DNA of 64,000 bases. Source: Methanobacteriota archaeon. Lineage in GTDB: Archaea; Halobacteriota; Bog-38; Methanoflorentales; Methanoflorentaceae. The position numbers were made by a program, and so were the translations under genes. Each line of letters opens with the position of its first letter. Positions within the stretch are counted from its first letter, which is position 1. Below are positions 1-64,000 of this stretch, one piece after another. The stretch is taken from positions 1,793,512-1,857,511 of the forward strand of contig OY969693.1 in the NCBI GenBank assembly GCA_963701995.1, read 5' to 3'. Below the pieces are notes generated by a model. It saw only the letters and a program-made list of their open reading frames with translations, searched no databases and was not told the DNA's origin.

Positions 1-351
1 GGGTGGTTCGTTTACGACGGCTTTGTGGACAGACGGCAGCTCGAGCGCGGCTTGCAATGCGATGAGGCCGCCAGAGCTCAGCCCGAAGACGTTGTGCGCC
101 TCAGTCTCGGTTAGAAGCGTATCCACGTCTTCAACTTCTCTGCGCATGCTATAATTGTCACCAAATGGCCCACTCAGACCGCGGCCGCGCCTATCAGGAA
201 TATACACGGTGAACGCATCCGATAGAGCAGCGCCGAGCTTCGAATAACTCTGTGAGGCATTGGCGCCTCCGTGAAAAAGAATAACGCCCGGGCCATCGCC
301 CATCTGGCGATACCCTATCGCAGTCCCGTCCTTAGAGACGACTGAACCCAT
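1..351 (-). CDS. alpha/beta-hydrolase fold protein (N-terminal part; 3' end lies outside window)
   Basis: Reverse-complement translation gives MGSVVSKDGTAIGYRQMGDGPGVILFHGGANASQSYS...GLSSGG. This shows the HGG oxyanion motif and a GxSxG nucleophile elbow. ATG at ~351; an alternative GTG at ~372 follows an AGGTGA. Confidence 0.55.
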   Translation of the reverse strand, partial: MGSVVSKDGTAIGYRQMGDGPGVILFHGGANASQSYSKLGAALSDAFTVYIPDRRGRGLSGPFGDNYSMRREVEDVDTLLTETEAHNVFGLSSGGLIALQAALELPSVHKAVVNEPP

Positions 352-494
352 CTCGTATTTTCGGTTGCTCACCTAAATCCTCTAATGCTGCTAGAGTTGC
401 CCTTAATTGAACCGCATGTCAAGTTGGGCACGCTGTCGGGATTGTCCAAACAAAATTCGACCCGTCTTCCATCGCGCTGCACAAACTTTTTTTG

Positions 495-926
495 TTAGCT
501 CTGGATTTGTCGCACCAGACCAAACACATTAATGATGCGCCCTCTCTCCACGACCTTGCCATTGGCGAACTTGTTGAAGGCCATCATAGTGCCTCTGACC
601 TGTTTGCCTGTCGCTGGGACGCCCATAAACGTGCCAGAGTGTGTGCCACGCAACGTCGATCGCTCTGCGACCATGTCTCCTTCGGCAATCATAGTCTCGA
701 TCGTGAAGCTGAGGTCCGGAAAGCTCTTGCGAAGCCTGATAAGGCGTTCCTTAAATCCCTCAACGCCGGAGGCTTGCCCCTGAAGGGGGAGGAGGTCAAC
801 AACGTCGGCAGCGAGCGCTTCGTCTATCGCCTTCAAATCGACAGTGTTGAAGGCGTCGTAAAGGCGCCGAATGACCGCTTTGTTGTCTTCAAGCGACATA
901 GTGTGTTCGTTGTTTTTACGCCACAT
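495..926 (-). CDS. SnoaL-like / ester cyclase (NTF2-like fold) protein
   Basis: 143 aa; the N-terminal NKAVIRRLYDAFNT...DL pattern and length are typical of the ester-cyclase/SnoaL-like family. The overlapping + strand ORF 492..1397 is judged spurious. Confidence 0.5.
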   Translation of the reverse strand: MWRKNNEHTMSLEDNKAVIRRLYDAFNTVDLKAIDEALAADVVDLLPLQGQASGVEGFKERLIRLRKSFPDLSFTIETMIAEGDMVAERSTLRGTHSGTFMGVPATGKQVRGTMMAFNKFANGKVVERGRIINVFGLVRQIQS

Positions 927-1033
927 TTAAAGTGGTTGCGTTATCGAAGATGCATGCGGTTGAGATCTCGCGCGCTCAGCAGCCAAACGCAGAGCGTTAT
1001 GCTCAAGAACTTGCCCAGTGGCGAGCCCAGTCC

Positions 1034-1462
1034 TCAGCTTACCGCTTTCTTCACGAGCGCGCCGATCCTTGCCTCTTCGGCGGCAGTCAACTCCTTTAGC
1101 GCGAAGGCGATCGGCCACATGTGGCCTTCGTCGAGGTTCGCCTCGGAGTTGAAGCCAAGCGTCATGTACCTCTCTTTAAACTTCTGCCCGCTGCGGAAGA
1201 AGAAGACGACCTTGCCGTCCTTGGCATACGCGGGCATCCCGTACCAGAGTTTCGGCGAGAGGGCTGGCGCGCTGGCTTTGATGACTGCATGGAGCCGCTC
1301 GCCCATGGCGCGATCCGGTCCCGGCATCGCGGCGATCGCCGCGAGCACGGCGCTTTCCCCGTCCGCCTTGTCCGCGCGCTGGTCGGGCTTTTGTTGATTG
1401 ATCGTTGTTTCTTTCTTTGTGTTTTTCATGAGTTGCCTCTTAACTGTTTCAAGACGATTCAC
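1034..1462 (-). CDS. DUF1801 (YdhG-like) domain protein
   Basis: 142 aa; the central LWYGMPAY...GKVVFFF motif is characteristic of DUF1801. Confidence 0.5.
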
Positions 1463-1728
1463 GTTGTTTTATCGCTAAAAAAAACGGGGTACAGGGCGGA
1501 TAAGTCTTGTCCACTTTTTCAACAAGCTTTGCGGACAGTAGCGACAGATTTGGCACTTTTGTACGACTCCGCAGGTGGCCGCCGAAAAACTTTTTCGGAA
1601 GTGCTCGACCAGCTCCGACGCGCATCATTCAGATTGCAACACCTTTTACCTCCGCCTGATGTAGGCGAAGACAACTACCCGTCAAAGGGTCAGGGCAGAA
1701 GTCATTTTCTAAGAATTGATGACACTCT

Positions 1729-2388
1729 CTATTTAGTCGGTCGCAAAGTCGAAGATTTCAGCACTGCTAACACATGCTTTCTATAATCGACTCCGTCCAT
1801 CAAGGTGATGATGTCATCTTCACCTGATTCTGACGGTTCGAGCGTTACTTTGTCGAACTTATGGTCGATGCCGCCCTCCGTTTCCACGCTGTGCCAATAA
1901 AAGCGAACTTGTTTAGGCACGTCCAGGGGTATGCCACGCTTTGCCTTCTCATAAGCAGCGATCCACGTCTGCATTATCGCTTGCCATTCAGCATTGAGCT
2001 TCTGGATCCCCGGTCGATACATAAAGTTCACGTTGAATGACTTGTATGTCAACTCCTCTACAGGGACACGTCCTGTATATGGGCCATATATAAAGGACGA
2101 ATGTTCTTTGTATGCCCGATCTGCCGCCTGCCCGATGTACGGTATCAGTCGCAACGATGGGTGATGAGCGATGCGAGGGCTATGCCGTACTGCCCAGACT
2201 GCCGCTGCCGTATACACCGCCTCCTCGCTCCATGATGCGGCGCGTCCTTTTTTTCCACTCCCCTTCCCGTGTTTGTAGCGTTCCGGTTCAGGGATGATAT
2301 GGAGAGTATATGCCCACCCTTTGAGCGTGTCTAGTGCAATATCCACACCTAGTTTATGAAGCCGGGCTTGAACTTCGTCAAGGTTCAT
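1729..2388 (-). CDS. hypothetical protein (island-border gene)
   Basis: 219-aa ORF with no recognisable motif. It is followed by a sharply AT-rich divergent promoter region. Confidence 0.4.
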   Translation of the reverse strand: MNLDEVQARLHKLGVDIALDTLKGWAYTLHIIPEPERYKHGKGSGKKGRAASWSEEAVYTAAAVWAVRHSPRIAHHPSLRLIPYIGQAADRAYKEHSSFIYGPYTGRVPVEELTYKSFNVNFMYRPGIQKLNAEWQAIMQTWIAAYEKAKRGIPLDVPKQVRFYWHSVETEGGIDHKFDKVTLEPSESGEDDIITLMDGVDYRKHVLAVLKSSTLRPTK

Positions 2389-2426
2389 TTGTTCATCTTA
2401 CCGTCGTCTTGCTATATGTACTTACT

Positions 2427-2476
2427 CTATTAGTTTTAATATAAGATTTCTACGGTTACCTATTAGTTTCAATATA
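2427..2476. repeat. 17-bp imperfect direct repeat (ctattagttt[t/c]aatata x2, ~33 bp apart) in AT-rich divergent intergenic region
   Basis: Read directly from the sequence. A nearby palindrome CATAGCgagtgGCTATG lies at ~2565-2585. Confidence 0.6.
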
Positions 2477-2618
2477 TTATAAAAAAATGCCAAATATAAC
2501 GCTTAAAATGCGAAAAATAAAACCATTAGAAAATGACTTAAAGGATAACAGCGTCATGATTTTTAGCCATAGCGAGTGGCTATGCATAAATTGACGTCTA
2601 AGCTCCGCTTTAGCAAAA

Positions 2619-3038
2619 GTGAAGGAGTATAAACACATGATTGAAAATTTAAAACCAATAGAACGAGAAGCGAATGACGAATCCCTCCCGATGCCTGAAT
2701 CAAAGGCAGTAATTGGAAACGAGCTAACGGAAGGAACGCACCGGTTCAGAATAACAGGTCGTACAATAGAGACCGATGTAAAGCTCAAGGGAAAAACGGG
2801 AACTTACACTAGATTCGAATTGCGTGCTAGGCCGATAGATATGGAACTCGACCAAGGGAAATCGCTTGGAATCTTCTACTCGTATAACTTAAAGACGTCG
2901 ACCGAATGCGGGCACTTCCTCAAAAATCAAGGCGTGCATATTGAGTATCTCGACAACGATCGTGTGAACCTCATAGGATTGATCGGGAGCAGCTTCAAGG
3001 CAGAAGCCGCCAAAAGGCAAGAAATAGAAAAAGCTTAG
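2619..3038 (+). CDS. hypothetical protein
   Basis: 139-aa ORF preceded by GAAGGAG RBS-like sequence; no recognisable domain. Confidence 0.4.
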   Translation: MKEYKHMIENLKPIEREANDESLPMPESKAVIGNELTEGTHRFRITGRTIETDVKLKGKTGTYTRFELRARPIDMELDQGKSLGIFYSYNLKTSTECGHFLKNQGVHIEYLDNDRVNLIGLIGSSFKAEAAKRQEIEKA

Positions 3039-3206
3039 CTCTTCGCAGCGCGAACCCATTTCTAAACCAAATGTATTAGTAACAATTGATGCAACTGAGC
3101 TTAGTCATTTGACTGCTATCAATATTGCAGACTTTTCCTTGTCAACGACTTATTTCCTCTAGAATCAAAGAACTGGTTTGCGTTAGATAAGTGCGAGGTG
3201 AGAAAT

Positions 3207-3368
3207 ATGCAACTCATAAAATGTGACAGGTGCAAAGAGATTACAGACTACCGAGGTTTTCTAACCGTTGAGACTACTCGATTTAAAAACTCGTTTGACC
3301 TTTGTAAAAAATGCGAAGATGAAATGAGGGAACTGGTAAGAAATGCTATAACAGTTGACGAGGGATAA
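3207..3368 (+). CDS. small zinc-ribbon protein (~53 aa; two CxxC pairs)
   Basis: Hand-translated: MQLIKCDRCKEITDYRGFLTVETTRFKNSFDLCKKCEDEMRELVRNAITVDEG. A GAGGTGA Shine-Dalgarno-like sequence lies 6 nt upstream. It is below the ORF-track size cutoff, and coordinates may be off by one. Confidence 0.4.
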   Translation: MQLIKCDRCKEITDYRGFLTVETTRFKNSFDLCKKCEDEMRELVRNAITVDEG

Positions 3369-3966
3369 GCCGAGTCGCAGCGATGATTGGACAGACATAG
3401 TCTCGGATTTCGCAGCGGTTATGCTAGCCGCCGCTACTACTATCTTAGTGATTGTTACGGGGCGGCTTGTAGCTACTGCCTCGCTAGAGCAGAACGGCTT
3501 GACGGATCGTATTTGCGGACGTTTGCCCTTGAGTTAAAAGAGCAGCTCGCCCAGACGCTTACTGCGTTTGTTATGTCGATTTTGACTCAGCCACGTAGGC
3601 GCCTAGATACGGAAAGTGCTGCGGAGCCACCGCTTCGTCAAATCATTGATGCGTTGCAGTAGGTGATGTGCACACATGACGCTGAAAAGCTGGCGATTTC
3701 TGTACTCGAAATCTACAAAGGCAGTTTAGCGAATGGCGACGAAAGTCTGTTTGACCTACCGTAGAATGTTAGTGAAGTCACATAGTCTCGTCAGCACAGT
3801 GAAAAAACCAAAAGCATTTTGGTGTATTCACGCAGCTTAAGCAACATATTGAACAAGAAGCGACCAGAAGGCGGGGTCAAAAAAGAGATCAGCCATAAGC
3901 GCGTCCTGCTTGGGTTATGGAAGAGCGAGATCGACAGCGGACGTCTTTGGAATAAATAACCAGACA

Positions 3967-5457
3967 ATGAGACAGGAAAAGATCGCCACGGAAGAATTAA
4001 CGCTTGACGAGATGGAGCAAGCGCTCTGGAAAGCCGCTGACATCCTCCGAGGCGCAGTCAGACCTGAGAGATACGGCAGCTATATGCTTCCGCTACTCTT
4101 CTTCAAACGACTATCTGATGTCTACGAGGAGGAGTATCAGGCGCTCCTTGAAAGGTTCAAGGACGAGGAAATCGCCAAGAGCAAGTTTCACCGCTTTACA
4201 ATCCCTGGGGGGTGTTTGTGGGAGGATATCCGTGTGGTGGCTCAAAACGTGGGTCAGAAACTCAATGATACGCTTGCCCAAATCGCAAAAATTAATTCAT
4301 CGCTTGAAGGTGTGATCAACCGCGCAGATTTCAACAAGCAGGACGAGCTCCCGCAAGATCGGCTCATAAGGCTTATCGAGCACTTCAGCCCTCTTCATCT
4401 TGGCAACAACGATGTCTCACCCGACATACTTGGTACGGTCTACGAGTATCTCCTCAAGAAGTTTAATGAGGTGGCTCCGCAACGGGCTGGAGAGTTTTAT
4501 ACGCCGAGAGAGGTTGTCCGGACGATGGTGGAGATCCTTGATCCTCAAGAGGGATATGAGATTTACGATCCGTGTTGCGGAAGTGGGGGGATGCTCATTG
4601 AGTCGCACTATCACCTTGCGCGAGAGGGTAAAGATCCGAAGAAACTTTTCTTATATGGCCAGGAGATCAATGGCGAAACGTGGACTATTGCGATGATGAA
4701 CGTCATGCTCCACGATCTTGAGGCAGAGCTGGATCAAGGTGATAGTTTTGCTGATCCAAGGTTCCTGGATGGATCTTCCTTGAAGCAGTTTGATCTAGTG
4801 ATCGCCAATCCAATGTGGAACCAGGATGGCTACCGATCGATTATGGAAAGCGATCAGTTTGGTCGTTTCACGTATGGCATAGCATCGAATAGTTCTGCCG
4901 ATTGGGGTTGGATACAGCATATGCTCGCCAGCTTAAAGACTACAGGAAGAATGGGCATCGTTCTTGACCAAGGAGCGCTGTTTCGAGGCGGCGCTGAAGG
5001 GAAGATAAGAAAACAGATCATTGAGAAGGACTTAGTGGAGTGCGTGGTAGCTTTGCCTGAGAAGTTGTTTTACAATACCGGAGCTCCAGGATGTTTGCTT
5101 TTCCTAAACAAAGAGAGAAAAAAGGACAGAAGATCGAAAATCCTTTTCATCTATGCTGCCAAAGGGTTCGAGAAGCGCAAGAGCATGAACCAACTGAGAG
5201 ATGAAGACGTTCAGGGGATTACAGATGCTTACAAGCATTTCAAAGACGTTGAAGGTTACTGCAAATTGGCCGACTTGGACACTGTTAGAGCTAACGACTA
5301 CAACTTGGCCGTGAATCGATATGCAGGAGTGTTAGATGATGAAGAGCTGGTGGACGTGGCGAAAATCTGGCAAGAGCTGAGGAGGCTGGAGAGTGAAAGA
5401 CAACTAATTGATGGGAGAGTGAAGAATTTCTTGGAGGAATTGGGCTATGAGAAGTAG
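3967..5457 (+). CDS. hsdM: Type I restriction-modification system, M subunit (N6-adenine DNA methyltransferase)
   Basis: Typical HsdM N-terminus (MRQEKIATEELTLDEMEQALWKAADILRG) and the motif I region DPCCGSGGML. The catalytic motif is the divergent NPMW in place of NPPF/Y. The C-terminal helical region and an 11-nt overlap with hsdS fit the family. The track ORF begins at 3910; the ATG at 3967 is preferred. Confidence 0.85.
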   Translation: MRQEKIATEELTLDEMEQALWKAADILRGAVRPERYGSYMLPLLFFKRLSDVYEEEYQALLERFKDEEIAKSKFHRFTIPGGCLWEDIRVVAQNVGQKLNDTLAQIAKINSSLEGVINRADFNKQDELPQDRLIRLIEHFSPLHLGNNDVSPDILGTVYEYLLKKFNEVAPQRAGEFYTPREVVRTMVEILDPQEGYEIYDPCCGSGGMLIESHYHLAREGKDPKKLFLYGQEINGETWTIAMMNVMLHDLEAELDQGDSFADPRFLDGSSLKQFDLVIANPMWNQDGYRSIMESDQFGRFTYGIASNSSADWGWIQHMLASLKTTGRMGIVLDQGALFRGGAEGKIRKQIIEKDLVECVVALPEKLFYNTGAPGCLLFLNKERKKDRRSKILFIYAAKGFEKRKSMNQLRDEDVQGITDAYKHFKDVEGYCKLADLDTVRANDYNLAVNRYAGVLDDEELVDVAKIWQELRRLESERQLIDGRVKNFLEELGYEK

Positions 5458-6688
5458 GTTGAAAGAAGCTTCACTCGATGATGTCTGTTTGTTGGTCACT
5501 GATGGTACTCATGATACGCCTAAGCGAGTAAAAGACGGCTTTCCGTTAATTAAGGCTAAGGAAATCGTCGGCCGAAAAATCGATTTTGAGACTTGCGATC
5601 GAATTTCGGAAAAGGAACACCTGCGGGTTATAGCAAGGTCGAAACCTGAATATGGAGATACTCTATTTGCACACATAGGCGCTTCTCTTGGGGAAGCTGC
5701 CTTCGTAAATACAAACCGTTCTTTTAGCATCAAAAACATCGCTTTGTTTAAACCAAACCCAGCAATAATAAATCAACGCTATCTTTTTTATTTGATAACA
5801 AGTCCCGCCTTCCAAGAGCTAGCCAAACGGACCAAAACAGGTTCAGCGCAACCATTTCTCAGTCTTGGAAAGCTGAGAGCTCATCGAATAACTTATCACC
5901 AGGTTATGGATGAGCAACGGAAGATCGCGGCGATTCTCTCCGAAGTTGATAATTCTATTGAAAAATCCGACGAGATTATCACAAAGACGCAGCAGCTCCG
6001 AACAGGTCTCATGCAGCAGCTGTTGACCAAGGGGATCGGACATACGAGGTTTAAGCAAACGGAACTCGGAGAGATTCCAGAAGAATGGGAGGTAGTTTAT
6101 TTCAGACAAATTATCACTTCGTACAGAAATGGTATTTATAAACCATCTAGTTTCTATGGCAGAGGCATTCCGAGTGTCAGAATGTACAACATTGACGATG
6201 GAAAAGTCAACAAAGCTAAAGCTCCTTTGCTTGATGTAACAAAACCAGAAGCGAAAAGTTATGGACTCCTTCCAGGCGATATTCTGATAAACAGAGTTAA
6301 TAGCATAGATCAGGTCGGCAAAGCAGGAATCGTGCAAGATGACCTTGGAGATGCTATCTTTGAAAGCAAAAACATCAGGGTTAGAGTGAGCCCTGATAGA
6401 TGCGATCCGCATTATCTCGCATATTTTTTGTGTACGTCTCTGTATCTTAAGCAGATCCGGTCGAGAATCAAACCGGCAGTCTCTCAGGCAACAATCAATC
6501 AAGATGATTTAGACCAAATCCAGATCTGTATGCCCCCCTTATCAGAACAGCAAGAAATCGCCTCTATTCTATCGACTCTGGATGAAAAAATTGAAACAGA
6601 AATGCAAAGGAAAGAAGAAGTCGAACATCTCAAGAAAGGCCTCGTAAGTGATCTTCTAACTGGAAAAGTGAGAGTTAAGGTGACATAA
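5447..6688 (+). CDS. hsdS: Type I restriction-modification system, S (specificity) subunit
   Basis: 413 aa with two target-recognition-domain halves separated by conserved coiled-coil spacers (…LRTGLMQQLLTKG… / …KKGLVSDLLTGKVRV). Positioned between hsdM and hsdR. Confidence 0.8.
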   Translation: MRSRLKEASLDDVCLLVTDGTHDTPKRVKDGFPLIKAKEIVGRKIDFETCDRISEKEHLRVIARSKPEYGDTLFAHIGASLGEAAFVNTNRSFSIKNIALFKPNPAIINQRYLFYLITSPAFQELAKRTKTGSAQPFLSLGKLRAHRITYHQVMDEQRKIAAILSEVDNSIEKSDEIITKTQQLRTGLMQQLLTKGIGHTRFKQTELGEIPEEWEVVYFRQIITSYRNGIYKPSSFYGRGIPSVRMYNIDDGKVNKAKAPLLDVTKPEAKSYGLLPGDILINRVNSIDQVGKAGIVQDDLGDAIFESKNIRVRVSPDRCDPHYLAYFLCTSLYLKQIRSRIKPAVSQATINQDDLDQIQICMPPLSEQQEIASILSTLDEKIETEMQRKEEVEHLKKGLVSDLLTGKVRVKVT

Positions 6689-9556
6689 GTGCCTTACACT
6701 GAAGTCGACGTCGTTGAAAAGCCAATCATCGACTGGCTTCAGCAGTTGGGTTGGACGTATGTCCCCGCCGATAAACTGAATCGAAATACTGAAGAGCCCT
6801 TTGACCTAGCCGTCCTGCGTGAAACGATCCAGCGACTCAATCCAGCGACCATTCTCACAGCTGAAGACGTCGATACGGTCATCAATCATCTCAGACAGAT
6901 CTCTAATGATATCAACGGCAACCGGCACTTTTCAGAATGGGTTAAGGGAGACCGAAGCATCGTACTGCGCCGAGGCGAGAAGGCCCAGGTTATCCGTTTA
7001 GTTAACCCTAGTATTGAGGAGAACATCTTCACTGCGACAAATCAGTTCACGTTCTTCGGGTACGAGCACGTTCGGTTCGATATCGTGCTGATGATAAACG
7101 GCATTCCACTCACACTAATAGAAGCCAAAAAGCCAACCCGCGAAACTTTAGACTATCACGAAGCCATAACACAAATATTACGATACCACAGGGATGCCCC
7201 CCAGTTTTTCAAACATTTAGCCCTTGCTTGTGCGACTGACGGGGTTAATTTCCGCTATGACTGGATAGCCCCCGACAAGTTTTTTGAGTGGAAGGATCGG
7301 GATAAACGATTCACAGACCCCCTTGAAGCATCCGTCAATGCCTTTTTCGAGCGTGGTTTCTTTTTAGACTTCATTAACAACTTCGTCGTTTTTGAAACTG
7401 AGCGCGAGCAGGTACGCAAGAAGATCGCAATGTACCAGCAAGTAAGTGCTGCTAATAAAATTGTCTCGCGCATCATTGAGGGGAAAATAAAGAGCGGTCT
7501 TATATGGCACACACAAGGATCCGGTAAGTCGCTCACTATGCTCTTTGCTGCGTGGAAGCTCAAAAAGGCCCCACAACTGTTAAATCCCACGATTTTGCTC
7601 CTCGTCGATCGGATAGACTTAGAGCGGCAACTGTCTGGGGCGTTTGCAAACGTCGACTTTCCCTATACTACAAAAGCAAAGAGCTCCCAGGATCTTATCG
7701 AGAAACTCTCAAAAGATAGTCGAGAAGTCATCATCACCACTGTACAGAAGTTTAGGAGAGAGCTAAAAGAGGCGCTAAGCGAACGTGAAAACATTATAAT
7801 CTTCGTTGACGAGGCGCATCGATCACAATACGGAAAGTTTGCGATGCGGGTGCGACAGGCTTTCCCAAACGCCTTTGTGTTTGGGTTTACCGGCACGCCC
7901 ATCGAGAAAGGAGCGGCGGGGAGGAGCACTTTTCGGACGTTCTGCCCCCAAGGCGAGACGTACCTCGACAAGTATGGTATACGCCAATCGATTGAAGATG
8001 GCGCGACAATTCGTCTCCTCTATCAATCACGGTTAGTGAATTACCACATCCCACGCGAGGAGCTCGACAGGGAGTTCCTTTCGATCACACTGGGCCTCTC
8101 TGAGAAGAGGCAGGAAGAGGTGCTCGATAAGAGCGCTACCATCCGGACGGCTTTAAAGGCACAGCATCGAATTGAAGCCATTGCACAAGACGTCGCCGAA
8201 CATTATACTACTCACATTGCTCCCAACGGATTCAAAGCACAGCTTGTCGCGGTCGACCGAGAAGCGTGCGCGATGTACAAGGAAGCGCTCGACCGACATT
8301 TGCCGGTCGAAGAATCTGTCGTGATCTACACCGCAAACCAAAACGACAGCGAACTTTTGCGACGCTATCACCTCGATAAAGACGAACAAATGACGATCAC
8401 AGGAGGCAGCTTCCAGAAGCAAGGTGAGAATCCCAAGATACTGATTGTCACCGACATGCTGCTCACCGGCTTTGATGCACCAATCGAGCAGGTGATGTAC
8501 TTAGACAAACCGATGCGCGACCATAAGCTCCTCCAAGCGATTGCACGAACAAACCGACCATATCCTGGCAAGGCAGCAGGGATCATCGTGGATTATGTCG
8601 GCATCTTCGATAATCTCGTAAAGGCTCTCAACTTTCAAGAGGAGGATATAGAAGGGGTTGCCTTCGACTATGAAGTGTTAAAAGAAGAGTTCAGTGCCAT
8701 TATTGCCTCTGCTATCAAGCCATTCAGCGAGATCGTGCGAGATGGGTCGCGGGAATCACTTTTTAAGGCGTTCTCCGTCCTTGATAATGAAAAGCGATAC
8801 AAAGAATTCAAAAAGGGCCTTCAACAGCTTAAGCGGCGATACGAGACCATTGCGCCCGACCCGTTTCTTTTGCAATATGACGATGACTATACGTGGCTCA
8901 TAGAAGTGAACGAAGCTCATAACAAGTTTCGCCACCGCGAGGATCCCGACCTCGCGGAATATCAAGAAAAAACGAAGCAGCTCATCAGGGAGAAGCTTCT
9001 AGTCAATGCGCTGGAAACGCAACTCCCCTTATTTGAAATAGACAGTGAGTATCTCAAGAAACTTGATGGACATCATTTCACCAAGCGGCAGAAAGTGATG
9101 GAAATAACCGAAGCAGTACGCCGTCACATCAGCATCAACGTCGAAACGAACCCCATCTATGAAACGCTGAGTCACCGGCTGGAACGAATTTTGAAGATCG
9201 AGGATATACCAAAACTGCTTGAGGCGATGGAACTTCTTGTGGGAAACATCGTTGAGACAGAACGACGTGCCAAGGAACTCGGCCTGTCAAAAGAGGAGTA
9301 CGCCCTTTTAAACGTGGCCAAGAAGTACGTGCATAACGAAAGCGATGCCGTGCTCATCGCCTTCACTAAGCGCGTTACTGACACTATAAAACCGCGGCTT
9401 TTCCCTGGTTGGTGGCGGAAGGTGAAGGTTGCAACAGAGATAGAAAAGACGTTGTTTGATGCGTGCTTCGAGGAGTTTAGAGGACAGCTGAGCATGAAAG
9501 ACCTCACATCGTTCTGTGAAGAGCTGATGGACTTTGTCGTGAAGTACAATCAGTAG
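6689..9556 (+). CDS. hsdR: Type I restriction enzyme R subunit (HsdR; PD-(D/E)xK nuclease plus SF2 helicase)
   Basis: N-terminal D...LIEAKKP nuclease motif, Walker A TQGSGKSLTM, DEAH box VDEAHRSQ and 955 aa length. GTG start immediately follows the hsdS stop. Confidence 0.85.
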   Translation: MPYTEVDVVEKPIIDWLQQLGWTYVPADKLNRNTEEPFDLAVLRETIQRLNPATILTAEDVDTVINHLRQISNDINGNRHFSEWVKGDRSIVLRRGEKAQVIRLVNPSIEENIFTATNQFTFFGYEHVRFDIVLMINGIPLTLIEAKKPTRETLDYHEAITQILRYHRDAPQFFKHLALACATDGVNFRYDWIAPDKFFEWKDRDKRFTDPLEASVNAFFERGFFLDFINNFVVFETEREQVRKKIAMYQQVSAANKIVSRIIEGKIKSGLIWHTQGSGKSLTMLFAAWKLKKAPQLLNPTILLLVDRIDLERQLSGAFANVDFPYTTKAKSSQDLIEKLSKDSREVIITTVQKFRRELKEALSERENIIIFVDEAHRSQYGKFAMRVRQAFPNAFVFGFTGTPIEKGAAGRSTFRTFCPQGETYLDKYGIRQSIEDGATIRLLYQSRLVNYHIPREELDREFLSITLGLSEKRQEEVLDKSATIRTALKAQHRIEAIAQDVAEHYTTHIAPNGFKAQLVAVDREACAMYKEALDRHLPVEESVVIYTANQNDSELLRRYHLDKDEQMTITGGSFQKQGENPKILIVTDMLLTGFDAPIEQVMYLDKPMRDHKLLQAIARTNRPYPGKAAGIIVDYVGIFDNLVKALNFQEEDIEGVAFDYEVLKEEFSAIIASAIKPFSEIVRDGSRESLFKAFSVLDNEKRYKEFKKGLQQLKRRYETIAPDPFLLQYDDDYTWLIEVNEAHNKFRHREDPDLAEYQEKTKQLIREKLLVNALETQLPLFEIDSEYLKKLDGHHFTKRQKVMEITEAVRRHISINVETNPIYETLSHRLERILKIEDIPKLLEAMELLVGNIVETERRAKELGLSKEEYALLNVAKKYVHNESDAVLIAFTKRVTDTIKPRLFPGWWRKVKVATEIEKTLFDACFEEFRGQLSMKDLTSFCEELMDFVVKYNQ

Positions 9557-9566
9557 GCGCAACAGC

Positions 9567-10286
9567 ATGGGCTCTATTCAAATCGATGGTCGTCAAATCA
9601 ACTATCGCGTAAAAGCGGGAAAGAGTGCGAAATACACTTATCTTAAGTTCACGCCTGATCTTGAGCTCGATGTCGTACTTCCTCACGAATCTGATATAAA
9701 CGTTGAAGCGCTCCTTGAGAAAAAACGGGCGTGGATTGCACGTAAATACGCGGAGCTTTCAAACAGGAAATGCGTTTTTGATGGCACGTCAGTTATGTAC
9801 AAAGGACGTTACTACGACCTCCATGTGGTGCCCCCAGAAAATGGCACGAACGTTGAGGTTCAGAAGGATAAGATCATCATCTCCACGAAAGACGTGGGGG
9901 ATCCATTATCGTCGCTGAAAGAATGGATGACAGCAGCAACTACGGAGCTGTTAACCCGCGAACTGCCGCGTTACGCACACCGTTTCAAAATCACCCTTGG
10001 AGCTGTAGTAGTGAGAAATATTAAGCGCTGGGGGTACTGCTCGAAAACGGGCGCCCTTGTTTTCACGTGGCAGCTGATCGCGTTGCCTGATCGTCTAGCG
10101 GAATACGTGATGCTCCATGAGTTAGCTCATCTATCTGAGTTCAATCATTCGAGGAGGTTTTGGACAAAGTTAGCGTCTATGTGTCCGGACTTTAAGGAGC
10201 GGCAACAAGAGCTTAATCAAGTTTGCACCAGCGCATCAGCGGATTTAGACACATCAGACCTGATAAGCCCTGATAGCGTAATGTAA
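9567..10286 (+). CDS. DUF45/YgjP-like (WLM/SprT-type) zinc metallopeptidase, HExxH
   Basis: HELAHL zincin motif near the C-terminus and 239 aa length. This family is recurrently encoded directly downstream of hsdR. Confidence 0.65.
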   Translation: MGSIQIDGRQINYRVKAGKSAKYTYLKFTPDLELDVVLPHESDINVEALLEKKRAWIARKYAELSNRKCVFDGTSVMYKGRYYDLHVVPPENGTNVEVQKDKIIISTKDVGDPLSSLKEWMTAATTELLTRELPRYAHRFKITLGAVVVRNIKRWGYCSKTGALVFTWQLIALPDRLAEYVMLHELAHLSEFNHSRRFWTKLASMCPDFKERQQELNQVCTSASADLDTSDLISPDSVM

Positions 10287-10792
10287 GAGCACAAGGAAAT
10301 GAGGGGGAGAACTAGTGATTATTCTGTTTCCCCGCCTTGTCAGCATTAACCGATCTTTTGCTATTCATCAAAGAAGGTGGTCAATGTCCTTCATAGCAGC
10401 CTCCTCGCCTCTCTGCCTATGACTGCTCCAGTTTGCGGCTGTATCTCTAAAAACAAAGGATATTGCGACGTAATCTTCCCGACTGCTATGCACTGCTGCT
10501 TCACGAGGTGCTGTAATGCACTGATTTCTGATCGATCAAGCACGAAGGAGCCAATCTTTAGTGACCTTAACCAGAGATGCCGTAGCGACTCAACCGTCGC
10601 CGCGCACGAAAGGCTCGCCCCCACAGATGGAGTTGACAAGAGCGCTAATTCGAGCATCGTTAGAATTTAGCGCATCGTAATAATCTAGGATTGTCTTCAA
10701 AGAGTATCGGTTGTCGGTCAAATCATTCACTTTGTTGGCGACCATTGAGCGTAACAAGTCTTGGCGGAGCTTTTTGCCTTGCTGTTGCTGTT

Positions 10793-13363
10793 TCACATCA
10801 TTGAGACAGTCGTGGATGAGTCGTGGGTCTCCGACAAGTCTTCAGGTTGATCGGCGGCCTCTGAAGAGCTTCCGTTGTTAGCAACTTCGGAGGCGCTTCG
10901 CTCCGCTTCGGATCGTGTTTCCGAAATAGAATGAAGCGCGTTTTGGGCATCTGTTTCAGGTTGGGAAGGAGCTGTGGGTCTGTTCCATTTGTCGGTCGCG
11001 GCTGTTTCGGAACTTCGGTCGGGTGCGATGGAAGGAGATCCAATGGTGGGTATCTCGTATTCCTCCGAAGTACCGAAAGTAGTGTTAGTGTTATGTACAA
11101 TATGCCCGTTAACCCCCCCTAACCTGGAATCTAACCCCTCGCCGCCCTTCTCGCTATTTCGGAAGTCATCTCCGAAACAATCCGAAACAGTCCGAAGTTG
11201 CTGGTCTTCTTCCCAATATACAATCGATTCATAACTTTTGACCAGCGTCCACTCGGCTGGCAATGCGTAATGATTGCGCCCCCACCGATCACCTGTTTCG
11301 GGGTCAACATCGCTCTTTGAATAGAACTTCAATTCGGGTATCTTTTCAAGCATGCCCCTGTTATCGGACTTATACTGGCCGTGAATGAGTTCATAGATGT
11401 AACTGTTGCTCAGCCTGGTCTCATCCATGATCCTCCATAGATCACACGGTGAGTTGTCTCGTATAACCGATGCAACTAGTCTCTCTTTCTCATTCAACTT
11501 CGTTACCTGCTGAACGGCGACGGTCTTAAACAAGCCGAGTGCGTTATCGAAATCCTGCTTAATGGCTATGAGTGCGCCATCTTTATCAGTGCACCGCGCA
11601 GAGTAATTCAGGACGCAATACGCCTTGATGAAGTCGAGGAATATGGGAAAGTTGCGCCTATTTCGCACGTTCGTGAATTTTATGTTGTTAATAAATGGAA
11701 TTGTGACCGCATGACTAGTTTGATTGAGGTGCAAGAAAGCCCCCCTCAACAGTTCGACTTCATCATCCGCATAGAATTCTGAAAGGCCTGATTCAGCAAG
11801 CTTCCGCTGGTGCTGCTCGACCCTCTTGTCCTGGTCAGGCGACTCATCGACGTTCATCTCGACCTGCCGATTAAGGAGCTGAATCGTCGATTTGGTACTC
11901 ACACTGGTGAGCCAAAAAGCAACTCGCGGTGGCAATGACAGCGTTAGAGGGTTGCGCTTCCCGTCTAGCGTGAGATGTTCAGTGGGTGAATCCCAGTTGG
12001 TCATTGCTGCACGGACGGTCTGTTCGACATCGGGAGCCAAATTCACGTCATCACTAAATATCACCATTTTAGGCCGCAACTTGTCATCGTAGAACAGGGC
12101 TTTTGAGCTAAACGACGCAGCCAAGTACATTGTTGTGGGCATCAGATGGAGCACGGTTTTCGTGCTGTGCGTCTTTCCCATTCCGCTCTCCCCGCTCAAC
12201 TTTGGCTGCAAGCCGTTCGTGTTTATAACGGACAGGCTCGCCACTGATAGCATCAGCAATTCAGCCACTGGTTCATCGCCAACGTGGAATTTTTGCACGT
12301 TTCGCCTGAACAGTTCGATGAGCTTGTTGCCCTGGAAGAGGCTTTGAACCTCCTCGCTGCACTCTTCATTCAGCAAAGGCTCAACGGCGGGTCGCGGTGT
12401 TCCCGCAGGATACGTGCAACAGCTCTTCGCAATCATCGTCAGCTCTGAATCGTCGAGAGGAGTCTCGCAATCGTACTCGTTGATTCCCCTAAGAACTAGA
12501 AAGAGGCCGTCGGCTTGAAGTGCGTGAACTTCACGATAGTAAGAACCAACCCTAAAGAGTGTGACGTTTCGGCTTCCTACTGGTATTGGCTTCGTGTAAT
12601 CAAGAGCACCCTTGGTAACTTGGTTATCTAGGGTATGCGTGTCTACCAAGCACGCGGCATCATCGGCGCCTATCGCCTTCTGTACTCCGTGTAATGATAC
12701 GATATACTGCAACGCAGCTTCAGATAGCTTCGTTAACTTAATTGCGTCGCTTGGTGTGTCAGCATCACAAAACTCATAGCGTGCTCCGTCGGGATGAATC
12801 GATCCAGGGCCAACGACATAGCCTCCGGCGCCTTTCACGTCAATATGATCGGCGAGACGGTTGTAACTGTTTCGGATATCAAAACCGCAAGGATCGCAGT
12901 ATAGTTGATATCCTCCTCCAGTTTTCACCAACGTTCCGACTTCAAATGTGCCTAGTTTATCCTGCACCTCTTTGATCTTCGCAGCTATTTCGTCAGGGTT
13001 TATTCCGTCTAAGTCAATAACGAAGAAATGTTTTCCGGTGACAATCCCGTAATTAGATTCAGGATATCTCCGAGCCCATTCGAGGATTACGTCCTCGTCA
13101 GTCGAAGCTTTAGCTTGCCATCCTGTAAAGAGGGGCTCTTTGCTCTTTTGCTTGAGAGGAAAAACCTTGAATCCTTGACTTGCCATAAAGAAAGCGCAGG
13201 ACCAAGTGTGGCTTGCTACAAAATGTCTACGGCCCCTCGCCGGCGACGCATGAGCTTTGTAACCATTGTCGCCAAGTTCAACTGAGTGGATCGCTTCTTC
13301 GGTTTTCTTTAAAAAAGTGTTGCTTTCCTCTAGGGTTTCTTCTCTTTTTCTCGTATGCTGCAA
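10793..13363 (-). CDS. replication protein: bifunctional primase-polymerase (PrimPol) N-domain fused to D5/P4-type SF3-like helicase; disordered acidic/Ser-rich C-terminal tail
   Basis: Prim-Pol motifs FVIDLDG...DVKGAGGYVVGPGSIHPDGARYEF and the Walker A GESGMGKTHSTKT. The tail (…SEAERSASEVANNGSSSEAADQPEDLSE…) is low-complexity. The architecture matches plasmid/provirus Rep proteins such as pRN1 ORF904-like ones. The true start may be internal (MASQGFKVFPL…). Confidence 0.75.
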   Translation of the reverse strand: MQHTRKREETLEESNTFLKKTEEAIHSVELGDNGYKAHASPARGRRHFVASHTWSCAFFMASQGFKVFPLKQKSKEPLFTGWQAKASTDEDVILEWARRYPESNYGIVTGKHFFVIDLDGINPDEIAAKIKEVQDKLGTFEVGTLVKTGGGYQLYCDPCGFDIRNSYNRLADHIDVKGAGGYVVGPGSIHPDGARYEFCDADTPSDAIKLTKLSEAALQYIVSLHGVQKAIGADDAACLVDTHTLDNQVTKGALDYTKPIPVGSRNVTLFRVGSYYREVHALQADGLFLVLRGINEYDCETPLDDSELTMIAKSCCTYPAGTPRPAVEPLLNEECSEEVQSLFQGNKLIELFRRNVQKFHVGDEPVAELLMLSVASLSVINTNGLQPKLSGESGMGKTHSTKTVLHLMPTTMYLAASFSSKALFYDDKLRPKMVIFSDDVNLAPDVEQTVRAAMTNWDSPTEHLTLDGKRNPLTLSLPPRVAFWLTSVSTKSTIQLLNRQVEMNVDESPDQDKRVEQHQRKLAESGLSEFYADDEVELLRGAFLHLNQTSHAVTIPFINNIKFTNVRNRRNFPIFLDFIKAYCVLNYSARCTDKDGALIAIKQDFDNALGLFKTVAVQQVTKLNEKERLVASVIRDNSPCDLWRIMDETRLSNSYIYELIHGQYKSDNRGMLEKIPELKFYSKSDVDPETGDRWGRNHYALPAEWTLVKSYESIVYWEEDQQLRTVSDCFGDDFRNSEKGGEGLDSRLGGVNGHIVHNTNTTFGTSEEYEIPTIGSPSIAPDRSSETAATDKWNRPTAPSQPETDAQNALHSISETRSEAERSASEVANNGSSSEAADQPEDLSETHDSSTTVSMM

Positions 13364-13567
13364 GATCTCACGGCCAGATGATGTATCTGGCTATGCGGGA
13401 ATATGTGAGAACGAAGTCTAATAATAAGAAACGCTTGACGCGTTATAAAGGAAACCGTTGGAATCGACATGCTTTTCTATTCTTTGTAATAAGTATAGCT
13501 CGCACGGCTATTTCTTTTTGACAGCGCAAAAATAGCCTCTTCTTAACGCTACATTGCAAACTAGAAA

Positions 13568-14320
13568 ATGAATTCGGCAATGCTGATTTTAGGCTGCATT
13601 ACGCCTGAGGAAATATCAGTGGCCGCCGATCTGGCCATACTTCTAGTAGCTTTTATTAGCGTGGTTACGTTCTTGTTATGGAGATTACTCAACATACGAA
13701 GCAGCAAGGGGGTTCTCGCACTAGCGATTTCCCCTCCTAGCGTTTCGTCTCCGTTAATCACATTCGGACACAGAGATCCCGCTGCCGCCACACCGGACGT
13801 TGCCAACATTGAGCAACCGATTTTGCCCGTCTTAGTCCTTATACAATATTCTTTGCTAAACGCCGACATTTTTCCAGAAATACTCGGAGATGCTTCTCTG
13901 CAAATCAAACACCTTGCAACTGGCAATAAATATCAGCTGAGTCCCCGAATGACTTCCAAAGCTGATATGCCGACTGAGAAAACCAATCGAGAAACAAGAC
14001 TAGTGGCAACCGCACCTTTTAGAGAACTTTTGCTTAAGCCTCGAACAGATGAGCAAATTTGGTTATTCTTTGTCCCCATTGAGGAACGGGATTTGTCACT
14101 TGGTAACGTAGCCTCTGGCGATTATGAGGCAATATTGAAGCTTAAGAAACGAAAATTTTGGTGGGTTGAAGAGGCTGTGGTCTTGAAGTTCACGGTCGAA
14201 GAAGCATTTGCTGGATTTATGCAGAGCGTCACTATCATACTAAAGATTCCCGAAGCAGGTCTTTCAGTCATTTGCAACAAAAAATGGTGGCAATTTTGGA
14301 AAAGAAAGCTACCGCTTTAG
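13568..14320 (+). CDS. hypothetical protein with N-terminal transmembrane helix
   Basis: 250-aa ORF with a hydrophobic N-terminus (AADLAILLVAFISVVTFLLWRLL). It is the only long ORF in this segment; there is no homology-based support. Confidence 0.3.
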   Translation: MNSAMLILGCITPEEISVAADLAILLVAFISVVTFLLWRLLNIRSSKGVLALAISPPSVSSPLITFGHRDPAAATPDVANIEQPILPVLVLIQYSLLNADIFPEILGDASLQIKHLATGNKYQLSPRMTSKADMPTEKTNRETRLVATAPFRELLLKPRTDEQIWLFFVPIEERDLSLGNVASGDYEAILKLKKRKFWWVEEAVVLKFTVEEAFAGFMQSVTIILKIPEAGLSVICNKKWWQFWKRKLPL

Positions 14321-14478
14321 CAAATGAAGTAAATGTTTCTTTGTTAGTATCTAGCACGTTTTAGCGACGAAGATATTGCGATACTGCGAGATCGAAGCTC
14401 ATGCGGCATCGCTGAAAAGTTCAGCCCGACTTAATCCATTTGCTAAATAGAAGACTTACCCTAGATCAGCCTTTTTGA

Positions 14479-14570
14479 GCAAATAAACGAGCTAAAAGCA
14501 AATAAGCAACGATTGAACGTAAATTTGATTCGCAAAAACAAGCAAGTAACGACAGTTAGCAAAAAATTGA
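14479..14570. repeat. iteron-like A-rich repeats GCAAA(T/A)AA (about 5 copies, 10-34 bp spacing)
   Basis: Copies at ~14479, 14498, 14532, 14542 (partial) and 14559, within a 600-bp ORF-free region of the putative element. Confidence 0.4.
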
Positions 14571-14924
14571 CGAATTTTTGGACATCAACCGTCAAAAAAT
14601 CCGTTTTTTCGTTGCAGCTTCGTTTTGATGATTAGGCAGGCCGCACTGGGACGTGACGGGGATAGGCATATATTTCGTAGAAAACAGTTTTTCATTATGT
14701 ATGTGGGGGGGCGCGTAGCAATTTTTGGGCAGGCCCCTGAACCGCGAGTAATGAAGTTATGCGTCTAATGCTTGTGTCTTGAACTTGGAGCTGTGTCCCA
14801 CCCCAAGTGGTTTTGAGGGTCGTTGTTCGCTTCACGTAAAACTCGCGAATCTTTAGAGCGCGAAGATCCTTGTCCGACAGCAGCTTACAAAGCGGCGTGC
14901 GCTCGACAGCTTAATGTCTCAAAA

Positions 14925-15386
14925 TTAGCCATTACACTTCTCATCTATAGCTGTCTGATCAGCTTCCAATTCCCTCAATTGCCCTTCCAAACGTTCGATT
15001 TCTGAAGTAACATTGGCGAGAGATCTAGAGATAGTAACCATTTTCGCCTTCCTTTGCTTAACGAGTGAATTGACAAAGACGCGGCGTGATTCTCCGGCTA
15101 ATTGCTTTATCTCTTCTTCAACCTCAGTGCATTCTCGGTCAAATTCCGCTAAACGTTGTTTGGCTTGTCGGATAGCATCTGCTGCGTCGTCCAAAGCGCG
15201 ATTAATTATGTCTGCAGCTTCTTCTTCTGAAGTATCTGCGTTCACTTGCAGATTTATGAAGCTTGCTGCTTCATTCACCATTCTCGTGAGTTCTTTTTCT
15301 ACGTTGTAAGATTTGCGCTGCGTTAGATCCGTATAACGTCCAAGCCAGTAGGTCAAACGCTCGTTTTCGTGTGTTGGATCCTTCAT
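14925..15386 (-). CDS. coiled-coil protein (hypothetical)
   Basis: 153 aa, strongly heptad-like and charged (…EEEIKQLAGESRR…IERLEGQLRELEADQTAIDEK). It lies upstream of, and co-oriented with, the AbiJ-like gene. Confidence 0.45.
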   Translation of the reverse strand: MKDPTHENERLTYWLGRYTDLTQRKSYNVEKELTRMVNEAASFINLQVNADTSEEEAADIINRALDDAADAIRQAKQRLAEFDRECTEVEEEIKQLAGESRRVFVNSLVKQRKAKMVTISRSLANVTSEIERLEGQLRELEADQTAIDEKCNG

Positions 15387-15541
15387 TTTCGTTCCTTTGT
15401 TCTGCGAGTTGACCTTTGAGAAGGGCAGTGATTAGTCCAATAGATGCAAGATGTAGCCACAGAGAATTATCAAATGAAAATACGAGTCATCAACGTTTGA
15501 TCTCGGGAGCGATATCTTGGTAGCCTTCCTATGGATTTAAT

Positions 15542-16438
15542 TCATTTTTCAGCGCCATTGGCTAGCACGCCGGCCTTGACTGCTTTTGGGAACAGGTAAT
15601 TCACAAAAGCGGAGCAAGAGACCAACATAAACTGTGCATCTTCTAGGTTTAAGTTTGGTTCATCGAGCAATGCATGGCGTATGCCATTTGCGTCACTGGT
15701 GTACCCATACAAGCTGCTGAAGGCCTGACGCAGGGCGCCATGTAGTTTTATTTTGCCAGCTCGTTCTATTTTGTTCAATGCGTCCCCTAGAGTTGCTTTT
15801 TCTCCTGCAATTTTTACACAGATTGACTCGACAGCACTAATTGACTCTTTGATTGAATTTCGATAGACGAGATCGCCGAGTCTCTCTCGGTCGGACAATA
15901 GTTTTAAGGCGTCTCGCAAATGTATGTGAGCCCCTCTAAGCGCCGGAAGGGTCGTAGTAGTGTTCAAAGCCTCTTCGACTGCGCCACGTTCTTCAGTAGA
16001 TGCAATAGGTGCAATGACTCCTGAGACGAAACGGTAGCCTGAACGCTCTTCTTCTAGGAGCTTGTTGGACTCTTCCATGAAACGAGCACTAATGTCTGCG
16101 TTTGGGTACTCGTTTGCGATGAATTCTATGAAATCGTAGACCTGGAACCATTTGAATTTAGAGAATAAACCCCTCAGCTGGAGACAATACACAGGCCAAA
16201 CGTCGACGATGAGGCTCCACATAGGTTGCTTGAAGAATTCATCCTGCAATCTTCGTGAAAACGATTTCGTAGAGTCTTTATTGTCTTCCTGCGCGGCATC
16301 TTGCCAAAAATACTTGTCTAGAGCGTTCCAAATGCGATTTCGCAAATCATCATCAATATCGTCGATCTGAACAAACGTTTTTACCGGTGTTTGCCCTTGC
16401 CTTTGGGAGAATGGAAGTTTGGGGTCTTCAGGGCTCAT
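15542..16438 (-). CDS. AbiJ-like abortive-infection protein (AbiJ N-terminal domain plus C-terminal HEPN-like domain)
   Basis: The N-terminus PFSQRQGQTPVKTFVQIDDIDDDLRNRIWNALDKYFW resembles, as recalled from memory, the AbiJ_NTD4 family. The C-terminal region carries an Rx4H motif (RGAHIH) as in HEPN RNases. Confidence 0.5.
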   Translation of the reverse strand: MSPEDPKLPFSQRQGQTPVKTFVQIDDIDDDLRNRIWNALDKYFWQDAAQEDNKDSTKSFSRRLQDEFFKQPMWSLIVDVWPVYCLQLRGLFSKFKWFQVYDFIEFIANEYPNADISARFMEESNKLLEEERSGYRFVSGVIAPIASTEERGAVEEALNTTTTLPALRGAHIHLRDALKLLSDRERLGDLVYRNSIKESISAVESICVKIAGEKATLGDALNKIERAGKIKLHGALRQAFSSLYGYTSDANGIRHALLDEPNLNLEDAQFMLVSCSAFVNYLFPKAVKAGVLANGAEK

Positions 16439-16439
16439 T

Positions 16440-16643
16440 TTACTCTCGCATACAAATAACTGAACTAGACTGTTTGTTTTGATGTCGGATAAACTTTTTC
16501 AGGAGGACAGCACAGATGAGAACGTGCCCCCAGGCACTCAGATAAATATCATAAGCGTACTCAGGCAGCGGATGCTTGTAAAACAGCCAATCAATGCCAG
16601 AAACTCCGTGAGTCATAATGTAGTTCTTGTTTGACTGATCCAC
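16440..16643 (-). pseudogene. integrase C-terminal fragment (remnant of a second tyrosine recombinase)
   Basis: The fragment NYIMTHGVSGIDWLFYKHPLPEYAYDIYLSAWG aligns with the C-terminus of the adjacent intact integrase (YVLTHGVSGVDWKHYKHPLPEHVYDIYMKYWG). A shared 17-nt identical DNA stretch (ggcagcggatgcttgta) confirms a diverged duplicate. Confidence 0.6.
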
Positions 16644-16725
16644 TTCCGTAAATGGGTCTGCTGCTCACAAAGTGTTTTGAGATCTGGAAAATGACCCGAC
16701 ATCAAGATCTATTCTAGTGACGCAG

Positions 16726-18018
16726 TTAGATTGTCAAGTCGACATTTCCCCAGTATTTCATGTAGATGTCATACACATGCTCGGGCAGCGGATGCTTGTA
16801 GTGCTTCCAATCAACTCCGCTAACTCCGTGTGTTAAAACATACGCTCGGTTTGACTGATCCCATTGGATAACGTCGCCATGCTGCTCCGCAAATTTTCGC
16901 AAATCTCCAAGCACAAAATGCCCTTCAAAGTGCGACATCGGGATTTTCTGACGCTTCATCCACATTTGGAAGCTATGATATCCAAACGCGCTTTCCTCGT
17001 TCTTACAGTCGCAAAGCACTGCTTGCATAGCTTCGACTACCTGCGAATGAAGGGGCACGTAGTGTTGCATCCGAATCTTATCTTGCGACGGGTCGACGGT
17101 GAGTACAGGTTTTTCGGACTGCAACGCTTCCCGAAACTGTCCGACAGTCAGCTTCGCAATCGTCGATACACTTCGCTGCCCTGTGAGCGCACCGAAAATA
17201 ACGAATGCGTTATACTGAGCTGCCCTTTCGGCGCCAATGTCTCCACGTTCTTCGGCGTGCTTGATGTAACGGAGAACGTTTTCGATATCATCCTTGGTGA
17301 CAATTCGCTCAGTTACGTTTTTGCGTTCTTTGACCGTTTTCGGACGCTCTAAGTAGGGAGAGAAACTCTGGTATCGTGGTTTAGAATGTGTCGTGGCGAG
17401 AAACTTTAGGAACGACGTTGCGAAGCCGAGTACTTTAGAGTGTGAATCGGCTGACTCGTACTTGTTAAGCACGTTTTGTCTGAATTCCTTCAGGCTATGC
17501 GGCGAAACCTCTCCCTTTGTAGACTTCCATAACTCTATTGAAGCTCGCTCTATCCAATCCTGCGATTTTTTAGCGAGCCGTTCTTTCCTGTGAGCTGTAA
17601 AGCCATTAAGGTCAGATTTTGAAAAACTGAGTTGTAGCTCGTCAGATGTGGCCTGTTCGCGAATTTCTTGCGTTTCAGCGGGGTTGTAAATAGGTTTTTC
17701 GTAAGTCTCTAGAATATCTTTAACGGCTTCTATTGTTTCAACGTCAACCGTCCTTATTTTTTGAGCTTTGTGCCACGCGCTTCGCACACTCTCGTCCAAA
17801 TGAGCATAGTCCTCGTCCTCGTCTGCTATCAGCTCTTCTGTGCTAAATTCGAGGCCTTCGTCGAGCGACCCGTCAGGGAGTCTGGTGTGGACGATAATTC
17901 CGCCACCGTAGTCGACGATGACAGTTTCTGGCGGTTCTTTTTCGTTTTCGTCATTTTCAGCAGAAGTTGGCAACTCATGAGAAGTTGGCAACTTTTCTTC
18001 GTCATCATCCGCCACCAT
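16726..18018 (-). CDS. site-specific integrase (tyrosine recombinase family)
   Basis: C-terminal box II-like H..LR.F...HG…AYVLTHG and an upstream …TGQRS… arginine box. It sits immediately adjacent to the tRNA-Val 3' end. The track ORF extends to 18099 by reading through the tRNA, so the start was trimmed to MVADDDEE. Confidence 0.7.
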   Translation of the reverse strand: MVADDDEEKLPTSHELPTSAENDENEKEPPETVIVDYGGGIIVHTRLPDGSLDEGLEFSTEELIADEDEDYAHLDESVRSAWHKAQKIRTVDVETIEAVKDILETYEKPIYNPAETQEIREQATSDELQLSFSKSDLNGFTAHRKERLAKKSQDWIERASIELWKSTKGEVSPHSLKEFRQNVLNKYESADSHSKVLGFATSFLKFLATTHSKPRYQSFSPYLERPKTVKERKNVTERIVTKDDIENVLRYIKHAEERGDIGAERAAQYNAFVIFGALTGQRSVSTIAKLTVGQFREALQSEKPVLTVDPSQDKIRMQHYVPLHSQVVEAMQAVLCDCKNEESAFGYHSFQMWMKRQKIPMSHFEGHFVLGDLRKFAEQHGDVIQWDQSNRAYVLTHGVSGVDWKHYKHPLPEHVYDIYMKYWGNVDLTI

Positions 18019-18046
18019 TTTAGCCTCTAAATCAGAAAAAGAACGA

Positions 18047-18120
18047 TGGGCTCGGCCGGATTTGAACCGGCGACCTCCGCCGTGTGAAGGCGACGTCATA
18101 ACCGCCTAGACCACGAGCCC
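18047..18120 (-). tRNA. tRNA-Val (anticodon CAC)
   Basis: Cloverleaf folded by hand. Acceptor GGGCTCG/CGAGCCC, T-arm GCCGG-TTCAAAT-CCGGC, anticodon stem TCGCC/GGCGG with loop TTCACAC, discriminator A. CCA is not encoded. Confidence 0.8.
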
Positions 18121-18228
18121 TGCTTCTCACGTCCTTTGCAAAACAGATAAGTTTATCGTTCGGCTCATACTCATTTTGTTACAGAAACCGCGAGGAAAGC
18201 CGTTTTCGGGCTCCTCCGACGGCGCATC

Positions 18229-19107
18229 ATGCACAACAACTATAAATCGACTGAGTTTTCTGACATTGATCTCAGCCGCTGGAAGGACTACGACGACGTC
18301 ATTCTCGACTCTTTATGGCTGCTCGGCCCGCGAGGCAAGACCGGGCCGCACGTCGGGGACTACTGGGGCAACTTCATCCCCCAGATTCCGTATCAGGTCT
18401 TGACCCGTTTCACGAAGCGCGGTGAGGCCGTCGTCGACCTCTTTAGCGGCATGGGCACGACGCTTATCGAGTGCAAACGGCTCGGTAGAGCCGGACTCGG
18501 CGTTGAGATCGATCCGGGCGTGGCAGAACGCTCGCTGGAACGAATAAACAGCGCAGAAAACCTGTACAACGTTCCGGTCGCCGTGCTTGTGGGTGACTCA
18601 ACGACAGCGCTTGCGGCGAAGCGTGTGCGCGCTACGCTTAGGGAATGGAACGTCAATGCGGCTGACTGCGTCATCTTGCATCCGCCCTATCACGATATAA
18701 TCCGCTTCAGTGAGCTCGAGGGCGATCTGTCGCGCGTGCCAACGGAAGCAGCTTTCTTGGATAAGATCGGTCTGGTCGCGCGACACGCGTATGACCTGCT
18801 CAAACCGGCCGGGTTCATGGCGCTCGTGATCGGTGACAAGTACGTGGACTCGCGGCTCGTCCCGCTCGGATTTATGTGCATGCAGCGCTGCGTGGATGCA
18901 GGCTTTGTGCTCAAAGCCATCAACGTCAAGGAGATCATCAACAACGAACGCGGCAAGGGAAAGAACGGTAACCTATGGAAGTACCGCGCGCTCGTGGGCG
19001 GCTTTTATCTGTTCAAGCACGAGTACGTGATGATCTTTCGTAAGCCCGCGGCGAGCAGGCGCGCACCTAAAGCCGAAAGCCTAAAGCCTAAAGATGCCGC
19101 GCCATAA
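18229..19107 (+). CDS. SAM-dependent methyltransferase (N6-A/N4-C DNA MTase-like, motif I then HPPY)
   Basis: VVDLFSGMGTTLIECKRLGR (motif I) followed by VILHPPYHD (motif IV, a DPPY variant). No partner nuclease is adjacent. Confidence 0.5.
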   Translation: MHNNYKSTEFSDIDLSRWKDYDDVILDSLWLLGPRGKTGPHVGDYWGNFIPQIPYQVLTRFTKRGEAVVDLFSGMGTTLIECKRLGRAGLGVEIDPGVAERSLERINSAENLYNVPVAVLVGDSTTALAAKRVRATLREWNVNAADCVILHPPYHDIIRFSELEGDLSRVPTEAAFLDKIGLVARHAYDLLKPAGFMALVIGDKYVDSRLVPLGFMCMQRCVDAGFVLKAINVKEIINNERGKGKNGNLWKYRALVGGFYLFKHEYVMIFRKPAASRRAPKAESLKPKDAAP

Positions 19108-19948
19108 GCTTGTCGACGTCGATATCATCGATCGGCACACGTGCGAGGGGCTCGGCGTTCAAGGAACGGTATTCGTCGTCAAACGTCGGCTTGTCGGTCT
19201 CATACAGGACCCCGATAGGTATCTTGTCTCCGGCTTCCTGCGCTTTTGTCAGCGCGAGCTCGTAATCGGTGTAGTCATACTCGGTCTCCTCGAGCTTGTA
19301 CACGTGGTCGTTCCACCACTTCCAGGTGTTGACGTGGTTGAATGTGACGCACGGCTGTCCGATGTCAACGAGCGAGAATCCCTTGTGCTGGATCGCCTTA
19401 ACCATAAGCTCGCTGAGGTGCTTGTTCTCGCCGCTAAAGCCGCGTCCGACAAAGGTCGCCCCTGCGAGCAGCGTGAGTGGCAGTGGCGTGACAGGCGACG
19501 CGACGACGCCCTCAGGGGCCACCTTCCACTTGGTGCCCTTGAAGCTCGTCGGCGACGGCTGGCCGGTCGTGAGGCCGTAGACCTGGTTGTCGTGCACGAA
19601 CACCGTGATGTCGATGTTGCGCCGCGCCGCGTGCAACAGGTGGCCGAGCCCCTCGCCATACGTGTCACCGTCACCCGCGTGCACGATGACCGTAAGGTCG
19701 CCGTTCGCGAGTTTCACCCCCTGAGCCACCGGGATTGATCTGCCGTGCAGGCTGTGGAGCACGTACGTGTTAATCCAGTAGCTGAGGTTTCCGGAGCACC
19801 CGATGCCGCACACGATCGCCGTCGTATGGGGGGCGAGGTCCATGCTCGCGTACGCGGCTTTCATCGCGTTCCAGATCCCGAAGTTTCCGCACCCCGGACA
19901 CCAGGTGGGCCACGTGCCGGGCACGTCGTAGCGATGCACGTCTGCCAT
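19088..19948 (-). CDS. 2-oxoacid:ferredoxin oxidoreductase, beta (TPP-binding) subunit
   Basis: WCPGCGNFGI…GIGCSGN TPP-binding motifs. ATG overlaps the alpha-subunit stop (start trimmed to MADVHRYD). Confidence 0.85.
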   Translation of the reverse strand: MADVHRYDVPGTWPTWCPGCGNFGIWNAMKAAYASMDLAPHTTAIVCGIGCSGNLSYWINTYVLHSLHGRSIPVAQGVKLANGDLTVIVHAGDGDTYGEGLGHLLHAARRNIDITVFVHDNQVYGLTTGQPSPTSFKGTKWKVAPEGVVASPVTPLPLTLLAGATFVGRGFSGENKHLSELMVKAIQHKGFSLVDIGQPCVTFNHVNTWKWWNDHVYKLEETEYDYTDYELALTKAQEAGDKIPIGVLYETDKPTFDDEYRSLNAEPLARVPIDDIDVDKLMARHL

Positions 19949-19949
19949 T

Positions 19950-21674
19950 TCAGAGCACCTCCTTGATGCGAGTGTAGAGTTCGTCCGCAAAGAACGCCCG
20001 TCCGTCGTACCGCAAGATGGTGTGATCAGGCCTGATCTGCGCGTGCTCTTTGAGGAGGCTGCCGAGCTGCGCTCCCCGGTTGTTTTCGATCAAGATAACG
20101 CGAGTCCCCTCAAGGCGCTCTTTCACCAGTTGCGAGGGGAAGGGGCTCATAAACACGACCTGGAGGAACCCGAGATCAACGCGGTCATTCGCTCGCAGAA
20201 GGTCCATCGCGTCGAGGATCGCTCCCTTCGTCGAGCCCCAGCCAACGAGCACCGTCTTCGTTCCGGGGTTGCCGTGGAACTTGATCCCGTGGACGAGTGT
20301 GGCGGCCGTGAAGTACTTCCGGCACCGTTTGTCGACGAGCGTTGCGACCACAGGGGCGTCTTCCGAGAAATAGCCACGCTCGTCGTGCTCATCACTGTTT
20401 GAGTTGAATATGCCACCCGGCAGTCCCGGAACGGTTCGCGTCGACACGCCGCTAGGTGTCGCCTCATAGCGCTTGAAATCGGGTGGTACCTCGCCTGCTG
20501 TGAGCAGCAAGCCGCGGTCAACGCGCAGCCCTTCGGTTGCGAACGGCTCTTCCGCGAAAAACGACGTCGCCAGGTGCTTGTCGGTGAGAACGAGCACGGG
20601 CGTTTGCAGCGTGTCAGCGAGATTGAACGCCCTGAACGTTTCGTAGAAACACTCTGCGGGGTCGCCCGGCGCGAGCACGACCCTGAAGAAGTCTCCCTGA
20701 GACGCGTGGAGGCAGAACCGCAGGTCGCCTTGGGCCGTTCGCGTCGCGAGCCCGGTGGAAGGGCCGGGGCGCTGACCTTCGACAACGACCAGCGGGTTCT
20801 CGGTCGCCCCCGCGAGGCCGAGCCCCTCAACCATGAGCGAAAAGCCACCCCCCGAGGTCGCCACCATCGAACGAGCGCCCGCAAAACTGGCCCCAACGGC
20901 GAGGTTGATCCCCGCGATTTCATCCTCCGGCTGTATCATCACCACGCCGTACTCGCGCGCTTGTGTGGCCATGTACGTCATAATGGTGTGCGTCGGCGTC
21001 ATCGGGTAGATGGCGATGAACTTCATCCCGGCTTTGAGGGCGCCCATGCAGATCGCGTCATTCCCGGTCAGAGTCATCCGTGGCGGCCCTCCGACTGGGG
21101 TCAGCCCGCCCTTATACGGCTCCGAGTACGTACGGGCGACGTAGTCGTATCCCGCCCGTGCCGCGCCCACGTTTTGTTCGACGATTTTTTCGCCTTTGCT
21201 TCCAAACGCGTCTTCGATGGCCGTGTTTAATAGGCTAAGCTCATAACCGATCAGGCCGACAGAGGCGCCCATCGCGGCCATGTTTATGGCCACCTTCGGA
21301 AGGTGCAGGTCCGCCATGAGCTGCGCGAGCGGCACGTCACACAGGGTAACGTCTTCGCGCGCTGGCGCAACGTCGGAATTTGCCGCGTCGTAAAGAAGCA
21401 AACCTCCCGGGACTAAATCGTCCAGATCCAGTGTGATCGTCTCGGCATTCAGCGCCACAAGGACGTCGACGGGCCGGGTAGGAGCCCGTATCTGCTGCGC
21501 GGCTATCCTGACCTGAAAGGTGTTATGGCCACCGCGGATTAGTGAAGGGTATTCGGTGTGTGCAACGACGTGGTAACCGCCTTTGATAAACGCTTTTGAG
21601 AAGATCTCCCCGACCGTCATGATGCCGTATCCGGCTTCGCCTCCAATCTTCCAATTCAGTTCACTATTGCTCAT
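19950..21674 (-). CDS. 2-oxoacid:ferredoxin oxidoreductase, alpha subunit (fused alpha/gamma type)
   Basis: Typical N-terminus MSNSELNWKIGGEAGYGI and ~575 aa length; start trimmed from 21764. Confidence 0.85.
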   Translation of the reverse strand: MSNSELNWKIGGEAGYGIMTVGEIFSKAFIKGGYHVVAHTEYPSLIRGGHNTFQVRIAAQQIRAPTRPVDVLVALNAETITLDLDDLVPGGLLLYDAANSDVAPAREDVTLCDVPLAQLMADLHLPKVAINMAAMGASVGLIGYELSLLNTAIEDAFGSKGEKIVEQNVGAARAGYDYVARTYSEPYKGGLTPVGGPPRMTLTGNDAICMGALKAGMKFIAIYPMTPTHTIMTYMATQAREYGVVMIQPEDEIAGINLAVGASFAGARSMVATSGGGFSLMVEGLGLAGATENPLVVVEGQRPGPSTGLATRTAQGDLRFCLHASQGDFFRVVLAPGDPAECFYETFRAFNLADTLQTPVLVLTDKHLATSFFAEEPFATEGLRVDRGLLLTAGEVPPDFKRYEATPSGVSTRTVPGLPGGIFNSNSDEHDERGYFSEDAPVVATLVDKRCRKYFTAATLVHGIKFHGNPGTKTVLVGWGSTKGAILDAMDLLRANDRVDLGFLQVVFMSPFPSQLVKERLEGTRVILIENNRGAQLGSLLKEHAQIRPDHTILRYDGRAFFADELYTRIKEVL

Positions 21675-22042
21675 CACGCCTCCAATATCGCTCGCGCCCG
21701 CGCCGACGTCGTTCGTCAGCTGTTGAGTCGCCGTCCGGTCCAACACCGTGCCGAACGAGAGCACGACTCTATAAGACTCGTCGCGAGTGATATATCTTTA
21801 GCAGTTTTGATGGGGCGTAATTCCCGTGATAGGTGCGGAAAAGCCGACCAAACGCATGGTTCTGTTTGAGATTAACAAATGCGGATGTCTAGCGGGTGAA
21901 AAGAAGCTGTTCGGGGCTGGAAGAAGCGCGAACGAGGTCGTGCCCACCTATTTAAGCGAAATCTACACTCCGAAGGCAGTTCCGCAGGTTGCGTGGCGAG
22001 TTTGGAAAAGGTGGGATTGTCCTTTCGGCTGGGCGGATGCGC

Positions 22043-22489
22043 TTACTCCGACGATTGAACGGCACTGAGCTTCTCGATCAAGATCTTGTAGACGCCTCCG
22101 ACTCGGCCACTCGATATGGCTCGTGCGGTCTCCTCATACGACCCCTCCATCAAATTGATGTTCTTTTCAATCGTCTTGAGCGAGTCTCTGAGTTCCGCAG
22201 GATCTGTGACGCGGCTGATCCAGCCCTCAATGATGACCGACTTCCAGTCTCGGAAGCCCTTAATATCGTGAATTTCAAAGCAGGCCCGTTGGTTTGCTTC
22301 AAGATATTCGAGCGTCCGTCCGCGGGAGTGCTGATAGAGGAGAATTGCGGTGTCGGTATGCGTGTAGGCGATCGGAATGCTGTACGGCTGATTACTTTTG
22401 CATAGCGCTAAATTTCCGTACTTTTTCGTTTTGATAAACGTAACAGCTTCGTCGTTGGCAAGTTCTTGCATGCTAGTCACATAAAACAC
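22043..22489 (-). CDS. pyridoxamine 5'-phosphate oxidase-like FMN-binding split-barrel protein
   Basis: 148 aa with a PNPOx-like pattern (…NLALCKSNQPYSIPIAY…). Confidence 0.5.
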   Translation of the reverse strand: MFYVTSMQELANDEAVTFIKTKKYGNLALCKSNQPYSIPIAYTHTDTAILLYQHSRGRTLEYLEANQRACFEIHDIKGFRDWKSVIIEGWISRVTDPAELRDSLKTIEKNINLMEGSYEETARAISSGRVGGVYKILIEKLSAVQSSE

Positions 22490-22680
22490 GATCAGTAAAA
22501 AATGTATTTATAGGTAGAAGTGAAACCACCTGACTGTCGATGGCCTTAGCAACCTATAGTTTTTGTTCCGCCGGCGGATCTTTTCTATTTTTCAAAGCCG
22601 GACTTTTCTGTGGGGGTCTTCTCGGAAGCGGCTCAATCTGGCGGCAAGAAGCCGAAAAAGCCCCTGACACAACTCTAATG

Positions 22681-22689
22681 TTTATATAA
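22681..22689 (+). promoter_or_regulatory. archaeal TATA box (tttatataa) upstream of aIF1
   Basis: AT-rich TATA-like octamer ~55 nt upstream of the aIF1 ATG with a purine-rich BRE-like 5' flank. Confidence 0.4.
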
Positions 22690-22743
22690 TCTGAGGCGAC
22701 ATAACTAGATACATAGCGAGAAATCGGAGGTTTCGAAAAAGGC

Positions 22744-23052
22744 ATGAGCTCTGGAATGTGTACCGTTTGCGGACTCCCTAGCGAGTTATGCATTTGTGAA
22801 GAAGTAGCCAAGGAACAGCAGCGAATAACGGTGAAGGTAAATAAAAGGCGCTACGGAAAGGAGGTCACCGTAATAGAGGGAATGGACCCTCACGAAATCG
22901 ACCTCGCAGAGCTTACGAGCTACCTCAAGGCACGACTTGCATGCGGAGGAACTGTGAAAGACGGTCTCATTGAATTGCAAGGGAATCACAAGGACAGAGT
23001 CAAAGACATCCTTGCGGGAAAAGGATTCTCTGCCGCGCAGATCAAAGCTTAG
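22744..23052 (+). CDS. translation initiation factor aIF1 (SUI1/eIF1 homolog)
   Basis: N-terminal CxxC…CxC zinc knuckle plus the SUI1 core (…[20 protein letters not shown]…GNHKDRV…); 102 aa. Confidence 0.8.
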
Positions 23053-23519
23053 ATTCGGCTGCGTTCGATTAAGCACTGGTACGGAACCCGGTTTTATGTA
23101 AGCGAAAAATGGCGGCTTACGCCCATTCTCTCGTAACGATTTGTTGGTAAAGGCTGGTTTTACAGATGCCTATCGATGCTCCGCGTCGGGGGCATCTCTT
23201 TGCTGCTTATGCGGCCTCGCTGTTTTGTGCCAAAGTTAACTCGGCCGAGACGTCGGTCACAAACTCGAACCATAGTTGCCTTTTTAAGACAGAGGTGTCG
23301 TCGGGCACCATGACACATCGGTTAGGCATGCTGGGACCGCGCTGTTTTTCGAAGCTTATTGGGTGGCAAGAGAGCGATCTCATCGTTCTTCGTAAAATGC
23401 CGCACTTGTTTCCAGCATAGCTAAATATTTTTAGTATGGCTCAACTCTGTATTCCATATGAAGTCGGGCCGTGAAGCCGCCTTGGCGATGTCTCGGCGCT
23501 TACCAACAGGAGAAGGACT

Positions 23520-24575
23520 TTGAACGTAGACTATCGCGACCACCAAACGGCACTCAGGCTGTCCGAAAAAATAGGCCAGCTCGTGCGCAAACACGGTGAA
23601 GAGATCAAAATAATGCACGTCTGCGGGACCCACGAGGCATCGATAACTCGTTTTGGCGTGAGATCCCTTTTGCCTGAAAACTTGCGCGTGGTAATGGGTC
23701 CCGGCTGCCCGGTGTGCATCACCCCCCAAGGCGAAATCGATGCGGCCATAAAGATGGCAAAGGATGGCATTACGGTTGCCACCTACGGAGATCTGATGCG
23801 CGTGCCCGGGACCGATGGGTCTCTTGCCGACTCAGGAGGGGACGTGCACATCGTCGGCAGCATCACGCACGCTGTGGAGCTCGCAAAGAAGACCGACGAT
23901 GAAGTGGTGTTTATCGCCGTGGGGTTCGAAACGACGGCGCCAACGACGTCGGTAGCGCTATTGCAGACGCTACCTCGTAATTTCTCGATACTGTGCTCCC
24001 ATCGACTCATTCCTCCGGCGCTACGGTGGCTTTTGGAGCAAGTAAGCGAGTCCGGGGCACAAATCGACGGCTTTTTGCTGCCGGGACACGTCTGCACTAT
24101 TATTGGCTTGCGGCCGTTCGAAGAATTTCCGGTCCCACAGGTAGTCGCAGGATTTGAGCCCAATGACGTGCTCTACGGGTTGTATCTTATCGCTAAGCAA
24201 ATTGTGAATGGCGAGCACAAGGTGGAAAATGCTTATCCGCGCGTCGTGCACTACGAAGGAAACGTCAAAGCGCAAGAACTTATGCAACGGACATTCGACG
24301 TCGTTAACGTTGAATGGCGCGGTTTTCCCATCATCAGTCAGTCAGGCTACGCGATAAAGCGTGAGTTTGAGTCCTATGATGCTCGGCTTAGGCACAATCT
24401 CGATTTCACGAGCAAAGAAGTCAAAACCGGGTGCATGTGCAACCTCGTCTTGCAGGGGCTCAGAGTGCCGACCGACTGCAAACTCTTCGCAAAGGTCTGC
24501 GTGCCGCACAAAGCGGTGGGACCGTGCATGGTTTCCGGTGAGGGTGCGTGTAACGTGTGGTACAAGAATCGCTGA
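23520..24575 (+). CDS. hypD: [NiFe]-hydrogenase maturation factor HypD
   Basis: CGTHE, GPGCPVC and C-terminal CxxH…CPVC motifs characteristic of HypD; 351 aa. Confidence 0.8.
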   Translation: MNVDYRDHQTALRLSEKIGQLVRKHGEEIKIMHVCGTHEASITRFGVRSLLPENLRVVMGPGCPVCITPQGEIDAAIKMAKDGITVATYGDLMRVPGTDGSLADSGGDVHIVGSITHAVELAKKTDDEVVFIAVGFETTAPTTSVALLQTLPRNFSILCSHRLIPPALRWLLEQVSESGAQIDGFLLPGHVCTIIGLRPFEEFPVPQVVAGFEPNDVLYGLYLIAKQIVNGEHKVENAYPRVVHYEGNVKAQELMQRTFDVVNVEWRGFPIISQSGYAIKREFESYDARLRHNLDFTSKEVKTGCMCNLVLQGLRVPTDCKLFAKVCVPHKAVGPCMVSGEGACNVWYKNR

Positions 24576-24788
24576 GGGCTGTCCCGCAATACCCTTAAAT
24601 AGGCACGGGTGCTCCAACAACCGTATTGCGCAAAGACCATCGCGTCACCTGCACCTAGCGCTACTCTTACGCCCCCGCGTTGGATCAAACGAAGCGTCTC
24701 AACTCACATTGCTGGCGTGATGAGAGCGGCCTTCGTGTTGAGCGCCACCTGGTTTGCATAGGCGCTGATAGCTGCTGCAAGGAGTTTC

Positions 24789-25592
24789 ATGTCGCAGGAA
24801 AAAACAATTCTGATAACGAACGACGATGGCATACGGTCCTTGGGGCTCGTCGCAGCAGCAAACGCGCTAAGCGATCTTGGCAGGCTCATCATCGTCGCGC
24901 CTTCGGTCCAAAAAAGCGGCGTGGGAAGGTCACTCTCGCTTTTTGAGCCAATTCGGGTATCCAGCGCGAAAGTTGAGGGACACGAGGCATATGCGGTCGC
25001 CGGAACCCCTACGGACGCAGTGCTCATTGCTGAATACGCGATCTTGAAACGAAAACCAGATTTGTTGGTGGCAGGCATCAACGTCGGCGAGAACCTCAGC
25101 ACAGAGTCCGTCATGACCTCGGGCACCTTAGGCGCCGCGTTAACTGGCGCAAGTCAGGACATTCCCGCGATTGCCATCTCACTGCAGGCGCATCGGGCAC
25201 ACGTCTTTGAGGCACGATCCGAAGTAGATTTTAGCTTGGCAGCGGACGCTGGCAGAACATTAGCCGCGCACACCCTTGCACGCGGGCTGCCGGCGAAGGT
25301 AGATGTATTGAACGTTAACGTTCCGATGCGCGCTACCGTCGCGCGATATAAAACAACACGGCTCCAGCGAAACGTTTTTGACATTAGGATCATAGAACGC
25401 TTGGATCCGCGCGGAAACGCGTACTTTTGGATCGGAAGCGACTTTAAGAATAGTCAGAAGCCCGATACTGATGTCTACGCCCTGAACAACGGGTTTGTCT
25501 CTGTTACTCCCCTCACGCTGGACAACACCGCGGCTACGGACAAACGCTCGCTTCAAGAGTGGCTCAAGGCGGTTGACGACGGGCCGCGCTAA
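24789..25592 (+). CDS. surE: 5'/3'-nucleotidase SurE
   Basis: N-terminal ILITNDDGI signature and 267 aa length. Confidence 0.8.
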   Translation: MSQEKTILITNDDGIRSLGLVAAANALSDLGRLIIVAPSVQKSGVGRSLSLFEPIRVSSAKVEGHEAYAVAGTPTDAVLIAEYAILKRKPDLLVAGINVGENLSTESVMTSGTLGAALTGASQDIPAIAISLQAHRAHVFEARSEVDFSLAADAGRTLAAHTLARGLPAKVDVLNVNVPMRATVARYKTTRLQRNVFDIRIIERLDPRGNAYFWIGSDFKNSQKPDTDVYALNNGFVSVTPLTLDNTAATDKRSLQEWLKAVDDGPR

Positions 25593-28252
25593 GCGACCTG
25601 AGCGGTCAGTTCAATGAGCTTGAACCCGCCCACTTCGAGTCCGACGGTGAAGCCACGGATGTTGCTGCTTTCGCGCACTCCTTGATCGTACCAGTCGTCG
25701 ATCTCGCTGTGAAACACCCGTATCCGATACCGGCCGGGCGTCATGTAGGTTTCGACGATCTCACTCACACTGAAGGTGAACGACGTCGAACTCGCCGCCA
25801 TGTTGCCGACACAGATAACGACGTGAGACGGCGACGCCAGCGCTACGAGGTGAATCTCTTCGAGCCGTTCGTGAATCATGGCCGTAATGTCGTCATCGAG
25901 TTCGATGCGGGCGTTTTTCAAACTCGTCCCGAACGGATAGTTTGCGAAAATATTGAGGCTCCCTTTCACCCAGCACGCAAAATAGGTCACCGCGCTGTCG
26001 TGATACGGCATGTTTGAGAGGCTTACCCATTTCCATCTAAGAGGAATGTTGGGGTTGATGTGCAACCCGCGGTAGAGGCCAACGCCACATACACCTTCCA
26101 CGGCGGTCCACAAGTATTTCGGCGGGAACCACGGTGAAAGCTTCATGCCGTTATTGACGAGGGATTCCCCGTGATACCACTCGGAGAACTGTCCGGGGAC
26201 GGTGTTCTGGTTTGTTGGGTCGAGCTCGTACTGGCGAAACGTGCCTCGCATGATGTTTACCATCACATCTGGCTGATGCGTCGAGCACGAATAGGCAAAC
26301 ATGAAGGCAACGTCAGGCCACACCCCGCCCGTCAAGCCCCATCCTCGTTCGGGATGATAGTTGAGAGCCGTCCGCGGCACGGTCCGCAAGCCTGCGGTCG
26401 TCAAGAAGTCGGGGCGGTTGAGCCGGTCGATGATGAGGTGCGATGTCGCGGGAGTGGCTACGTTGAAAATCACCGGAAATATCAGATCGCACGTGACGTC
26501 CGGGTGTTCATTGCCGGAAATGTCGATGTTTAAGTAGTAAAAACCGCTCTTGAGGTCGATTAAGTGCGTGTTGATCGCGCTCTTGAGCTTCCTGGCTTCT
26601 GTCCGAAAATAGGCCGCTCGATCGTCGTGTCCCATAAAATCGGCCAACAGCGCAGTCGCTCGCAGCGCCGCGAAGCATTCCGCATTAACCTCGGTAACCG
26701 CGCCGTTTATGGCGTAGTTCGGGATTATGTTCCGCCAGCCGCAGATGCCATAGACACCCACGCCGTTTGATCTGCAATATACGAGGCCGCGCTCGTCCTT
26801 CTGAGAAATAATGTAATCAGCGGCTTTTTCTACGGAAGGATACATCTCGTCGAGAAATGAACGGTCATCGGTGATCTGGAACGTGTGCTCGACGGCGAGG
26901 ATGTAGAGCGGCGTATCGTCGTTAATGTTGAGCTGGTAGTCATCAACTTCTCCGGTCACACCGTTATAGTATTCGGGGATGAGCCCATCGGCCGATTGCA
27001 GCCGCTTGAAGACGCTCAGAGCCTGCTTGGAAAACTCCGGAGCTACGTAATCGCACCCAAACGCGAACCACGCGGTGTCTCGGGCGACGATATTGCTTGA
27101 GAGGCTTGGATCATTCGTGAATCCCCAACCTTGCGGATACAGGGCTTTCACGCGAGCCATATTAGCCTTGGCCCACTGCACCCCTCTGTTGATGACCTGG
27201 TCCGGCGTCGTGACAACAGAATAGCTGGATTCATTCACGAAATGGCGTATTGTCTGTTCGTATACCTTTTCGTAGTCTTCAAGCAGCTCAAATTTGCTAA
27301 TGGCGTCTGCATCGCCGGCCATCGAGAAGCCGATCACAAAAGTGAACTCTTCCTCTTCGTCGGGTGACAGGTCAATGTCTACTTGGATCCTGCCTATGAT
27401 TGCGCGCTCGTCCGTGCTGCTTTTTGGTGAATTCAGCTCCGCAGATTCGTTTGCTAGCGGAACGTATTGTACGGAACAGCGCTCTGCCGAGAAACTGCCA
27501 CCAACATACTGCTCGCACGAGGGGCGCAGACTGGGGGTGATGTTGAAATTGTCGGTGACCGCTGAAATGTCGGTTGTGTACGAGCAGATTGGATTCTTCG
27601 CCGTCGTGCCAAAGAATCTCGTCCAGCGCTCATTACTTTGATTGCTCGCTATGATGGCTGCGTTTTTGTAGCTGTAACGGACCTCCACATCGGGAGCGGT
27701 TGCGAGGAACCTGGGGCGCAGGTCCGAGTAGGCTACTACAGAGATCCGCTGGACGTCTGCGGTCTTGTTCGTAATCTTTAGTCCTAAATAAGCGGCCGCA
27801 CACTCGTCAAGCTTGTCTTGCGGCGCATTTGGCACATAAAAGATCTCTGAAACGCGGAGTCCGTGGGCAAGTTTGAACTTGCGTTTTTGATAGGCCGGAT
27901 GAATTGTAAAATCTCCTGTGCCCGTCTGTTCAAGCAACACGCCGGATTCCGCGTCGTAGTAGCGGACGAGCGTTGAGCCAATGACGTTCCTCCCCAGGTC
28001 TAGTGAAAACAAGCTTTCGATTGCTCCCGTCGCCTTTGAATTCGCGAAGCATTTCTTGTTTCCGTAGCTGCTTCCGGTCACCAGTTTGTCATCTGGAAGC
28101 ACGTAGGCCCATAGATCGTTTATCCGTTCGATCTGCACGATGTTCGCTGCTTCTGCTTCACTTTGTCTCATTGAAACAGATATTAATAGCAGTGCTGCTA
28201 GTTTAATGTTTTTGTAAACGAAATGAACTGCGGAACTCTTGCGGACGGGCAA
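25589..28252 (-). CDS. secreted (alpha/alpha)6-barrel glycoside-hydrolase-like protein (GDE/GH63/GH116-like), 887 aa
   Basis: N-terminal signal-like segment KLAALLLISVSM. The central region carries glycosidase-like acidic/aromatic motifs (GWGFTNDP…DGLIPEYYNG…GICGWRNIIPNY). Family assignment is tentative. Confidence 0.4.
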   Translation of the reverse strand: MPVRKSSAVHFVYKNIKLAALLLISVSMRQSEAEAANIVQIERINDLWAYVLPDDKLVTGSSYGNKKCFANSKATGAIESLFSLDLGRNVIGSTLVRYYDAESGVLLEQTGTGDFTIHPAYQKRKFKLAHGLRVSEIFYVPNAPQDKLDECAAAYLGLKITNKTADVQRISVVAYSDLRPRFLATAPDVEVRYSYKNAAIIASNQSNERWTRFFGTTAKNPICSYTTDISAVTDNFNITPSLRPSCEQYVGGSFSAERCSVQYVPLANESAELNSPKSSTDERAIIGRIQVDIDLSPDEEEEFTFVIGFSMAGDADAISKFELLEDYEKVYEQTIRHFVNESSYSVVTTPDQVINRGVQWAKANMARVKALYPQGWGFTNDPSLSSNIVARDTAWFAFGCDYVAPEFSKQALSVFKRLQSADGLIPEYYNGVTGEVDDYQLNINDDTPLYILAVEHTFQITDDRSFLDEMYPSVEKAADYIISQKDERGLVYCRSNGVGVYGICGWRNIIPNYAINGAVTEVNAECFAALRATALLADFMGHDDRAAYFRTEARKLKSAINTHLIDLKSGFYYLNIDISGNEHPDVTCDLIFPVIFNVATPATSHLIIDRLNRPDFLTTAGLRTVPRTALNYHPERGWGLTGGVWPDVAFMFAYSCSTHQPDVMVNIMRGTFRQYELDPTNQNTVPGQFSEWYHGESLVNNGMKLSPWFPPKYLWTAVEGVCGVGLYRGLHINPNIPLRWKWVSLSNMPYHDSAVTYFACWVKGSLNIFANYPFGTSLKNARIELDDDITAMIHERLEEIHLVALASPSHVVICVGNMAASSTSFTFSVSEIVETYMTPGRYRIRVFHSEIDDWYDQGVRESSNIRGFTVGLEVGGFKLIELTAQVA

Positions 28253-28291
28253 CGATTGCTGGCTGTCGTTTCACCGAATAACATAAAATAG

Positions 28292-28300
28292 TTATATAAG
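28292..28300 (+). promoter_or_regulatory. TATA-like element (ttatataag)
   Basis: AT-rich box ~65 nt upstream of the aminopeptidase ORF. Confidence 0.3.
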
Positions 28301-28366
28301 GGTAGAGCACTCAAGGACTTCGAAGGAAGTGAGCCCATCAGCGGATACAAAAGCTCGTGGACCATT

Positions 28367-29266
28367 TTGCATACGTACCTCGGCTTAAAACAAACAGAGA
28401 CTGTGCTTATAGTCACCGACACGCTGAGGCTTAGAATTGCCAAATCGTTGTATGATACAGCGCGTGAAATGGACTGCGACGCTATAATGATGACGATGCC
28501 GCCTCGCTCCCGTCACGGAGAAGAGCCCCCCCGAGCAGTGGCAGAAGCGATGCGAAGCGTTGACGTTGTCATCGCCCCGACGACGATGTCATTGACGCAC
28601 ACGAGCGCGCGAAAGCAGGCAAACGATGCCGGTGTGCGAACTGCGAGCATGCCTGGCGTCACTGAGCAAATGATGATTGAAGGCGGTTTGACCGCGAATC
28701 CCCGAGAGGTGATGGAACACACCCGCCGCCTCGCCGAAACATTCAAGGGCGCGTCGGAGATCCGACTTACGTCAGAGCTCGGAACTGACATCTCGTTTGA
28801 AGTCGATACGTCGAAATGGAACCTCGATGTGGGGTGCTGTCGACAGAAAGGTTGCAGCACAAATCTGCCCGCAGGGGAGGTCTATACGGCTCCTGAAAAC
28901 TGCAAAGGCACCGTCGTGATCGATGGCTCCATGGCCGGGCTCGAACTTTTGAAAAATCCGCTAAAGATTCGAGTCGAAGAAGGAGTCGCCGTCGACGTCC
29001 AAGGCGACCGTGCGAAGGAAGTGCTCAAGATCATTAACCCACTCGGAGACGAAGCACGAAATATCGCAGAACTCGGAATCGGAACAAATCCGCGCGCGCG
29101 CATAATCGGCGTTGTTTTGGAAGATGAGAAGGTGCGAGGCACCGCGCACATCGCGTTGGGCGACAACAGCACGATTGGAGGAAACGTCGTTGCCGGCGTG
29201 CACCTCGATGCGATAATTCGCAAACCGCGAGTTTTTGCCGACGGGCACGAGATTGACCTGGTGTAA
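28367..29266 (+). CDS. aminopeptidase, M29 (aminopeptidase T/PepS)-like, short form
   Basis: Motifs ELGIGTNP…GTAHIALGDN…VHLD resemble M29-family metallo-aminopeptidases. The assignment rests on motif recall only. Confidence 0.45.
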   Translation: MHTYLGLKQTETVLIVTDTLRLRIAKSLYDTAREMDCDAIMMTMPPRSRHGEEPPRAVAEAMRSVDVVIAPTTMSLTHTSARKQANDAGVRTASMPGVTEQMMIEGGLTANPREVMEHTRRLAETFKGASEIRLTSELGTDISFEVDTSKWNLDVGCCRQKGCSTNLPAGEVYTAPENCKGTVVIDGSMAGLELLKNPLKIRVEEGVAVDVQGDRAKEVLKIINPLGDEARNIAELGIGTNPRARIIGVVLEDEKVRGTAHIALGDNSTIGGNVVAGVHLDAIIRKPRVFADGHEIDLV

Positions 29267-29433
29267 CTCAGCAATTCCTTATGGAAGGATCAAGAGCGCA
29301 CACAAGGTTCGCTGCCTCATCTGAAGCAAGACAGTTTCGATCCTTTTTTCAACAAAATAGGCGTGATGCGCAGCATTTGACCGTTGAACGCGTATTGTAG
29401 CGCTAAGAGGCTTTGAGGCCCTTAGCAAGAGCG

Positions 29434-29853
29434 CTATTTGGTCGCCATTTCTGATCCTTGTTGCTGGCACGATTCGAGATCGGCTTTGGTCGGTTTGCCT
29501 TTCACCCTAATCGGCGGGAGGAGGACAGTCGCGCCTCTGGAGCGGAAGAAGTCTATGGTTTGGTCTATCGCTTCACCGAGTTCCTCGTAGGAACCTAACA
29601 CGTAAGCTGTCTTGTCGCCAAAATCGAAACTATCATAATTTTTCATAAAGTAACGCACGTTCGAGGGCGGTTTTTGATGGTACGTAGGTGTGGCGACAAC
29701 GACCACGTCTGCGCTCTTGACATCGAAAGGCTTTATTTGTCGTATGTTTCTGATCAGTGTCTCGGCTCCTGCTTCTCGTGCACCGCGCTCCAATGCATAC
29801 GCCATTGTTCGCGTGTTGCCATGGTAACTCTCGTATCCTATGACAATTTTCAT
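29434..29853 (-). CDS. flavodoxin-like protein
   Basis: MKIVIGYESYHGNTRTMA…VVVATPTYH flavodoxin signature; 139 aa. Confidence 0.7.
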   Translation of the reverse strand: MKIVIGYESYHGNTRTMAYALERGAREAGAETLIRNIRQIKPFDVKSADVVVVATPTYHQKPPSNVRYFMKNYDSFDFGDKTAYVLGSYEELGEAIDQTIDFFRSRGATVLLPPIRVKGKPTKADLESCQQQGSEMATK

Positions 29854-29964
29854 GGTTTTTACTATCCTTCTATCAACATAAACCTTTCAGCATCGGACGA
29901 AATCGATTTTCTAGCTTCTTTTCTGAGTTTTTCTCCGAAGGCGACGTAGTCTCACGCGGCAAAC

Positions 29965-29973
29965 GATATATAC
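29965..29973 (+). promoter_or_regulatory. TATA-like element (gatatatac) upstream of fae
   Basis: Located ~40 nt upstream of the fae ATG in a divergent intergenic region. Confidence 0.35.
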
Positions 29974-30008
29974 GGGCACCGAAACTAGGTCAGTACGAGG
30001 CACAAAAA

Positions 30009-30527
30009 ATGGAGAGCGAAGTCTCGAGAAAGGAACTAGGTACACGAACTGGCGAGGCCTTGGTTGGCGAGATGCCGGAACTTGCACATATTGACATCGC
30101 AATCGGTCAAAAAGGAGGCGCTTTTGAGACGGCTTTCCTCACAGGTCTCGCGACGCCGCGAATGGGCCATACTGCGCTGTTAGCAATATTGGCCCCAAAC
30201 TATGCCGTCAAGCCGACCACGCTTATGGTAAACAAGGTTTCGATTAAGGGCGAAGCGCAAGCTGAGCTTATGTTCGGGCCTGTCCAAGCCGCGATAGCAA
30301 AAGCAGTCCTCGACAGTGTTCAAGAAAACGTAATTCCCGCCTCTATGGTACATGAACTGATGATAATCGCATCAGTCTATATTCACGGCAGCGCCAAAGA
30401 CAAGAAAAAACTATATGAATATAACTACCAGGCGACAAAAAGCGCAATCAGCAACGCAATGAAGGATTTGCCGACGATAAACGAGCTATTATCCAAGAAG
30501 GACACCATTGTGCACCCCCTGATGTAG
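30009..30527 (+). CDS. fae: formaldehyde-activating enzyme Fae (5,6,7,8-tetrahydromethanopterin hydro-lyase)
   Basis: End-to-end resemblance to Fae: GEALVG…AHID…IGQKGG…ETAF, LLAILAPN, KPTTLMVNKV(S/T)IKG, MFGPVQAAIAKAV and KKLYEYNYQATK; 172 aa. Confidence 0.85.
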   Translation: MESEVSRKELGTRTGEALVGEMPELAHIDIAIGQKGGAFETAFLTGLATPRMGHTALLAILAPNYAVKPTTLMVNKVSIKGEAQAELMFGPVQAAIAKAVLDSVQENVIPASMVHELMIIASVYIHGSAKDKKKLYEYNYQATKSAISNAMKDLPTINELLSKKDTIVHPLM

Positions 30528-30542
30528 GAAACAGCAGCACTT

Positions 30543-30884
30543 TTACGGAAACAGCGTGATACCCTCCTCTTCAATTAACTCTTGATACGCTGGCTCTATC
30601 TCTCCTTCCCACTTTAGCACGACGTGCAGTTCGCGCTGAGGCTCAAGTTCTGTTATTATTCGATAAACCTCAGCGTAAAACTGCGGATGATCGAAATCAC
30701 TGGAAAAGAGCATCACTATATCGATGTCATAGACTTCAGGAAAAATACCTTTTGCAACTGAACCGTAGAGAACGATCGATTTGAGATTTGTTGGCGCCCA
30801 CGCTTGCACTGCGCTCACAAAATTACTGATCAGATCTCGATCAGGCGCGGGTATATCCAGAAAGCCAAAGTCGTGTTCGTTCAT
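30543..30884 (-). CDS. minimal nucleotidyltransferase (MNT) domain protein
   Basis: LYGSVAKG…YDIDIV (GS…DxD) polymerase-beta-like nucleotidyltransferase motif; 113 aa. No adjacent HEPN partner. Confidence 0.65.
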   Translation of the reverse strand: MNEHDFGFLDIPAPDRDLISNFVSAVQAWAPTNLKSIVLYGSVAKGIFPEVYDIDIVMLFSSDFDHPQFYAEVYRIITELEPQRELHVVLKWEGEIEPAYQELIEEEGITLFP

Positions 30885-31131
30885 TTATAGCCCTCGAAAG
30901 TTTGCACGTGGCTATCGCGGCGTCCTTTGCTTGCTCGGCGATTAACTAACGTGTTCTAACACCATTCAGTTTGTCCTTTTTGTATCCTTCTCACGGGTTC
31001 AATTCGGCACTCGTGGCGGTCTCGGCAGGCCAAAGTAGTTTCTCGAGACACTGACGTAAATATGTGCTGGGTCTGGGGGATTGTCAAGAGAGATGCGTAT
31101 GAAGAGAAAAAGTAACGGAGATCTCACTTTG

Positions 31132-31542
31132 TTAATTCAAGGTCTCGAATACACCGAAGCTCGCAAATGTGAGTTCGCAGCTCAGTATCGTTCGTTCGCT
31201 GCTTGGTTTTAGCACGAGATGCAATCTAAACTGTTCGGCAATCGAACGGTCTTGGATATAGGCGTCTCCTCGCACATTTCCAACATGAATGAATCCAACG
31301 GTTTTGCTAACAACAAAGGCTTCAGCGAGTTGGGGGGTTTCGAACGTTTTAGCAAATCCTGTTGCCCTAAAGGTCAAGACAGGCAAGGAGCTGTCTTCGC
31401 AGCCAACAATGCTTATTTGCGCAATGTGCTCGCTTACACGTTTTTCCTGCCAGTGGAAGATAACAATGTTATCATTGATTATCCGCTTGAGCATGTCCTG
31501 GCAGTCCGTTTTCCCGGTTCCAAGAGCTGATTCATTTGACAT
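31132..31542 (-). CDS. hypothetical protein
   Basis: 136-aa ORF, no recognisable motif; no HEPN Rx4-6H motif. Confidence 0.35.
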   Translation of the reverse strand: MSNESALGTGKTDCQDMLKRIINDNIVIFHWQEKRVSEHIAQISIVGCEDSSLPVLTFRATGFAKTFETPQLAEAFVVSKTVGFIHVGNVRGDAYIQDRSIAEQFRLHLVLKPSSERTILSCELTFASFGVFETLN

Positions 31543-31752
31543 AAACGCCGTTGTCGGTTAAACCCCGCATATCCTAGTCGGCGGGCCAGTTTTTGTGGAT
31601 GGTCTTGTTCAGTGTCTTACTTATAAATTACTCACACATTTTTTTTGTATTTCCAGCTTACGACAATGTGGTTGCAGAGGCCGCCACCAGAAAAGGGTCT
31701 TTTAAGAGCAAAGCAATCAAAGATGGCTATAGGCTAGTCGTTAACTGATCCA

Positions 31753-32367
31753 CTAGGGACGCTTTTCGCGTCTTTCGACCGCCATATCTTTGAGCAAAAA
31801 AGCGTCGTAATTTCTTGTGTCGAGGGCGAGAGTTTGGTCAAAACATTCAATGGCTAAATCAAGATCGCCTAAGCCGAGGTAAAAACATCCAAGGTTATTC
31901 CAGGCCATAGTGTAGGTGGGATCAATTTCTATGGCTTTTTTGAGGTCTTGCATCCCTTCGGTATCAAAACCGAGGTTGAATTCTGATAAAGCCCGCGCGT
32001 TAAGCGCTTCCTTGTTCGTCGGGGCAAGTCGTACAAGCTCATCCAACAGACTTTTGGCCTCTTGGAAGTTTCTGTTGCTGTTTAACGATATCGCTTTATT
32101 GAGCTTCACGCGAGACGCATTTGGCTGGATCTCAAGCGCTTTGTCATAGCACTCGATTGATTTCTCGAACTTGCCAAGGGCGAACAATGCCAAGCCTTTG
32201 TTGTGCAGCGCTCTGAAATTGTTGGGCGCTCGCTTAAGCACCGCGTCATAGTGACGGACAGCGTCGCCGAACTGGCCGTGCTTGAACTTATCATCTGCCT
32301 GGTCAGTGAGGTAAGTGACATCTTCATTACGCAGCAGTCTGCCTTTTTTTGTCTGACTTCTGAACAT
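31753..32367 (-). CDS. tetratricopeptide repeat (TPR) protein
   Basis: About five TPR units (…ALHNKGLALFALGKFEKSIECYDKALEIQPN…). Confidence 0.75.
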   Translation of the reverse strand: MFRSQTKKGRLLRNEDVTYLTDQADDKFKHGQFGDAVRHYDAVLKRAPNNFRALHNKGLALFALGKFEKSIECYDKALEIQPNASRVKLNKAISLNSNRNFQEAKSLLDELVRLAPTNKEALNARALSEFNLGFDTEGMQDLKKAIEIDPTYTMAWNNLGCFYLGLGDLDLAIECFDQTLALDTRNYDAFLLKDMAVERREKRP

Positions 32368-32624
32368 CGAACCCCGCGGTCGTCGGACGCAGCGGCGTCA
32401 CCCAACATCATCTTCTGCGGCAGGCAATATATAAGGGACGCCCGTAGGCGCACCCTTTAAATACTTCACGATGCTCTAAAATATGTGTTCGCGCTGTCAG
32501 TTGGCACCTCGAGGCCCCATCAAGCGAACGTGCCTGAAAAGATCTAGTCACTGCATTAAGCGACCTGCGAGGGGAGATTCACACGAACTTTGGATGGTTT
32601 AGAGAAAAGCACGCGGAAAGGGCC

Positions 32625-34925
32625 GTGATGCTTCTTGTTATCTTCATCGTTGCTCTCTATTTGCGAATTATACTTCCGTGGACGAGTTCCATCCAAGGTG
32701 GCAGCATTATCATCAACGATTTTGATCCGTACTATCACCTTCGGATAATCGAGAACACGATACAGCATTTTCCGTACGTGCTTGCCTACGATCCGTATGT
32801 CAACTATCCAACCGGATTTTGGATCGGCTGGCCACCACTCTACGATTTTCTCGCTTCAGCGTATACACTGGCGGCGATGGCGCTGTTTCACGTCGACTTC
32901 CAAGTTGGCGTCGCGACGTTCCCTGCGCTCTTGGGAGCTCTCGCGATCTTGCCTATATATTACATAACAAAGCTTGTCTTTGACTGGAAGGCGGGCATCG
33001 TCGCAGCCGCACTTCTTACGGTCATCCCGGCGAATATCTTGCGTTCGATGGTAGGTAATATCAATCACCACGTCGCAGCGGAAGTGCTTTTTCCGGCGCT
33101 CTTATTCCTGTTCTTGATGCTCGCGCTGAAGGGTGAACTGACGTTTGGCCAGGTTCGGCGCTTCGCGTTCACTGGAGACAAGCGGACCTTGCTTTACGCA
33201 GCACTCGCCGGCGTTTTTGTAACCGCCCTTTTGCTGACGTGGCTCGGCGCGTTCTTGTTCCTCGGCATTATCGGGGCGTTTGCCATTGTGCAGTATAGCG
33301 TATACCACGTGAAACGGCTGTCGTCCGATAATCTCACGATTATCTTATCAACGATGCTTTTCGTATCGCTGATTACGCTGCTTCCCGTGAGTCTCACAAG
33401 CCATTTTGGACTGACAATAGACACCCTACACCTTTCTCTGTTCCAACCGCTATTTTTAGTGGTGCTAATAGTCATTTTTGCGGTCTTCGGATTCCTCGCG
33501 TATTACATGCGAGGCATGCGCCGGGCAGCTTACCCGCTGACGATCTGCGCCCTCGTGGTCGCCGCGAGTGTTGGCTTCTATCTATGGAACCCGAACCTCG
33601 CTGTAACTGTGTTCGGCGGGTATGGGTTCTTCACGCAAAGCGGCGTCTTACAGACCGTAGCCGAGGCGCAACCGCTGTTCGGCGGCGCTGGAGGATTCCA
33701 GCTCGGCACGGCCGCTGAGTACTTCCAGGCTCTGCTGTTCGTTGGTCTCGCCGGTCTCGCCGTGCTCGCATATCGGTTGTGGAAGAAACAGGACGAGGCT
33801 GCCCTATTGCTGGCTGTATGGAGCGTTTTTGCCTTTGCACTTGCCGTCGAGCAAACACGTTTTACGTTTCTGTTGTCTGCCAACGTCGCGATCCTTTCCG
33901 GGTTCGCGATAGTGTGGATTATGGACACGCTTATTGGCAAATCCTATGGCAAGTTGTCGGGCGTACGCGACGCTGGGGCGGTGCCCCAACTCTTTGGGCG
34001 TGAAGTAAAATACACGCAACTTCTCGGAGTCCTTATTGTCGTGGCCGTTTTGCTCTTGCCAAGCATTAGCGTGACCACGTCGTACGCGAGGACCGGCTCT
34101 GGCGTTATCTCACCCGACTGGGCAGAATCAGTTCAGTGGATGAGTGCTAACACGCCAGCAACTTCAAACTATAATGTTACCTCGGACCAGATACCGCAAT
34201 ACGGGGTGCTTAGTTGGTGGGATTACGGGAACTGGATCATCTTCCTGGGCCATAGGCCGGCGGTCGCGAACAACTTCCAAACAGGCGTCAACGACTCCGC
34301 GACTTTTTTCGTAAGCCAGAATGAATCAGACACCTTAGGCATCATCCAGAAAGACAATGTCAAGTATGTGATGACCGATTACGAAATGGCGGGCTACCAA
34401 GACAAGTTCCCAGCAATTGCCCTTCTATCAGGACAAGGAGTCGATACGTTCCTCACGACGCAGGCTCAGTATAACCAAAATGGTACGTTGACTCAGCAGA
34501 CCGTGCCAACCTCCGCGTATTATAACACGACGGTCGTCAGATTGCAGTACCAGGATGGCAATGGATACAGCCACTATCGCTTGATTCACGAATCGCCAAG
34601 AACTGTGGGCACGCTCGGCGCAACTGATATAAAGGCTGTTAAGACCTTTGAATACGTTAAAGGTGCAAGAATTGCTGTTCACGGCAATGGAAACGCTACG
34701 CTCTCTCTTAACGTCACCACAAATCAAAACCGGACGTTCAACTACACGCAGAGTGCTCGACTGAACGGCACCCACGTGTTTGTGGTACCGTATGCGACGA
34801 CCGGGATGCCGTATAGAATCAAAACTGACCCTGCTTACAAGGTGACGGTCGGCAACGTCACGAAGGAAATCGCGGTGAGTGAGAGCGATGTTCAAAACGG
34901 GACTGAGCTTAATCTCAGTTTTTAG
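32625..34925 (+). CDS. aglB: dolichyl-(mono/di)phosphooligosaccharide-protein glycosyltransferase AglB (STT3 family)
   Basis: Multi-TM N-terminal domain and the catalytic WWDYGNWI motif, plus a periplasmic C-terminal domain; 766 aa. Confidence 0.85.
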   Translation: MMLLVIFIVALYLRIILPWTSSIQGGSIIINDFDPYYHLRIIENTIQHFPYVLAYDPYVNYPTGFWIGWPPLYDFLASAYTLAAMALFHVDFQVGVATFPALLGALAILPIYYITKLVFDWKAGIVAAALLTVIPANILRSMVGNINHHVAAEVLFPALLFLFLMLALKGELTFGQVRRFAFTGDKRTLLYAALAGVFVTALLLTWLGAFLFLGIIGAFAIVQYSVYHVKRLSSDNLTIILSTMLFVSLITLLPVSLTSHFGLTIDTLHLSLFQPLFLVVLIVIFAVFGFLAYYMRGMRRAAYPLTICALVVAASVGFYLWNPNLAVTVFGGYGFFTQSGVLQTVAEAQPLFGGAGGFQLGTAAEYFQALLFVGLAGLAVLAYRLWKKQDEAALLLAVWSVFAFALAVEQTRFTFLLSANVAILSGFAIVWIMDTLIGKSYGKLSGVRDAGAVPQLFGREVKYTQLLGVLIVVAVLLLPSISVTTSYARTGSGVISPDWAESVQWMSANTPATSNYNVTSDQIPQYGVLSWWDYGNWIIFLGHRPAVANNFQTGVNDSATFFVSQNESDTLGIIQKDNVKYVMTDYEMAGYQDKFPAIALLSGQGVDTFLTTQAQYNQNGTLTQQTVPTSAYYNTTVVRLQYQDGNGYSHYRLIHESPRTVGTLGATDIKAVKTFEYVKGARIAVHGNGNATLSLNVTTNQNRTFNYTQSARLNGTHVFVVPYATTGMPYRIKTDPAYKVTVGNVTKEIAVSESDVQNGTELNLSF

Positions 34926-35034
34926 AGCGATCAAATTCGGTGCCGAGCCGTCTCCAGAAGCAGTTCGTAGGCGCAGGATCCACACGTTTGGGGTGGACTT
35001 GGCCCGTTCCTGTTAGCAATAATTCGACTGGAGC

Positions 35035-37938
35035 TTACTCAACATAGCGAATGGCCTCTGCGGGCAGTGTTCGCGACACATTTCTTGCAGGGATTGCAGT
35101 GCAGATGGCGATGGCCAGATAGACGATTAGAAGCACTAGGATGACCTGCACGATGGGAATCGTGAACGGCACCTTCACGGTTTGGTTCAAGTTAGTGTAT
35201 ATGGCGTAAGAAACGACCAATCCGGTCGAGAGGCCTAATGCTGCTGCCAACGTGGTCGCAAAGGTCGCTTCGAACAGGAGCGACTTTACGATGAGGCTGC
35301 GGTTGAAACCTATCGCGCGCATAATGCCTATCTCTTGACGCCGCTCCATAGTTGATCGCACAGTCACGACCCCTACGCTAGCGATGCCAACGATAAGCCC
35401 GAGGCCGAGGTAGGTCGCGGTGAGCTGAAAGAGTTGTTGGCTCTGCGTCATCATCTGCGAAACCTCGTCGCTAATGAGAAATGCGTTGATGCCAGCAGTT
35501 TTGTAACCTTTTTTGAGGTCGTAGCTAAGATCGATAGGTTTCATCCCGCTCGCTGATTTTATGAGAAACAGCGTATCGCCTTTTATCTCCGGAAAATAGT
35601 GCTGCATTTGTTGCTTGCTCATAAAAATGCCGTGCAGATAGAATTCATCGAGGACGCCGGCAACCAAAAAGCGGGCAGTGCCGTTACCCGCGTTAAAAGA
35701 GATGACGTCGCCTGCTGTGACTTGGGTGCCGTTGCGGCCATACAAATAGCTTGAGTCTACGATAACGTAGTTAGGGTTGTTTAGCAGATTCCAGGTTTCC
35801 GACGAGTTCGCGCCCGCAAGAGAGTCCGCGAAGTTGTACTGCGCATGGTCAGAAAAATTTGTGTCTACGCCATAAACGTTTGTATCAGGTCCTTGCTGAT
35901 AAAGCGCTTGACCATTTATGCTCGCTCCTGTTGCATTTGCAACAAAGAGGCCATCGTAGAAGTCTACATCCGATGCGTTCAAGAGCGCCACAGGTTTTGC
36001 GGGTGGTTCGGACGCAGGCGACTGGACCTCGAGGGTTGTCAAGTTTGACAACGGCGTGCTTGATGTCGCACGAATGTCGTATCCGCCGGATTGCTTGCTG
36101 ATATCTGGTTGATAGACGGCTGCAGTAACGAGCGCAACGATCATTAGAAAAATAACGAGAGTTAATATCGTAACCGTCGTTCCCAACGTCTCCCTTTTTT
36201 GGAGGCAGTACGCCGACGATGGTTTAATCAGAGCTGGACTGGCTTTAAGCCTTGTCAGCGGCACAGAGAATAGCTTTAGCAATGAGGTCGCGTTGACGAG
36301 AACTACGAGAACTGCGCCTAGCACTAAGAGAAGGCAGCTCACGGTGAAACTAACAGTTGCGACGAGATTGCTGAAGCCGGAGGTGCTGAGGATCACGCCT
36401 GCGTTGTAGAGCACTAGGGCTGCTCCCGCTAACGTGAGTATTTGCTGTCGTTTCACCACTCTTAGGGCGACGAGGGCAAAGCCAAAGATGATGAGTGTGG
36501 GTGCAAGGAGATGCGCTGCTAGACTTCGAGGTGAAACGCCGTACGCGGCAAGCCCGAAAACTAGTAGACCAACGCCGAGAGTAGGCGCCCCCCGGGGTAG
36601 GCGCGGCGCCCTTTCTGAATTTTCGGCATTTCGTATCGCGCGGACGATATTCAACCTGCTGATTCTGTAAGAAGCGAACGCGATCGTTGCGACCGTAACA
36701 AGTAGACCTATGAGAAATGCTGTCAAGAGGTCCGCGAGATCATAATGCAGAACAAGGGACGCTCCTGCGGGGCTTGCCGCTGTAGTGGCCGCATTGAGCG
36801 TATTTATAAGGCCAGCGCCGATTCCGATCCCCAGTATTGACCCGATGGTTGCAGCCAGTAGGGCACAGGTTACTCCTTCAAAAAGAAAGAGGAGTATGAC
36901 GTGCCTGCGTTTCATTCCAAAAGCGCGGGCCAATCCGAGCTCACTTTTACGCTGTTCAGAAAGCGTCACAAAAACGTTGACAATCAGCATCGCGCTTGTT
37001 ATGATTGAAAACGTTCCTAGCGCGACGAGCAAGTCTAAAAACTGGGCGCCGCGCGCCTCTGCAGCGGCCAGCATGTTTTGTTTGATGGGATTGATGTCGA
37101 ATCGTTGCGACGCACCTGGCAGAGCTTGCGTGAGAAGCGCTGATACATTACCAGATTTAGCCGCTCCTGCTTCAGCATCGCCCAGGTTCGAGACCCTAAT
37201 CTCATTGATTTGGCCGCCGTGTTGAAAAACAGCTTGCGCAGCACTGAGTTGCATAAAGATATTTTCATTCAACTCGTATTGCGCCTTGCCTTCGTTTTTT
37301 GCGATGTACTTGATCGTGAACGTGTAAGCCTTTACCGAAGACGTGTTCTCGCCGTAATAAACAGCAAGCCTATCGCCGATATGTGCATCTAAATCTCGGG
37401 CGAGCTTGTCGTTGATTAGGACTTGACTGCCCGTCAAATCGCTCGCATTGGTGTGTGTGTCGTTCAGTAGAACAAAATCGCCAAAGGGGGCGTCTAGCGT
37501 GAAGTTTAGACCGACGAGCGTGACTCCGGTTGATGTGATGCCACTTGTAACATCGTCCACAGACGGGACCCCTCCGTAGAGGCTGGGGGAGATGCCGTCT
37601 GTGTTGTTGGTTATCGCTGAATCAGCTGCAACGTGCTGATATACTGAATAGTTGAATGGTTGGCCATTCGCAGCAATGGTTTCATCAATGTTGCCAAGTG
37701 AATCGTACGTTGCCTTGACGACAGAATAACTAAGGGAGCTACTTGCGACGAGCGACCCTGAGATAATTGCTGTGCTCACCAGGAGCGCTCCGACGATAAT
37801 GGCGGCGCTTTTCGGGCGTCGCACAATGTTTCGTACGCCCATTGTGAAAATTGACTTGTTTGTAACTGCAAGCGCAGCAAAAAGCAAAATTACGATAACG
37901 GCGCAGCCGAGAAGTGCTGAGTACATCGCTGAGTACAT
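35035..37938 (-). CDS. ABC transporter permease, duplicated FtsX/MacB-like with large extracytoplasmic domains
   Basis: 967 aa with two FtsX-type 4-TM modules, partnered with the downstream ATPase. The N-terminus carries a tandem 12-nt duplication (MYSAMYSA). Confidence 0.7.
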   Translation of the reverse strand: MYSAMYSALLGCAVIVILLFAALAVTNKSIFTMGVRNIVRRPKSAAIIVGALLVSTAIISGSLVASSSLSYSVVKATYDSLGNIDETIAANGQPFNYSVYQHVAADSAITNNTDGISPSLYGGVPSVDDVTSGITSTGVTLVGLNFTLDAPFGDFVLLNDTHTNASDLTGSQVLINDKLARDLDAHIGDRLAVYYGENTSSVKAYTFTIKYIAKNEGKAQYELNENIFMQLSAAQAVFQHGGQINEIRVSNLGDAEAGAAKSGNVSALLTQALPGASQRFDINPIKQNMLAAAEARGAQFLDLLVALGTFSIITSAMLIVNVFVTLSEQRKSELGLARAFGMKRRHVILLFLFEGVTCALLAATIGSILGIGIGAGLINTLNAATTAASPAGASLVLHYDLADLLTAFLIGLLVTVATIAFASYRISRLNIVRAIRNAENSERAPRLPRGAPTLGVGLLVFGLAAYGVSPRSLAAHLLAPTLIIFGFALVALRVVKRQQILTLAGAALVLYNAGVILSTSGFSNLVATVSFTVSCLLLVLGAVLVVLVNATSLLKLFSVPLTRLKASPALIKPSSAYCLQKRETLGTTVTILTLVIFLMIVALVTAAVYQPDISKQSGGYDIRATSSTPLSNLTTLEVQSPASEPPAKPVALLNASDVDFYDGLFVANATGASINGQALYQQGPDTNVYGVDTNFSDHAQYNFADSLAGANSSETWNLLNNPNYVIVDSSYLYGRNGTQVTAGDVISFNAGNGTARFLVAGVLDEFYLHGIFMSKQQMQHYFPEIKGDTLFLIKSASGMKPIDLSYDLKKGYKTAGINAFLISDEVSQMMTQSQQLFQLTATYLGLGLIVGIASVGVVTVRSTMERRQEIGIMRAIGFNRSLIVKSLLFEATFATTLAAALGLSTGLVVSYAIYTNLNQTVKVPFTIPIVQVILVLLIVYLAIAICTAIPARNVSRTLPAEAIRYVE

Positions 37939-37966
37939 TTACATTCCTCAATCTGCGCACTCGGCG

Positions 37967-38659
37967 TCAGACAATGGGCGCAGCTGATTCTGAGAGTATA
38001 GCCCCGTCTTTCATGCTGATCAGTCGATCCGCGGTCTTTGCAACAGACGGATCGTGTGTGACGATAACAAATGTTTGCCGGTTAGCCTTATTCAGCGTTT
38101 TTAGAAGCGCTGTGATCTGGTCTGCACCTGCTGAGTCTAAGTTTCCTGTCGGCTCATCTGCCCAGATGATTGCTGGCCTGCTTATGAGCGCCCGGGCGAT
38201 CGCCACTCGCTGTTGTTGTCCTCCGCTGAGCTCCAACGGCTTGTGATGTGCCCACTCTTCGAGATCGACGCGCGATAGCATGCTTAAGGCCCGCAAACGC
38301 GCATCTTTCTCATTAATGCCAGCTACAAGCAGCGGCAGCTCAACATTCTCTAGAGCAGTCAAGACGGGAAGCAGATTGAACGATTGAAAGACAAATCCCA
38401 TCCTGGTTGCGCGATATTCCGACAGTTCGTTGTCGTTCATTTGCGAGAGCGGGATCCCTTCGATTTTGACTATTCCCGACGTTGGTGCGTCGAGCCCTGA
38501 GAGACAGTTAAGGAGAGTGGTCTTGCCGCAGCCGCTTGGGCCCATAATTACCACCATATCCCCTTTTTCGATTTGCAGGTTCACATCTCTGAGCGCGTGG
38601 ACTTTCACGCCATTCAACTCGTATATCTTGTGCACGCGGTGCGCTTCTACCATCAACAT
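37967..38659 (-). CDS. ABC transporter ATP-binding protein (LolD/MacB-type)
   Basis: Walker A GPSGCGKTT, signature LSGGQQQRVAIARAL and Walker B IIWADEPT. Start trimmed to MLMVEAH; the track ORF extends to 38767. Confidence 0.8.
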   Translation of the reverse strand: MLMVEAHRVHKIYELNGVKVHALRDVNLQIEKGDMVVIMGPSGCGKTTLLNCLSGLDAPTSGIVKIEGIPLSQMNDNELSEYRATRMGFVFQSFNLLPVLTALENVELPLLVAGINEKDARLRALSMLSRVDLEEWAHHKPLELSGGQQQRVAIARALISRPAIIWADEPTGNLDSAGADQITALLKTLNKANRQTFVIVTHDPSVAKTADRLISMKDGAILSESAAPIV

Positions 38660-38885
38660 GTTACGCTCTGTTATGTTCACTGGCCACGTTTTGAATGGTG
38701 CAGCCGAGGTTTGGACACGAACGCGCCCTACCGCGTCGTGTGCGCTCAACGCGCTTGCGCGATCCAATTCGTACTTAATTGAACGAACGCTTTATTTAGA
38801 GCTACCGGCAAGCGGCTGAAACGTATAAATATAATCGAATTATACCCGAAGTACGTGTCGGCTAGAAACTACACAAGGTTACAAG

Positions 38886-39479
38886 ATGAAAAACGCAAAG
38901 AAGCTCTACGTGCCGTTTACTGAGGAGCGCTGGCGCAACTGGATAGACTGCGCAAGGCAAAGTGACTACAAAAACATGGACGAGACAGCCACGACAGTAT
39001 TCGTTGAAATGGAAGAAGACGTAATAATTGCGTGCTGTAAGGTTGTTAGAGGTTTCGAAATCGGCAAGCTCACGCGTGAAGAGTCTTTAGATGGCTTACA
39101 TAACATTGAGGCGATAACCGAGGAAAAAACTGACACAGGTGACGTGGAGCTTGACGATTTAGTCGGACTCATCCAATCGTCTCTAGTTGGCGCCTTCGCA
39201 TCGTTTGAGAGCTACGTGAAAGCGTCTTTCGCAGACAAGGCCTCTATGGACGAACTAATAAAAGACGCGCTGGACCAAGAAAAAAAAGGGCACTTCGATC
39301 TGGCCTTAGCGATAGTAGGAAAGGTCGGTGCGCGAGTCATAGCAGGCGAGGCGCTGCGTCAAGAAACTATTGCCGAATTGGAAGACAGCTACGTGGCAGA
39401 GTGGCTTGATGGAGTTGACTCGATATCTGCAGCCATCTCAAGTTCCATAGAATTCGACAGCGGTGAGGAAGCGACTTAG
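38886..39479 (+). CDS. hypothetical acidic protein
   Basis: 197-aa ORF with good coding character and no motif recognised. Confidence 0.4.
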   Translation: MKNAKKLYVPFTEERWRNWIDCARQSDYKNMDETATTVFVEMEEDVIIACCKVVRGFEIGKLTREESLDGLHNIEAITEEKTDTGDVELDDLVGLIQSSLVGAFASFESYVKASFADKASMDELIKDALDQEKKGHFDLALAIVGKVGARVIAGEALRQETIAELEDSYVAEWLDGVDSISAAISSSIEFDSGEEAT

Positions 39480-39497
39480 AAGCTTCAAATACGATGT

Positions 39498-40805
39498 TCA
39501 ACACGCCTGCTGTGGACGGCGCGTCTGCACCACGGCATCGAGAAAGACTTCGGTTTTGTGAGCGATTACCTGCCAGTCCCAGTAATGAGAGAGTAGGGAG
39601 TTAGCGCGTTTTCGAAGGGAAGCGCGTTCTTCACCAGAAAGTTGTAGAAGTTCAATCACGGCGCTTTTTACCGCCTCGCTATCCCCCACGGGAAAGAATT
39701 TTATGATGTCAGAACCGTGGTCAATGAATCGATGTGGGGCTATGTCGCTGGCTGCTACCAAGCAACCTGATGCGAGGCCTTCCAGAAGTGTTATTCCAAA
39801 TCCTTCGACGGAAGATGCAGATAAAAGAATTTTGGATTTTGAAAGCAGCTCTTTTTTTCTTCCTTCGCTAACGTGACCGGCGAACTGAATGTTCTCGCTC
39901 GCCCAGCGACGTTCAAGAGTGGGTCGGAGCTTTCCGTCGCCGACGATGACTGTTTGAACCTCCGTGTCGAATAGCGCCTCACACACGATGTCAATGTTCT
40001 TGTAAGGCGCGTCGAAGCGTGCTATACAAATGACATCAATCTCCTTCGTGTTCTGCGTGAATTCTTTTAGGTAAATGCCGTTGCCAGTGACTCTAATCTT
40101 GTGCCGGGGGATCCAATATTTTAATATCTCAAAAGTAGGGTCTGAGACGGTTATTGCGATCGGGCAGGTGGAGGCGTAGCGAAGACAGGCGCGTTCCAGC
40201 AAACAAGCTTGCAGCCCCTTTAAAGTGTTGCCTCCTTGCAGATCACGCCACGCAGAGATGCCGTTGGCCAATGGCAAAGGCTGGTACACGTCGTGCACGA
40301 TCGGCACGACCGGCACCTTTGTGCGGCTTAGCGAGGCTGAGAAGACAGGTATGAATGTTTGAGGAACGATGACGTCGAACTTGTTGCTGATACGCTTTAA
40401 CTCTCGCGACAAGCGGAATGCGTATCGCAGATCCGCTGAGCCTCGACCCGCGGTTTTGCGGTTGTATATGGTGTATACGCGGAACGGAAATCGGTCTTCT
40501 GGATACGTAGCTGTCGGCACGTGTGACGTCAGCACAGCGACGTGATTCCTACCAGAAAGTTCGCGGCCTAAGGCATACATGTGGTTTTCCCCGCCCCCCA
40601 GCATTTGCAATTCGCCGGTGGCATCGCAAAAAGGAAAAAGTTCACTTACCAACAATATGTTCACTGTATGGCCTCTGTTTTTGCTTAATTCCAGCTCCGC
40701 TGTACGCGGCTGCTCATACAATGGTGCCCGCTGTAATAATGTTTTTGAAGTCGCTGATGTTCCGGAATTGTGGCACCTCACTTTCCGCTTACGTGAGCGA
40801 CTCAT
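39498..40805 (-). CDS. glycosyltransferase family 4 (GT-B, group 1)
   Basis: GT4 hallmarks (…VNILLVSELFP…GGGENHMYALGRELSGRNHVAVLT…E(x7)E region). The true start is probably the internal GTG at VNILLVSE (~40655), because the extended N-terminus overlaps the upstream gene. Confidence 0.7.
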   Translation of the reverse strand: MSRSRKRKVRCHNSGTSATSKTLLQRAPLYEQPRTAELELSKNRGHTVNILLVSELFPFCDATGELQMLGGGENHMYALGRELSGRNHVAVLTSHVPTATYPEDRFPFRVYTIYNRKTAGRGSADLRYAFRLSRELKRISNKFDVIVPQTFIPVFSASLSRTKVPVVPIVHDVYQPLPLANGISAWRDLQGGNTLKGLQACLLERACLRYASTCPIAITVSDPTFEILKYWIPRHKIRVTGNGIYLKEFTQNTKEIDVICIARFDAPYKNIDIVCEALFDTEVQTVIVGDGKLRPTLERRWASENIQFAGHVSEGRKKELLSKSKILLSASSVEGFGITLLEGLASGCLVAASDIAPHRFIDHGSDIIKFFPVGDSEAVKSAVIELLQLSGEERASLRKRANSLLSHYWDWQVIAHKTEVFLDAVVQTRRPQQAC

Positions 40806-41868
40806 ATAACTTACGAAGTTCTGCGCTTAAGAGATTCCAGTCAAATAACGCTGCGCCGGCTTTTGCCGCGCGCTGCATACGCTTTTTGTCAACTTCAAGC
40901 AGCGCTGATCGAAGCTGATCCTCCGTCAGATCAATTACAAATCCGTTCTTTCCATGAGTGATGAGCTCTCTTGCTGCATTTTTTTGAACATTGCTCGTAA
41001 TTACAGGCGTACCACAAGCTAGCGCCTCGAGGGCAACGATGCCAAAGCCTTCACGGCTGGAAGGCAAAACTAACGAATTTGCGGCTTTCATCACACCTAT
41101 GAGATCTTCGTAAGGCAATTCTGAGCGGAAACGCACGTTGGTGCTAAGTTCTTTTGAGAGTTGAACGAGTTTTGCTTTTTCGGGACCATCGCCGACTACG
41201 CAAAGCGTTTTGTTTGTAGGCATCGCTCGAACCAGCAATTCGACGTTTTTTTCAGGGATGAGCCTTCCCACAAATAGCGCGTCGACTGAGATTTCAGCCG
41301 GTGCGATCGAATCGATCAAGGAGATATCGACCCCATTCGGCACGAGTGACACACTTTTTCTGAAATGCTCGAGAAGTTCTTTCGTGGTCGTAGAGACAGC
41401 GATCACTTCGTCAGCTATCGTGAAGGTTGCTCTCTCCGTCAGCTTGCCAAAGAATCCGAGCTTGCCCAAGTACTCGTACCAGTAATCTCCCCAAAACTCG
41501 TGCCACGTAATGATCAATGGGATACGTTTCAGGTGCGAAATTAGCCTCGACGGAAAGCAGTGTAAATACGGAAATTGGTTGCAGTCAATGATATCGAGGT
41601 CTTGCTTAAAAATGGGGCCCAAACTGCCTGCAAATCTCGCTGCTTCTCGAAAAGACCGGCGCCCTCCTGCATAAAGGCTGAGCGGTTTGCACATACCGTG
41701 GAGATGAATCCCCCGCAGCTCGATATCGTTCTTTCCTTTCCACCACTTCACGCCAAAGATGTGCACTTCGTCATTTGTGGCAAGGCGCTTTGCCATTTCG
41801 TAGATACGCTTCTCAGCTCCGCCCTTCACGAAAGGATAGACGACATCTGAAACATAGCCAATGTTCAT
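40789..41868 (-). CDS. glycosyltransferase family 4
   Basis: MNIGYVSDVVYPFVKGGAEKRIYEMAKRLA… N-terminal domain with a C-terminal EGFGIVALEALACGTPVI motif. Confidence 0.75.
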   Translation of the reverse strand: MNIGYVSDVVYPFVKGGAEKRIYEMAKRLATNDEVHIFGVKWWKGKNDIELRGIHLHGMCKPLSLYAGGRRSFREAARFAGSLGPIFKQDLDIIDCNQFPYLHCFPSRLISHLKRIPLIITWHEFWGDYWYEYLGKLGFFGKLTERATFTIADEVIAVSTTTKELLEHFRKSVSLVPNGVDISLIDSIAPAEISVDALFVGRLIPEKNVELLVRAMPTNKTLCVVGDGPEKAKLVQLSKELSTNVRFRSELPYEDLIGVMKAANSLVLPSSREGFGIVALEALACGTPVITSNVQKNAARELITHGKNGFVIDLTEDQLRSALLEVDKKRMQRAAKAGAALFDWNLLSAELRKLYESLT

Positions 41869-41876
41869 TTTGGTAT

Positions 41877-42755
41877 TTAACGTCGTCGCAGGTTCGTCAG
41901 TATGATATCCGCTAGCAAACCGAAAAGCGTTATCTGCAAGCCGGTCAAAATGAGCAAGACGGAGAGAATCGCAGCTGCTATGCGCGTTACGATGCCAGTG
42001 TGGATGTATTCGATGAGTATTGTTGTGCCATAGCCGAGTCCTATGAGTATAAGGGCGAGACCAATGGGCAAGAAAATAACGAGTGGATTGTAATCCCGGA
42101 CGAGGCGAACCGTGATAGACAAGATGCTAAATGCGTCCCTGAACGGGTCCAGCTTCGCATGGCCGACTCTGGTCCTGTACCTAATGGGGACCTCGGTAAT
42201 GGCGAGGTTTTCTTTTTGTGCCTCGATGATCATTTCGCTCGCGAACGGCATGTTAGGCGATTGAAGTCTTAGACGATCGAGTGCAGAGCGTCTTATGGCA
42301 CGCATTCCTGATTGAGAATCAGTCACGCGTACGTGATACAGAGATCGTAGGAGAGCGGTTAGCATTCTGTTGCCGAGCGCGTTTCTCCGGCTCATCGCTC
42401 CTTTATCCATAAGAGCGAATCGAGTGCCTATGACAACGTCAGCGCCGTCGTTAATGGGCTGAAGCAACTTCGGAATGTCGTACGGATCGTAGGTATAATC
42501 GCCATCCAGAATGACGACTGTCTCAGCATCTTCGGATATATGTTTAAATCCTGTAATGTACGCATCTCCATACCCGGTTCCAGTCTGATGGATTACCTTA
42601 GCTCCGAGCTCTGCCGCACGCACGGCTGTCTCGTCTTCTGACTTGTCGACCACGACCACTTCCACGCTGTGCTGTTGCAGCGCGTCAAACACATCGTGAA
42701 GAACGTCAGCAATGGCTGGCTCGTTCATCGTCGGGATAATTACGGCTATCTTCAT
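41877..42755 (-). CDS. GT2 dolichyl-phosphate hexosyltransferase (Dpm1/AglJ/AglD-like) with C-terminal TM helices
   Basis: MKIAVIIPTMNE…VILDGDYTYDP (DxD) and two C-terminal hydrophobic helices. Confidence 0.7.
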   Translation of the reverse strand: MKIAVIIPTMNEPAIADVLHDVFDALQQHSVEVVVVDKSEDETAVRAAELGAKVIHQTGTGYGDAYITGFKHISEDAETVVILDGDYTYDPYDIPKLLQPINDGADVVIGTRFALMDKGAMSRRNALGNRMLTALLRSLYHVRVTDSQSGMRAIRRSALDRLRLQSPNMPFASEMIIEAQKENLAITEVPIRYRTRVGHAKLDPFRDAFSILSITVRLVRDYNPLVIFLPIGLALILIGLGYGTTILIEYIHTGIVTRIAAAILSVLLILTGLQITLFGLLADIILTNLRRR

Positions 42756-42965
42756 AGGTTACTACATAACGTAGGCGCGCTACGCTTGATTTTATTCTAT
42801 AATCTTAGCGCGAAAAGGTATAATTATCTATCCGCATATAGTTAATTCTTATTGATTTAAACGACGTTTCACCGATCACACTGCACTCAACTGACGGTGG
42901 CAAACAACCGAAACGACTCAGGTGAATACGCCTCGCGTAAGAGACATAATCCTAGAGCAACAGCG

Positions 42966-44189
42966 ATGACCTCGGTTTATGTAGAAACGTACGGCTGCAC
43001 GCTAAACCAAAGCGAAAGCGAAGAGCTCACGCTTCAGCTAACTGGCCACAGGGTGGTCGAATCGATCGAGGACGCCCATGTACTCGTTCTAAATACGTGT
43101 ATGGTTATCGCGACGACTGAAAAAAAGATTCTACGGCGGATAGACACTCTGTATCAGCAGTTAGGCGAGCGAACGCTCATTATCACGGGCTGTATGGCTG
43201 GGCCATTTGCGGATCGGCTCCGCGCTTTGTATCCAGCGTTGACAACTATGCGGATCAGCGGCGTGGCGTCTTACATAGACGCCCATTTCTCGCGTGGCGC
43301 CGCATCTGCGCCGAGACCCAATATCACAGCGAAAGTAAAGATCGCTCAGGGATGTGGGGGAAGCTGCAGCTACTGCATCGTGAAGCTCATCCGAGGTCCT
43401 GTGAAGAGTCGTAGCATCGAGGCCATCACCAGGGATGTGCAGCAGAGGGTTCAAAATGGTGCCAAGCAAATCTTCCTGACTGCGCAGGACGGGGGAGCGT
43501 ACGGGTTAGATCAGGGCCACCGATTACCCGACCTTATCGAAGCGCTATGCGAAATTGAACACGACTACAAGCTCCGCGTCGGGATGATGAACGTTTCCTC
43601 AATTCTTGATATCGCAGAGGATCTGTTGAAAGCATATCAGCATCCTCGGGTATACAGATTCGTGCACTTGCCGGTGCAGTCGGGTTCCGATCGGATTTTG
43701 GAGCTTATGGAGAGGGGGCATACGGTGTCCGACTTCAAGCACATTGTCTCGAGCTTCCGTCACGAACTGAGAGAAGTCACTGTCTCGACCGACTTCATTG
43801 TAGGCTTCCCGAGTGAAACGGCTGAGGATTTTCGGGCCACGGTGGACCTACTGCGAGAAGTTGCGCCGCTCAAAGTGAACATCACACGTTTTTCGCAACG
43901 ACAGGGGACTAAGGCATTCTTTTTGAGACCTGTGACCGGTAGGGTACAAAAAGACCGGTCGCGAACGCTGACAGCGGAGCACCACCGCGTTGCCCGCCAG
44001 CGAAACTGTGAGTGCATAGGAGAGAGCTACAGGGCGCTAGCAGTGGAAAGAGGCAAGAAGGGGGGCACCGTCTTATACAACGACAACTATAGGCCGATAG
44101 TTGTGCTGCGCGAACTGCCTCTTGGCCTCTTTTATAGGGTGCGCATTACTGGAGTCACCTCGACGTATTTAATAGGCAGCCTTAATTGA
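42966..44189 (+). CDS. radical-SAM methylthiotransferase, MiaB/MtaB (CDKAL1-like) family
   Basis: N-terminal MTTase domain (VETYGCTLNQSESE), radical SAM CxxxCxxC (GCGGSCSYC) and a C-terminal TRAM-like region. Start trimmed to MTSVYVETYGC. Confidence 0.75.
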   Translation: MTSVYVETYGCTLNQSESEELTLQLTGHRVVESIEDAHVLVLNTCMVIATTEKKILRRIDTLYQQLGERTLIITGCMAGPFADRLRALYPALTTMRISGVASYIDAHFSRGAASAPRPNITAKVKIAQGCGGSCSYCIVKLIRGPVKSRSIEAITRDVQQRVQNGAKQIFLTAQDGGAYGLDQGHRLPDLIEALCEIEHDYKLRVGMMNVSSILDIAEDLLKAYQHPRVYRFVHLPVQSGSDRILELMERGHTVSDFKHIVSSFRHELREVTVSTDFIVGFPSETAEDFRATVDLLREVAPLKVNITRFSQRQGTKAFFLRPVTGRVQKDRSRTLTAEHHRVARQRNCECIGESYRALAVERGKKGGTVLYNDNYRPIVVLRELPLGLFYRVRITGVTSTYLIGSLN

Positions 44190-44577
44190 TCCGTTTTGAA
44201 AAATAAGCTCGCTTCCAAGTTATTTTTCGCAAAGAAAGCAATAGGATTTTATACCATAAGGTAATGTATCGTGTGATATGCAACGGCCGCGATACCAACT
44301 TAGAATTGATTGGATTACGCTTGCCTTAGTATTCGTCATCTCGTTGATTTTGTTCTATATCCCGTACCTTCACGATCTCCTGATCATAGCAGCTATAACT
44401 GTCATCTTGTACACGTTCGTCAAAAGTCTATACTAGTCAAAGGCCTTCTTTGAGGCGAACACACTTGTATTACGGGTTTTTTTTAGCTTTAAAGACCGCG
44501 TGAGCCGTGAAGGCAGCACCTGTCACCCTTGTAAAACCACCATGCGACCGTGATTTGAGAATAGAGGACTGCTAAAC

Positions 44578-46392
44578 ATGCGACTTCTGCTAATGCACGT
44601 TGACTATATTGAGTACCAGGTCACGAAGGCAAGCAAGTACGCTGAAGATACGGAAGATTCTCGCAAACAGGCGCGAATGGAGGAGGCTTTGGTCGCCTTT
44701 GTCGCCGCAGAACGCGGTGACGAGACGAGTATTGACGACGTGGCAGCCGACGCAGCGAATGCAATAGTCGACGTTGCGACTAAGGTCGCCACGAAGCGGG
44801 TCGTGATCTATCCGTACGCTCATTTGAGTTCCGAGTTGGCGTCACCCGAGACCGCTTTGAACATCTTGCAGGAGATTGAATCTCTGCTCGTGGGCTTTGA
44901 AGTGCTGAGGGCGCCATTCGGATGGTACAAATCGTTCAGTCTGAAGTGTAAGGGGCATCCTCTTGCTGAGCTATCCAGATCTATTCACCCAGAGGCAAAA
45001 CTGGAGAAGAAGACAGTCGAAAGCGAATTCTACGTGCTCGAGCCTAGCGGTACGATAACTCCAGCGACTGCGTTTCATTCGACGGACGCTGAATTCAAGG
45101 ACATCGTTAGTTATGAACTGGGGCAACACGCTCTCTACAGCACGGAAGCGGAGTTGCCGCATATTAAGCTAATGAAAGAGAAGGAGCTCGTCGAGTACGA
45201 GCCGCTGTCAGACGCGGGACACCTCAAGTGGCTGCCGAAAGGAAAGCTAGTACGTGATCTCCTCATCGACTATTCTTATCTCCTCGCGGTGAACTACGGC
45301 GCGATGCCGGTCGAGACGCCGGTTATGTATGACCTGTCCAGCAGAGCAGTCAGTGAGCACGCGAGTAAGTTTGGTGAGCGACAATATCGGCTGAAAGCGG
45401 GCGCCCGCGATATGATGCTCAGATTCGCTGCCTGCTTTGGTATGTTTAGCATGATGCACCAGATGCATTTGACCGAAAAAGACGTGCCGCTGAAACTGTA
45501 CGAGCTTTCGACTTATTCTTTCAGGTATGAGCAGCGGGGCGAATTGACTGGTCTCAAGCGCCAACGGGCTTTTACGATGCCTGACATGCACACCGCTTGC
45601 CGTGACATGAGCGAAGCCAAGAGTTTCTTCATGGAGCAGTTGAGACTTGGGTTCAAATCGGGTGTGGATCTCGACGTGAAATATCAGGCTATATTTCGGA
45701 GCACGAAGGCGTTTTATAAGGACAACAAAAAATGGGTAGAGCAGATCGCTCGCGAGTTTAAGCGCCCCTTCTTGGTAGAACTCTTGTCAGAGCGCGTTCA
45801 TTACTGGGTTTGTAAGTGCGATCTCGCGGCCTTGGATACTTCGCGGAAACCAATCGAATGCCCGACCGTCCAAATTGACGTGGAGAGCGCGGAGCGGTTT
45901 GATATCAAGTACTATACCGAAACGGGAGAACACTGGCCCATTATCCTGCACACGTCCCCGACGGGCGGGATAGAGCGCGTACTCTGCGCGATCCTCGAGG
46001 CGCAGGCGCTCGAGAAAGTGCCGGCCCTTCCGGTGTGGCTCGCCCCGACGCAGGTGAGGATCATTCCTGTCTCGGAAAAGCATCTTCAATACGCGCGAGA
46101 GATCGCAACCGAAGTCAGAAATGCGAAAATACGCGTTGACATCGACGACCGCGATGAGTCAGTAAGCAAGAAAGTCGCCTCTGCCGGGAGAGAATGGGTG
46201 CCCTACGTCGCTGTTATCGGGGAAAAAGAGGAGCAGAGGAAAAGTCTCGCTGTGACCGCACGCTTTTCGGGGCAAAAAGAGCCGATGTCTGTCAATGAGC
46301 TGATCGCTCACGTGCGCCAAGAAATCGAGCAAATGCCATATCGGCCACTAACATTACCCGAAATGCTCTCGCAGCGACCAAAATTTGTCTGA
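44578..46392 (+). CDS. thrS: threonyl-tRNA synthetase, archaeal type with N-terminal editing domain
   Basis: Class II motif 2 (FRYEQRGELTGLKRQRAFTMPDMH), a C-terminal anticodon-binding domain and an N-terminal archaeal editing domain; 604 aa. Confidence 0.85.
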   Translation: MRLLLMHVDYIEYQVTKASKYAEDTEDSRKQARMEEALVAFVAAERGDETSIDDVAADAANAIVDVATKVATKRVVIYPYAHLSSELASPETALNILQEIESLLVGFEVLRAPFGWYKSFSLKCKGHPLAELSRSIHPEAKLEKKTVESEFYVLEPSGTITPATAFHSTDAEFKDIVSYELGQHALYSTEAELPHIKLMKEKELVEYEPLSDAGHLKWLPKGKLVRDLLIDYSYLLAVNYGAMPVETPVMYDLSSRAVSEHASKFGERQYRLKAGARDMMLRFAACFGMFSMMHQMHLTEKDVPLKLYELSTYSFRYEQRGELTGLKRQRAFTMPDMHTACRDMSEAKSFFMEQLRLGFKSGVDLDVKYQAIFRSTKAFYKDNKKWVEQIAREFKRPFLVELLSERVHYWVCKCDLAALDTSRKPIECPTVQIDVESAERFDIKYYTETGEHWPIILHTSPTGGIERVLCAILEAQALEKVPALPVWLAPTQVRIIPVSEKHLQYAREIATEVRNAKIRVDIDDRDESVSKKVASAGREWVPYVAVIGEKEEQRKSLAVTARFSGQKEPMSVNELIAHVRQEIEQMPYRPLTLPEMLSQRPKFV

Positions 46393-46467
46393 ATGAATGC
46401 GAGATTCGTCCACCCTTTTCAACGGTTGGATGAAGTCTTTCGTCTTTGCATTTGACAGAGCTAGACC

Positions 46468-47928
46468 TTAGAACGCATCATCCTGTGCGTAGCTCCTTCC
46501 CAGCTTCAGCGCGATTTCTGCCTTTTTCAACTCACGTCCAAGATACGCTGCGTGGGATGCCGTCGATACGAGCTCAAGCTCAAAAATAGCATCAAGCAAA
46601 CCTTTTGCGAAATTGCCTTGTACGGTGATTCCCGTGTCGTGCCTCGCAACGATCATTCCCCCTCTAACACCGATCACGAAGTTGCCGGCTGGGTCAGGCG
46701 CCCACTTCGCTGTGTCGAAGTCCTTAGCGTCGAGGACGTTGATGCTGGTGATTCGATACTCCGGTCGCCGCCTGCGCTCTTTCAATACGAGAAGATCAAG
46801 GCCTAGATCTTTGGGTGGGCTTTTTCGATACTGAGCGAGCTGCATCATCTGAGCCGCTGTTTTCAGCTCATTAACGCTGCCCTTTGCCTTGTCACTGTGC
46901 TCAGGAGTAAAAAGCACGCCAACCCCTAGCTCCATTGCCAGACCGGCAAGCAGAGCGTTAGCGCCTATCGAGTCGGCTTCCATAAGCTCAACGATGTTGC
47001 CGACGCCGAGAAACAGCGGCACGTTGCTGACCGATCTGACGCGGTGGTACTCGGCGAGCGAGTTGGAGGCGCCACTGCCTATCGGGTATAGGACAGGATC
47101 GGCGATGATTTTGCTGATGCCAAAAGTCCGCGCGAGAGCTACGGTAGAGCAAACATCGCCGTTTTCGGGCAACACCACAACTGCAAGGTCTTTTCTTGCG
47201 ACGGTGGGTCCTATCTCGGCGGCGTTTTCTGCCGTAAGTGAGAGAACGAGTTCAGCGCCTGACTCTATTCCAGCGCAGATAAGCTCTGGATCGAGACTAT
47301 CTATGCTGAGGGGGACGTTGTACTCGTCGGTTACCGCGCTAACCTCAGCGAAGGTGCGGCTCACCTCGCGCTTCGCGGTTCCGAGAGGTATGCCGACGTC
47401 GATGACATCGGCCCCGTTGCGTATATGCTGCAATGCAATTCGCTTAGCATCTGCAACTGGAGCGTCGATTATCTCTCCGAGCACCTTCATTCGAGAGTTT
47501 CCTCCAATTTTTAGGTCTCGAATTTTGAAATCATAAGCTGCAGATGTCTCTAGCTGCGTCAATAGGTTCAGGGCGTCACTTCTACGCTTTTCGCGAATGA
47601 TACGGTCAGCTGGCTCGTTAAGCGACAGCATAGATTGATCGAGTGACGCAAGCACCAAGCCGAGATCATAGGCCTGTTTTGGGCCTAGAGCAATTTTCAC
47701 GCTCAGCTCGTCACCAAGCGCCCCAAAGTCAGCGGGATTAGCAGAGCCGGGAATCAAGATCACATCGTGCTTGTGACCGTGCCGCCTTGAGAACTCGACG
47801 TACGCCTCCCTTAAGAGGGGAGGGGTCATCAGCGCCGCAATGTCTACGTCCAGAACCAACACATCTGCGGCTGCGCCTACAGCCTCTCTAACGACTTGTT
47901 CGGCGCAGCGACCGGTCGCTACAAGCAC
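46468..47928 (-). CDS. dihydropteroate-synthase-like pterin-binding protein (MJ0107-like; N-terminal domain plus Pterin_bind plus C-terminal DUF)
   Basis: Central TIM-barrel pterin-binding-like segment (…DVIDVGIPLGT…LSIDS…) flanked by extra N- and C-terminal domains, as recalled for archaeal DHPS-like fusion proteins. The assignment is tentative. Confidence 0.4.
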   Translation of the reverse strand: MLVATGRCAEQVVREAVGAAADVLVLDVDIAALMTPPLLREAYVEFSRRHGHKHDVILIPGSANPADFGALGDELSVKIALGPKQAYDLGLVLASLDQSMLSLNEPADRIIREKRRSDALNLLTQLETSAAYDFKIRDLKIGGNSRMKVLGEIIDAPVADAKRIALQHIRNGADVIDVGIPLGTAKREVSRTFAEVSAVTDEYNVPLSIDSLDPELICAGIESGAELVLSLTAENAAEIGPTVARKDLAVVVLPENGDVCSTVALARTFGISKIIADPVLYPIGSGASNSLAEYHRVRSVSNVPLFLGVGNIVELMEADSIGANALLAGLAMELGVGVLFTPEHSDKAKGSVNELKTAAQMMQLAQYRKSPPKDLGLDLLVLKERRRRPEYRITSINVLDAKDFDTAKWAPDPAGNFVIGVRGGMIVARHDTGITVQGNFAKGLLDAIFELELVSTASHAAYLGRELKKAEIALKLGRSYAQDDAF

Positions 47929-47993
47929 TCGTTCTATAGGTTCCCACCTGTAACAACATACTCTTAATATGCTATATCACAATTACTGATGGT

Positions 47994-48659
47994 ATGAGGT
48001 TTGATCTGCACATTCATTCACATTTTTCTCCTGACTCAAACAGCTCAGTCGAAGCGATACTTAGGCAGGCACAAGAAGCCGGTCTCAACGGACTCGCGAT
48101 TACTGATCATAATTCTGTGCAATCTTTCTTTGATGCAGTGAGGCTTACGGAGGATCTGGGACTGAATCTCATCATAATACCGGGCGCTGAGATCTCAACA
48201 GCGGAGGGTCATTTGATCACGCTCGGAAATCACACTCTTGTGCCCCCCGGTTTATCTGCTTCTGAAACCAGCAAACGCGCTCACGACGGCCATGGGATCG
48301 TCGTGGCGGCTCATCCATTCGAATTATTCAGAAAGGGCATCCGTAGTTTGCGCAACAAGAGGATAGACGCTGTTGAAGCGTTCAATTCAAGGCGCCTTCT
48401 TGGCGTCTCTAATTATCTCGCGACTCGTTCAGCTGCGAAACTGAACCTTGGGGTCACTGGCGGAAGTGATTCTCACAACGTGGAGACGGTCGGTTTTGGG
48501 TATACTGAAGTAGATGCTGCGAGCGGCGTCACTGTACAGGACATACTACGCGCCATACAGGCTGGCAGATCTACAGCGAGCGGCCGCGTATCGCCACGTC
48601 TCCGGTCAGCGAGTTATTCATTTAAGGCGCGGGTCTTGAATAATAGGAATAGCCGTTAA
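47994..48659 (+). CDS. PHP-domain metal-dependent phosphoesterase
   Basis: MRFDLHIHSHFSPDS…LAITDHN…GGSDSH histidine motifs of the PHP family. Confidence 0.75.
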   Translation: MRFDLHIHSHFSPDSNSSVEAILRQAQEAGLNGLAITDHNSVQSFFDAVRLTEDLGLNLIIIPGAEISTAEGHLITLGNHTLVPPGLSASETSKRAHDGHGIVVAAHPFELFRKGIRSLRNKRIDAVEAFNSRRLLGVSNYLATRSAAKLNLGVTGGSDSHNVETVGFGYTEVDAASGVTVQDILRAIQAGRSTASGRVSPRLRSASYSFKARVLNNRNSR

Positions 48660-48707
48660 ATTACCCCCAAATAAAAACATCGAACCGGGCGTTTTAGCAC
48701 GTGCAGC

Positions 48708-49412
48708 TCACATAGTTGCCCAAAGCGCCTCCCCAAGTTGATGAGGACTGTCGAGAATCGTGATTCCTTCCGAATCTCTGAGGGTTCGGACGTTGTTCTT
48801 GTCAATGTCGCGGACTATAAGGTTCACCGTCCCCTCTTGGATCGCGTCATAATCGCACACGTCTTTGCACAAGCCGCAGCCGTTGCATTTGAGGTAGTCG
48901 ATTTGCTCGTCAATCGCATCGTTTGGGCAAGCTTGAGCGCAGTCGCGGCACTCAGTGCAAAGATCTCTGTTTATGAAGTAAGGTACAGGACTTTTAACGC
49001 TACCTTCAATGTCGACAGGAACGATGAAAACCAGAACCCCGCCTTTCACGGCGTGCGCGACCGCATTAGTAATCAATGAATCAGCAATGCCGTGAGCTAT
49101 TTTGGCTACCGTATTGGACGTAGCCGGGGACACAAACAATGCGTCATAGATGCCGCGCGAGAAGCGGCCTGTCTTTGGGTAGCTCCATCCCTGTTCGCGT
49201 TCGAGTATGACCTCCTCCATGTACCCTCCCGGTGAAACTCGATCCAAGTATTGAAAAAGGCCGTAGACCCGTGCCACCTCCTCTGCAGCCCTCGAGACAA
49301 ATGAAGTCACAGCCACGCGGTCGCCGTAGGCTTCCTTTGCCTCGACGAATAAATCAAACGTTTCGCGTAAATGATGACCAGCCCCCGTAATACCCCACGC
49401 GATTCTTGCCAT
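48708..49412 (-). CDS. flavoprotein with C-terminal 2x[4Fe-4S] ferredoxin domain (DmrX/AfpA-like; candidate dihydromethanopterin reductase)
   Basis: N-terminal MARIAWGITGAGHHL flavoprotein (PF02441-like) fold, plus CTECRDCAQACP and CNGCGLCKDVC cluster motifs. Confidence 0.5.
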   Translation of the reverse strand: MARIAWGITGAGHHLRETFDLFVEAKEAYGDRVAVTSFVSRAAEEVARVYGLFQYLDRVSPGGYMEEVILEREQGWSYPKTGRFSRGIYDALFVSPATSNTVAKIAHGIADSLITNAVAHAVKGGVLVFIVPVDIEGSVKSPVPYFINRDLCTECRDCAQACPNDAIDEQIDYLKCNGCGLCKDVCDYDAIQEGTVNLIVRDIDKNNVRTLRDSEGITILDSPHQLGEALWATM

Positions 49413-49433
49413 AGCCCCCCCAACCTTCTGATC

Positions 49434-50864
49434 TTAATCCTGTTGTCTAGATGTGATCGCTTGTCCAAGATATTTCTTTAGGAGCTTGAATGCTTCAAAT
49501 TCGCGCCTTCCACCGCACTTAGTAACGATGCTCTCGCAGTGAGTCATTCGCTCGAGGTAGGCTGGGTCTTCAAGAGTCTGATAACGTGTTGCGTGAATTG
49601 TTGCTTCAAGCACAGCGCAAAAAGCCCTGTTCACAGGTATGATTGGTCGCTGCAGGACAACAGATCTCACAGGCTGGAGCTCAACTACGGCGCTTTTTTG
49701 AGTCGGTTTTTCCAGAATCACGCACGTAAATTCCACCCATGCGTACGCTGCCTTTAGGACAGGCGCCGTCTCATCGGGGGAAAAAAAGTCAGGTCCGAGG
49801 TCCTCAAAGGCGGTTTTCACGTAAATCAGCGGATCCGCAACAAAGTTAGCAACCAACTGACGGTTTTTTTTAACGTTCAAAAAAGTGTGGCTGTCTTTGT
49901 AAACGGAAATGTAAAGGGAGCCGCGATTTATGACGCCCATGGGAGCGGCGTTGGGCTGGCTATTACGCGTCGTTGCTATAACTTCTGAGATGCCTTCGTG
50001 AAATTGCACTTCCATCAGTACCCGGAAACCTCCTAAGAGCACGACAAATAATGATCCAATCACGAGATCTGCTGTCGTCCCGGGGTTGATGTGCCGCGCG
50101 AGGAGCTCTTTGTCGAACTCATCGGCGGCGTCCTGTTTCAGCACTTGGGCCGCCTTTGCCGAAACCTCAAGGGCGACATCAGTGCTGAATTTTTTCGCTA
50201 TGAGTGTATCGGGGAACTCGCTGAGGAGTTGAAGAAACAACTGCACAATTGAATTCTTGACACTGAACCCCGATTCAATGTAGTGTGTCATCAATTCGGC
50301 GCCGTAAAAAGTGCGAGGAAATCCTTCAGCCCACTCCTTTGCTATAGTGTCGTTTGGGCTCGATATTTGCATAACGTCCCACAGGGTCAGATTTTGTTGC
50401 TGAATCGCTTGCAATGAGGACGCGTCATTCACGTCAAGATAGTGATGCTCTCCGACGCGGACGTGGACGCTCCGAAAAGACTCATAGAACTGGATCGCAT
50501 CAGCGCTCGAAGTCTGCTTGACGACGCGGACGAGGTTAGTCTTGAGTTGAGATATCGTGCTGCTTTTCCGTGCTGCGGCACATAAGGGGATCAGCAGCAG
50601 GATCGCGCCAAAGTGACAATTCCCCGCACTCTGCCAGGTGGTACTTGCTTGAACCGCATCGAGAATCAGACCGCCTATCCGATGCCGGGCTGACGCTGCT
50701 TTTTTAAACACAGGAAAAGTGCCGACTGCGGATGCAAGAAAATGTTCGTAAGTTACATCTTCAAAGTCATGCGTTCGGTCTACATTGCCCGGCTTTGGTG
50801 TCGCGGACACCTCGAGCAACATTGCTAGCTCGGCACAACCGGCTATGAAGTCTGGCTCGTACAT
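49434..50864 (-). CDS. fusion: CitG-like triphosphoribosyl-dephospho-CoA-synthase domain plus DUF447 (FMN-binding split-barrel-like)
   Basis: The N-terminal half has CitG/MdcB motifs (…KPGNVDRTHDF…GNCHFGAILLLIPL). The C-terminal ~190 aa resembles DUF447. Start trimmed to MYEPDF to remove a 65-nt overlap. Confidence 0.5.
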   Translation of the reverse strand: MYEPDFIAGCAELAMLLEVSATPKPGNVDRTHDFEDVTYEHFLASAVGTFPVFKKAASARHRIGGLILDAVQASTTWQSAGNCHFGAILLLIPLCAAARKSSTISQLKTNLVRVVKQTSSADAIQFYESFRSVHVRVGEHHYLDVNDASSLQAIQQQNLTLWDVMQISSPNDTIAKEWAEGFPRTFYGAELMTHYIESGFSVKNSIVQLFLQLLSEFPDTLIAKKFSTDVALEVSAKAAQVLKQDAADEFDKELLARHINPGTTADLVIGSLFVVLLGGFRVLMEVQFHEGISEVIATTRNSQPNAAPMGVINRGSLYISVYKDSHTFLNVKKNRQLVANFVADPLIYVKTAFEDLGPDFFSPDETAPVLKAAYAWVEFTCVILEKPTQKSAVVELQPVRSVVLQRPIIPVNRAFCAVLEATIHATRYQTLEDPAYLERMTHCESIVTKCGGRREFEAFKLLKKYLGQAITSRQQD

Positions 50865-50874
50865 GTTGAAAAGC

Positions 50875-52032
50875 TTAGTCGACGTCTCGGCAGCTGAGAA
50901 ATCTCTCTGCAAGTTGCTTTTTGAGTTGCATGTACTCAACGTCGGAAAAACCTAGGTCGTACAGAGTGCTATCTCTCCACGGGCACGGCCTTGTAATTTT
51001 GCAGCACCACACCATGCTGCCGAAGCACGTGCCTGGTCCCGCCCCTAGCTTTGTGTTGTTGAAGCTCTCCTTGATTTGGACGTACTCTTCCTTGGAGATC
51101 CCCGCTCTTTTCAGAACATAGCGCAGTGGACACTCTTTTACGGGCATGCAACAGTACGCTAACCCCCGCAAGTCCCCTCCAGCGCAAATGTGTTTTGGGG
51201 CATTGTACCAGCCAACCGCTTCTTGATATGACTGAACTTCAGCCAGGATTTCTTCAACAGCGGTGTTATCGGCCACAGCAGCACGGGCGACTGAGACGTA
51301 ATCCGCCCCCATCGAGAACATCTTGTGGGCGCTGCCATAGTCCACGATCGAATTGTTTGCGATTATTTTGAGCGCCGTGGCATCCCGAATTTTCTTGACC
51401 AACGCGGGTCCGGAATCCATCGTGTCGACATGAATCGCGTCGGCGCCGGCCTTATCTATAACCTTTGCGAGCTCTATATCTGCTACAACGCCTGCGCGTA
51501 CCTTCACCGACAGAGGCACGTCTGTTTGTTTGATCTCCCGTATCCATTCGCTGAGCTTGTTGAGATCGCGCGTGAGACATTGGCCGGCGCCAACAGCTTC
51601 CATTTCAGGCTGCCTGCAGTGGGCGTTTAGTTCGAGAATTGCCCCTTTTTGATGAATCAACTCGGCGATCGCGATCAGGGGCTCCAGCGTAGTTGACCGA
51701 GCATTGATTCCGGCTTTCATGTTGATCGTGCTCATGACTCCGAGCTCGTTTTCGATAACAGGGGTCGGTTCGTCGTAAGCAAATTCGCTTCGCCCCTTTT
51801 TGACAAGCTCTTTTGCCGCTTCGGTGGTTGGCGCGTCAAGGTTGTATCCACCGAGAATTGCTAGTCCCACGCTCCGCGAGATAGCAAACGAGCTGTTAGT
51901 TAGTCCAGCCATAGAAGCGAGAACTAAAGGATTCGGGATTTGGACATCGCCGATCGCCAGTTGAAAGGCTACTTGAGACACGATGAAACCTCTATGCGTA
52001 TCAAGACTCACTCGCTGCCCTGAAATGGGCAA
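50875..52032 (-). CDS. DUS-like FMN-dependent TIM-barrel oxidoreductase with C-terminal Cys-rich domain
   Basis: LASMAGLTNSSF, ELNAHCRQPE (catalytic Cys) and LSVKVRAG mirror the dihydrouridine-synthase motifs (LAPMAGVTD / NxGCP / VSVKIR). The C-terminal ~100 aa carry two CC…C-P repeats (YCCMPVKECP, WCCKITRPCP). Confidence 0.5.
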   Translation of the reverse strand: MPISGQRVSLDTHRGFIVSQVAFQLAIGDVQIPNPLVLASMAGLTNSSFAISRSVGLAILGGYNLDAPTTEAAKELVKKGRSEFAYDEPTPVIENELGVMSTINMKAGINARSTTLEPLIAIAELIHQKGAILELNAHCRQPEMEAVGAGQCLTRDLNKLSEWIREIKQTDVPLSVKVRAGVVADIELAKVIDKAGADAIHVDTMDSGPALVKKIRDATALKIIANNSIVDYGSAHKMFSMGADYVSVARAAVADNTAVEEILAEVQSYQEAVGWYNAPKHICAGGDLRGLAYCCMPVKECPLRYVLKRAGISKEEYVQIKESFNNTKLGAGPGTCFGSMVWCCKITRPCPWRDSTLYDLGFSDVEYMQLKKQLAERFLSCRDVD

Positions 52033-52116
52033 GTAGTAATACGGACGTTCAATATTGTATTTTGCTGCTATTTAATTTTACTTTGCAGACGCCGACTCCG
52101 CTCTTAACAGATGACC

Positions 52117-53025
52117 TTAACTTTGGGGTGCAAGTATTCGCACGATCTCTGTCGCCAGCTTTTTGCTTTGCTCCATGCCATACATAATCGTATCCGCGCG
52201 GAGCAGTTCAATATCGCCCGGCAAGTCGCTTTGAGAAATGTCGTCGCGATGGTCAACGATCAAGACGTCCAAGAAGTCGCTATAGAACTCCGCAACCCCT
52301 AAAGAGCTGACCGGAAGTCCATGCGATTCCATGAACTTTCGCGCAGGTCCGCTTATCGGCTCGCCGCGTACTATTGGACTAACGGCAATGACAAATCGGT
52401 CTTTAAGGATTTGTCGCATTCCGTTTACGTTAAGAATAGGCCCTATGCTTGATATCGGATTTGAAGGCCCAATCACAACAGAACGATGTTCTCCTAGCGC
52501 TGTTTCTACTTCTTTGGTCATTTTGCCGGCCCGGGACCTCACCTGCGAAACGCTCGGGGCTTGCTGATATTTTACCAGAAAATCTTGGATATGCATCTCG
52601 CCGTTGTCGGTTAGGATCGTGGTAGGCACGAAGTCGTCCGTCATCGGGAGGACCCTAGCAGATAATTCGAACGAAGCGCATATCGCAAGGGTTGCATCAG
52701 TTAGGGTTGCCCCTCGTCGCAGAAGGTCGCTGCGGAAAATATGAATAGCTCTATCAAGCTCGCCTATGATGAGCGCTTCTTTGTGTCCTAAGCTGGCTAG
52801 TCTTTCGTTGGTACAGAACGTATCCCCGTCGATGCCCCACCACCGTTCGCTCACAATTCCCGCTGCGGTGTAGATAACTGTGTCAAGGTCCGGACAAACA
52901 AGATTGCCCGAGATCCAGATGTCATCTCCAGTATTAGCTATGACGGTCACTTGAGCGCCAGGACAATAGAAAAGCAGCCCGCGAAGCAGCTTAGGGCTAC
53001 CTGTTCCGCCCGATAAGAGTAGCAA
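52117..53025 (-). CDS. cofD: 2-phospho-L-lactate transferase (LPPG:Fo transferase) CofD
   Basis: N-terminal LLSGGTGSPKLLRGL and overall CofD/UPF0052 pattern; 302 aa. Confidence 0.75.
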   Translation of the reverse strand: MLLLSGGTGSPKLLRGLLFYCPGAQVTVIANTGDDIWISGNLVCPDLDTVIYTAAGIVSERWWGIDGDTFCTNERLASLGHKEALIIGELDRAIHIFRSDLLRRGATLTDATLAICASFELSARVLPMTDDFVPTTILTDNGEMHIQDFLVKYQQAPSVSQVRSRAGKMTKEVETALGEHRSVVIGPSNPISSIGPILNVNGMRQILKDRFVIAVSPIVRGEPISGPARKFMESHGLPVSSLGVAEFYSDFLDVLIVDHRDDISQSDLPGDIELLRADTIMYGMEQSKKLATEIVRILAPQS

Positions 53026-53329
53026 TGTTCTTCCCTGACGTTCCAGTGAGCTTTTCTAGAATAAATGGGTATGTCATGCGCATCTAGAATTGTGTTTGTT
53101 TGGGGACTCGAGAGGTGAGCAAGGCATGGATGACCCGTGTTGTGCTGCGGCCTGATCGGCCGCGAAACTCTTTCGATGCTAGACGTGGGCGTTAATAGCA
53201 GTCTCAACAGTTGCGCCGCGCAGGCGACAAACCCAAAAGCCTTAAGAATGAGAGCACGGTAGAATTAGAGGTGGTGTGGCCGTAGCCAGCTGACGGTCGC
53301 CTCGTTTAAGCCTTTGATTTGCCAGAAAC

Positions 53330-53701
53330 TTGAGCGGGAGTAGATATTTGTCTCGTGGTCACTTTGTTTTGACGAGGAACGCGGGCTCAGCAGATTTGAG
53401 GGTCGACGCAACTCGCGTGGGAAAAGACTTACTCGTCACGTTGGTGGGGGGAAAAGCGCACGTGGGCGCCGTTGCGCTAGGCGGATTTCACAGGAGGTCG
53501 TATGCTTCGGTGTTAGCTGTGCCCAATCATCGCGATGATATCATCGCTAAAGAAGCTGCTTTGCGAATTTCGAAGGAATTGCGGCAGAGCTGCGTCGTGG
53601 TTGTCGGGATTCACGTCCACGACGCATCTGAAGAGCAAGTCGCAGAGATTGTTGATGCATCATTTTCGCTTGTTAATGAACTTATCGAGGCTCTCAAATG
53701 A
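53330..53701 (+). CDS. hypothetical protein translationally coupled to ubiX
   Basis: 123-aa ORF (the real start may be an internal GTG) whose stop overlaps the ubiX ATG (ATGA). Gly-rich segment LVGGKAHVGAVALGG. Confidence 0.35.
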   Translation: MSGSRYLSRGHFVLTRNAGSADLRVDATRVGKDLLVTLVGGKAHVGAVALGGFHRRSYASVLAVPNHRDDIIAKEAALRISKELRQSCVVVVGIHVHDASEEQVAEIVDASFSLVNELIEALK

Positions 53702-54252
53702 CGATAATAGTTGCCATTACCGGCGCGAGCGGAGTGCAGTACGGCGTTCGGTTGCTGGAGGTTCTGAATCAACTCGGCGTTGACACGCAGCTCGTTGTGA
53801 CCAAAAGTGGCCAGCAGCTTATAGGCATTGAGACTGACTACAGCTTGAACTACGTCACGTCGCTAGTCAACCGCACGTACGACGAAATGGACCTCACCGC
53901 GCCCATTGCAAGTGGTTCCCACATTAGCAACGGCATGGTGATAATTCCGTGCAGCGTGAAGACGCTTGGAAGCATCGCACACGGCGTTTCTTCCAACCTT
54001 GTAGCGCGCGCGGCAGATGTATGTTTGAAGGAACATAGGAGGCTCATATTGGTTGTGCGCGAAACGCCGTTGAGCGGGATTCATTTGGGCAACATGCTGA
54101 AATTGTCGCAATGTGGAGCTGTCATAGTCCCCGCCAGTCCGGGGTTTTACACACGTCCGACTACGATCGAAGAGCTCATTGACGCTTTGGTTGCCCGGGT
54201 GCTCGACCTGTTGCAGGTTGACCATTCGGTGTCGCGACGCTGGGGTGACTAA
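53698..54252 (+). CDS. ubiX: flavin prenyltransferase UbiX/Pad1 family
   Basis: MTIIVAITGASGVQYGVRLLEVL…VIPCS…RE signature; 184 aa. Confidence 0.85.
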   Translation: MTIIVAITGASGVQYGVRLLEVLNQLGVDTQLVVTKSGQQLIGIETDYSLNYVTSLVNRTYDEMDLTAPIASGSHISNGMVIIPCSVKTLGSIAHGVSSNLVARAADVCLKEHRRLILVVRETPLSGIHLGNMLKLSQCGAVIVPASPGFYTRPTTIEELIDALVARVLDLLQVDHSVSRRWGD

Positions 54253-55491
54253 ATGAGACGCTTCATTCAGCATCTAAAGGACTCGGGACAACTGGAAGTC
54301 ATAACTAAGCCCGTTTCGCCGATATTGGAAGCGCCGCGCCTAGCCCGAGGACGAGGACCGGTACTGTTCGAACGTGTTGGCGGCTCTCAAGCCATCGTAA
54401 ACCTCCTGGCTTCGCGCGCGCTACTCGCCCAAGCGCTCAATGTCGACGAACGAGGGCTCATGCATAAGCTTTTGAGCACGGCGGCAACGGGAAAAACGGT
54501 AATGCAAGACCTTGCGTGGGACTTAGAACGCACTCCGGACCTGAGCAAGTTACCTGTAATGAAGTTTTTCGAGCGAGATGGCGGACCGTACATCACCGCA
54601 GGCGTCGTAGTGGCAAAATATGGTAACAGAGTAAACGCGTCAGTTCATCGCATGATGGTCGTCGACAAAACTTCGTTAGCTGTGAGGCTCGTGCCGCCGC
54701 GCCACACGTATCTGATGCATAAAGCATCTGCAAAAAAAGACGAGCCTCTGAACATCGCCGTCGCCATAGGCGTTGATCCTGTCACGCTATTTGCAACCAC
54801 AACGAGACTCCCGTGTGGTCTCGAATTCAACTATGCGGCCGCCCTGAAGGGAAAGGCTCAGACTCTTATTGAATGTGAGAATGGAATCCCTGTGCCGCCA
54901 AGCGAAATAGTCTTGGAGGGACAAATAAGCCCAACGAGAACTACAAATGAAGGTCCTTTTGTGGATCTTACGGGGACTTATGACGTCGTTCGACCTGAAC
55001 CCGTTATCGAAGTAACGAGAATGGTGTCGGCTAGAGACCCCATCTATCACTCCATATTGCCAGCGGGCGTCGAACACTCGCTTTTGATGGGCATTCCGTA
55101 TGAACCGCAGATCTACAACGCGTGCAAAAACGTAACAAAAGTGAAGAATGTAGTATTAACTGCAGGAGGACGACACTATCTGCACGCTGTTATACAGATA
55201 GAGAAACAGACCGAGGGGGACGCAAAAAATGTGATCATGGCAGCGTTTGCGGCTCACACGAGTTTGAAACACGTTGTGGTGGTCGATGAGGACATTGATA
55301 TCTATGACGTTGATGATATAGAATTTGCAGTTGCCACCCGCGTCAAAGGCGATTTAGATGTTATGGTCATCCCAAACGTTCGCGGATCGTCCCTCGACCC
55401 GCGCACTGCAAGCGACGGCACGACAACGAAGGTCGGCGTCGATGCCACCGCACCGCTGGTCGATCACTGGAAGTTTGAGAGGGTCCGTTAA
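54253..55491 (+). CDS. UbiD-family (prFMN-dependent) decarboxylase
   Basis: 412 aa with a UbiD-like core (…GPYITAGVVVAKY…VTRMVSARDPIYHSILPAG…). Starts 1 nt after the ubiX stop. Confidence 0.75.
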   Translation: MRRFIQHLKDSGQLEVITKPVSPILEAPRLARGRGPVLFERVGGSQAIVNLLASRALLAQALNVDERGLMHKLLSTAATGKTVMQDLAWDLERTPDLSKLPVMKFFERDGGPYITAGVVVAKYGNRVNASVHRMMVVDKTSLAVRLVPPRHTYLMHKASAKKDEPLNIAVAIGVDPVTLFATTTRLPCGLEFNYAAALKGKAQTLIECENGIPVPPSEIVLEGQISPTRTTNEGPFVDLTGTYDVVRPEPVIEVTRMVSARDPIYHSILPAGVEHSLLMGIPYEPQIYNACKNVTKVKNVVLTAGGRHYLHAVIQIEKQTEGDAKNVIMAAFAAHTSLKHVVVVDEDIDIYDVDDIEFAVATRVKGDLDVMVIPNVRGSSLDPRTASDGTTTKVGVDATAPLVDHWKFERVR

Positions 55492-55601
55492 CACGCGTTT
55501 GTTCGGTTTGCGCTCGGTGTTTCTGGACGCAGCGCACGAAAGCACGAGCCAATCGCGCAGCGTATGAAAAACCTTATGATTTACAAAACTTAGTCCTAGG
55601 T

Positions 55602-56777
55602 GTGCGAACGAGGCTCGCTCTTGAAGGCCAAACTTCTGTTTTAGTGCCGCGGTTGGATCCAAACGCGTCGTACCCTCCATCATCGGCACCGGTCTTCTAC
55701 AACCCACGAATGGAGTTAAGCCGAGACATAAGCGTTGCTTGCATACAGGCTTTTAACGATAAGCAACGCGACAACAGCGGGCTCACGTATCTAGATGCGC
55801 TCGCGGGGTGTGGCATACGAGGTCTCAGAGTTGCGAACGAGGCGCAGGTCGAGGTCACGGTCAACGATTATAACGTCGCAGCTTATGAGCTGATCAAGAG
55901 AAACGCGAAAAGATTCCAGCAGAACGTCCACGTGGAGCACCGTGATGCGAACGCTTTGATGTCAGAAGCTAGGTTCAACGTGATAGACGTAGATCCGTTC
56001 GGATCTCCAGCCCCTTTTGTTGACGCAGCGTGCAGGTCAGCTAGCAAGATGCTTTGTGTGACCGCGACGGACACGGCCCCTCTAAGTGGCGCCCATTTTA
56101 GTGCCGGCGTGAGGAGGTATTCCGCACTGCCGATGAACACAGAGTATCACGCTGAGACAGGGATAAGGATACTCATTGGTACAATCATTCGAGAGCTTGT
56201 CAAATATGATAAATCTGCCACTCCAGTCCTCGCACACGCAACCGAGCACTACTATCGGGCTTATTTGCTTCTCGATCGCGGCGCTGAGCTCGCCAATGCG
56301 TGTGTTAGGTCGATGGGATTCATAGCCCACTGTTTTACTTGCGGACATCGCTATGTGCTCCCGGGGCTGTTTCCTATGCTGCGCCCCGACTGTGCGTTTT
56401 GCGGTGCAAAACTTGCCGTGGCTGGACCTCTCTGGCTTGGGACTCTACGCGATCAAAAATTCTGCCAGCAAGTTCTTGAAAACATTGAGAACGGTGTTTT
56501 TGGCACCAAGAGGCGGGCCGCGAAAATCATAACACTGTGCCTAAATGAGCTTGACACGGTAACGTTTTTTGATTACCACAAGCTCCTGAGAGAACTCAAG
56601 TGTCCACCGGTTCCTATTGAAACGCTCGTAAGCGGACTGCGCACCGTCGGCTGTCGCGCATCGAGAACTCACTTTTCAGGCACGTCGATTAAGACGGACG
56701 CTGACGCAGACACGTTGAAGCGAGTGCTGCTCGATTTGAGCTGCGAGAGCAAGAAGGCTCGACTTAATCACGGTTGA
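55602..56777 (+). CDS. trm1: tRNA (guanine26-N2)-dimethyltransferase Trm1
   Basis: LDALAGCGIRGLR…IDVDPFGSPAPF SAM-MTase motifs and a C-terminal Cys cluster (CFTCGH…CAFCG). Confidence 0.8.
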   Translation: MRTRLALEGQTSVLVPRLDPNASYPPSSAPVFYNPRMELSRDISVACIQAFNDKQRDNSGLTYLDALAGCGIRGLRVANEAQVEVTVNDYNVAAYELIKRNAKRFQQNVHVEHRDANALMSEARFNVIDVDPFGSPAPFVDAACRSASKMLCVTATDTAPLSGAHFSAGVRRYSALPMNTEYHAETGIRILIGTIIRELVKYDKSATPVLAHATEHYYRAYLLLDRGAELANACVRSMGFIAHCFTCGHRYVLPGLFPMLRPDCAFCGAKLAVAGPLWLGTLRDQKFCQQVLENIENGVFGTKRRAAKIITLCLNELDTVTFFDYHKLLRELKCPPVPIETLVSGLRTVGCRASRTHFSGTSIKTDADADTLKRVLLDLSCESKKARLNHG

Positions 56778-56872
56778 GCATCGAATCGTAACGGTCTATT
56801 TGAAGATAGCCGCGACAATGCACGGGAGAACTGAAGAGAGCCTTGTTGAGCCTCTGACCGCTTTGCTAGCAG

Positions 56873-57484
56873 TCACATTCCCAAAGTCTTGCGAATGACT
56901 TGAGTAAAGACGAGTGAGCAAACTAGGTACCAAATAAGCCAAACCGGAAAACCGAAGATGACACCTTGAGTGTACGGCAGTGTTCCAAAATAGGGTAAAC
57001 TGATCGTAGTTGACACGTTGGTCGGCCAAGAGCCTGCTTGCGACATTGTGTAACTTAGCCAGCCAAACAGCGGTAGCGAGATGATCAGTATGTATGGCAT
57101 AGGTCTCATGGTCTGTGCTTGAACGTCCATGCTAAGCTCCATCACTTCGGCACGTTCTTTCTCGAGCTTCTTCAGTTTGCCTTTGTCTCCGGCCAGTTGG
57201 GCCTCACGGTAGACCTTCTGAAATTCCTTCATCTTTGCTTGAGACTGTTTTAACTGCTTTTGATCGACGAAGCGGTTTAGCAGCAAAGACGAGTAAGAGC
57301 CGGTGATGACCGAAAGCAAAAGGATCGTGATGAAAAGGGGAACGTAGAGGGTGGTAACCAAGCCCCCAAGGACATAGTTCATGGCTTGACCAACCGGAAT
57401 TCGCAAAAAAGCATACGCTACTGTCATCACCAAATAAATGAGCAAGAGCCTCGTCATCACGCCAGTTGTGCTTTTTTGTGCCAT
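56873..57484 (-). CDS. DUF106 membrane protein (archaeal YidC/Oxa1/EMC3-like insertase)
   Basis: Three TM segments with a charged coiled-coil between TM1 and TM2 (…QKQLKQSQAKMKEFQKVYREAQLAGDKGKLKKLEKE…), as in DUF106/Mj0480-like proteins. Confidence 0.55.
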   Translation of the reverse strand: MAQKSTTGVMTRLLLIYLVMTVAYAFLRIPVGQAMNYVLGGLVTTLYVPLFITILLLSVITGSYSSLLLNRFVDQKQLKQSQAKMKEFQKVYREAQLAGDKGKLKKLEKERAEVMELSMDVQAQTMRPMPYILIISLPLFGWLSYTMSQAGSWPTNVSTTISLPYFGTLPYTQGVIFGFPVWLIWYLVCSLVFTQVIRKTLGM

Positions 57485-57638
57485 TACTCGCAGACGTCAG
57501 TGCGTCGTTCGGAAAAGAATCTTTTGTTGGGTCCGTAGCTGCAATACAACGAGTAGTTTCCGATACGTGAATAAATAGTTTTACGTCAGCAACTTGTGCT
57601 CGAACCTCCACGTGAATTTAGCGCGGGTTACCTAAGCC

Positions 57639-58253
57639 TCAACGACTCAGCTTGGTCAAGCGGTTTTCTAAGGGGGCATAACGCTTAGCTACTATGTATG
57701 TTTCGGCGCTTTGCTTTCGTGATGCTCGCGGGTTGAACGCTTTGACAAATCTAAAATACGCGCTTACCTCGCGTGTGAACGTGTCAAAGAGGTCCCCTTG
57801 GAAAACTTTTACCACGAAATTGCCACCGGGTTTTAGCACGCATTTGGTGATTTCTAAGGCGCAGGCGGAAAGGTCGATTGATCGCGCGTGGTCCAGGCTC
57901 CACGCACCACTTAGATTCGGGGCAGCATCCGATAGGACCACATCTACAGCATCTACAATCTCTTGTATTTTATTCACAATTTCTGGGGAAGTTAGGTCGC
58001 CTCGAATAGGCGTCACCCCCTCCAGCGGAGCGATCCGCTGCCGATCAACGGCTATGGCAGACGCTTCTAAATGGCGGATCACTTGCAGCCATCCGCCAGG
58101 GGCAGCGCCCAAATCAACGACCACATCTCCTCGTCGTATGATGTGGTACCGTTCTTGAATTTCCAGCAGTTTGAAAGAAGCTCGCGATCGATATCCTTCC
58201 GACTTCGCCCGCCGGTAGTAATAGTCCTTTCGCCGTTTTTCGAGGCTTTTCAT
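57639..58253 (-). CDS. rlmE: 23S rRNA 2'-O-ribose methyltransferase RlmE (FtsJ)
   Basis: YRSRASFKLLEI…VVDLGAAPGGW…D motifs. Start trimmed to MKSLEKRRKDYYYRRAK. Confidence 0.8.
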   Translation of the reverse strand: MKSLEKRRKDYYYRRAKSEGYRSRASFKLLEIQERYHIIRRGDVVVDLGAAPGGWLQVIRHLEASAIAVDRQRIAPLEGVTPIRGDLTSPEIVNKIQEIVDAVDVVLSDAAPNLSGAWSLDHARSIDLSACALEITKCVLKPGGNFVVKVFQGDLFDTFTREVSAYFRFVKAFNPRASRKQSAETYIVAKRYAPLENRLTKLSR

Positions 58254-58393
58254 TCTAGTTGATAGGGCGCGCACAGAATAAAAAGCATTATGGGCAGCCA
58301 GACGGCTTTTATATACTGTTCTACTAATAGACAAGTGCAGCAACAAGAAAGATGAAGCACTTAAGAAACGTCGCACCCTGCACGGACCGATCT

Positions 58394-58900
58394 ATGTGGA
58401 TAGAGCTTGACGGGTGGCAGGCAAAGCTCCGATTTTCAGCGTGCCATTTCATACCAGATCACCCGAAATGCGGGCGCTTGCACGGGCATACGTATGCAAT
58501 GAGTGCGACGATCGTCGGCGCGCAGATTCACGATTTTGTAATGGACTTTGAAGACCTCAAAAAAGATGTTGCAGAGATCTGTGAAGCTCTCGATCATAAG
58601 ATCCTGCTCGCATCTCGAGATGCAGATGTCAAGATACAGACCACGCGCGCTGGAGATGTCGCCGTCACGGTTGGCAAATGTGGGAAACGATACTGCTTCC
58701 CGAGAGAGGATGTAGCTATGCTCCCCATCAATTCGGCGAGCGCTGAAGATCTTTGTTCCTTTCTCCTCGATGAGCTGTGTAACAAGCTTGACCTCAGCAC
58801 TATAACAGAAGTCAGCGTCCGTTTAGATGAGGGTTTGGGGCAAGGCGCAGGCAGCGTTCGGTACTTTCCCCCCAAGAGAAGCGACTCAGGGCTTAGTTGA
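58394..58900 (+). CDS. 6-pyruvoyl-tetrahydropterin synthase family protein (QueD/PTPS-III-like)
   Basis: CxxxHGH motif (CGRLHGHTYA) and the catalytic Glu region. Start trimmed to MWIELDGW. Confidence 0.65.
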   Translation: MWIELDGWQAKLRFSACHFIPDHPKCGRLHGHTYAMSATIVGAQIHDFVMDFEDLKKDVAEICEALDHKILLASRDADVKIQTTRAGDVAVTVGKCGKRYCFPREDVAMLPINSASAEDLCSFLLDELCNKLDLSTITEVSVRLDEGLGQGAGSVRYFPPKRSDSGLS

Positions 58901-59023
58901 ACTCCGCTTTCCGTTTTTTGCTCTGCCGAGGGCAGATCGTTTTGCGACCCAATTCTGAACAGCAAAGATATAAACTTATGAGCAGACATATACGGTGTTT
59001 AGACGGTTACAAGGGAGCGGATC

Positions 59024-59770
59024 ATGTTTAAAGCTGATATTCTCGGAGAGACTCTGAAGGACGGCATTGAAGCATTGACTATCATCGTTGATGAAGCGCG
59101 GGTACATTTAAGCAAAGACGGCTTGTACGCGAGAAATGCGGATCCATCGTATGTGGCGATGGTGCAGTTTGAATTGTCGGCTAAAGCTTTTGAGAATTAT
59201 GAAACTGACGACGAGGTTGTCACACTGGATCTCAAGAAAATGCAGGGCATTCTTGAGCTGGCTAATCGTACAGATGTCATCCGAATCGCCGTTGACGAGA
59301 ACCGAATGGCCCTGTCATTCGGAGATCTTAAGTATACTATCGCACTCTTAAGTCCCTACTCGATAAAGAAGGAGCCCAAAGTGCCAAAGATTGAATCTGC
59401 CGCACACGTCGTTATCACGGGAAAAGAGTTTCGGTGGGCGGTGAAAGCAGCAGGCAAAGTCAGCGACAATATCGCCCTTGGATGCACTGACACTGACTTT
59501 TTTATGGAGGCTCTTGGTGACGCTGATACTATGCGTCTTGAGCTGTCAAAAGATCAGCTTATCGACGTATCGCGCACAGATGGCAAAGCAGATGAGGTAA
59601 GATCACTTTTTAGTCTTGAATTCTTGCTTGAAATGTCCAAAGCAGTCGGAAAGGCTTCTGAAGTCTCCCTCGACATGGGCAAGAACATACCACTCAAGGT
59701 TGGATTTGATTTTGCCGACGGCAACGGTTCTGTCTCGTATCTCTTGGCGCCGCGCATCGAACAAGAATGA
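59024..59770 (+). CDS. pcn: DNA polymerase sliding clamp PCNA
   Basis: 248 aa, MFKADI…GIEALTIIVDEARVHLSKDGLYARNADPS… pattern typical of archaeal PCNA. Confidence 0.8.
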   Translation: MFKADILGETLKDGIEALTIIVDEARVHLSKDGLYARNADPSYVAMVQFELSAKAFENYETDDEVVTLDLKKMQGILELANRTDVIRIAVDENRMALSFGDLKYTIALLSPYSIKKEPKVPKIESAAHVVITGKEFRWAVKAAGKVSDNIALGCTDTDFFMEALGDADTMRLELSKDQLIDVSRTDGKADEVRSLFSLEFLLEMSKAVGKASEVSLDMGKNIPLKVGFDFADGNGSVSYLLAPRIEQE

Positions 59771-59807
59771 AACTCAAACGCGGTCGCACAGGGCCGACGC
59801 TAGAAGC

Positions 59808-60809
59808 ATGGACGAATATCTAGCTCTTTTTCCACATACGGCTGCAGCCGCACGTTACGTAGAAGCATCCGGAAGGACTTTTGACTCTCTCATGACCGCG
59901 GGGGAGTTTTCTGATAGTGTCCTCAACAAAAGCGTTCAGCGAGTGGCACGAGCGATCGACAGCGACGTCCATTCAAAGTCGGTCGAGCGTGACGATTATG
60001 AAATTGAGCTCTTCTCTTACGTTATGGGAAGAGCGTTGGTCTCGTGCATTCGCGAAGCTGTTCTGGTTCAGAGATATGCAAATGCGGAAGCCCACGACGC
60101 ATTTAGCAAGTTGCGGAACGCCGGCGAACGACTTCAGGATGAGTACATTGCGAGGCTGCTGGAGGACTTTGGAATACCAATATTGGTAGATAACAATATT
60201 TTTGAGCTGCATTTCACGGACTTGATCAAGTATACGGGCAGGTTAAGAGGGCCACAGTGGCGCCTCGTTAATCTATTGAACAGAGGCCAAGTAAGTCTTG
60301 CAAAAAACGAGATGATCCAGGTTTTAGCCGAGGCTGTGAGGCTGAAGGTGCTACGCGGGCTGCCACTAAAACTCAGCAGCAAAATGTGCGAAGAACTTGC
60401 GCCTTACACCTCACCCTTGAAAAAAGCGATGTCTGTAGCCTCGTCACGCCCTGCCGATTCTGGTCCTGTGATTTTGGAAGCGTGCCCCCCCTGCATGAAA
60501 GCGTTGCTTTCGCAAGTAAAAGCTGGACAGAACCTCTCACATCCTGCCCGATTCGCGTTGACCTCCTTTTTAGCTAATATAGGTATGAAAGCTGAGGAGA
60601 TCGTGCATATCTATCAAACGTCTCCAGATTTCGACTATGAACTTACGCGTTATCAGGTCGATCACATAAAGGGATCTTCAGGGAAAGACTACATCCCTCC
60701 CGGATGTTCAACGATGGAGACCTACGGTAATTGCACGGAGACTACTGGCCTGTGCAAACGCATCTCTCATCCGCTCTCGTATTACCGAGCGCGACTTAAG
60801 CATCAGTGA
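59808..60809 (+). CDS. priL: DNA primase large subunit PriL
   Basis: C-terminal 4-Cys Fe-S domain (…CPPCMKALL…GCSTMETYGNCTETTGLC…) and helical N-domain. Start trimmed from 59616 because that start overlaps PCNA. Confidence 0.75.
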   Translation: MDEYLALFPHTAAAARYVEASGRTFDSLMTAGEFSDSVLNKSVQRVARAIDSDVHSKSVERDDYEIELFSYVMGRALVSCIREAVLVQRYANAEAHDAFSKLRNAGERLQDEYIARLLEDFGIPILVDNNIFELHFTDLIKYTGRLRGPQWRLVNLLNRGQVSLAKNEMIQVLAEAVRLKVLRGLPLKLSSKMCEELAPYTSPLKKAMSVASSRPADSGPVILEACPPCMKALLSQVKAGQNLSHPARFALTSFLANIGMKAEEIVHIYQTSPDFDYELTRYQVDHIKGSSGKDYIPPGCSTMETYGNCTETTGLCKRISHPLSYYRARLKHQ

Positions 60810-60919
60810 GACAACCGATGACAATAGAACCAAGAAGAGCAATGAGCTGCGGCCGTTCATGAGTTACTGAAAAGAGAGGTGGCCATAACCCGCCACGCCT
60901 CGCGGTCAGGTGCAAGCGC

Positions 60920-62077
60920 GTGAACCCGGAAACGAAAGCATTCCTCCAGAGAAAATTTGGCGATTACTATCGTAAGGCTCCAGTTGGGCTCCCGCCGCAG
61001 TTCAAGAAACGAGAATGGGCGTTTGTTCTGTTTGACTCAAGTTATCCGAAGCTTGTAATGCGACGCCACAAAGCTTTTGGCTCGCAGAAGGAAGTGCGCG
61101 CATATTTGGGCGCAGTTGCACCGGCTCATGTGTACCATTCAACGGCGTGTTATGCTTATCCGAGCGCAACACGCATGCAAGACAAGAAGTGGGAAGGCGC
61201 AGACTTAATCTTCGATCTTGATGCGGACAAGCTCTTGATGAAGTCTGCGCCTTCGTATGCGGACATGCTTCAAGAAGTAAAAGATGAAACCACTAAACTG
61301 TTGGATTTCCTGATGAACGATTTCGGTTTGGATGAGAAGGACTTCAGTATCGTGTTTTCGGGTGGTCGTGGTTACCATGTCCATTTGCGGGAAAAGAAAC
61401 TAGCTACTCTCGGTAGTCATGAACGGCGAGAGGTTGTGAATTATTTGACCGGAACGGGCCTTGAGGCAGAGTATCTACTGAAACGGTCGAGCAAGACTGC
61501 AATGCCAGGAGACACCAGTTGTTGGGAGATTAGAATAAAGACGTGGATTGACGAGTATTTCAAGCGGATAAGCGGACTTGACGCAAAAATTGCGATAAGT
61601 GAGCTTGCATCCGTCAAGGCTATCGGCAAGCGGCGCGCCAAAGAAATTGTTGGCACGCTGTCGCAAGACGCATCGATCCAACCTTTGGTAGAGTCAAAGC
61701 TAATTCCACTAAACGCATGGAAAAGCTTAATCAGAGAAGCTATCTCGCACTTGAAGGTTCGCATCGATGTGCCGGTCACCGCGGACATAAAGAGACTGAT
61801 TCGGCTGCCCACGTCGTTGCACGGTGGCTCTGGCCTTAGGGTCACACCTTTGACTCTAGATCACTTCCGTCGCTTTGCTCCGCTGAATGACGCGGTCGTC
61901 TTCGGCGACAATTCGGTTTCGGTCAGGATTCTCACGTCGGCTACGACTGAGATTATGGGTGAAACTATTAAGGTTGATCAAAGTACAACAGAGCTACCGG
62001 AACACACGGCCGTTTATGTCATGGCGCGAGGGCTTGCCGAATATGAATCTCGACGACTTAAAAGTGATCAGAAATGA
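60920..62077 (+). CDS. priS: DNA primase small catalytic subunit PriS
   Basis: Catalytic motifs DLIFDLDADKL and SGGRGYHVHL; 385 aa. Confidence 0.8.
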   Translation: MNPETKAFLQRKFGDYYRKAPVGLPPQFKKREWAFVLFDSSYPKLVMRRHKAFGSQKEVRAYLGAVAPAHVYHSTACYAYPSATRMQDKKWEGADLIFDLDADKLLMKSAPSYADMLQEVKDETTKLLDFLMNDFGLDEKDFSIVFSGGRGYHVHLREKKLATLGSHERREVVNYLTGTGLEAEYLLKRSSKTAMPGDTSCWEIRIKTWIDEYFKRISGLDAKIAISELASVKAIGKRRAKEIVGTLSQDASIQPLVESKLIPLNAWKSLIREAISHLKVRIDVPVTADIKRLIRLPTSLHGGSGLRVTPLTLDHFRRFAPLNDAVVFGDNSVSVRILTSATTEIMGETIKVDQSTTELPEHTAVYVMARGLAEYESRRLKSDQK

Positions 62078-62804
62078 GGAGCGTCGCTCGCGACGATTGA
62101 CGCAATTAAAGAATAGCTTCTACTCCGAGTTCAAAGAATATATGGATTCACTCAAAAAAAGCGATGATCCGCAGAAAAAAGATGAACTCGAGAACGCTCT
62201 GCAGGTCGCAGACGCAATTTATGATAAACGCGCTGCGAAAATAATCAAGTTGGCGGCGCTCGCGGCAAAAGGGCACATGGAGGAAGCATCGCTGACTGAC
62301 GCCGAAGCCGAGGTCTACGATTCGGTTTACAAGGTATTTACGTATTACCGGGACCGCGTACTCGGACAAAAGGAATCAGACGGCGCGGCCGCTCCGTCAA
62401 TCGAGCCCGTGCTATTAAATGAAAACCGTCGGACCACTTTTGCACTGCCCAAACAGGAATCGGATCGCGTTGCGCTTGACGCTACGAGTATCAAACAGTC
62501 TTTGAAGAAAGGATTGGCACTTCAGCCCTTGATTGCGTCCAATGAAGAAGCGGACGACAGTGCAGACGAAAACGAGGGGCCGCGCGGCGACGAAAGCACT
62601 TTAATACGAGAACGCGGGAATATGAGATACCTCCGAGTGCGAGTGTTGTCAGACATTCCGACGTTTATAGGACTGGACGGCGAAAACTACAAACTTGGAG
62701 AAGGCGACTCGGTTCTGTTGCCCGAGGGGAATGCTCGGGCGTTGTGCGATCGCCATATGGGTATCATGGTCGGTGATAAACTTGAAGATGCCAAAGAAGA
62801 TTAG
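62043..62804 (+). CDS. GINS subunit (Gins51/Gins15-like)
   Basis: Helical A-domain followed by a B-domain-like C-terminus (…[37 protein letters not shown]…). Conserved priS-gins gene order. Overlaps the priS 3' end by ~35 nt in another frame. Confidence 0.6.
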
Positions 62805-63063
62805 GTCAATATGCCCGGTGTGTCGAAAGCACACAACTCATGAAGTTGAGAAGGTGCGAAAAGGGCGCGCATCATCGTTAACGTGGATTGCGCGCCAAAA
62901 AAAACGGCGCACCGGCATTGGTAATCTCGGCAAGTTTTCCAAGGTTCCGGGCGGAGATAAACCAACTAAGCGCATCAACGTTCGCTACCGCTGTACCGAA
63001 TGTAACAAAGCGCATACAAGGAAAGGATTTAGAGTATCGAAGTTCGAGTTAGTGGAGGTGTAA
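62788..63063 (+). CDS. rpl44e: 50S ribosomal protein L44e
   Basis: [20 protein letters not shown]…CTECNKAH zinc-ribbon r-protein. Start trimmed from 62695. Confidence 0.8.
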
Positions 63064-63066
63064 GTA

Positions 63067-63228
63067 GTGAGCAAATTCTTGCGCGTAAGATGTGCGGATT
63101 GTGAGAATATCCAGATTGTTTTCGGCAATGCGTCTTCGGTAGTAAACTGCATAGTCTGTGGGAGAACTCTTGTTGAGCCGCGCGGCGGGAGGGCAGAGAT
63201 AAGGACACAAATACTTGAGGTCTTATGA
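63067..63228 (+). CDS. rps27e: 30S ribosomal protein S27e
   Basis: Hand translation [53 protein letters not shown] (C4 zinc ribbon), with a GTG start. Not in the ORF track because it is under 60 aa. Confidence 0.7.
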
Positions 63229-63998
63229 GAAAAGCTTGGCCAGAGATCGGAGACTTGGTCGTTTGTACAGTGGTTAACGTAGTCGACTTTGGAGCATTTG
63301 TCCAACTCGACGAGTACGACAAGAAGGAGGGGCTAATTCATATCTCCGAAGTTGCGTCTGGGTGGGTAAAGTACATAAGAGATCACGTAAGGGAAGGTCA
63401 AAAGATCGTGTGCAAGGTCCTGAGCGTTGATCCGAGTCGAAGCCACATAGATCTCTCGTTCAAGGACGTTAATGAGCATCAGAGACGCTCCAAAATTCAG
63501 GAATGGAAGAGCGAACAAAAAGCTGAAAAGTGGCTAGAATTTGTAGCCGACGCTACCGGGGCGGACAAAGATGCGCTCTATGATCAACTCGCTGACAAAT
63601 TCGACGGTCTTTACTATGTCTTTGAGGACGCAGCTATGCGGGGCCCAGAAGCTCTCAAGGGACTTCAGCCCGAGGTTGCCGCTCAAATTGCACTCGTCGC
63701 TAAGGAGAACGTAAAAATACCTTACGTGTACATCACAGGTTACGTAGATTTGACATGTCCTCAGCCGAACGGGATAGACGTTATCAAACGTGCGCTGAAA
63801 GCCGCCATGAAGTCCGAAGATGATGACATTCGCTTTGACGTGAGTTACATCGGGGCGCCTCGTTACCGCATAAGGATAGTCGCCCTCGATTATAAGATCG
63901 CAGAAAACGCGATGAAAAAGGCGGCTAACGCATCCATAGACGTGGTAGTGAAGGCTGGCGGCACGGGAAAGTTTCATAGAGAACTTCAATCATCATAG
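63225..63998 (+). CDS. translation initiation factor aIF2 alpha subunit
   Basis: N-terminal S1 domain (…[40 protein letters not shown]…) followed by a helical domain; 257 aa. Confidence 0.8.
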
Positions 63999-64000
63999 TA

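Follow-up and report, generated by a model that had tools for sequence, protein, structure and literature searches.

The window, a 64,000-nucleotide stretch of DNA from contig OY969693.1, probably contains a single integrated plasmid-like mobile element of ~16.4 kb, which occupies positions ~1607-18098 and sits in the 3' half of a tRNA-Val(CAC) gene. The host belongs to the Halobacteriota/Methanomicrobia lineage and is an uncultured archaeon of peat or fen. The element is of a known kind and belongs to a poorly catalogued family. A sequence-only reading of this DNA had seen an archaeal integrated plasmid or provirus with defence cargo; this is supported, with 'integrated plasmid' the better fit of the two terms. 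Related genomes and contigs are designated by L numbers below.

The integration target is an intact tRNA-Val(CAC) gene on the minus strand (18047..18120; ARAGORN; Rfam RF00005, 63.5 bits), the 3' half of which forms the core of attL. Homology and repeats in relatives delimit this core to 18036..18098 (minus strand), from about nucleotide 23/32 of the tRNA to its 3' end plus ~11 nt downstream: DNA alignment with L091 begins at window position 18098, and the direct repeats of relatives map onto window 18036-18089 (L018) and 18046-18095 (L002). The att sites of relatives are ~54 nt long and run from the anticodon loop to just beyond the 3' end of the tRNA. Intact repeat pairs are found in L018, where 54-nt copies of 96% identity flank a 7.7 kb element, and in L002; further att copies occur in L002, L098 and L099. 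A repeat search also revealed a tandem pair of palindromes, AGTTGcCAACTT, with a spacing of 18 nt, within the 5' end of the integrase gene (17957..17992, minus strand). The same paired motif, at an equal distance from att, is present in L010, L002, L001, L017 and L180, and the palindromes may represent arm-type or operator sites.

The gene just 3' of the tRNA (16726..18021, minus strand) encodes a divergent, classical, non-split integrase of 431 aa. Its longest open reading frame (16726-18099, 457 aa) is open from inside the tRNA; the actual start is the ATG at 18021, which has an AGG-rich ribosome-binding site ahead of it. Searches against Pfam, NCBIfam and PDB sequences gave no significant match; the score against PF00589 (Phage_integrase) is 14.6 bits (E 0.029), below the gathering threshold of 27.1 bits, and a precomputed integrase Pfam domain is found in none of the 687 homologues. 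The protein does match PHROG 216 (E 3.7e-8), and its AF2 model (pLDDT 82-96 over approximately residues 130-360) has a two-domain fold, core-binding plus catalytic, for which the best Foldseek matches in the PDB are all tyrosine recombinases (Tn1549 Int, lambda Int, Cre and XerH; probability 1.0, E 7.5e-5 to 1e-2). The PHROG match and the predicted fold agree in showing a tyrosine recombinase, as the sequence-only reading had called it. R283, K315, R375, H398 and Y408 are invariant in an alignment of 36 sequences. Set against the catalytic signature R...HxxR...H/W...Y plus the beta-hairpin lysine, they were given their roles by motif spacing rather than structural superposition, and this spacing is canonical, with 10 residues from H398 to Y408. 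The first position of the HxxR motif is a nearly invariant glycine (G372-D-L-R375, or GDLR). Assignment to the pNOB8 type, defined by an R...YxxR...Y consensus and an unsplit gene (PMC8371274), was rejected: the unsplit gene fits, but the motif is GxxR and not YxxR. Paralogues or homologues of the integrase adjoin tRNA-Val(CAC) or tRNA-Val(UAC) in L001, L010, L017 and L180. Directly behind the intact gene lies the remnant of a second one, comprising approximately its last 45 codons (16515..16661, minus strand); tblastn gives 50% identity to the integrases of L010 and L017, and a 114-nt direct repeat of 70% identity links 16528-16641 with 16748-16861. The remnant is present in L091, too.

The replication protein gene, rep (10793..13363, minus strand; database copy from ~13186, 797 aa), was assigned by Pfam, tblastn and modelling to the pME2001 Rep type, with a PrimPol domain, PriCT_1 and an MCM-like AAA+ module. 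It had been read as a fusion of PrimPol with an SF3 helicase. The PrimPol part of that description stands (Pfam E 1.4e-31); an SF3 helicase was rejected, as the ATPase half is MCM-like and not demonstrably SF3, the precomputed domains being PF27228 (pME2001 Rep) and PF09250. A model of residues 330-720 (pLDDT 91) finds MCM subunits in all of its best 50 PDB matches (E 5e-10 to 3e-8, TM ~0.5-0.56). Rep therefore joins PrimPol and PriCT to an MCM-like module; fusions of PrimPol with MCM are known from mobile elements. The comparison with archaeal plasmids and viruses that had been suggested earlier places it with plasmids: tblastn matches are to Methanothermobacter pME2001 and pRN-type plasmids, the N-terminal PrimPol domain shares 31-35% identity with its counterparts on pORA1- and pRN-type plasmids, the central and C-terminal part shares 24% with pME2001 Rep, and IMG/VR contains no relative. 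Downstream of rep is a small conserved ORF of 88 aa (10391..10657, minus strand), recognised by DNA conservation; a block of ~130 nt with third-codon-position substitutions is common to it, L178 and L180. Divergent from rep is an orphan ORF of 250 aa without family match (13568..14320, plus strand).

Between int and rep lies a candidate defence gene (15542..16438, minus strand; 298 aa). Its product has an AbiJ_NTD4 domain (Pfam, E 1.8e-33) and matches PADLOC PDC-S32, which is a candidate system only, over its full length (5.3e-97). Of the earlier label 'AbiJ-like HEPN gene', the AbiJ part agrees with the N-terminal domain, whereas the search for HEPN was negative: Pfam gives nothing at E<=1 for the C-terminal 139 aa, and the protein contains 'GIRHALLD' and, by eye, lacks an Rx4-6H motif. 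Linked to this gene is one for a protein of 153 aa (14925..15386, minus strand) with weak coiled-coil matches only. The two genes adjoin in L091 as well, their products being 96% (AbiJ-like) and 97% (coiled-coil) identical to those of the window. The integrase-AbiJ module as a whole recurs there, 94-95% identical, in another context; window 18098-14501 aligns with L091/L092 in stretches of 1583 nt (95.3% identity) and 2090 nt (93.8%), and the upstream context differs.

Distal to rep is a plus-strand cargo operon, hsdM-hsdS-hsdR-ygjP (3910..10286), the genes of which overlap or abut. It had been described as a complete Type I restriction-modification (RM) operon with a DUF45 metallopeptidase, and so it proves: hsdM (3910-5457) has N6_Mtase (E 2.8e-107) and HsdM_N domains, hsdS (5447-6688) has Methylase_S in two stretches that correspond to specificity domains, and hsdR (6689-9556) has nuclease and SF2 motor domains (SWI2_SNF2, 1e-70; HSDR_N, 2.3e-31; ResIII; T1R_D3; PADLOC REase_I, 3e-129), with ygjP/DUF45 (9567-10286; Pfam E 1.7e-42) following directly. 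None of the related loci examined has the operon, which may thus be a separate arrival. Defence-like cargo is found in relatives, too, namely MmeI in L095 and HD-CE/HATPase together with MT-A70+NurA+HerA in L180. The remaining ORFs are orphans, as the earlier reading also described. Two of them (2619-3038 and 3387-3662, both plus strand) lie in the AT-rich stretch 2400..3900, where window 3457-3715 matches L098 6244-6502 at 80% identity. The divergent intergenic region 2388-2619, which contains short repeats, separates them from the last gene of the element (1729..2388, minus strand), an ORF of 219 aa from a rare, mobile-element-associated family with just 19 homologs. One of these, in L095, is located beside a PF27228 Rep, an MmeI RM gene and an integrase homolog, and an N-terminal homolog adjoins rep in L180.

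The left boundary had been left open by the sequence-only reading, which suggested a search for a repeat of the tRNA-Val 3' half near 1.4-2.6 kb. No intact copy (attR) exists anywhere in the 64 kb; comparison with related contigs instead points to a degenerate candidate attR at ~1607..1672 (minus strand), made up of a hairpin resembling an anticodon arm, an insertion of 22 nt and a decayed T-arm. Identity to the metagenome contigs L098 and L099 steps from ~35% left of 1672 to 95% right of it, at the 5' edge of this remnant, and the homologous site of L098 matches the attR profile (E 1.8e-6). The remnant is recognisable only through this comparison; within the window alone, nhmmer with the attR profile gives a non-significant E of 2.1, and the local alignment score of 29.5 is exceeded at several other places. 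Relatives have a small conserved ORF ahead of attR, of which the window contains no homologue. The identity step shows a junction at 1672, and the candidate attR would divide the element from an older cassette.

What lies to the left had been taken as host flank: the N-terminus of an alpha/beta-hydrolase, cut by the window edge (1-351), a SnoaL gene (495-926) and a DUF1801 gene (1034-1462), identified by Pfam and translation and all on the minus strand. Window 1-1462 is 94-97% identical to L098/L099, with further att copies downstream there, and in both contigs the DUF1801, SnoaL and hydrolase genes sit inside integrase-less cassette arrays bordered by att copies. Judged from these arrays, the three genes are an older integrase-less cassette and not host backbone; since their counterparts lie inside att-bounded arrays, the island probably continues past window position 1.

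The right flank, in contrast, is shared. POR-alpha, POR-beta, MTase and tRNA-Val are kept in 10 related genomes (L010-L020) at 78-93% amino-acid identity, and in all of these flank-sharing relatives the DNA beyond tRNA-Val is unlike that of the window: in L012 and L014 it contains a terminase, L010 shows different small ORFs alongside an integrase of 77% identity, L017 an integrase of 51% identity, and L018 the 7.7 kb element between its 54-nt att repeats. Four related contigs stop at tRNA-Val. The comparison proposed by the sequence-only reading therefore yields a syntenic flank with differing content; a strictly empty site was not seen among the related genomes, no circular form was observed, and the picture that would speak against insertion, identical tRNA-Val content in all relatives and no att repeat, is not what they present. 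The families of the integrase and of Rep have a patchy distribution, limited to Halobacteriota MAGs and peat metagenomes, and turn up together on further contigs (L178, L180, L095 and L091). Base composition agrees with the earlier observation of an AT-rich segment at 2.4-3.9 kb (GC 0.40-0.475 at 2401-3900) in an island below its flanks (0.44-0.49 overall vs 0.59-0.60 just right of the tRNA and ~0.50-0.55 elsewhere). Against the bulk of the window (~0.51), the contrast is modest.

Several other histories have to be weighed against a single integrated plasmid. The island might have been assembled piecemeal at a recombination hot spot, with only the integrase, and perhaps the AbiJ-like gene, belonging to a small integrative element and the rest stemming from separate insertions or tandem fusions. 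The integrase remnant directly behind the intact gene would suit this, as would the end of DNA homology to L091, the nearest relative, at ~14471-14501, the L091 PrimPol, which is truncated and only 61% identical, and the RM operon, which is convergent with the backbone and missing from every related locus; module exchange between tandem integrated archaeal elements is documented (PMC8371274). It is nevertheless unlikely: a scan of 1672-18036 with the attR profile gave no internal att remnant, and L178 and L180 both carry Int, Rep and the small ORF as a set with unchanged order and orientation. It also overlaps largely with the mosaic history that the single-element reading itself includes. An idea of similarly low probability concerns the older array, namely that the tRNA-Val locus of this archaeal lineage is an integron-like capture platform, at which cassettes are inserted and excised in trans by the GDLR integrase of a head element such as that of the window. 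The integrase-less cassettes of relatives (ABC transporters, SnoaL, DUF1801, hydrolases, molybdopterin oxidoreductase) each finish with a conserved small ORF and a 54-nt att; the 7.7 kb unit of L018 has no integrase despite its 96%-identical att repeats, and L098 and L099 hold two to three serial units without int. If true, the cassettes would be more than the decayed remains of tandem integrations. Yet archaeal elements are already known to lose their integrase once integrated (PMC8371274), and the window shows int remnants; decay of ordinary tandem integrations accounts for the cassette pattern equally well.

A provirus is much less probable than either of these, even though several ORFs have no recognisable function, PrimPol genes are frequent in viruses, and a terminase large-subunit gene lies beside the same tRNA-Val in L012 and L014. 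Searches of 1-18120 with Pfam and PHROGs turned up no capsid, portal or terminase gene, nor any other virion gene, IMG/VR is devoid of relatives of Int or Rep, and the best matches of Rep are small archaeal plasmids; the lack of virion genes and of IMG/VR relatives is the reason for preferring 'integrated plasmid'. Least probable of all, and largely refuted, is an SSV-type 'suicidal' integrase, of which the window would hold Int(C) only, with Int(N) at the far end of the element. The frame open from the tRNA into int (16726-18099) invites this notion, some database gene calls begin inside the tRNA (P0004, P0069), and one small ORF upstream of attR in L002 reads across att in the int frame. However, the corresponding ORF crosses att in another frame in L002 copy 1 and in L018, and it is the one lacking from the window; past the att core, Int has its own start codon (ATG or GTG), which is conserved and comes with a purine-rich ribosome-binding site; from this start it is predicted to fold as a complete two-domain recombinase, and it carries GDLR rather than the KxxR of the SSV type (PMC8371274).

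If the DNA is indeed a single integrated plasmid, its backbone would consist, all on the minus strand, of att, int, rep and the small conserved ORF, with the AbiJ_NTD4/PDC-S32 and coiled-coil genes in a variable int-rep slot, and hsdMSR-ygjP and the orphan ORFs in a second variable slot distal to rep. A circular form with attP beside int would have recombined with the ~54-nt attB, thereby restoring an intact tRNA-Val. The element, with its putative replication function, would now be copied passively with the chromosome, while its RM and Abi-like genes, if active in defence, would protect the host. It heads an older att-bounded array of integrase-less cassettes that probably runs beyond position 1. 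It is mosaic, having kept the C-terminal int remnant and carrying cargo unlike that of its closest relative. The distal att is degenerate, so autonomous excision has probably been lost; the element is probably a mosaic, immobilised integrated plasmid with defence cargo.

Among known systems, the closest comparison is with archaeal tRNA-integrated elements, such as the pT26-2/TKV type of Thermococcales and Methanococcales and the cryptic elements of Thaumarchaeota (PMC8371274, PMC6972569, PMC6563490). Shared features are a tyrosine integrase adjoining a tRNA gene whose 3' part serves as att, a plasmid-type replication protein, variable cargo including RM and other defence genes, and tandem integration with integrase loss and module shuffling. 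The differences concern the host lineage, here uncultured peat Halobacteriota, and the integrase: neither Pfam nor NCBIfam captures its family, GDLR replaces HxxR, KxxR or YxxR, and its classical, non-split form differs from the pT26-2, pTN3 and SSV integrases. The pRN1-family Rep (ORF904) combines PrimPol with an SF3 helicase, whereas the present Rep is closest to an MCM AAA+ domain with winged helix. The RM operon corresponds to known Type I operons with linked YgjP/DUF45, in which a complete hsdM/hsdS/hsdR set is likewise directly followed by ygjP. With the AbiJ family, the candidate defence protein has AbiJ_NTD4 in common, and differs in that HEPN and Rx4-6H are undetected. The older array alone also resembles integron arrays, in that serial integrase-less accessory units with the same end site lie downstream of one integrase-bearing unit; its site is a ~54-nt tRNA-derived att after a conserved small ORF instead of an attC hairpin, and Pc promoter logic is not evident.

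Window positions ~1607–18098 (~16.4 kb) very probably hold an integrated, plasmid-like mobile element in tRNA-Val(CAC), with a mosaic make-up and a degenerate distal attachment site (att). The intact tRNA gene (18047–18120, minus strand) is the sole RNA gene in the 64 kb by ARAGORN and Rfam, the latter finding no other RNA over the window. To its left lie the integrase gene (int; 16726–18021, minus strand), genes for a 298-aa AbiJ_NTD4 protein (15542–16438; Pfam 1.8e-33, PADLOC PDC-S32 5e-97) and a 153-aa coiled-coil protein (14925–15386), a plus-strand orphan ORF (13568–14320), the gene for an 856-aa Prim-Pol replication protein (Rep; 10793–13363, minus strand), and an 88-aa small ORF (10391–10657). 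These are followed by a tightly packed plus-strand operon, read in the order hsdM (3910–5457), hsdS (5447–6688), hsdR (6689–9556) and ygjP/DUF45 (9567–10286), by an AT-rich stretch with orphan ORFs (2400–3900), and by a 219-aa orphan (1729–2388). Further left are genes for DUF1801 (1034–1462) and SnoaL (495–926) proteins and an alpha/beta-hydrolase gene truncated by the window edge (1–351). The GC content is 0.44–0.49 over 2–18 kb, lowest (0.40) at 2.4–3.0 kb; just right of the tRNA it is 0.59–0.60, and ~0.50–0.55 in the remainder of the window. Since gene calls and GC profile agree with it, the gene inventory of the sequence-only reading (tRNA, integrase, AbiJ-like gene, Prim-Pol, Type I RM with ygjP/DUF45, orphans and AT-rich part) is real. 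Close upstream of hsdM, a block of 259 nt (3457–3715) that overlaps an orphan ORF (3387–3662) is 80% identical to positions 6244–6502 of the related contig L098, where its orientation relative to the DUF1801 segment is opposite.

When begun at an ATG inside the tRNA, the ORF immediately 3′ of tRNA-Val on the same strand spans 457 aa (16726–18099). The true start codon, the ATG at 18021, follows AGAGGCTAAA; almost every homologue starts at this position (M-V/I-A-D-D...). The resulting 431-aa protein, Int, has no significant match in Pfam, NCBIfam or PDB sequences, and PF00589 reaches 14.6 bits, below its threshold of 27.1. That a tyrosine-recombinase integrase abuts tRNA-Val, as had been proposed, is borne out by PHROG 216 (‘integrase’, 3.7e-8) and by the predicted fold. 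An AlphaFold model built on 36 homologues is confident at residues ~130–360, and its top structural hits in the PDB are tyrosine recombinases throughout (Tn1549 Int, lambda Int, Cre and XerH; probability 1.0). Across the 36 homologues, R283, K315, R375, H398 and Y408 are invariant and canonically spaced; a nearly invariant glycine takes the place of the histidine in the HxxR motif (G372-D-L-R375). A database search returned at least 687 homologues, almost all from MAGs labelled ‘Halobacteriota archaeon’ and from peat/fen metagenomes. For all 687 the precomputed Pfam annotation lacks an integrase domain, and ‘hypothetical protein’ is the sole name that many of them bear. A paralogue in the same genome (database protein P0115, 56% identical) adjoins tRNA-Val(UAC) on contig L001, and a UAC-type att also occurs in L180.

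Two further features accompany the integrase genes. Two tandem palindromes, AGTTGnnCAACT (AGTTG-N1-3-CAACT), 18–21 nt apart, lie at 17957–17992 (minus strand), ~55 nt from the att core on its 3′ side, within the acidic 5′ portion of int, which is poorly conserved. The pair recurs at L010 ~10104–10139, L002 ~10022–10055 and L001 7904–7945, and in L017 and L180; it is retained among integrases of just 50–77% identity, with one copy gone in L091. Arm-type integrase sites or an operator are possible roles for the palindromes; alternatively, what is conserved may be a repeated peptide (KLPTS/KLHNS). Moreover, C-terminal integrase remnants stand directly downstream of intact int at 16515–16661 in the window, and at L001 9438–9623 and 11227–11397, L178 4858–5447 and L180 1525–1677, as if tandem elements had repeatedly been replaced or fused at their integrase ends.

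In principle, the reading frame that is open through tRNA-Val into int could indicate an SSV-type split (‘suicidal’) integrase, and a single small ORF of L002, lying upstream of one att copy, crosses att in the integrase frame; the idea arose from these two observations. In a second L002 copy and in L018, the small ORF crosses att in another frame. The split arrangement was rejected because the frames are inconsistent (L002 copy 1, L018), int has its own conserved start, and a complete two-domain enzyme is made from that start.

A genome scan with the neighbouring methyltransferase gene retrieved 10 archaeal genomes. In these relatives POR-alpha, POR-beta, the methyltransferase and tRNA-Val(CAC) are syntenic, with 78–94% amino-acid identity, and the DNA beyond tRNA-Val is different in every one. 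The tRNA is followed by an integrase 77% identical to Int and other small ORFs in L010, by an integrase 51% identical in L017, and by terminase-containing DNA with no homologue of any island gene in L012 and L014; four contigs stop at or within tRNA-Val. In L018, tRNA-Val and a direct repeat of 54 nt (96% identical), which corresponds to tRNA nt 32–74 plus 11 nt, enclose a 7.7 kb unit; att of this type recurs in L002, L098, L099 and L091. The sequence-only reading had named identical content and synteny at tRNA-Val in all relatives, with no att repeat, as evidence against an integrated element; the variable content after the tRNA and the att repeats in relatives are the reverse of this.

Beside the same tRNA-Val, two sister genomes bear a terminase large-subunit gene (L012 3338–4261; L014 7823–9733 and 958–6713), and L014 also bears a NurA-HerA-Mre11-Rad50-like cluster there; different mobile elements therefore share this hot spot. 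The methyltransferase gene itself (18229–19107, plus strand) adjoins the tRNA and encodes an orphan N4/N6 DNA methyltransferase (PADLOC MTase_II, 2.8e-92). It is syntenic in all ten related genomes, its next-closest relatives (~60% identity) being in Chloroflexota MAGs, and it belongs to the host flank, outside the island.

The left boundary is less simple. The predicted direct repeat of the tRNA-Val 3′ half could not be recovered: exact and 3-mismatch searches, a repeat finder, blastn-short and Smith–Waterman alignment turned up no second copy that is intact in the window. Scanning metagenomes with DUF1801 gave L098 and L099, which are 94–97% identical to window 2–1670 and 301–1670, respectively. 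Alignment of the window with both contigs gives 95% identity right of 1672 and ~35% left of it, and this switch coincides with the 5′ edge of an att-like sequence at 1607–1672, consisting of an anticodon-arm-like hairpin, GGCGGAGGT, a 22-nt insertion and a decayed T-arm. The homologous site in L098 keeps the conserved upstream arm and matches a profile of distal att copies (attR) at E 1.8e-6, while L099 scores 0.005. The window site alone has E 2.1, under several chance matches, and the profile detects no other remnant inside the island. A degenerate attR at 1607–1672 is proposed because the comparison with L098 and L099, rather than the window alone, supports it; taken separately, the boundary at 1672 is reasonably likely. 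A 61-nt segment upstream of DUF1801 (1563–1621), including the palindrome CCGAAAAAGTTTTTCGG, recurs inverted at L099 4213–4273 with 85% identity, perhaps as a regulatory or terminator hairpin common to both.

Both L098 and L099 have the DUF1801–SnoaL block within arrays of att copies in tRNA orientation (L098 14209–14262 and 16867–16916; L099 8674–8721 and 14265–14321), each copy preceded by a conserved small ORF. Genes for HAD and alpha/beta hydrolases, ABC transporters, a molybdopterin oxidoreductase and another SnoaL are among the array cargo; no integrase is present. The left flank, previously taken as ‘housekeeping’, thus consists of earlier insertions. In its entirety the island probably reaches ~3 kb or more past window position 1, and it is somewhat likely that the array continues beyond the window. 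Integrase-less att-bounded units of ordinary accessory genes (ABC transporters, AsnC regulator, SnoaL, DUF1801, hydrolases, molybdopterin oxidoreductase) span L018 2060–9871, L098 9650–16916 and L099 8674–14321; these represent tandem integrations that have decayed or else cassettes moved in trans. The conserved small ORF (~85–135 aa) always lies just upstream of an attR-type att and reads into it (L018 1972–2376; L002 9680–9920 and 12755–13072; L098 13991–14137 and 16603–16839; L099 8447–8635, 13975–14235 and 16121–16288). It has no homologue in the window. An AbrB/SpoVT-like assignment made by eye was dropped, as neither Pfam nor NCBIfam gives a match; the product may be a directionality or regulatory factor.

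Rep had been read as a PrimPol joined to an SF3 helicase, of which the first half stands. By tblastn, pORA1- and pRN-type plasmids of Sulfolobales have Prim-Pol domains similar to the N-terminal one of Rep, and Rep residues 285–667 are 24% identical to Rep of the Methanothermobacter plasmid pME2001; phage matches are limited to the PrimPol domain. Homologues carry PF09250, PF08708 and PF27228, and a search of PDB sequences with Rep returned nothing. In a model of residues 330–720 (pLDDT 91), all 50 of the top 50 matches are MCM AAA+/winged-helix modules; the SF3 label is therefore unsupported and was replaced by MCM-like.

L178 and L180 carry Rep homologues (71% identical) alongside Int homologues (53% and 66%), followed after rep by a conserved small ORF matching window 10391–10657. 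Since the three co-occur with order and orientation as in the window, they define the element backbone as att-int-...-rep-orfX. The conserved ~130-nt block of this ORF, downstream of rep, had been considered as a non-coding element; its substitutions fall at third codon positions, and the block is therefore coding. In L180 an MT-A70-NurA-HerA module is inserted between rep and the small ORF, the latter lying at the C-terminus of a HerA-like (DUF87) gene (14145–15605).

Cargo between and after the backbone genes differs among elements and is often defence-like: AbiJ-like and Type I RM with YgjP in the window, HD-CE/HATPase and MT-A70, NurA and HerA in L180, and MmeI in L095. None of the related loci yielded the Type I RM operon. 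Pfam and PHROGs detected no virion genes in the island, IMG/VR scans with Int and Rep yielded no relatives, and the element is plasmid-like, not viral.

Two JGI contigs, L091 and L092, bear att, int, the int remnant, AbiJ and the coiled-coil gene, with 95.3% (1583 nt) and 93.8% (2090 nt) identity to window 18098–14501. Their att is preceded by a remnant of another element's end, with no tRNA 5′ half; they contain a 1 kb insertion, and homology to the window ends at ~14471. The two contigs are evidence of past movement or recombination of the element. A circular plasmid-like element, with attP between the small distal ORF and int, would have integrated into tRNA-Val by standard tyrosine-recombinase chemistry, with Y408 as the presumed nucleophile. 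Modules would have been fused or replaced afterwards, the putative traces being the int remnant (16515–16661), similar to those in L001, and the cargo differences from L091. As the distal att is degenerate, autonomous excision is unlikely.

These results document at least 687 tyrosine integrases as a family specific for tRNA-Val genes, which standard annotation misses and most of which their sources name ‘hypothetical protein’. The family belongs to uncultured peat/fen archaea of a methanogen-related lineage; its att site and backbone (int, PrimPol-(MCM-like) Rep and small ORF) are now defined, and its elements carry Type I RM, AbiJ-like, MmeI and NurA/HerA-type cargo into these genomes. Several kb of seemingly ‘housekeeping’ genes beside the island are att-bounded insertions, which bears on pangenome and island-boundary calls in these MAGs. 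Concepts of archaeal mobile elements are unaltered; tandem integration, integrase loss and module exchange have all been described for them (PMC8371274). Where Int has GDLR, SSV-type integrases have KxxR and pNOB8-type ones YxxR (PMC8371274).

What the first reader, a model, noticed from the sequence alone, without database searches (positions are those of the whole stretch)
13568..16438. Candidate abortive-infection module: AbiJ-like HEPN protein with upstream coiled-coil protein and a TM protein
The 298-aa ORF 15542-16438 has an N-terminus resembling the AbiJ N-terminal domain family (…FSQRQG…DDLRNRIWN…) and a C-terminal Rx4H HEPN-like motif (RGAHIH). A co-oriented 153-aa all-coiled-coil protein and a divergent 250-aa protein with an N-terminal TM helix flank it, with none of the three assignable to housekeeping functions. 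Inside a mobile element and next to a Type I RM system, this trio is a plausible uncharacterised toxin/sensor defense module. The coiled-coil protein could act as antitoxin or sensor for the HEPN RNase.
Basis: inference. Interest (0 to 1): 0.7.

Follow-up and report, generated by a model that had tools for sequence, protein, structure and literature searches.

The report
AbiJ-NTD4 defence-candidate gene with archaeal companion
The 298-aa gene is an ordinary member of a very large, already catalogued but untested family of candidate anti-virus proteins (AbiJ-NTD4 / PADLOC PDC-S32) that normally works alone. Only the small helical protein next to it is a partner, and only in a few related archaea, so the proposed three-gene module does not hold.

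Summary
All three ORFs exist. The 298-aa ORF (15542-16438, minus strand) is a clear member of the AbiJ-NTD4 family (Pfam PF18863, E 1.8e-33). It also matches PADLOC candidate PDC-S32 over its full length (E 5e-97).

This family is huge: at least 4,800 clusters at 50% identity and at least 581 species genomes across bacteria and archaea, plus plasmids and a few phages. NCBI's annotation pipeline already names it, and its function is untested.

The 153-aa helical protein lies downstream, not upstream. It is found only in six sequence variants from related archaeal elements, always directly after the AbiJ-like gene. It is absent from a 69%-identical sister clade and from 79 other species genomes.

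The 250-aa membrane protein is an orphan. Its only homologue sits in a locus without AbiJ.

Verdict: a known kind of single-gene defence candidate carried by an archaeal integrated element beside a Type I RM system. The companion gene is specific to this lineage. Modest interest.

The parts
15542..16438 (-). 298-aa AbiJ-NTD4 / HEPN-like protein (PADLOC PDC-S32 family), the core and probably self-sufficient component
   Evidence: It matches Pfam PF18863 at E 1.8e-33. It matches PADLOC PDLC04997 at E 5.3e-97 over residues 8-286 of the protein and 7-281 of the 285-position profile. More than 7,000 homologues of about 280-290 aa share about 50% identity over the full length.
15959..16414 (-). AbiJ_NTD4 domain (residues 9-160), the predicted sensor/gating domain. 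The model shows helices 30-48, 51-69, 81-94, 97-110 and 114-130 plus a beta-hairpin at 136-143.
15545..15958 (-). C-terminal all-helical domain (residues 161-298), HEPN-like (AbiJ family according to the literature), with a non-canonical motif
15827..15865 (-). Motif YRNSIKESISAVE (residues 192-204), nearly invariant, with E204 invariant
   Evidence: Alignment A4 of 114 representatives
15674..15709 (-). Motif YGYTSDANGIRH (residues 244-255). Y244, G252, R254 and H255 are invariant. It sits before the last helix, where the HEPN RNxxxxxH motif of Abi_C proteins would lie.
   Evidence: In relative P0079 the Abi_C profile positions 34-82 align to this segment and the last helix. The validated SadR motif is RNEYGDAH.
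15920..15937 (-). Only H173 is conserved, so this is not an Rx4H motif.
   Evidence: Column counts
15387..15541 (-). Intergenic spacer of 155 bp between the AbiJ-like and coiled-coil genes. Its sequence is conserved (67% mean column identity across five lineages) with no conserved RNA fold.
   Evidence: consensus energy -1.7 kcal/mol; no Rfam hit
14925..15386 (-). 153-aa acidic helical or coiled-coil protein, a clade-specific companion of the AbiJ-like gene with unknown role
   Evidence: Six sequence variants (58-97% identity) all lie directly downstream of the AbiJ-like gene. It has no specific family match.
13568..14320 (+). 250-aa orphan protein with one N-terminal TM helix. It is NOT part of the system and is listed because the finding included it.
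   Evidence: It has no family hit. Its only homologue covers 42% of it and lies in L097, which has no AbiJ gene.
16440..16643 (-). Remnant of an integrase C-terminus abutting the AbiJ-like start codon. The same remnant precedes the AbiJ gene in related loci.
   Evidence: A direct repeat at 16528-16641 and 16748-16861 is 70% identical. tblastn finds the remnant in L008-L014.
16726..18099 (-). Tyrosine integrase of 457 aa whose first 53 nt overlap the 3' part of tRNA-Val (context)
   Evidence: PHROG 216 integrase at E 3.7e-8; weak Pfam Phage_integrase hit; tRNA at 18047-18120
3910..10286 (+). Type I RM operon HsdM, HsdS and HsdR plus a YgjP-like metallopeptidase (context: defence cargo of the same island)
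10793..13363 (-). Prim-Pol replication protein of the element (context)
   Evidence: PF09250 at E 1.4e-31; 56% identical to the Prim-Pol next to the AbiJ gene in L002

Best explanation
**What it is (shown).** The 298-aa ORF is a routine member of the AbiJ-NTD4 + AbiJ-type HEPN-like family, listed in PADLOC as the untested single-gene candidate PDC-S32. It is cargo of an archaeal integrated element that sits at tRNA-Val and also carries a Type I RM system.

**How it most likely works (inferred from the family literature and the anatomy).** It acts on its own. The N-terminal NTD4 domain keeps the C-terminal helical effector inactive and responds to an invader component. The C-terminal HEPN-like domain then damages RNA, or otherwise arrests the cell. 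It would use the invariant R254-H255 pair, together with the YRNS...E204 helix, in place of a canonical Rx4-6H motif.

**The neighbours.** The 153-aa coiled-coil protein is an accessory or hitch-hiking companion specific to this lineage, and the family as a whole does not need it. The 250-aa TM protein is unrelated cargo.
For: - **Family membership:**., 55 found 4,802 representative clusters, 1,846 of them at E<=1e-30, and all of the 150 best listed (the only ones returned) match over essentially the whole domain. Plasmid records annotated by NCBI's pipeline call it "AbiJ-NTD4 domain-containing protein".
- **Stand-alone behaviour:** the genes on either side differ in size, strand and spacing in 80 species genomes. 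No neighbour family recurs in more than 3 of 80 loci. 149 sampled neighbours are mostly unrelated housekeeping genes.
- **Literature:** Anantharaman 2013 defines AbiJ-NTD4 as fused to AbiJ HEPN and proposes NTDs as sensors or auto-inhibitors. The PDC systems are 145 untested candidates found embedded in BREX, DISARM and Type I RM systems. An Abi_C protein, SadR, is a validated RNase defence.
- **Defence context:** Type I RM lies in the same island. Related elements carry MmeI-type RM, a Schlafen-like gene and an ApeA-HEPN gene.
Against: - No member of the NTD4 subfamily has been tested in any paper I could find.
- The window protein does not reach Pfam Abi_C even at E<=10.
- No conserved Rx4-6H exists. 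The positions that an ungapped register from H255 would assign to SadR's R-N are S248-D249.
- Foldseek against the PDB gives nothing significant. PDB sequence searches give no HEPN hit.
- The C-terminal-only model is of low confidence (pLDDT 67) and hits generic helical bundles as well as it hits HEPN proteins.
- In most of the 80 genomes the gene lies among housekeeping genes, not in an obvious defence island.
- The tight linkage with the coiled-coil gene in this clade is left unexplained.
Confidence: 0.6

Rival explanations
1. Two-gene module. In this archaeal clade the AbiJ-like protein and the 153-aa acidic coiled-coil protein work together. The coiled-coil protein could be an antitoxin or inhibitor, an adaptor for a trigger, or an oligomerisation scaffold for the HEPN-like effector.
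For: - The coiled-coil gene occurs only directly downstream of the AbiJ-like gene, in six sequence variants at 58-97% identity. The paired AbiJ proteins are 72-96% identical.
- The spacing is kept at 155-210 bp (for the largest) and the spacer sequence is conserved.
- The flanking replication genes differ between these loci: an 856-aa Prim-Pol, a 176-aa Prim-Pol plus AAA_16, a 930-aa D5_N protein, and a 720-aa NrS1-1-like polymerase.
- The protein is acidic (net charge -8), as many protein antitoxins are.
Against: - All six variants come from one narrow clade of related elements. They also share an integrase remnant upstream, so inheritance by descent explains the linkage equally well.
- The sister clade has a 69%-identical AbiJ and a 56%-identical Prim-Pol but no coiled-coil gene.
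- 79 of 80 other species genomes lack it.
- The 155-bp gap leaves room for a separate promoter.
- No interaction or structure test was possible.
Confidence: 0.22
2. One reading: AbiJ-like HEPN protein, coiled-coil protein and TM protein.
For: Only physical proximity within one island.
Against: - The TM protein is convergent, 604 bp from the pair.
- It is absent from every other AbiJ + coiled-coil locus.
- Its one partial homologue is in a locus without AbiJ.
Confidence: 0.02
3. The protein is not a catalytic HEPN RNase. Its C-terminal bundle would be a degenerate or non-nuclease HEPN-like domain, working by binding, as a scaffold or as a regulator. The protein might then serve the mobile element (maintenance, exclusion of rivals or regulation) instead of classical abortive infection.
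For: - There is no conserved Rx4-6H. The arginine sits at -1 to the histidine.
- Nothing in the family reaches the Abi_C threshold.
- Some HEPN families are known to lack the motif, for example AbiV, c2405 and the nucleotide-binding HEPNs in Table 1 of PMC3710099.
- Genomic neighbours are mostly housekeeping genes.
Against: - Polar residues are conserved to an extreme degree: R193, N194, K197, E198, E204, H173, H233, R254 and H255 in at least 109 of 114 representatives at about 40-50% overall identity. That pattern is typical of an active site.
- The family occurs on plasmids, in phages and embedded in RM and BREX systems.
- Its distribution is patchy, as expected for a horizontally transferred gene.
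Confidence: 0.15

Closest known systems
AbiJ-NTD4 domain-containing proteins (Pfam PF18863; Anantharaman et al. 2013, PMC3710099) = PADLOC phage-defence candidate PDC-S32
   Same: The match covers the full length: the same two-domain architecture, the same length (about 280-300 aa) and all family-invariant residues present. Like other members it is found on a mobile element near a Type I RM system.
   Different: - It belongs to a divergent archaeal sub-clade: at least 69% identity within the clade, then a drop to 55% or less with all others.
- It has a 3-residue insertion, and LG replaces the near-invariant P-D just before YRN.
- It has a clade-specific 153-aa companion gene.
Lactococcal AbiJ and Abi_C (PF14355) proteins, e.g. 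SadR of S. aureus (PMC13590631)
   Same: Literature assigns the C-terminal domain of NTD4 proteins to the AbiJ HEPN family. Some relatives give weak Abi_C hits that align the conserved ...GIRH... segment and the last helix to the motif-bearing end of the profile. The logic of an N-terminal accessory domain plus a C-terminal effector in one protein is shared.
   Different: Abi_C proteins carry R-N-x5-H (RNEYGDAH in SadR, shown to be needed for RNase activity and defence). This family instead has S-D-A-x-G-I-R-H with the arginine adjacent to the histidine. The window protein does not match the Abi_C or PADLOC AbiJ models. Only 3 of 2,815 Abi_C proteins in that study carried NTD4.
HEPN-MNT and other HEPN toxin-antitoxin pairs (e.g. 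SO_3166/SO_3165, PDB 5yep; AbiV with its RNA antitoxin)
   Different: The partner here has no nucleotidyltransferase domain and is not an RNA repeat. It lies downstream after a 155-bp gap, and nearly all of the family lacks it.
Death-fold domains (PYD, DED, CARD, DD) and the bacterial Death-like domains of Kaur et al. 2021 (PMC8195603)
   Different: There is no sequence-level signal to any death-fold Pfam family. The assignment to the N-terminal domain is by elimination only. That paper does not mention Abi proteins.

Membership tests
AbiJ_NTD4 (Pfam PF18863) | Match to the family HMM above its gathering score, over the whole domain | tested here: met
   116.6 bits against a cutoff of 34; residues 9-160 align to profile positions 2-152 of 152. 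All 114 sampled relatives also match.
PADLOC PDC-S32 (single-gene phage defence candidate) | Full-length match to the PDC-S32 HMMs | tested here: met
   PDLC04997 at E 5.3e-97 (7-281 of 285) and PDLC04996 at E 6.6e-85
PADLOC PDC-S32 (single-gene phage defence candidate) | Functions as a single gene, with no conserved partner | tested here: met
   No recurrent neighbour in 80 species-level loci. The exception is the narrow archaeal clade with the 153-aa gene.
PADLOC PDC-S32 (single-gene phage defence candidate) | Protects against phage | not testable with these tools
   The PDC systems are described as 145 untested candidates. No paper in the library mentions PDC-S32.
AbiJ / Abi_C HEPN family (Pfam PF14355) | Match to the Abi_C HMM at or above its gathering score (24 bits) | tested here: not met
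   No hit at E<=10 for the window's C-terminal half. Ten of 114 relatives hit only below threshold, best E 0.0013; P0079 scores 14.2 bits.
AbiJ / Abi_C HEPN family (Pfam PF14355) | R-[polar]-x3-5-H RNase motif before the last helix (RNEYGDAH in SadR) | tested here: not met
   The segment reads T-S-D-A-x-G-I-R254-H255. No arginine is conserved 4-7 residues upstream of H255 (motif definition).
HEPN superfamily | All-alpha HEPN fold | tested here: inconclusive
   [not shown]
HEPN superfamily | Conserved Rx4-6H catalytic motif | tested here: not met
Invariant R254-H255 and near-invariant R193-N194 may substitute; that is inference.
HEPN superfamily | RNase activity | not testable with these tools
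   Needs biochemistry
HEPN-MNT type toxin-antitoxin pair | Adjacent minimal nucleotidyltransferase (MNT) antitoxin | tested here: not met
   The 153-aa neighbour has only generic coiled-coil hits.
Death-fold superfamily (for the NTD4 domain) | Six-helix death-fold bundle recognisable by structure comparison | tested here: inconclusive
   [not shown]

The most novel reading that the evidence does not exclude
AbiJ-NTD4 may be a prokaryotic death-fold (PYD-like) assembly domain. It would switch on a non-canonical HEPN effector that uses an adjacent R-H pair plus an RN...E helix instead of Rx4-6H. In this archaeal clade the system would also have acquired a dedicated acidic coiled-coil regulator, making a two-component variant of an otherwise single-protein immune gene. 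If so, one of the most widespread untested defence candidates would link directly to inflammasome-style death-fold signalling.
Probability: 0.12. Interest if true: 0.65.

Novelty: new member of a known kind. Interest (0 to 1): 0.3.

Why it matters
This locus adds little on its own. It is one more copy of a family that is already in Pfam, PADLOC and NCBI's annotation pipeline.

What the analysis shows about the family as a whole is more useful:
- The family is very large and spans bacteria and archaea.
- It has never been tested.
- Its conserved C-terminal signature is not the canonical HEPN Rx4-6H, so the usual "HEPN RNase" label is an extrapolation.
- Its N-terminal domain may resemble the death fold.
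- A small archaeal clade offers a natural comparison of the gene with and without a companion. That could show how the effector is controlled.

Tried and rejected
- **RNA element in the spacer.** I looked for an RNA antitoxin or regulatory RNA in the conserved 155-bp AbiJ/coiled-coil spacer. The consensus fold is only -1.7 kcal/mol with no convincing covariation, and the window's only Rfam hit is tRNA-Val. Rejected.
- **Island borders.** No copy of the tRNA-Val 3' part of 12 nt or more occurs elsewhere in the window, so the left border of the island stays undefined.
- **Solved structures by sequence.** Profiles of the full-length protein and of the C-terminal domain gave no meaningful PDB match.
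- **Foldseek against the PDB** with the full-length model gave nothing at E<=0.001.
- **Search of 1.84 billion representatives** with the C-terminal profile. I hoped it would reach canonical Abi_C proteins so the motif could be aligned. All 150 proteins listed align over essentially the whole C-terminal profile at the position expected for the NTD4-type architecture. The residue-level alignment to RNxxxxxH therefore rests on one weak Pfam hit.
- **Conserved neighbours.** Clustering 629 neighbouring ORFs and scanning 149 of them against Pfam gave nothing recurrent.
- **Naming the other two proteins.** Specific family assignments for the coiled-coil and TM proteins in Pfam, PADLOC, NCBIfam and PHROGs gave only generic coiled-coil noise or nothing.
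- **Literature.** No paper mentions PDC-S32.
Full report
**1. What is in the sequence**

The three ORFs exist as stated: 15542-16438 on the minus strand (298 aa), 14925-15386 on the minus strand (153 aa), and 13568-14320 on the plus strand (250 aa). On the minus strand the 153-aa gene lies downstream of the 298-aa gene, after a 155-bp spacer. The 250-aa gene converges on that pair, with 604 bp between the two stop codons, and diverges from the Prim-Pol gene at 10793-13363.

- The stretch from about 2.4 to 18.1 kb is low in GC (0.43-0.50, against 0.53-0.63 on either side).
- It ends at tRNA-Val (18047-18120, minus strand). The first 53 nt of a 457-aa integrase gene overlap that tRNA.
- It carries a Prim-Pol replication protein and a complete Type I RM operon, HsdM/HsdS/HsdR plus a YgjP-like peptidase.
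- I found no second copy of the tRNA end, so the left border is undefined.

**2. The 298-aa protein**

It matches Pfam AbiJ_NTD4 over the whole domain (E 1.8e-33, residues 9-160). It matches the PADLOC model PDC-S32 over its full length (E 5.3e-97).

The family is very large. More than 7,000 cluster representatives scored E<=0.001, and the 120 best listed are typically 270-305 aa, about 50% identical and cover about 95% of the query. A profile of the C-terminal half finds 4,802 clusters at 50% identity, and each of the 150 best listed (the only ones returned) matches essentially the whole domain at its C-terminal end. At least 581 species genomes from many bacterial and archaeal phyla encode it. 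It is also on 32 plasmid records, where NCBI's pipeline already names it "AbiJ-NTD4 domain-containing protein", and in 4 phage records.

The domain was defined in 2013 as an N-terminal module fused to AbiJ-type HEPN domains and proposed to act as a sensor or auto-inhibitor (PMC3710099). The PDC systems are 145 untested candidates found embedded in BREX, DISARM and Type I RM loci (bioRxiv 10.1101/2024.01.29.577857). I found no paper that tests this subfamily.

**3. The HEPN claim**

In 114 representatives position 168 is K, S, A or T, while H173 is kept in 110. The conserved C-terminal signature has three parts:
- P-D-Y-R-N-S-I-K-E-S-I-S-A-V-E (187-204, with E204 invariant);
- H233;
- Y-G-Y-T-S-D-x-x-G-I-R-H (244-255, with Y244, G252, R254 and H255 invariant).

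No arginine is conserved 4-6 residues before any conserved histidine.

In the experimentally validated Abi_C protein SadR the motif is RNEYGDAH. One relative, P0079, gives a weak Abi_C hit that aligns the end of that profile to ...YGYTSDAEGIRH... plus the last helix. If H255 corresponds to the catalytic histidine, an ungapped register puts S-D where SadR has R-N, and the arginine sits directly next to the histidine.

The window protein itself has no Abi_C hit at E<=10. Ten of 114 relatives have sub-threshold Abi_C hits and three have DUF4145 hits.

- Foldseek finds nothing significant.
- The isolated C-terminal model is weak (pLDDT 67) and matches generic four-helix bundles as well as it matches HEPN toxins.
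- PDB sequence searches are empty.

My reading is that the domain is HEPN-like and related to AbiJ, as the literature says, but with a non-canonical active-site signature. RNase activity is an inference, not a finding.

**4. The neighbours**

*The 153-aa protein.* It is acidic and helical, with heptad-like periodicity. It matches only generic coiled-coil models. The database search found just two related clusters, and tblastn and context look-ups added three more variants. In all, six sequence variants exist (58-97% identity). Every one sits directly downstream of an AbiJ-NTD4 gene that is 72-96% identical to the window's. The spacer is 155-210 bp and its sequence is conserved. The replication genes beyond the pair differ among these loci, which argues for some cohesion of the pair.

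All of these loci nevertheless belong to one narrow family of archaeal elements, and they share an integrase-C-terminus remnant just upstream of the AbiJ gene. The sister clade, with a 69%-identical AbiJ and a 56%-identical Prim-Pol, has no such gene. So do 79 of 80 other species genomes. The spacer shows no conserved RNA fold.

*The 250-aa protein.* It has one TM helix and no family match. Its single partial homologue lies in a locus that lacks AbiJ.

*The rest of the family.* Flanking genes vary freely in strand, size and distance. No neighbour family recurs in more than 3 of 80 loci. 149 sampled neighbours are a mix of housekeeping genes.

**5. Mechanism**

*Best-supported (confidence 0.6).* This is a self-contained single-protein defence candidate. 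NTD4 senses or gates, and the HEPN-like domain is the effector, using R254-H255 together with the RN...E helix. It is carried as cargo beside a Type I RM system. Related elements carry other defence cargo at the equivalent place: MmeI-type RM and a Schlafen-like gene and an ApeA-HEPN gene.
- Shown: family membership, stand-alone distribution, and the mobile, RM-adjacent context.
- Inferred: RNase activity, sensing by NTD4, and a defence phenotype.

*Rivals.*
- A real two-gene unit with the coiled-coil protein as regulator (0.22).
- A non-catalytic HEPN-like protein with some other role (0.15).

**6. Comparison and novelty**

The gene is a member of AbiJ_NTD4 / PDC-S32, and both defining HMM tests are met. 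It should not be filed as a canonical Abi_C/AbiJ HEPN, because the HMM threshold and the RNx5H motif were both tested and not met. It is not a HEPN-MNT pair.

It is a new member of a known, untested kind. The archaeal companion gene and the motif deviation are the only unusual features.

**7. Verdict**

Interest is 0.3.

Noticed in passing
[not shown]
   Followed up: partly
window 16440-16643 (-) and 16748-16861: A 67-aa ORF abutting the AbiJ-like start codon is a decayed copy of the integrase C-terminus (70% DNA repeat). The same remnant precedes the AbiJ gene in L008-L014. So "integrase remnant + AbiJ + coiled-coil" travels as a block, perhaps left by tandem integrations or by recombination between elements.
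   Followed up: partly
window 18047-18120 and 16726-18099: The integrase ORF begins inside tRNA-Val, so its first 53 nt are the tRNA's 3' part. No second copy of that sequence (12 nt or more) occurs in the window, so the far end of the island is not marked by a recognisable att repeat. There is a sharp GC dip (0.30) at 2401-2600.
   Followed up: partly
L017 6870-7080 (spacer between the AbiJ and coiled-coil genes): A roughly 27-nt motif (ATCYRTRGSAAGRCTnnCAAGAYRTCG) is single-copy and conserved in the other four lineages but tandemly duplicated in L017. It could be a protein-binding or promoter element.
   Followed up: no
L008 7862-8756: In this relative the AbiJ-like gene is called as two overlapping ORFs of 64 and 251 aa. 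That suggests a frameshift or an assembly error. The downstream coiled-coil gene is intact.
   Followed up: no
window residues 186-191 of the 298-aa ORF (about 15866-15883): The window's protein, and L016's, replaces the near-invariant P-D before YRN (P in 111 and D in 108 of 114) with LG and carries a 3-residue insertion (DLV).
   Followed up: no
L002-L005 and L008 (related elements): Next to the AbiJ-like gene, related archaeal elements carry other defence-type cargo. These are an MmeI-family RM enzyme and a Schlafen/AlbA_2-like protein and an ApeA_NTD1 + HEPN_Apea protein. One of 114 family representatives gives a strong hit to the SLFN_AlbA_2 family (E 7.9e-10) in addition to AbiJ_NTD4, which may be a fusion.
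   Followed up: no
window 14501-14924: About 420 bp downstream of the coiled-coil gene has no ORF of 60 aa or more lying wholly within it (one 60-aa ORF at 14823-15005 overlaps its end) but is 84% identical at DNA level to the same position in L009-L015. No Rfam family matches.
   Followed up: partly
window 18229-19107 (+): A solitary N6_N4 DNA methyltransferase (PF01555, E 2.9e-16) lies just outside the tRNA-Val border, in higher-GC DNA, with no nuclease gene next to it.
   Followed up: no

Follow-up and report, generated by a model that had tools for sequence, protein, structure and literature searches.

The locus described here raises the question of whether a run of genes that mixes characterised and uncharacterised families forms one setting for the biosynthesis of methanopterin and coenzyme F420, and whether the apparent fusion of two of its members, a CitG-like protein and a DUF447 protein, speaks for a functional coupling between them. 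The window, by which we mean the whole 64,000-nucleotide stretch of DNA that was analysed, comes from a peat methanogen that has not been cultured and belongs to the 'bog_38'/SPRUCE MAG lineage, whose nearest named relatives are the Methanocellales. HMM searches located every family named in the original prediction where it had been placed (Table 1), and its central proposal of a conserved cofactor-biosynthesis neighbourhood held up, as the locus contains DmrX, a DHPS-like pterin enzyme and cofD together with the uncharacterised CitG-like and DUF447 genes. The count of six co-oriented genes is correct if CitG-like and DUF447 are taken as two genes and incorrect otherwise. The ORFs listed for the Dus-like gene with a Cys-rich tail (DusM9) and for the CitG-like gene both contain the gene, with the likely start of each lying later than listed. 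Intergenic gaps of 135, 10, 0 and 21 nt suggest that cofD, DusM9, CitG-like, DUF447 and DmrX would form one minus-strand operon, and the DHPS-like and PHP genes would diverge from a common 65-bp spacer. We consider it likely that a conserved cofactor-biosynthesis cluster with the pathway roles proposed below, together with a singleton fusion, explains the locus as a whole.

Table 1. Features of the window, numbered from its first nucleotide.
Feature	Position	Strand	Evidence or remark
fae, formaldehyde-activating enzyme	30009-30527	+	PF08714, 218 bits
DHPS-like gene	46468-47928	-	TIGR00284, 301.6 bits (cut-off 256.65), residues 2-484; PF14251; PF00809
PHP gene	47994-48659	+	PF02811; PF13263
DmrX gene	48708-49412	-	TIGR02700, 297.1 bits (cut-off 251.35); PF02441; Fer4 x2
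DUF447 gene/domain	49434-50015	-	PF04289, 95.5 bits; PF20766, 63.5 bits
Single ORF with CitG and DUF447	49434-50939	-	PF01874, 251 bits; PF04289/PF20766
CitG-like gene	50016-50864	-	PF01874, 251 bits; probable start ATG 50864 (476-aa fused product)
DusM9: DHOD/DPD/Dus-class FMN TIM barrel plus marker-9 Cys-rich domain	50875-51981	-	368 aa; likely start GTG 51981
Dus-like ORF with Cys-rich tail (DusM9), as listed	50875-52032	-	TIGR03277 marker 9, 153.6 bits (cut-off 96.2)
cofD	52117-53025	-	TIGR01819, 321.4 bits (cut-off 257.45); PF01933
LpdD-like small protein, UbiX flavin prenyltransferase, UbiD-family decarboxylase	53330-55491	+	PF21758; TIGR00421, 240 bits; TIGR00148, 421 bits

The cofD product exceeds the cut-off of its equivalog model over residues 1-295 of 302, and from family membership and known biochemistry it is assigned the transfer of phospholactate to FO to give F420-0. 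DmrX scores above the threshold for dihydromethanopterin reductases of the MJ0208 type, and in its sequence we read a flavoprotein domain and two CxxCxxCxxxC ferredoxin motifs, CTECRDCAQACP and CNGCGLCKDVCD; on the same grounds as for CofD, it is assigned the reduction of H2MPT to H4MPT, the last methanopterin step. Both enzymes had been regarded as only partly characterised, but what they catalyse is established (PMC8498797; PMC6193120). The DHPS-like protein, which had been singled out as a fusion, matches TIGR00284 over its full length, and its pterin-binding barrel (PF00809) followed by a C-terminal PterinBD-DUF4346 domain (PF14251) is the normal architecture of that named family. Judged from its sequence, it is probably the enzyme that condenses pterin and arylamine on the way to methanopterin and would join the pterin to ribofuranosyl-aminobenzene phosphate; here we provisionally take TIGR00284 to be the family of the characterised M. 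jannaschii pterin-RFAP condensing enzyme. Assignment to bacterial FolP was rejected (TIGR01496, 25.7 bits against a cut-off of 162.6). The PHP protein scores 77.8 bits against a cut-off of 80 for the CehA/McbA domain (NF038032). Its gene keeps this place, with DmrX on one side and DHPS-like on the other, in 13/13 family loci as well as in loci L030, L031, L033 and L035, and a homologue with 41% identity lies beside DusM9/CitG in Methanomethylovorans (L085). It belongs to the metal-dependent phosphoesterases of the PHP family and is a candidate pathway phosphatase that would trim phosphate.

The clustering of methanopterin and F420 genes is real and conserved, and it exceeds chance. The full gene order is retained, at 60-98% protein identity, in every bog_38-family locus with enough flanking sequence (13-16 loci per gene: DUF447 and DusM9 16/16, DmrX 15/15, cofD 14/14, PHP and DHPS-like 13/13), and the entire cluster in loci L001-L019. 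Among other Methanocellales, Methanoperedens and Methanosarcinales, CitG is followed by DUF447 in 54 of 60 loci, with DusM9 immediately upstream in 7 of 53. The extended cluster with PHP and DHPS-like is rare beyond the family (3/44). Some of the gene order may be mere inherited synteny. The LpdD-like, UbiX and UbiD genes are conserved divergent neighbours, present in every bog_38-family locus that extends that far, and UbiD/UbiX also occur near cofD in L030 and L035; we treat them as putative cluster members only. The fae gene, whose product uses H4MPT, lies elsewhere in the window, 16 kb from the cluster, and is not a member of it. The core order of cofD, Dus-like, CitG-like and DUF447 is also found in haloarchaea. 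These make F420, but reportedly depend on tetrahydrofolate and lack methanopterin-specific enzymes (PMC8305020). The original prediction had named similar clustering in organisms lacking both cofactors as the observation that would speak against it; the haloarchaea supply that observation for methanopterin but not for F420. Because these folate users and F420 makers cluster the same core, the uncharacterised families are not tied to methanopterin alone, and a strictly methanopterin role is not secure.

The single CitG-DUF447 reading frame results from one extra G (GG to GGG) at 50021-50023 on the minus strand, one codon ahead of the CitG stop, which brings the CitG-like reading into frame with DUF447. 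Ancestrally the CitG-like frame ended in TGA at 50017-50015; this stop shares one base with the DUF447 start, ATG at 50015-50013, which is intact and is here translated through from CitG-like. In DNA alignments with 11 close relatives, a gap at the GGG appears in the relatives only, and the insertion is the sole consistently placed intragenic single-base indel between 40.0 and 60.9 kb (against 9 relatives). The two genes, encoding 282 and 191-192 aa in relatives, are separate in all 11 and in 80/80 species-level loci, usually overlapping as TGATG, with no fusion among the 80. Of the 40 sequences (out of 250) read from its 90%-identity cluster, none but the 476-aa product is fused, and one 2.1-Mb contig is recorded as its source. 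As far as these sequences indicate, the 'fusion' reflects a mutation of very recent date or else a mistake in the assembly, and no evolved architecture.

A genuine, selected bifunctional enzyme, in which the product of one domain is channelled to the other, deserves serious consideration, although we lean against it. The frame is unbroken in the deposited contig, and the extra G, as the only intragenic frameshifting indel within ~20 kb, argues that the assembly is not full of errors. Since translation of the two genes is coupled wherever they occur, a fusion would be tolerated, and one distant organism has a real fusion with a linker (P0249, within the top 150 of 1.84 billion representatives). 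On the other side, the fusion is missing from every close relative, one of them 98% identical in protein, and from every species locus, and a homopolymer length change such as GG to GGG is typical of assembly errors. Other public 'fusions' (P0066 and the L085 ORF) are visibly frameshift or deletion products. P0222, the other long two-stretch match among the best 150, is a CitG-like protein with an insertion. The fusion is thus a singleton one-nucleotide insertion and does not recur as an architecture, while the functional coupling predicted from it stands on a different basis, namely the near-universal adjacency or overlap of the two genes (16/16 and 54/60 loci). More broadly, one base can create an apparent domain fusion of overlapping, translationally coupled genes, and relatives should be compared before such a fusion is used as evidence.

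DusM9 carries the marker 9 domain (TIGR03277/COG4008), and its barrel is related to the MJ0144 family, scoring 154.6 bits against the 218.7-bit cut-off of the hypothetical equivalog TIGR00736. A Dus-like barrel with a Cys-rich tail does recur: the fused form of ~370 aa is widespread and has a name, 'methanogenesis marker 9 domain-containing protein', so that this architecture, like that of the DHPS-like protein, is known and standard. An AHCRQ motif and 8 cysteines are invariant across 64 sequences, and the Cys domain has an invariant pattern of two C-x(6-10)-CC-x5-C motifs. The AF2 model (pLDDT 94.4) finds DHOD B, DPD and Dus as its best PDB folds (Foldseek E about 1e-9, TM 0.54-0.64), and the best PDB sequence matches are FMN enoyl reductases. 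We propose that DusM9 would use FMN, draw on Fe-S clusters to which it is wired and reduce a C=C or C=N bond that is activated, either in the side chain of methanopterin or in the enolpyruvyl/lactyl portion of F420.

We tentatively entertain, as a rather unlikely alternative, a place for this flavoenzyme in the F420 and not the methanopterin branch, where it would supply the saturated lactyl group and hence lie next to cofD. The reaction would be, no less tentatively, reduction of dehydro-F420-0, as the postulated archaeal 'CofX', or of PEP to 2-phospho-L-lactate. In 5/5 haloarchaeal genomes examined, cofD abuts or overlaps (gap of at most 5 nt) a marker-9-less orthologue with 41% identity that keeps the AHCRQ motif, and it adjoins DusM9 in 14/14 bog_38-family loci. 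Members of this fold class are reductases of C=C bonds that are in conjugation with a carboxylate or carbonyl, the enoyl reductase matches point the same way, and a DusM9 homologue was not detectable in the one bacterial H4MPT island examined. The origin of the archaeal phospholactyl group is moreover disputed: CofB, the source of 2-PL, has never been found, a 'CofX' reductase has been postulated, and neither CofB nor an archaeal dehydro-F420-0 reductase has been identified (PMC6450877, PMC8498797, PMC8764529). In Methanocella and Methanosarcinales, however, DusM9 adjoins CitG-like/DUF447, with no cofD in the flanks examined, and in Methanoperedens it lies beside neither; the neighbourhood by itself does not separate the two cofactor branches. 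Adjacency to cofD and a compatible fold make the Dus-like flavoenzyme a candidate for the archaeal F420 side-chain reduction step.

To our knowledge, several steps in the assembly of the methanopterin side chain have no assigned enzyme. We infer the roles of CitG-like, DUF447, PHP and DusM9 from context and fold, and these uncharacterised members are candidates for missing steps of coenzyme synthesis. That the four-gene core common to the peat methanogen lineage and the haloarchaea encodes long-missing enzymes outright is a bolder proposal, and an unlikely one. Taken jointly at that same low standing, the flavoenzyme would be the archaeal reductase responsible for the saturated lactyl group in F420, taking the place of the lactate kinase CofB, and CitG-like, DUF447 and PHP would perform ribosylation, reduction and dephosphorylation of a methanopterin-type side chain. 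If so, haloarchaea would either build a methanopterin-like side chain that has gone unrecognised or employ these enzymes for some other cofactor. The locus and its haloarchaeal counterpart place a short list of candidate genes beside two characterised enzymes, CofD and DmrX, and since haloarchaea are genetically tractable, these hypotheses are open to direct testing.

It is considerably less probable that the gene order is merely inherited and its members uncoupled, with DusM9 an RNA dihydrouridine-synthase-like modifier and cofD, PHP and UbiD/UbiX bystanders. In its favor, the NCBI name for the haloarchaeal orthologues is tRNA-dihydrouridine synthase, the fold matches include Dus structures, and the extended cluster is mostly limited to one family. 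Yet DusM9 scores only 39.4 and 23.7 bits with the DusB and DusC equivalog models (cut-offs 293.3 and 395), and it has a Cys-rich domain where Dus has its C-terminal helical domain, which binds tRNA. Furthermore, the same four-gene order, with overlapping stops and starts, is found in haloarchaea across class-level divergence, and DusM9-CitG-DUF447 recurs in three orders.

For the CitG-DUF447 pair, we favor cofactor side-chain chemistry. CitG-like satisfies the broad Pfam family PF01874 only, with 22-42 bits against cut-offs of 272-477 for the CitG/MdcB equivalogs TIGR03125, TIGR03132, NF002315 and NF007503, and its solved homologue 3H9P is annotated merely as 'putative'. It matches PF01874, and public annotation names it triphosphoribosyl-dephospho-CoA synthase, but an ordinary enzyme of that kind, serving citrate lyase or malonate decarboxylase as the maker of their prosthetic group, is scarcely credible against these four low scores, the absence of citX, citDEF and mdc from the annotated window genes and the genes examined in related loci, the constant partnership with DUF447 and the setting of a bacterial homologue amid H4MPT genes. 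Both Pfam halves of DUF447 exceed the gathering score, and the solved homologues 2NR4 (E 5e-41), 2IML and 2PTF are uncharacterised. In Halobellus, DUF447 is flanked by mer and an RFAP-synthase-family gene, which speaks for a link to H4MPT. A putative flavin-binding protein, DUF447 would act on the RFAP-derived sugar, likely in a ribofuranosyl-to-ribityl reduction.

Several known systems resemble parts of this cluster. DusM9 joins the MJ0144-type Dus-like family and the stand-alone marker 9 family in one protein; it differs in that its barrel falls below the TIGR00736 cut-off and in that the haloarchaeal orthologues lack the marker-9 domain. As in DHOD B and DPD, the loop that follows strand 4 carries an invariant cysteine (AHCRQ), and its Cys-rich module lies C-terminal to the barrel, placed as is the Fe-S domain of DPD. 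Identity to these enzymes is just 16-18%, however, DusM9 is without an NADPH/FAD module, and its Cys domain is the methanogen-specific marker 9/COG4008 domain in place of a ferredoxin fold. Under the F420 assignment, the flavoenzyme would parallel the FbiB C-terminal domain and FbiE in FMN-dependent reduction of the enolpyruvyl C=C bond of the F420 side chain, and all are encoded next to a core F420 gene (PMC6450877, PMC8498797). Those proteins have a nitroreductase fold as opposed to a TIM barrel, and the linkage here is to cofD, not cofE.

The CitG/CitX system of citrate lyase shares the PF01874 family with the window's CitG-like protein, which fails every CitG/MdcB cut-off and has DUF447, not CitX or an acyl carrier, as its partner. 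In the CitG reaction ATP gives up its adenine and its ribose is transferred to form an alpha-glycosidic link; the resulting 5-triphosphate is then made into a phosphodiester by a second enzyme, and this product chemistry matches the alpha-ribosyl-5-phosphodiester of methanopterin. By analogy, CitG-like would add the alpha-linked ribose of the methanopterin side chain, using ATP, displacing adenine with inversion and leaving an activated 5-triphosphate; its acceptor would differ in being a ribitol 5-OH. The ribosyl donor in cell extracts is reportedly PRPP, not ATP, which counts against the ATP proposal.

The 'archaeal-like' H4MPT islands of methylotrophic bacteria (mch-orf5-orf7-fae-orf17 and orf19-orf20-afpA-orf21-orf22) likewise cluster cofactor genes whose reactions are partly unknown, and orf19/orf20 may correspond to DUF447/DHPS-like. 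The proposed link between CitG-like and H4MPT is supported by a C1-transfer island on an Azospirillum plasmid with the order mptG-mtdB-ATP-grasp-mch-RimK-CitG-like-fae, which matches the first of these islands (PMC3615186) and puts CitG-like where orf7 stands, with a RimK-type ligase on one side and fae on the other. The AfpA/DmrB flavoprotein of the islands is related to DmrX (PMC6193120). In contrast to the islands, the archaeal cluster is without the C1-transfer enzymes (mch, mtdB, fhc), and it adds cofD, DusM9, PHP and a ferredoxin-fused DmrX.

Reading the region with six-frame open reading frames (ORFs) and HMM scans, we confirmed every family named in the original prediction, and the neighbourhood proves to be a real and conserved cofactor-biosynthesis cluster. 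Two of its enzymes, previously described as partly characterised, are in fact well characterised, and the two architectures that had been flagged (DHPS-like, and Dus-like with a Cys-rich tail) are standard ones. Comparison with homologues places the true starts of DusM9 (a Dus-like flavin barrel fused to the methanogenesis-marker-9 domain; GTG at 51981, 368 aa) and of the CitG-like protein (ATG at 50864) downstream of their ORF starts. The minus-strand genes are separated by intergenic gaps of 135, 10 and 21 nt, and a 65-bp AT-rich spacer lies between the divergent PHP and DHPS-like genes.

Genes of the cofactor cluster, with fae, and their profile matches
Feature	Position	Strand	Profile match
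cofD	52117-53025	-	TIGR01819, 321 bits (cut-off 257)
DusM9: Dus-like barrel + marker 9 domain	50875-52032	-	PF01207; TIGR03277, 154 bits (cut-off 96)
CitG-like then DUF447, single ORF	49434-50939	-	PF01874, 251 bits; PF04289/PF20766
DmrX	48708-49412	-	TIGR02700, 297 bits (cut-off 251)
PHP phosphoesterase	47994-48659	+	PF02811 + PF13263
DHPS-like, with DUF4346	46468-47928	-	TIGR00284, 302 bits (cut-off 257)
fae	30009-30527	+	

The closest loci retrieved with a nine-sequence CitG-like alignment come from peat MAGs, namely SPRUCE 304 (98% CitG-like identity), "bog_38" and "fen_3" (91-93%) and Microflora-Danica-type MAGs, followed by Methanocellales at ~50% and by Methanoperedens and Methanosarcinales at ~45%. 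We take the window lineage to be the Rice Cluster II / Methanoflorens group. Among bog_38-family loci (60-98% identity), DUF447 lies directly downstream of the CitG-like gene in 16/16, as it does in 54 of 60 other loci, and DusM9 lies directly upstream in 16/16, against 7/53 elsewhere. The remaining members are likewise always near the CitG-like gene in this family and seldom so in other loci: DmrX (15/15 versus 7/59), PHP and DHPS-like (each 13/13 versus 3/44) and cofD (14/14 versus 3/40). These counts identify the CitG-like/DUF447 pair as the robust ancient unit, which DusM9 joins repeatedly (Methanocella and several Methanosarcinales are among the seven other loci); the full cluster is a trait of the bog_38 family and a few relatives. 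The Methanoperedens surroundings are uninformative, with the pair adjoining shikimate and prephenate dehydrogenases and SecY, and DusM9 adjoining an Fpo/Nuo-type complex. Two complete clusters in window order with an archaeal ThrRS carry other taxon labels, "Candidatus Bathyarchaeia archaeon" (DASPOC010000058.1, 92% CitG-like identity) and "Candidatus Acidiferrales bacterium" (DASPRZ010000030.1, 60%), probably through binning errors.

The CitG-DUF447 fusion, which had been proposed as an architecture coupling two functions, is a one-base singleton. The nearest homologues of the 501-aa ORF are 282 aa long and match just its first 56%, and they end in ...GGFRY* where the window reads ...GGFRVLMEVQF. 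In a DNA alignment, the window sequence TTCCGGGTACTGATGG carries one more G than its counterparts in two metagenome contigs and nine species genomes. In relatives, the CitG-like stop TGA and the DUF447 ATG share one base (TGATG), so the extra G (50021-50023) shifts the CitG-like gene into the DUF447 frame one codon ahead of its stop. It is the sole consistently placed single-base indel inside a gene across 40.0-60.9 kb relative to nine relatives; the other recurrent indels there either lie between genes or change the length by a multiple of three. Among the 40 of 250 members read from the 90%-identity cluster, the fused protein (476 aa) is recorded on one 2,115,296-bp contig alone, the others being 282-aa CitG-like proteins, 192-aa DUF447 proteins or fragments, and the fusion is absent from all 80 species-level loci. 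When the whole fused query was searched against 1.84 billion representatives, the top matches were unfused proteins, CitG-like at 238 bits and DUF447 at 232 bits. Whether the extra G arose by misassembly or by recent mutation, it does not amount to an evolved architecture.

That search did return one real fusion, P0249, a 526-aa protein from an archaeal contig with 29% identity, in which a complete CitG C-terminus is followed by a linker. Its gene, at 2710-4290 of a JGI 3300041080 contig, adjoins an archaeosine tRNA-guanine transglycosylase gene and is the only clear natural fusion that we found. Two other candidates were rejected as evidence that the fusion recurs: P0066, whose CitG C-terminus is frameshifted, and an uncalled single ORF in a Methanomethylovorans MAG (DAIPCQ010000017.1; locus positions 9131-10336), which joins the N-terminal 200 residues of the CitG-like protein to the C-terminal 130 of DUF447 with ~70 residues missing across the junction. 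The latter, flanked by DusM9 upstream and a PHP homologue downstream on the opposite strand, represents either a pseudogene or a collapsed assembly.

The flagged architecture of a flavin barrel with a Cys-rich tail is, by contrast, widespread as a ~370-aa protein in Methanoperedens, Methanomethylovorans and many MAGs, and is already named "methanogenesis marker 9 domain-containing protein" at NCBI. Marker 9 corresponds to COG4008, listed as methanogen-specific and formerly a "predicted metal-binding transcription factor" (PMC3416665); our literature search on marker 9 returned nothing else useful. Across 64 sequences AHCRQ is invariant, as are eight cysteines that make up two C-x(6-10)-CC-x5-C motifs. 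The protein scores below the Dus equivalog cut-offs, and its top sequence matches are FMN enoyl reductases. The AlphaFold model is confident (pLDDT 94.4, pTM 0.92), with dihydroorotate dehydrogenase B, dihydropyrimidine dehydrogenase (DPD) and Dus as the closest PDB folds. We infer that DusM9 uses FMN to reduce an activated double bond, with Cys as the acid, and that its cysteines would bind a metal or Fe-S module in the place occupied by the Fe-S domain of DPD.

For the CitG-like/DUF447 pair, gene context suggests a link to methanopterin. Dihydromethanopterin reductase activity is established for DmrX and for its bacterial relatives AfpA/DmrB (PMC6193120). On an Azospirillum plasmid, the order fhcD-fhcA-...-mptG-mtdB-ATP-grasp-mch-RimK-CitG-like-fae matches the methylotroph island mch-orf5-orf7-fae-orf17 (PMC3615186); a HisA/HisF-like barrel beside fae in Azospirillum was considered as a bacterial counterpart of the Dus-like barrel, and no similarity was found. 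In Halobellus, DUF447 has a mer homologue on one side and an RFAP-synthase-family gene on the other, and thus adjoins the step that makes ribofuranosyl-aminobenzene. The Halobellus limi run (NZ_CP031312.1; locus positions 5149-10785) comprises npdG / mer-like, DUF447, RFAP-synthase-family and two MetE-type methionine synthase genes, and looks like a haloarchaeal C1/methyl-transfer unit on methanopterin-type biosynthesis genes. The CitG-like protein falls below every true CitG/MdcB cut-off, and the window and related-locus genes examined include no citrate-lyase partners; literature searches on CitG with methanopterin biosynthesis and on MJ0301/MJ0107 returned nothing useful. The established chemistry of CitG, set beside the methanopterin structure, suggests that the CitG-like protein could take ribose from ATP with inversion, which would create an alpha linkage and leave an activated triphosphate. 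Reduction of the ribofuranosyl ring to ribityl would fall to DUF447, and the PHP protein may remove phosphate.

Haloarchaea bring cofD, and with it F420, into the argument. In Natrinema thermotolerans (CP031304.1 645670-660188), cofD (TIGR01819, 359 bits) overlaps by 4 nt a 253-aa Dus-like barrel that has 41% identity to the window barrel and keeps NAHCRQ without marker 9; overlapping CitG-like (42% identity) and DUF447 genes follow ~2 kb beyond. In Halostagnicola, cofD, Dus-like, CitG-like and DUF447 are contiguous in the same orientation, and both genera keep the window order after cofD/Dus-like. The Dus-like gene directly follows or overlaps cofD in Natrialba, Natronobacterium and Haloarchaeobius as well, the haloarchaeal gap being 5 nt or less where there is no overlap (locus L092, 5003-8400; loci L090, L091 and L093, around 5000-6750). 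This synteny suggests that cofD truly belongs to the unit. Haloarchaea make F420 and are described as tetrahydrofolate users without methanopterin-specific enzymes (PMC8305020). The original prediction, which linked the CitG-like and DUF447 families to H4MPT biosynthesis, is therefore weakened in part, since the unresolved families cluster similarly where methanopterin is reported to be absent. In F420 biosynthesis, the search for a lactate kinase, CofB, has never succeeded, archaea have been postulated to possess a dehydro-F420-0 reductase ("CofX"), and the archaeal starting substrate is disputed between 2-phospholactate and PEP (PMC6450877, PMC8498797, PMC8764529); the F420 review mentions no TIM-barrel or Dus-like gene beside cofD. 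The cofD-coupled flavoenzyme, resembling DHOD and enoyl reductases, is a reasonable candidate for the side-chain reduction step. Against an F420 role, however, several methanogens have DusM9 with CitG-like/DUF447 and no cofD in the flanks examined.

Other genes lie around the cluster. Divergent from cofD, an LpdD-like small protein, UbiX and a UbiD-family decarboxylase (53330-55491, +) are retained in all bog_38-family loci reaching that far, and UbiD/UbiX also occur near cofD in the related loci L030 and L035; an aromatic cofactor precursor is a possible substrate in a methanogen. Near cofD/UbiX, two methanogen lineages and one haloarchaeon share an HD + HD_assoc_2 protein (with neighbours: L030, 2722-3936 and 9040-9717; L035, 6788-8239; L093, 6147-7379). 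In L030, the place that DusM9 has in the window, between cofD and CitG-like, is taken by DUF763 and a calcineurin-like phosphoesterase. A PF01242 (6-pyruvoyl-tetrahydropterin-synthase-family) protein 5 kb from the cluster (58352-58900, +) may be either QueD or an enzyme of the pterin branch. Far from the cluster, positions 1-18120 form a lower-GC stretch (0.44-0.49) ending at a tRNA gene (18047-18120), with a type I restriction-modification system (3910-9556), a YgjP-like peptidase, a Prim-Pol protein (10793-13363), an AbiJ-domain protein (15542-16438) and several ORFs without a Pfam match; it resembles an integrated mobile/defence island. Positions 18001-22000, at GC 0.59-0.60 versus ~0.50 elsewhere, hold a DNA-methylase fragment and 2-oxoacid:ferredoxin oxidoreductase genes (19088-21764).

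The added value of the locus lies in the conserved cofD / Dus-like / CitG-like / DUF447 core, held in common with haloarchaea, which offers concrete, testable candidates for missing steps of two cofactor pathways.
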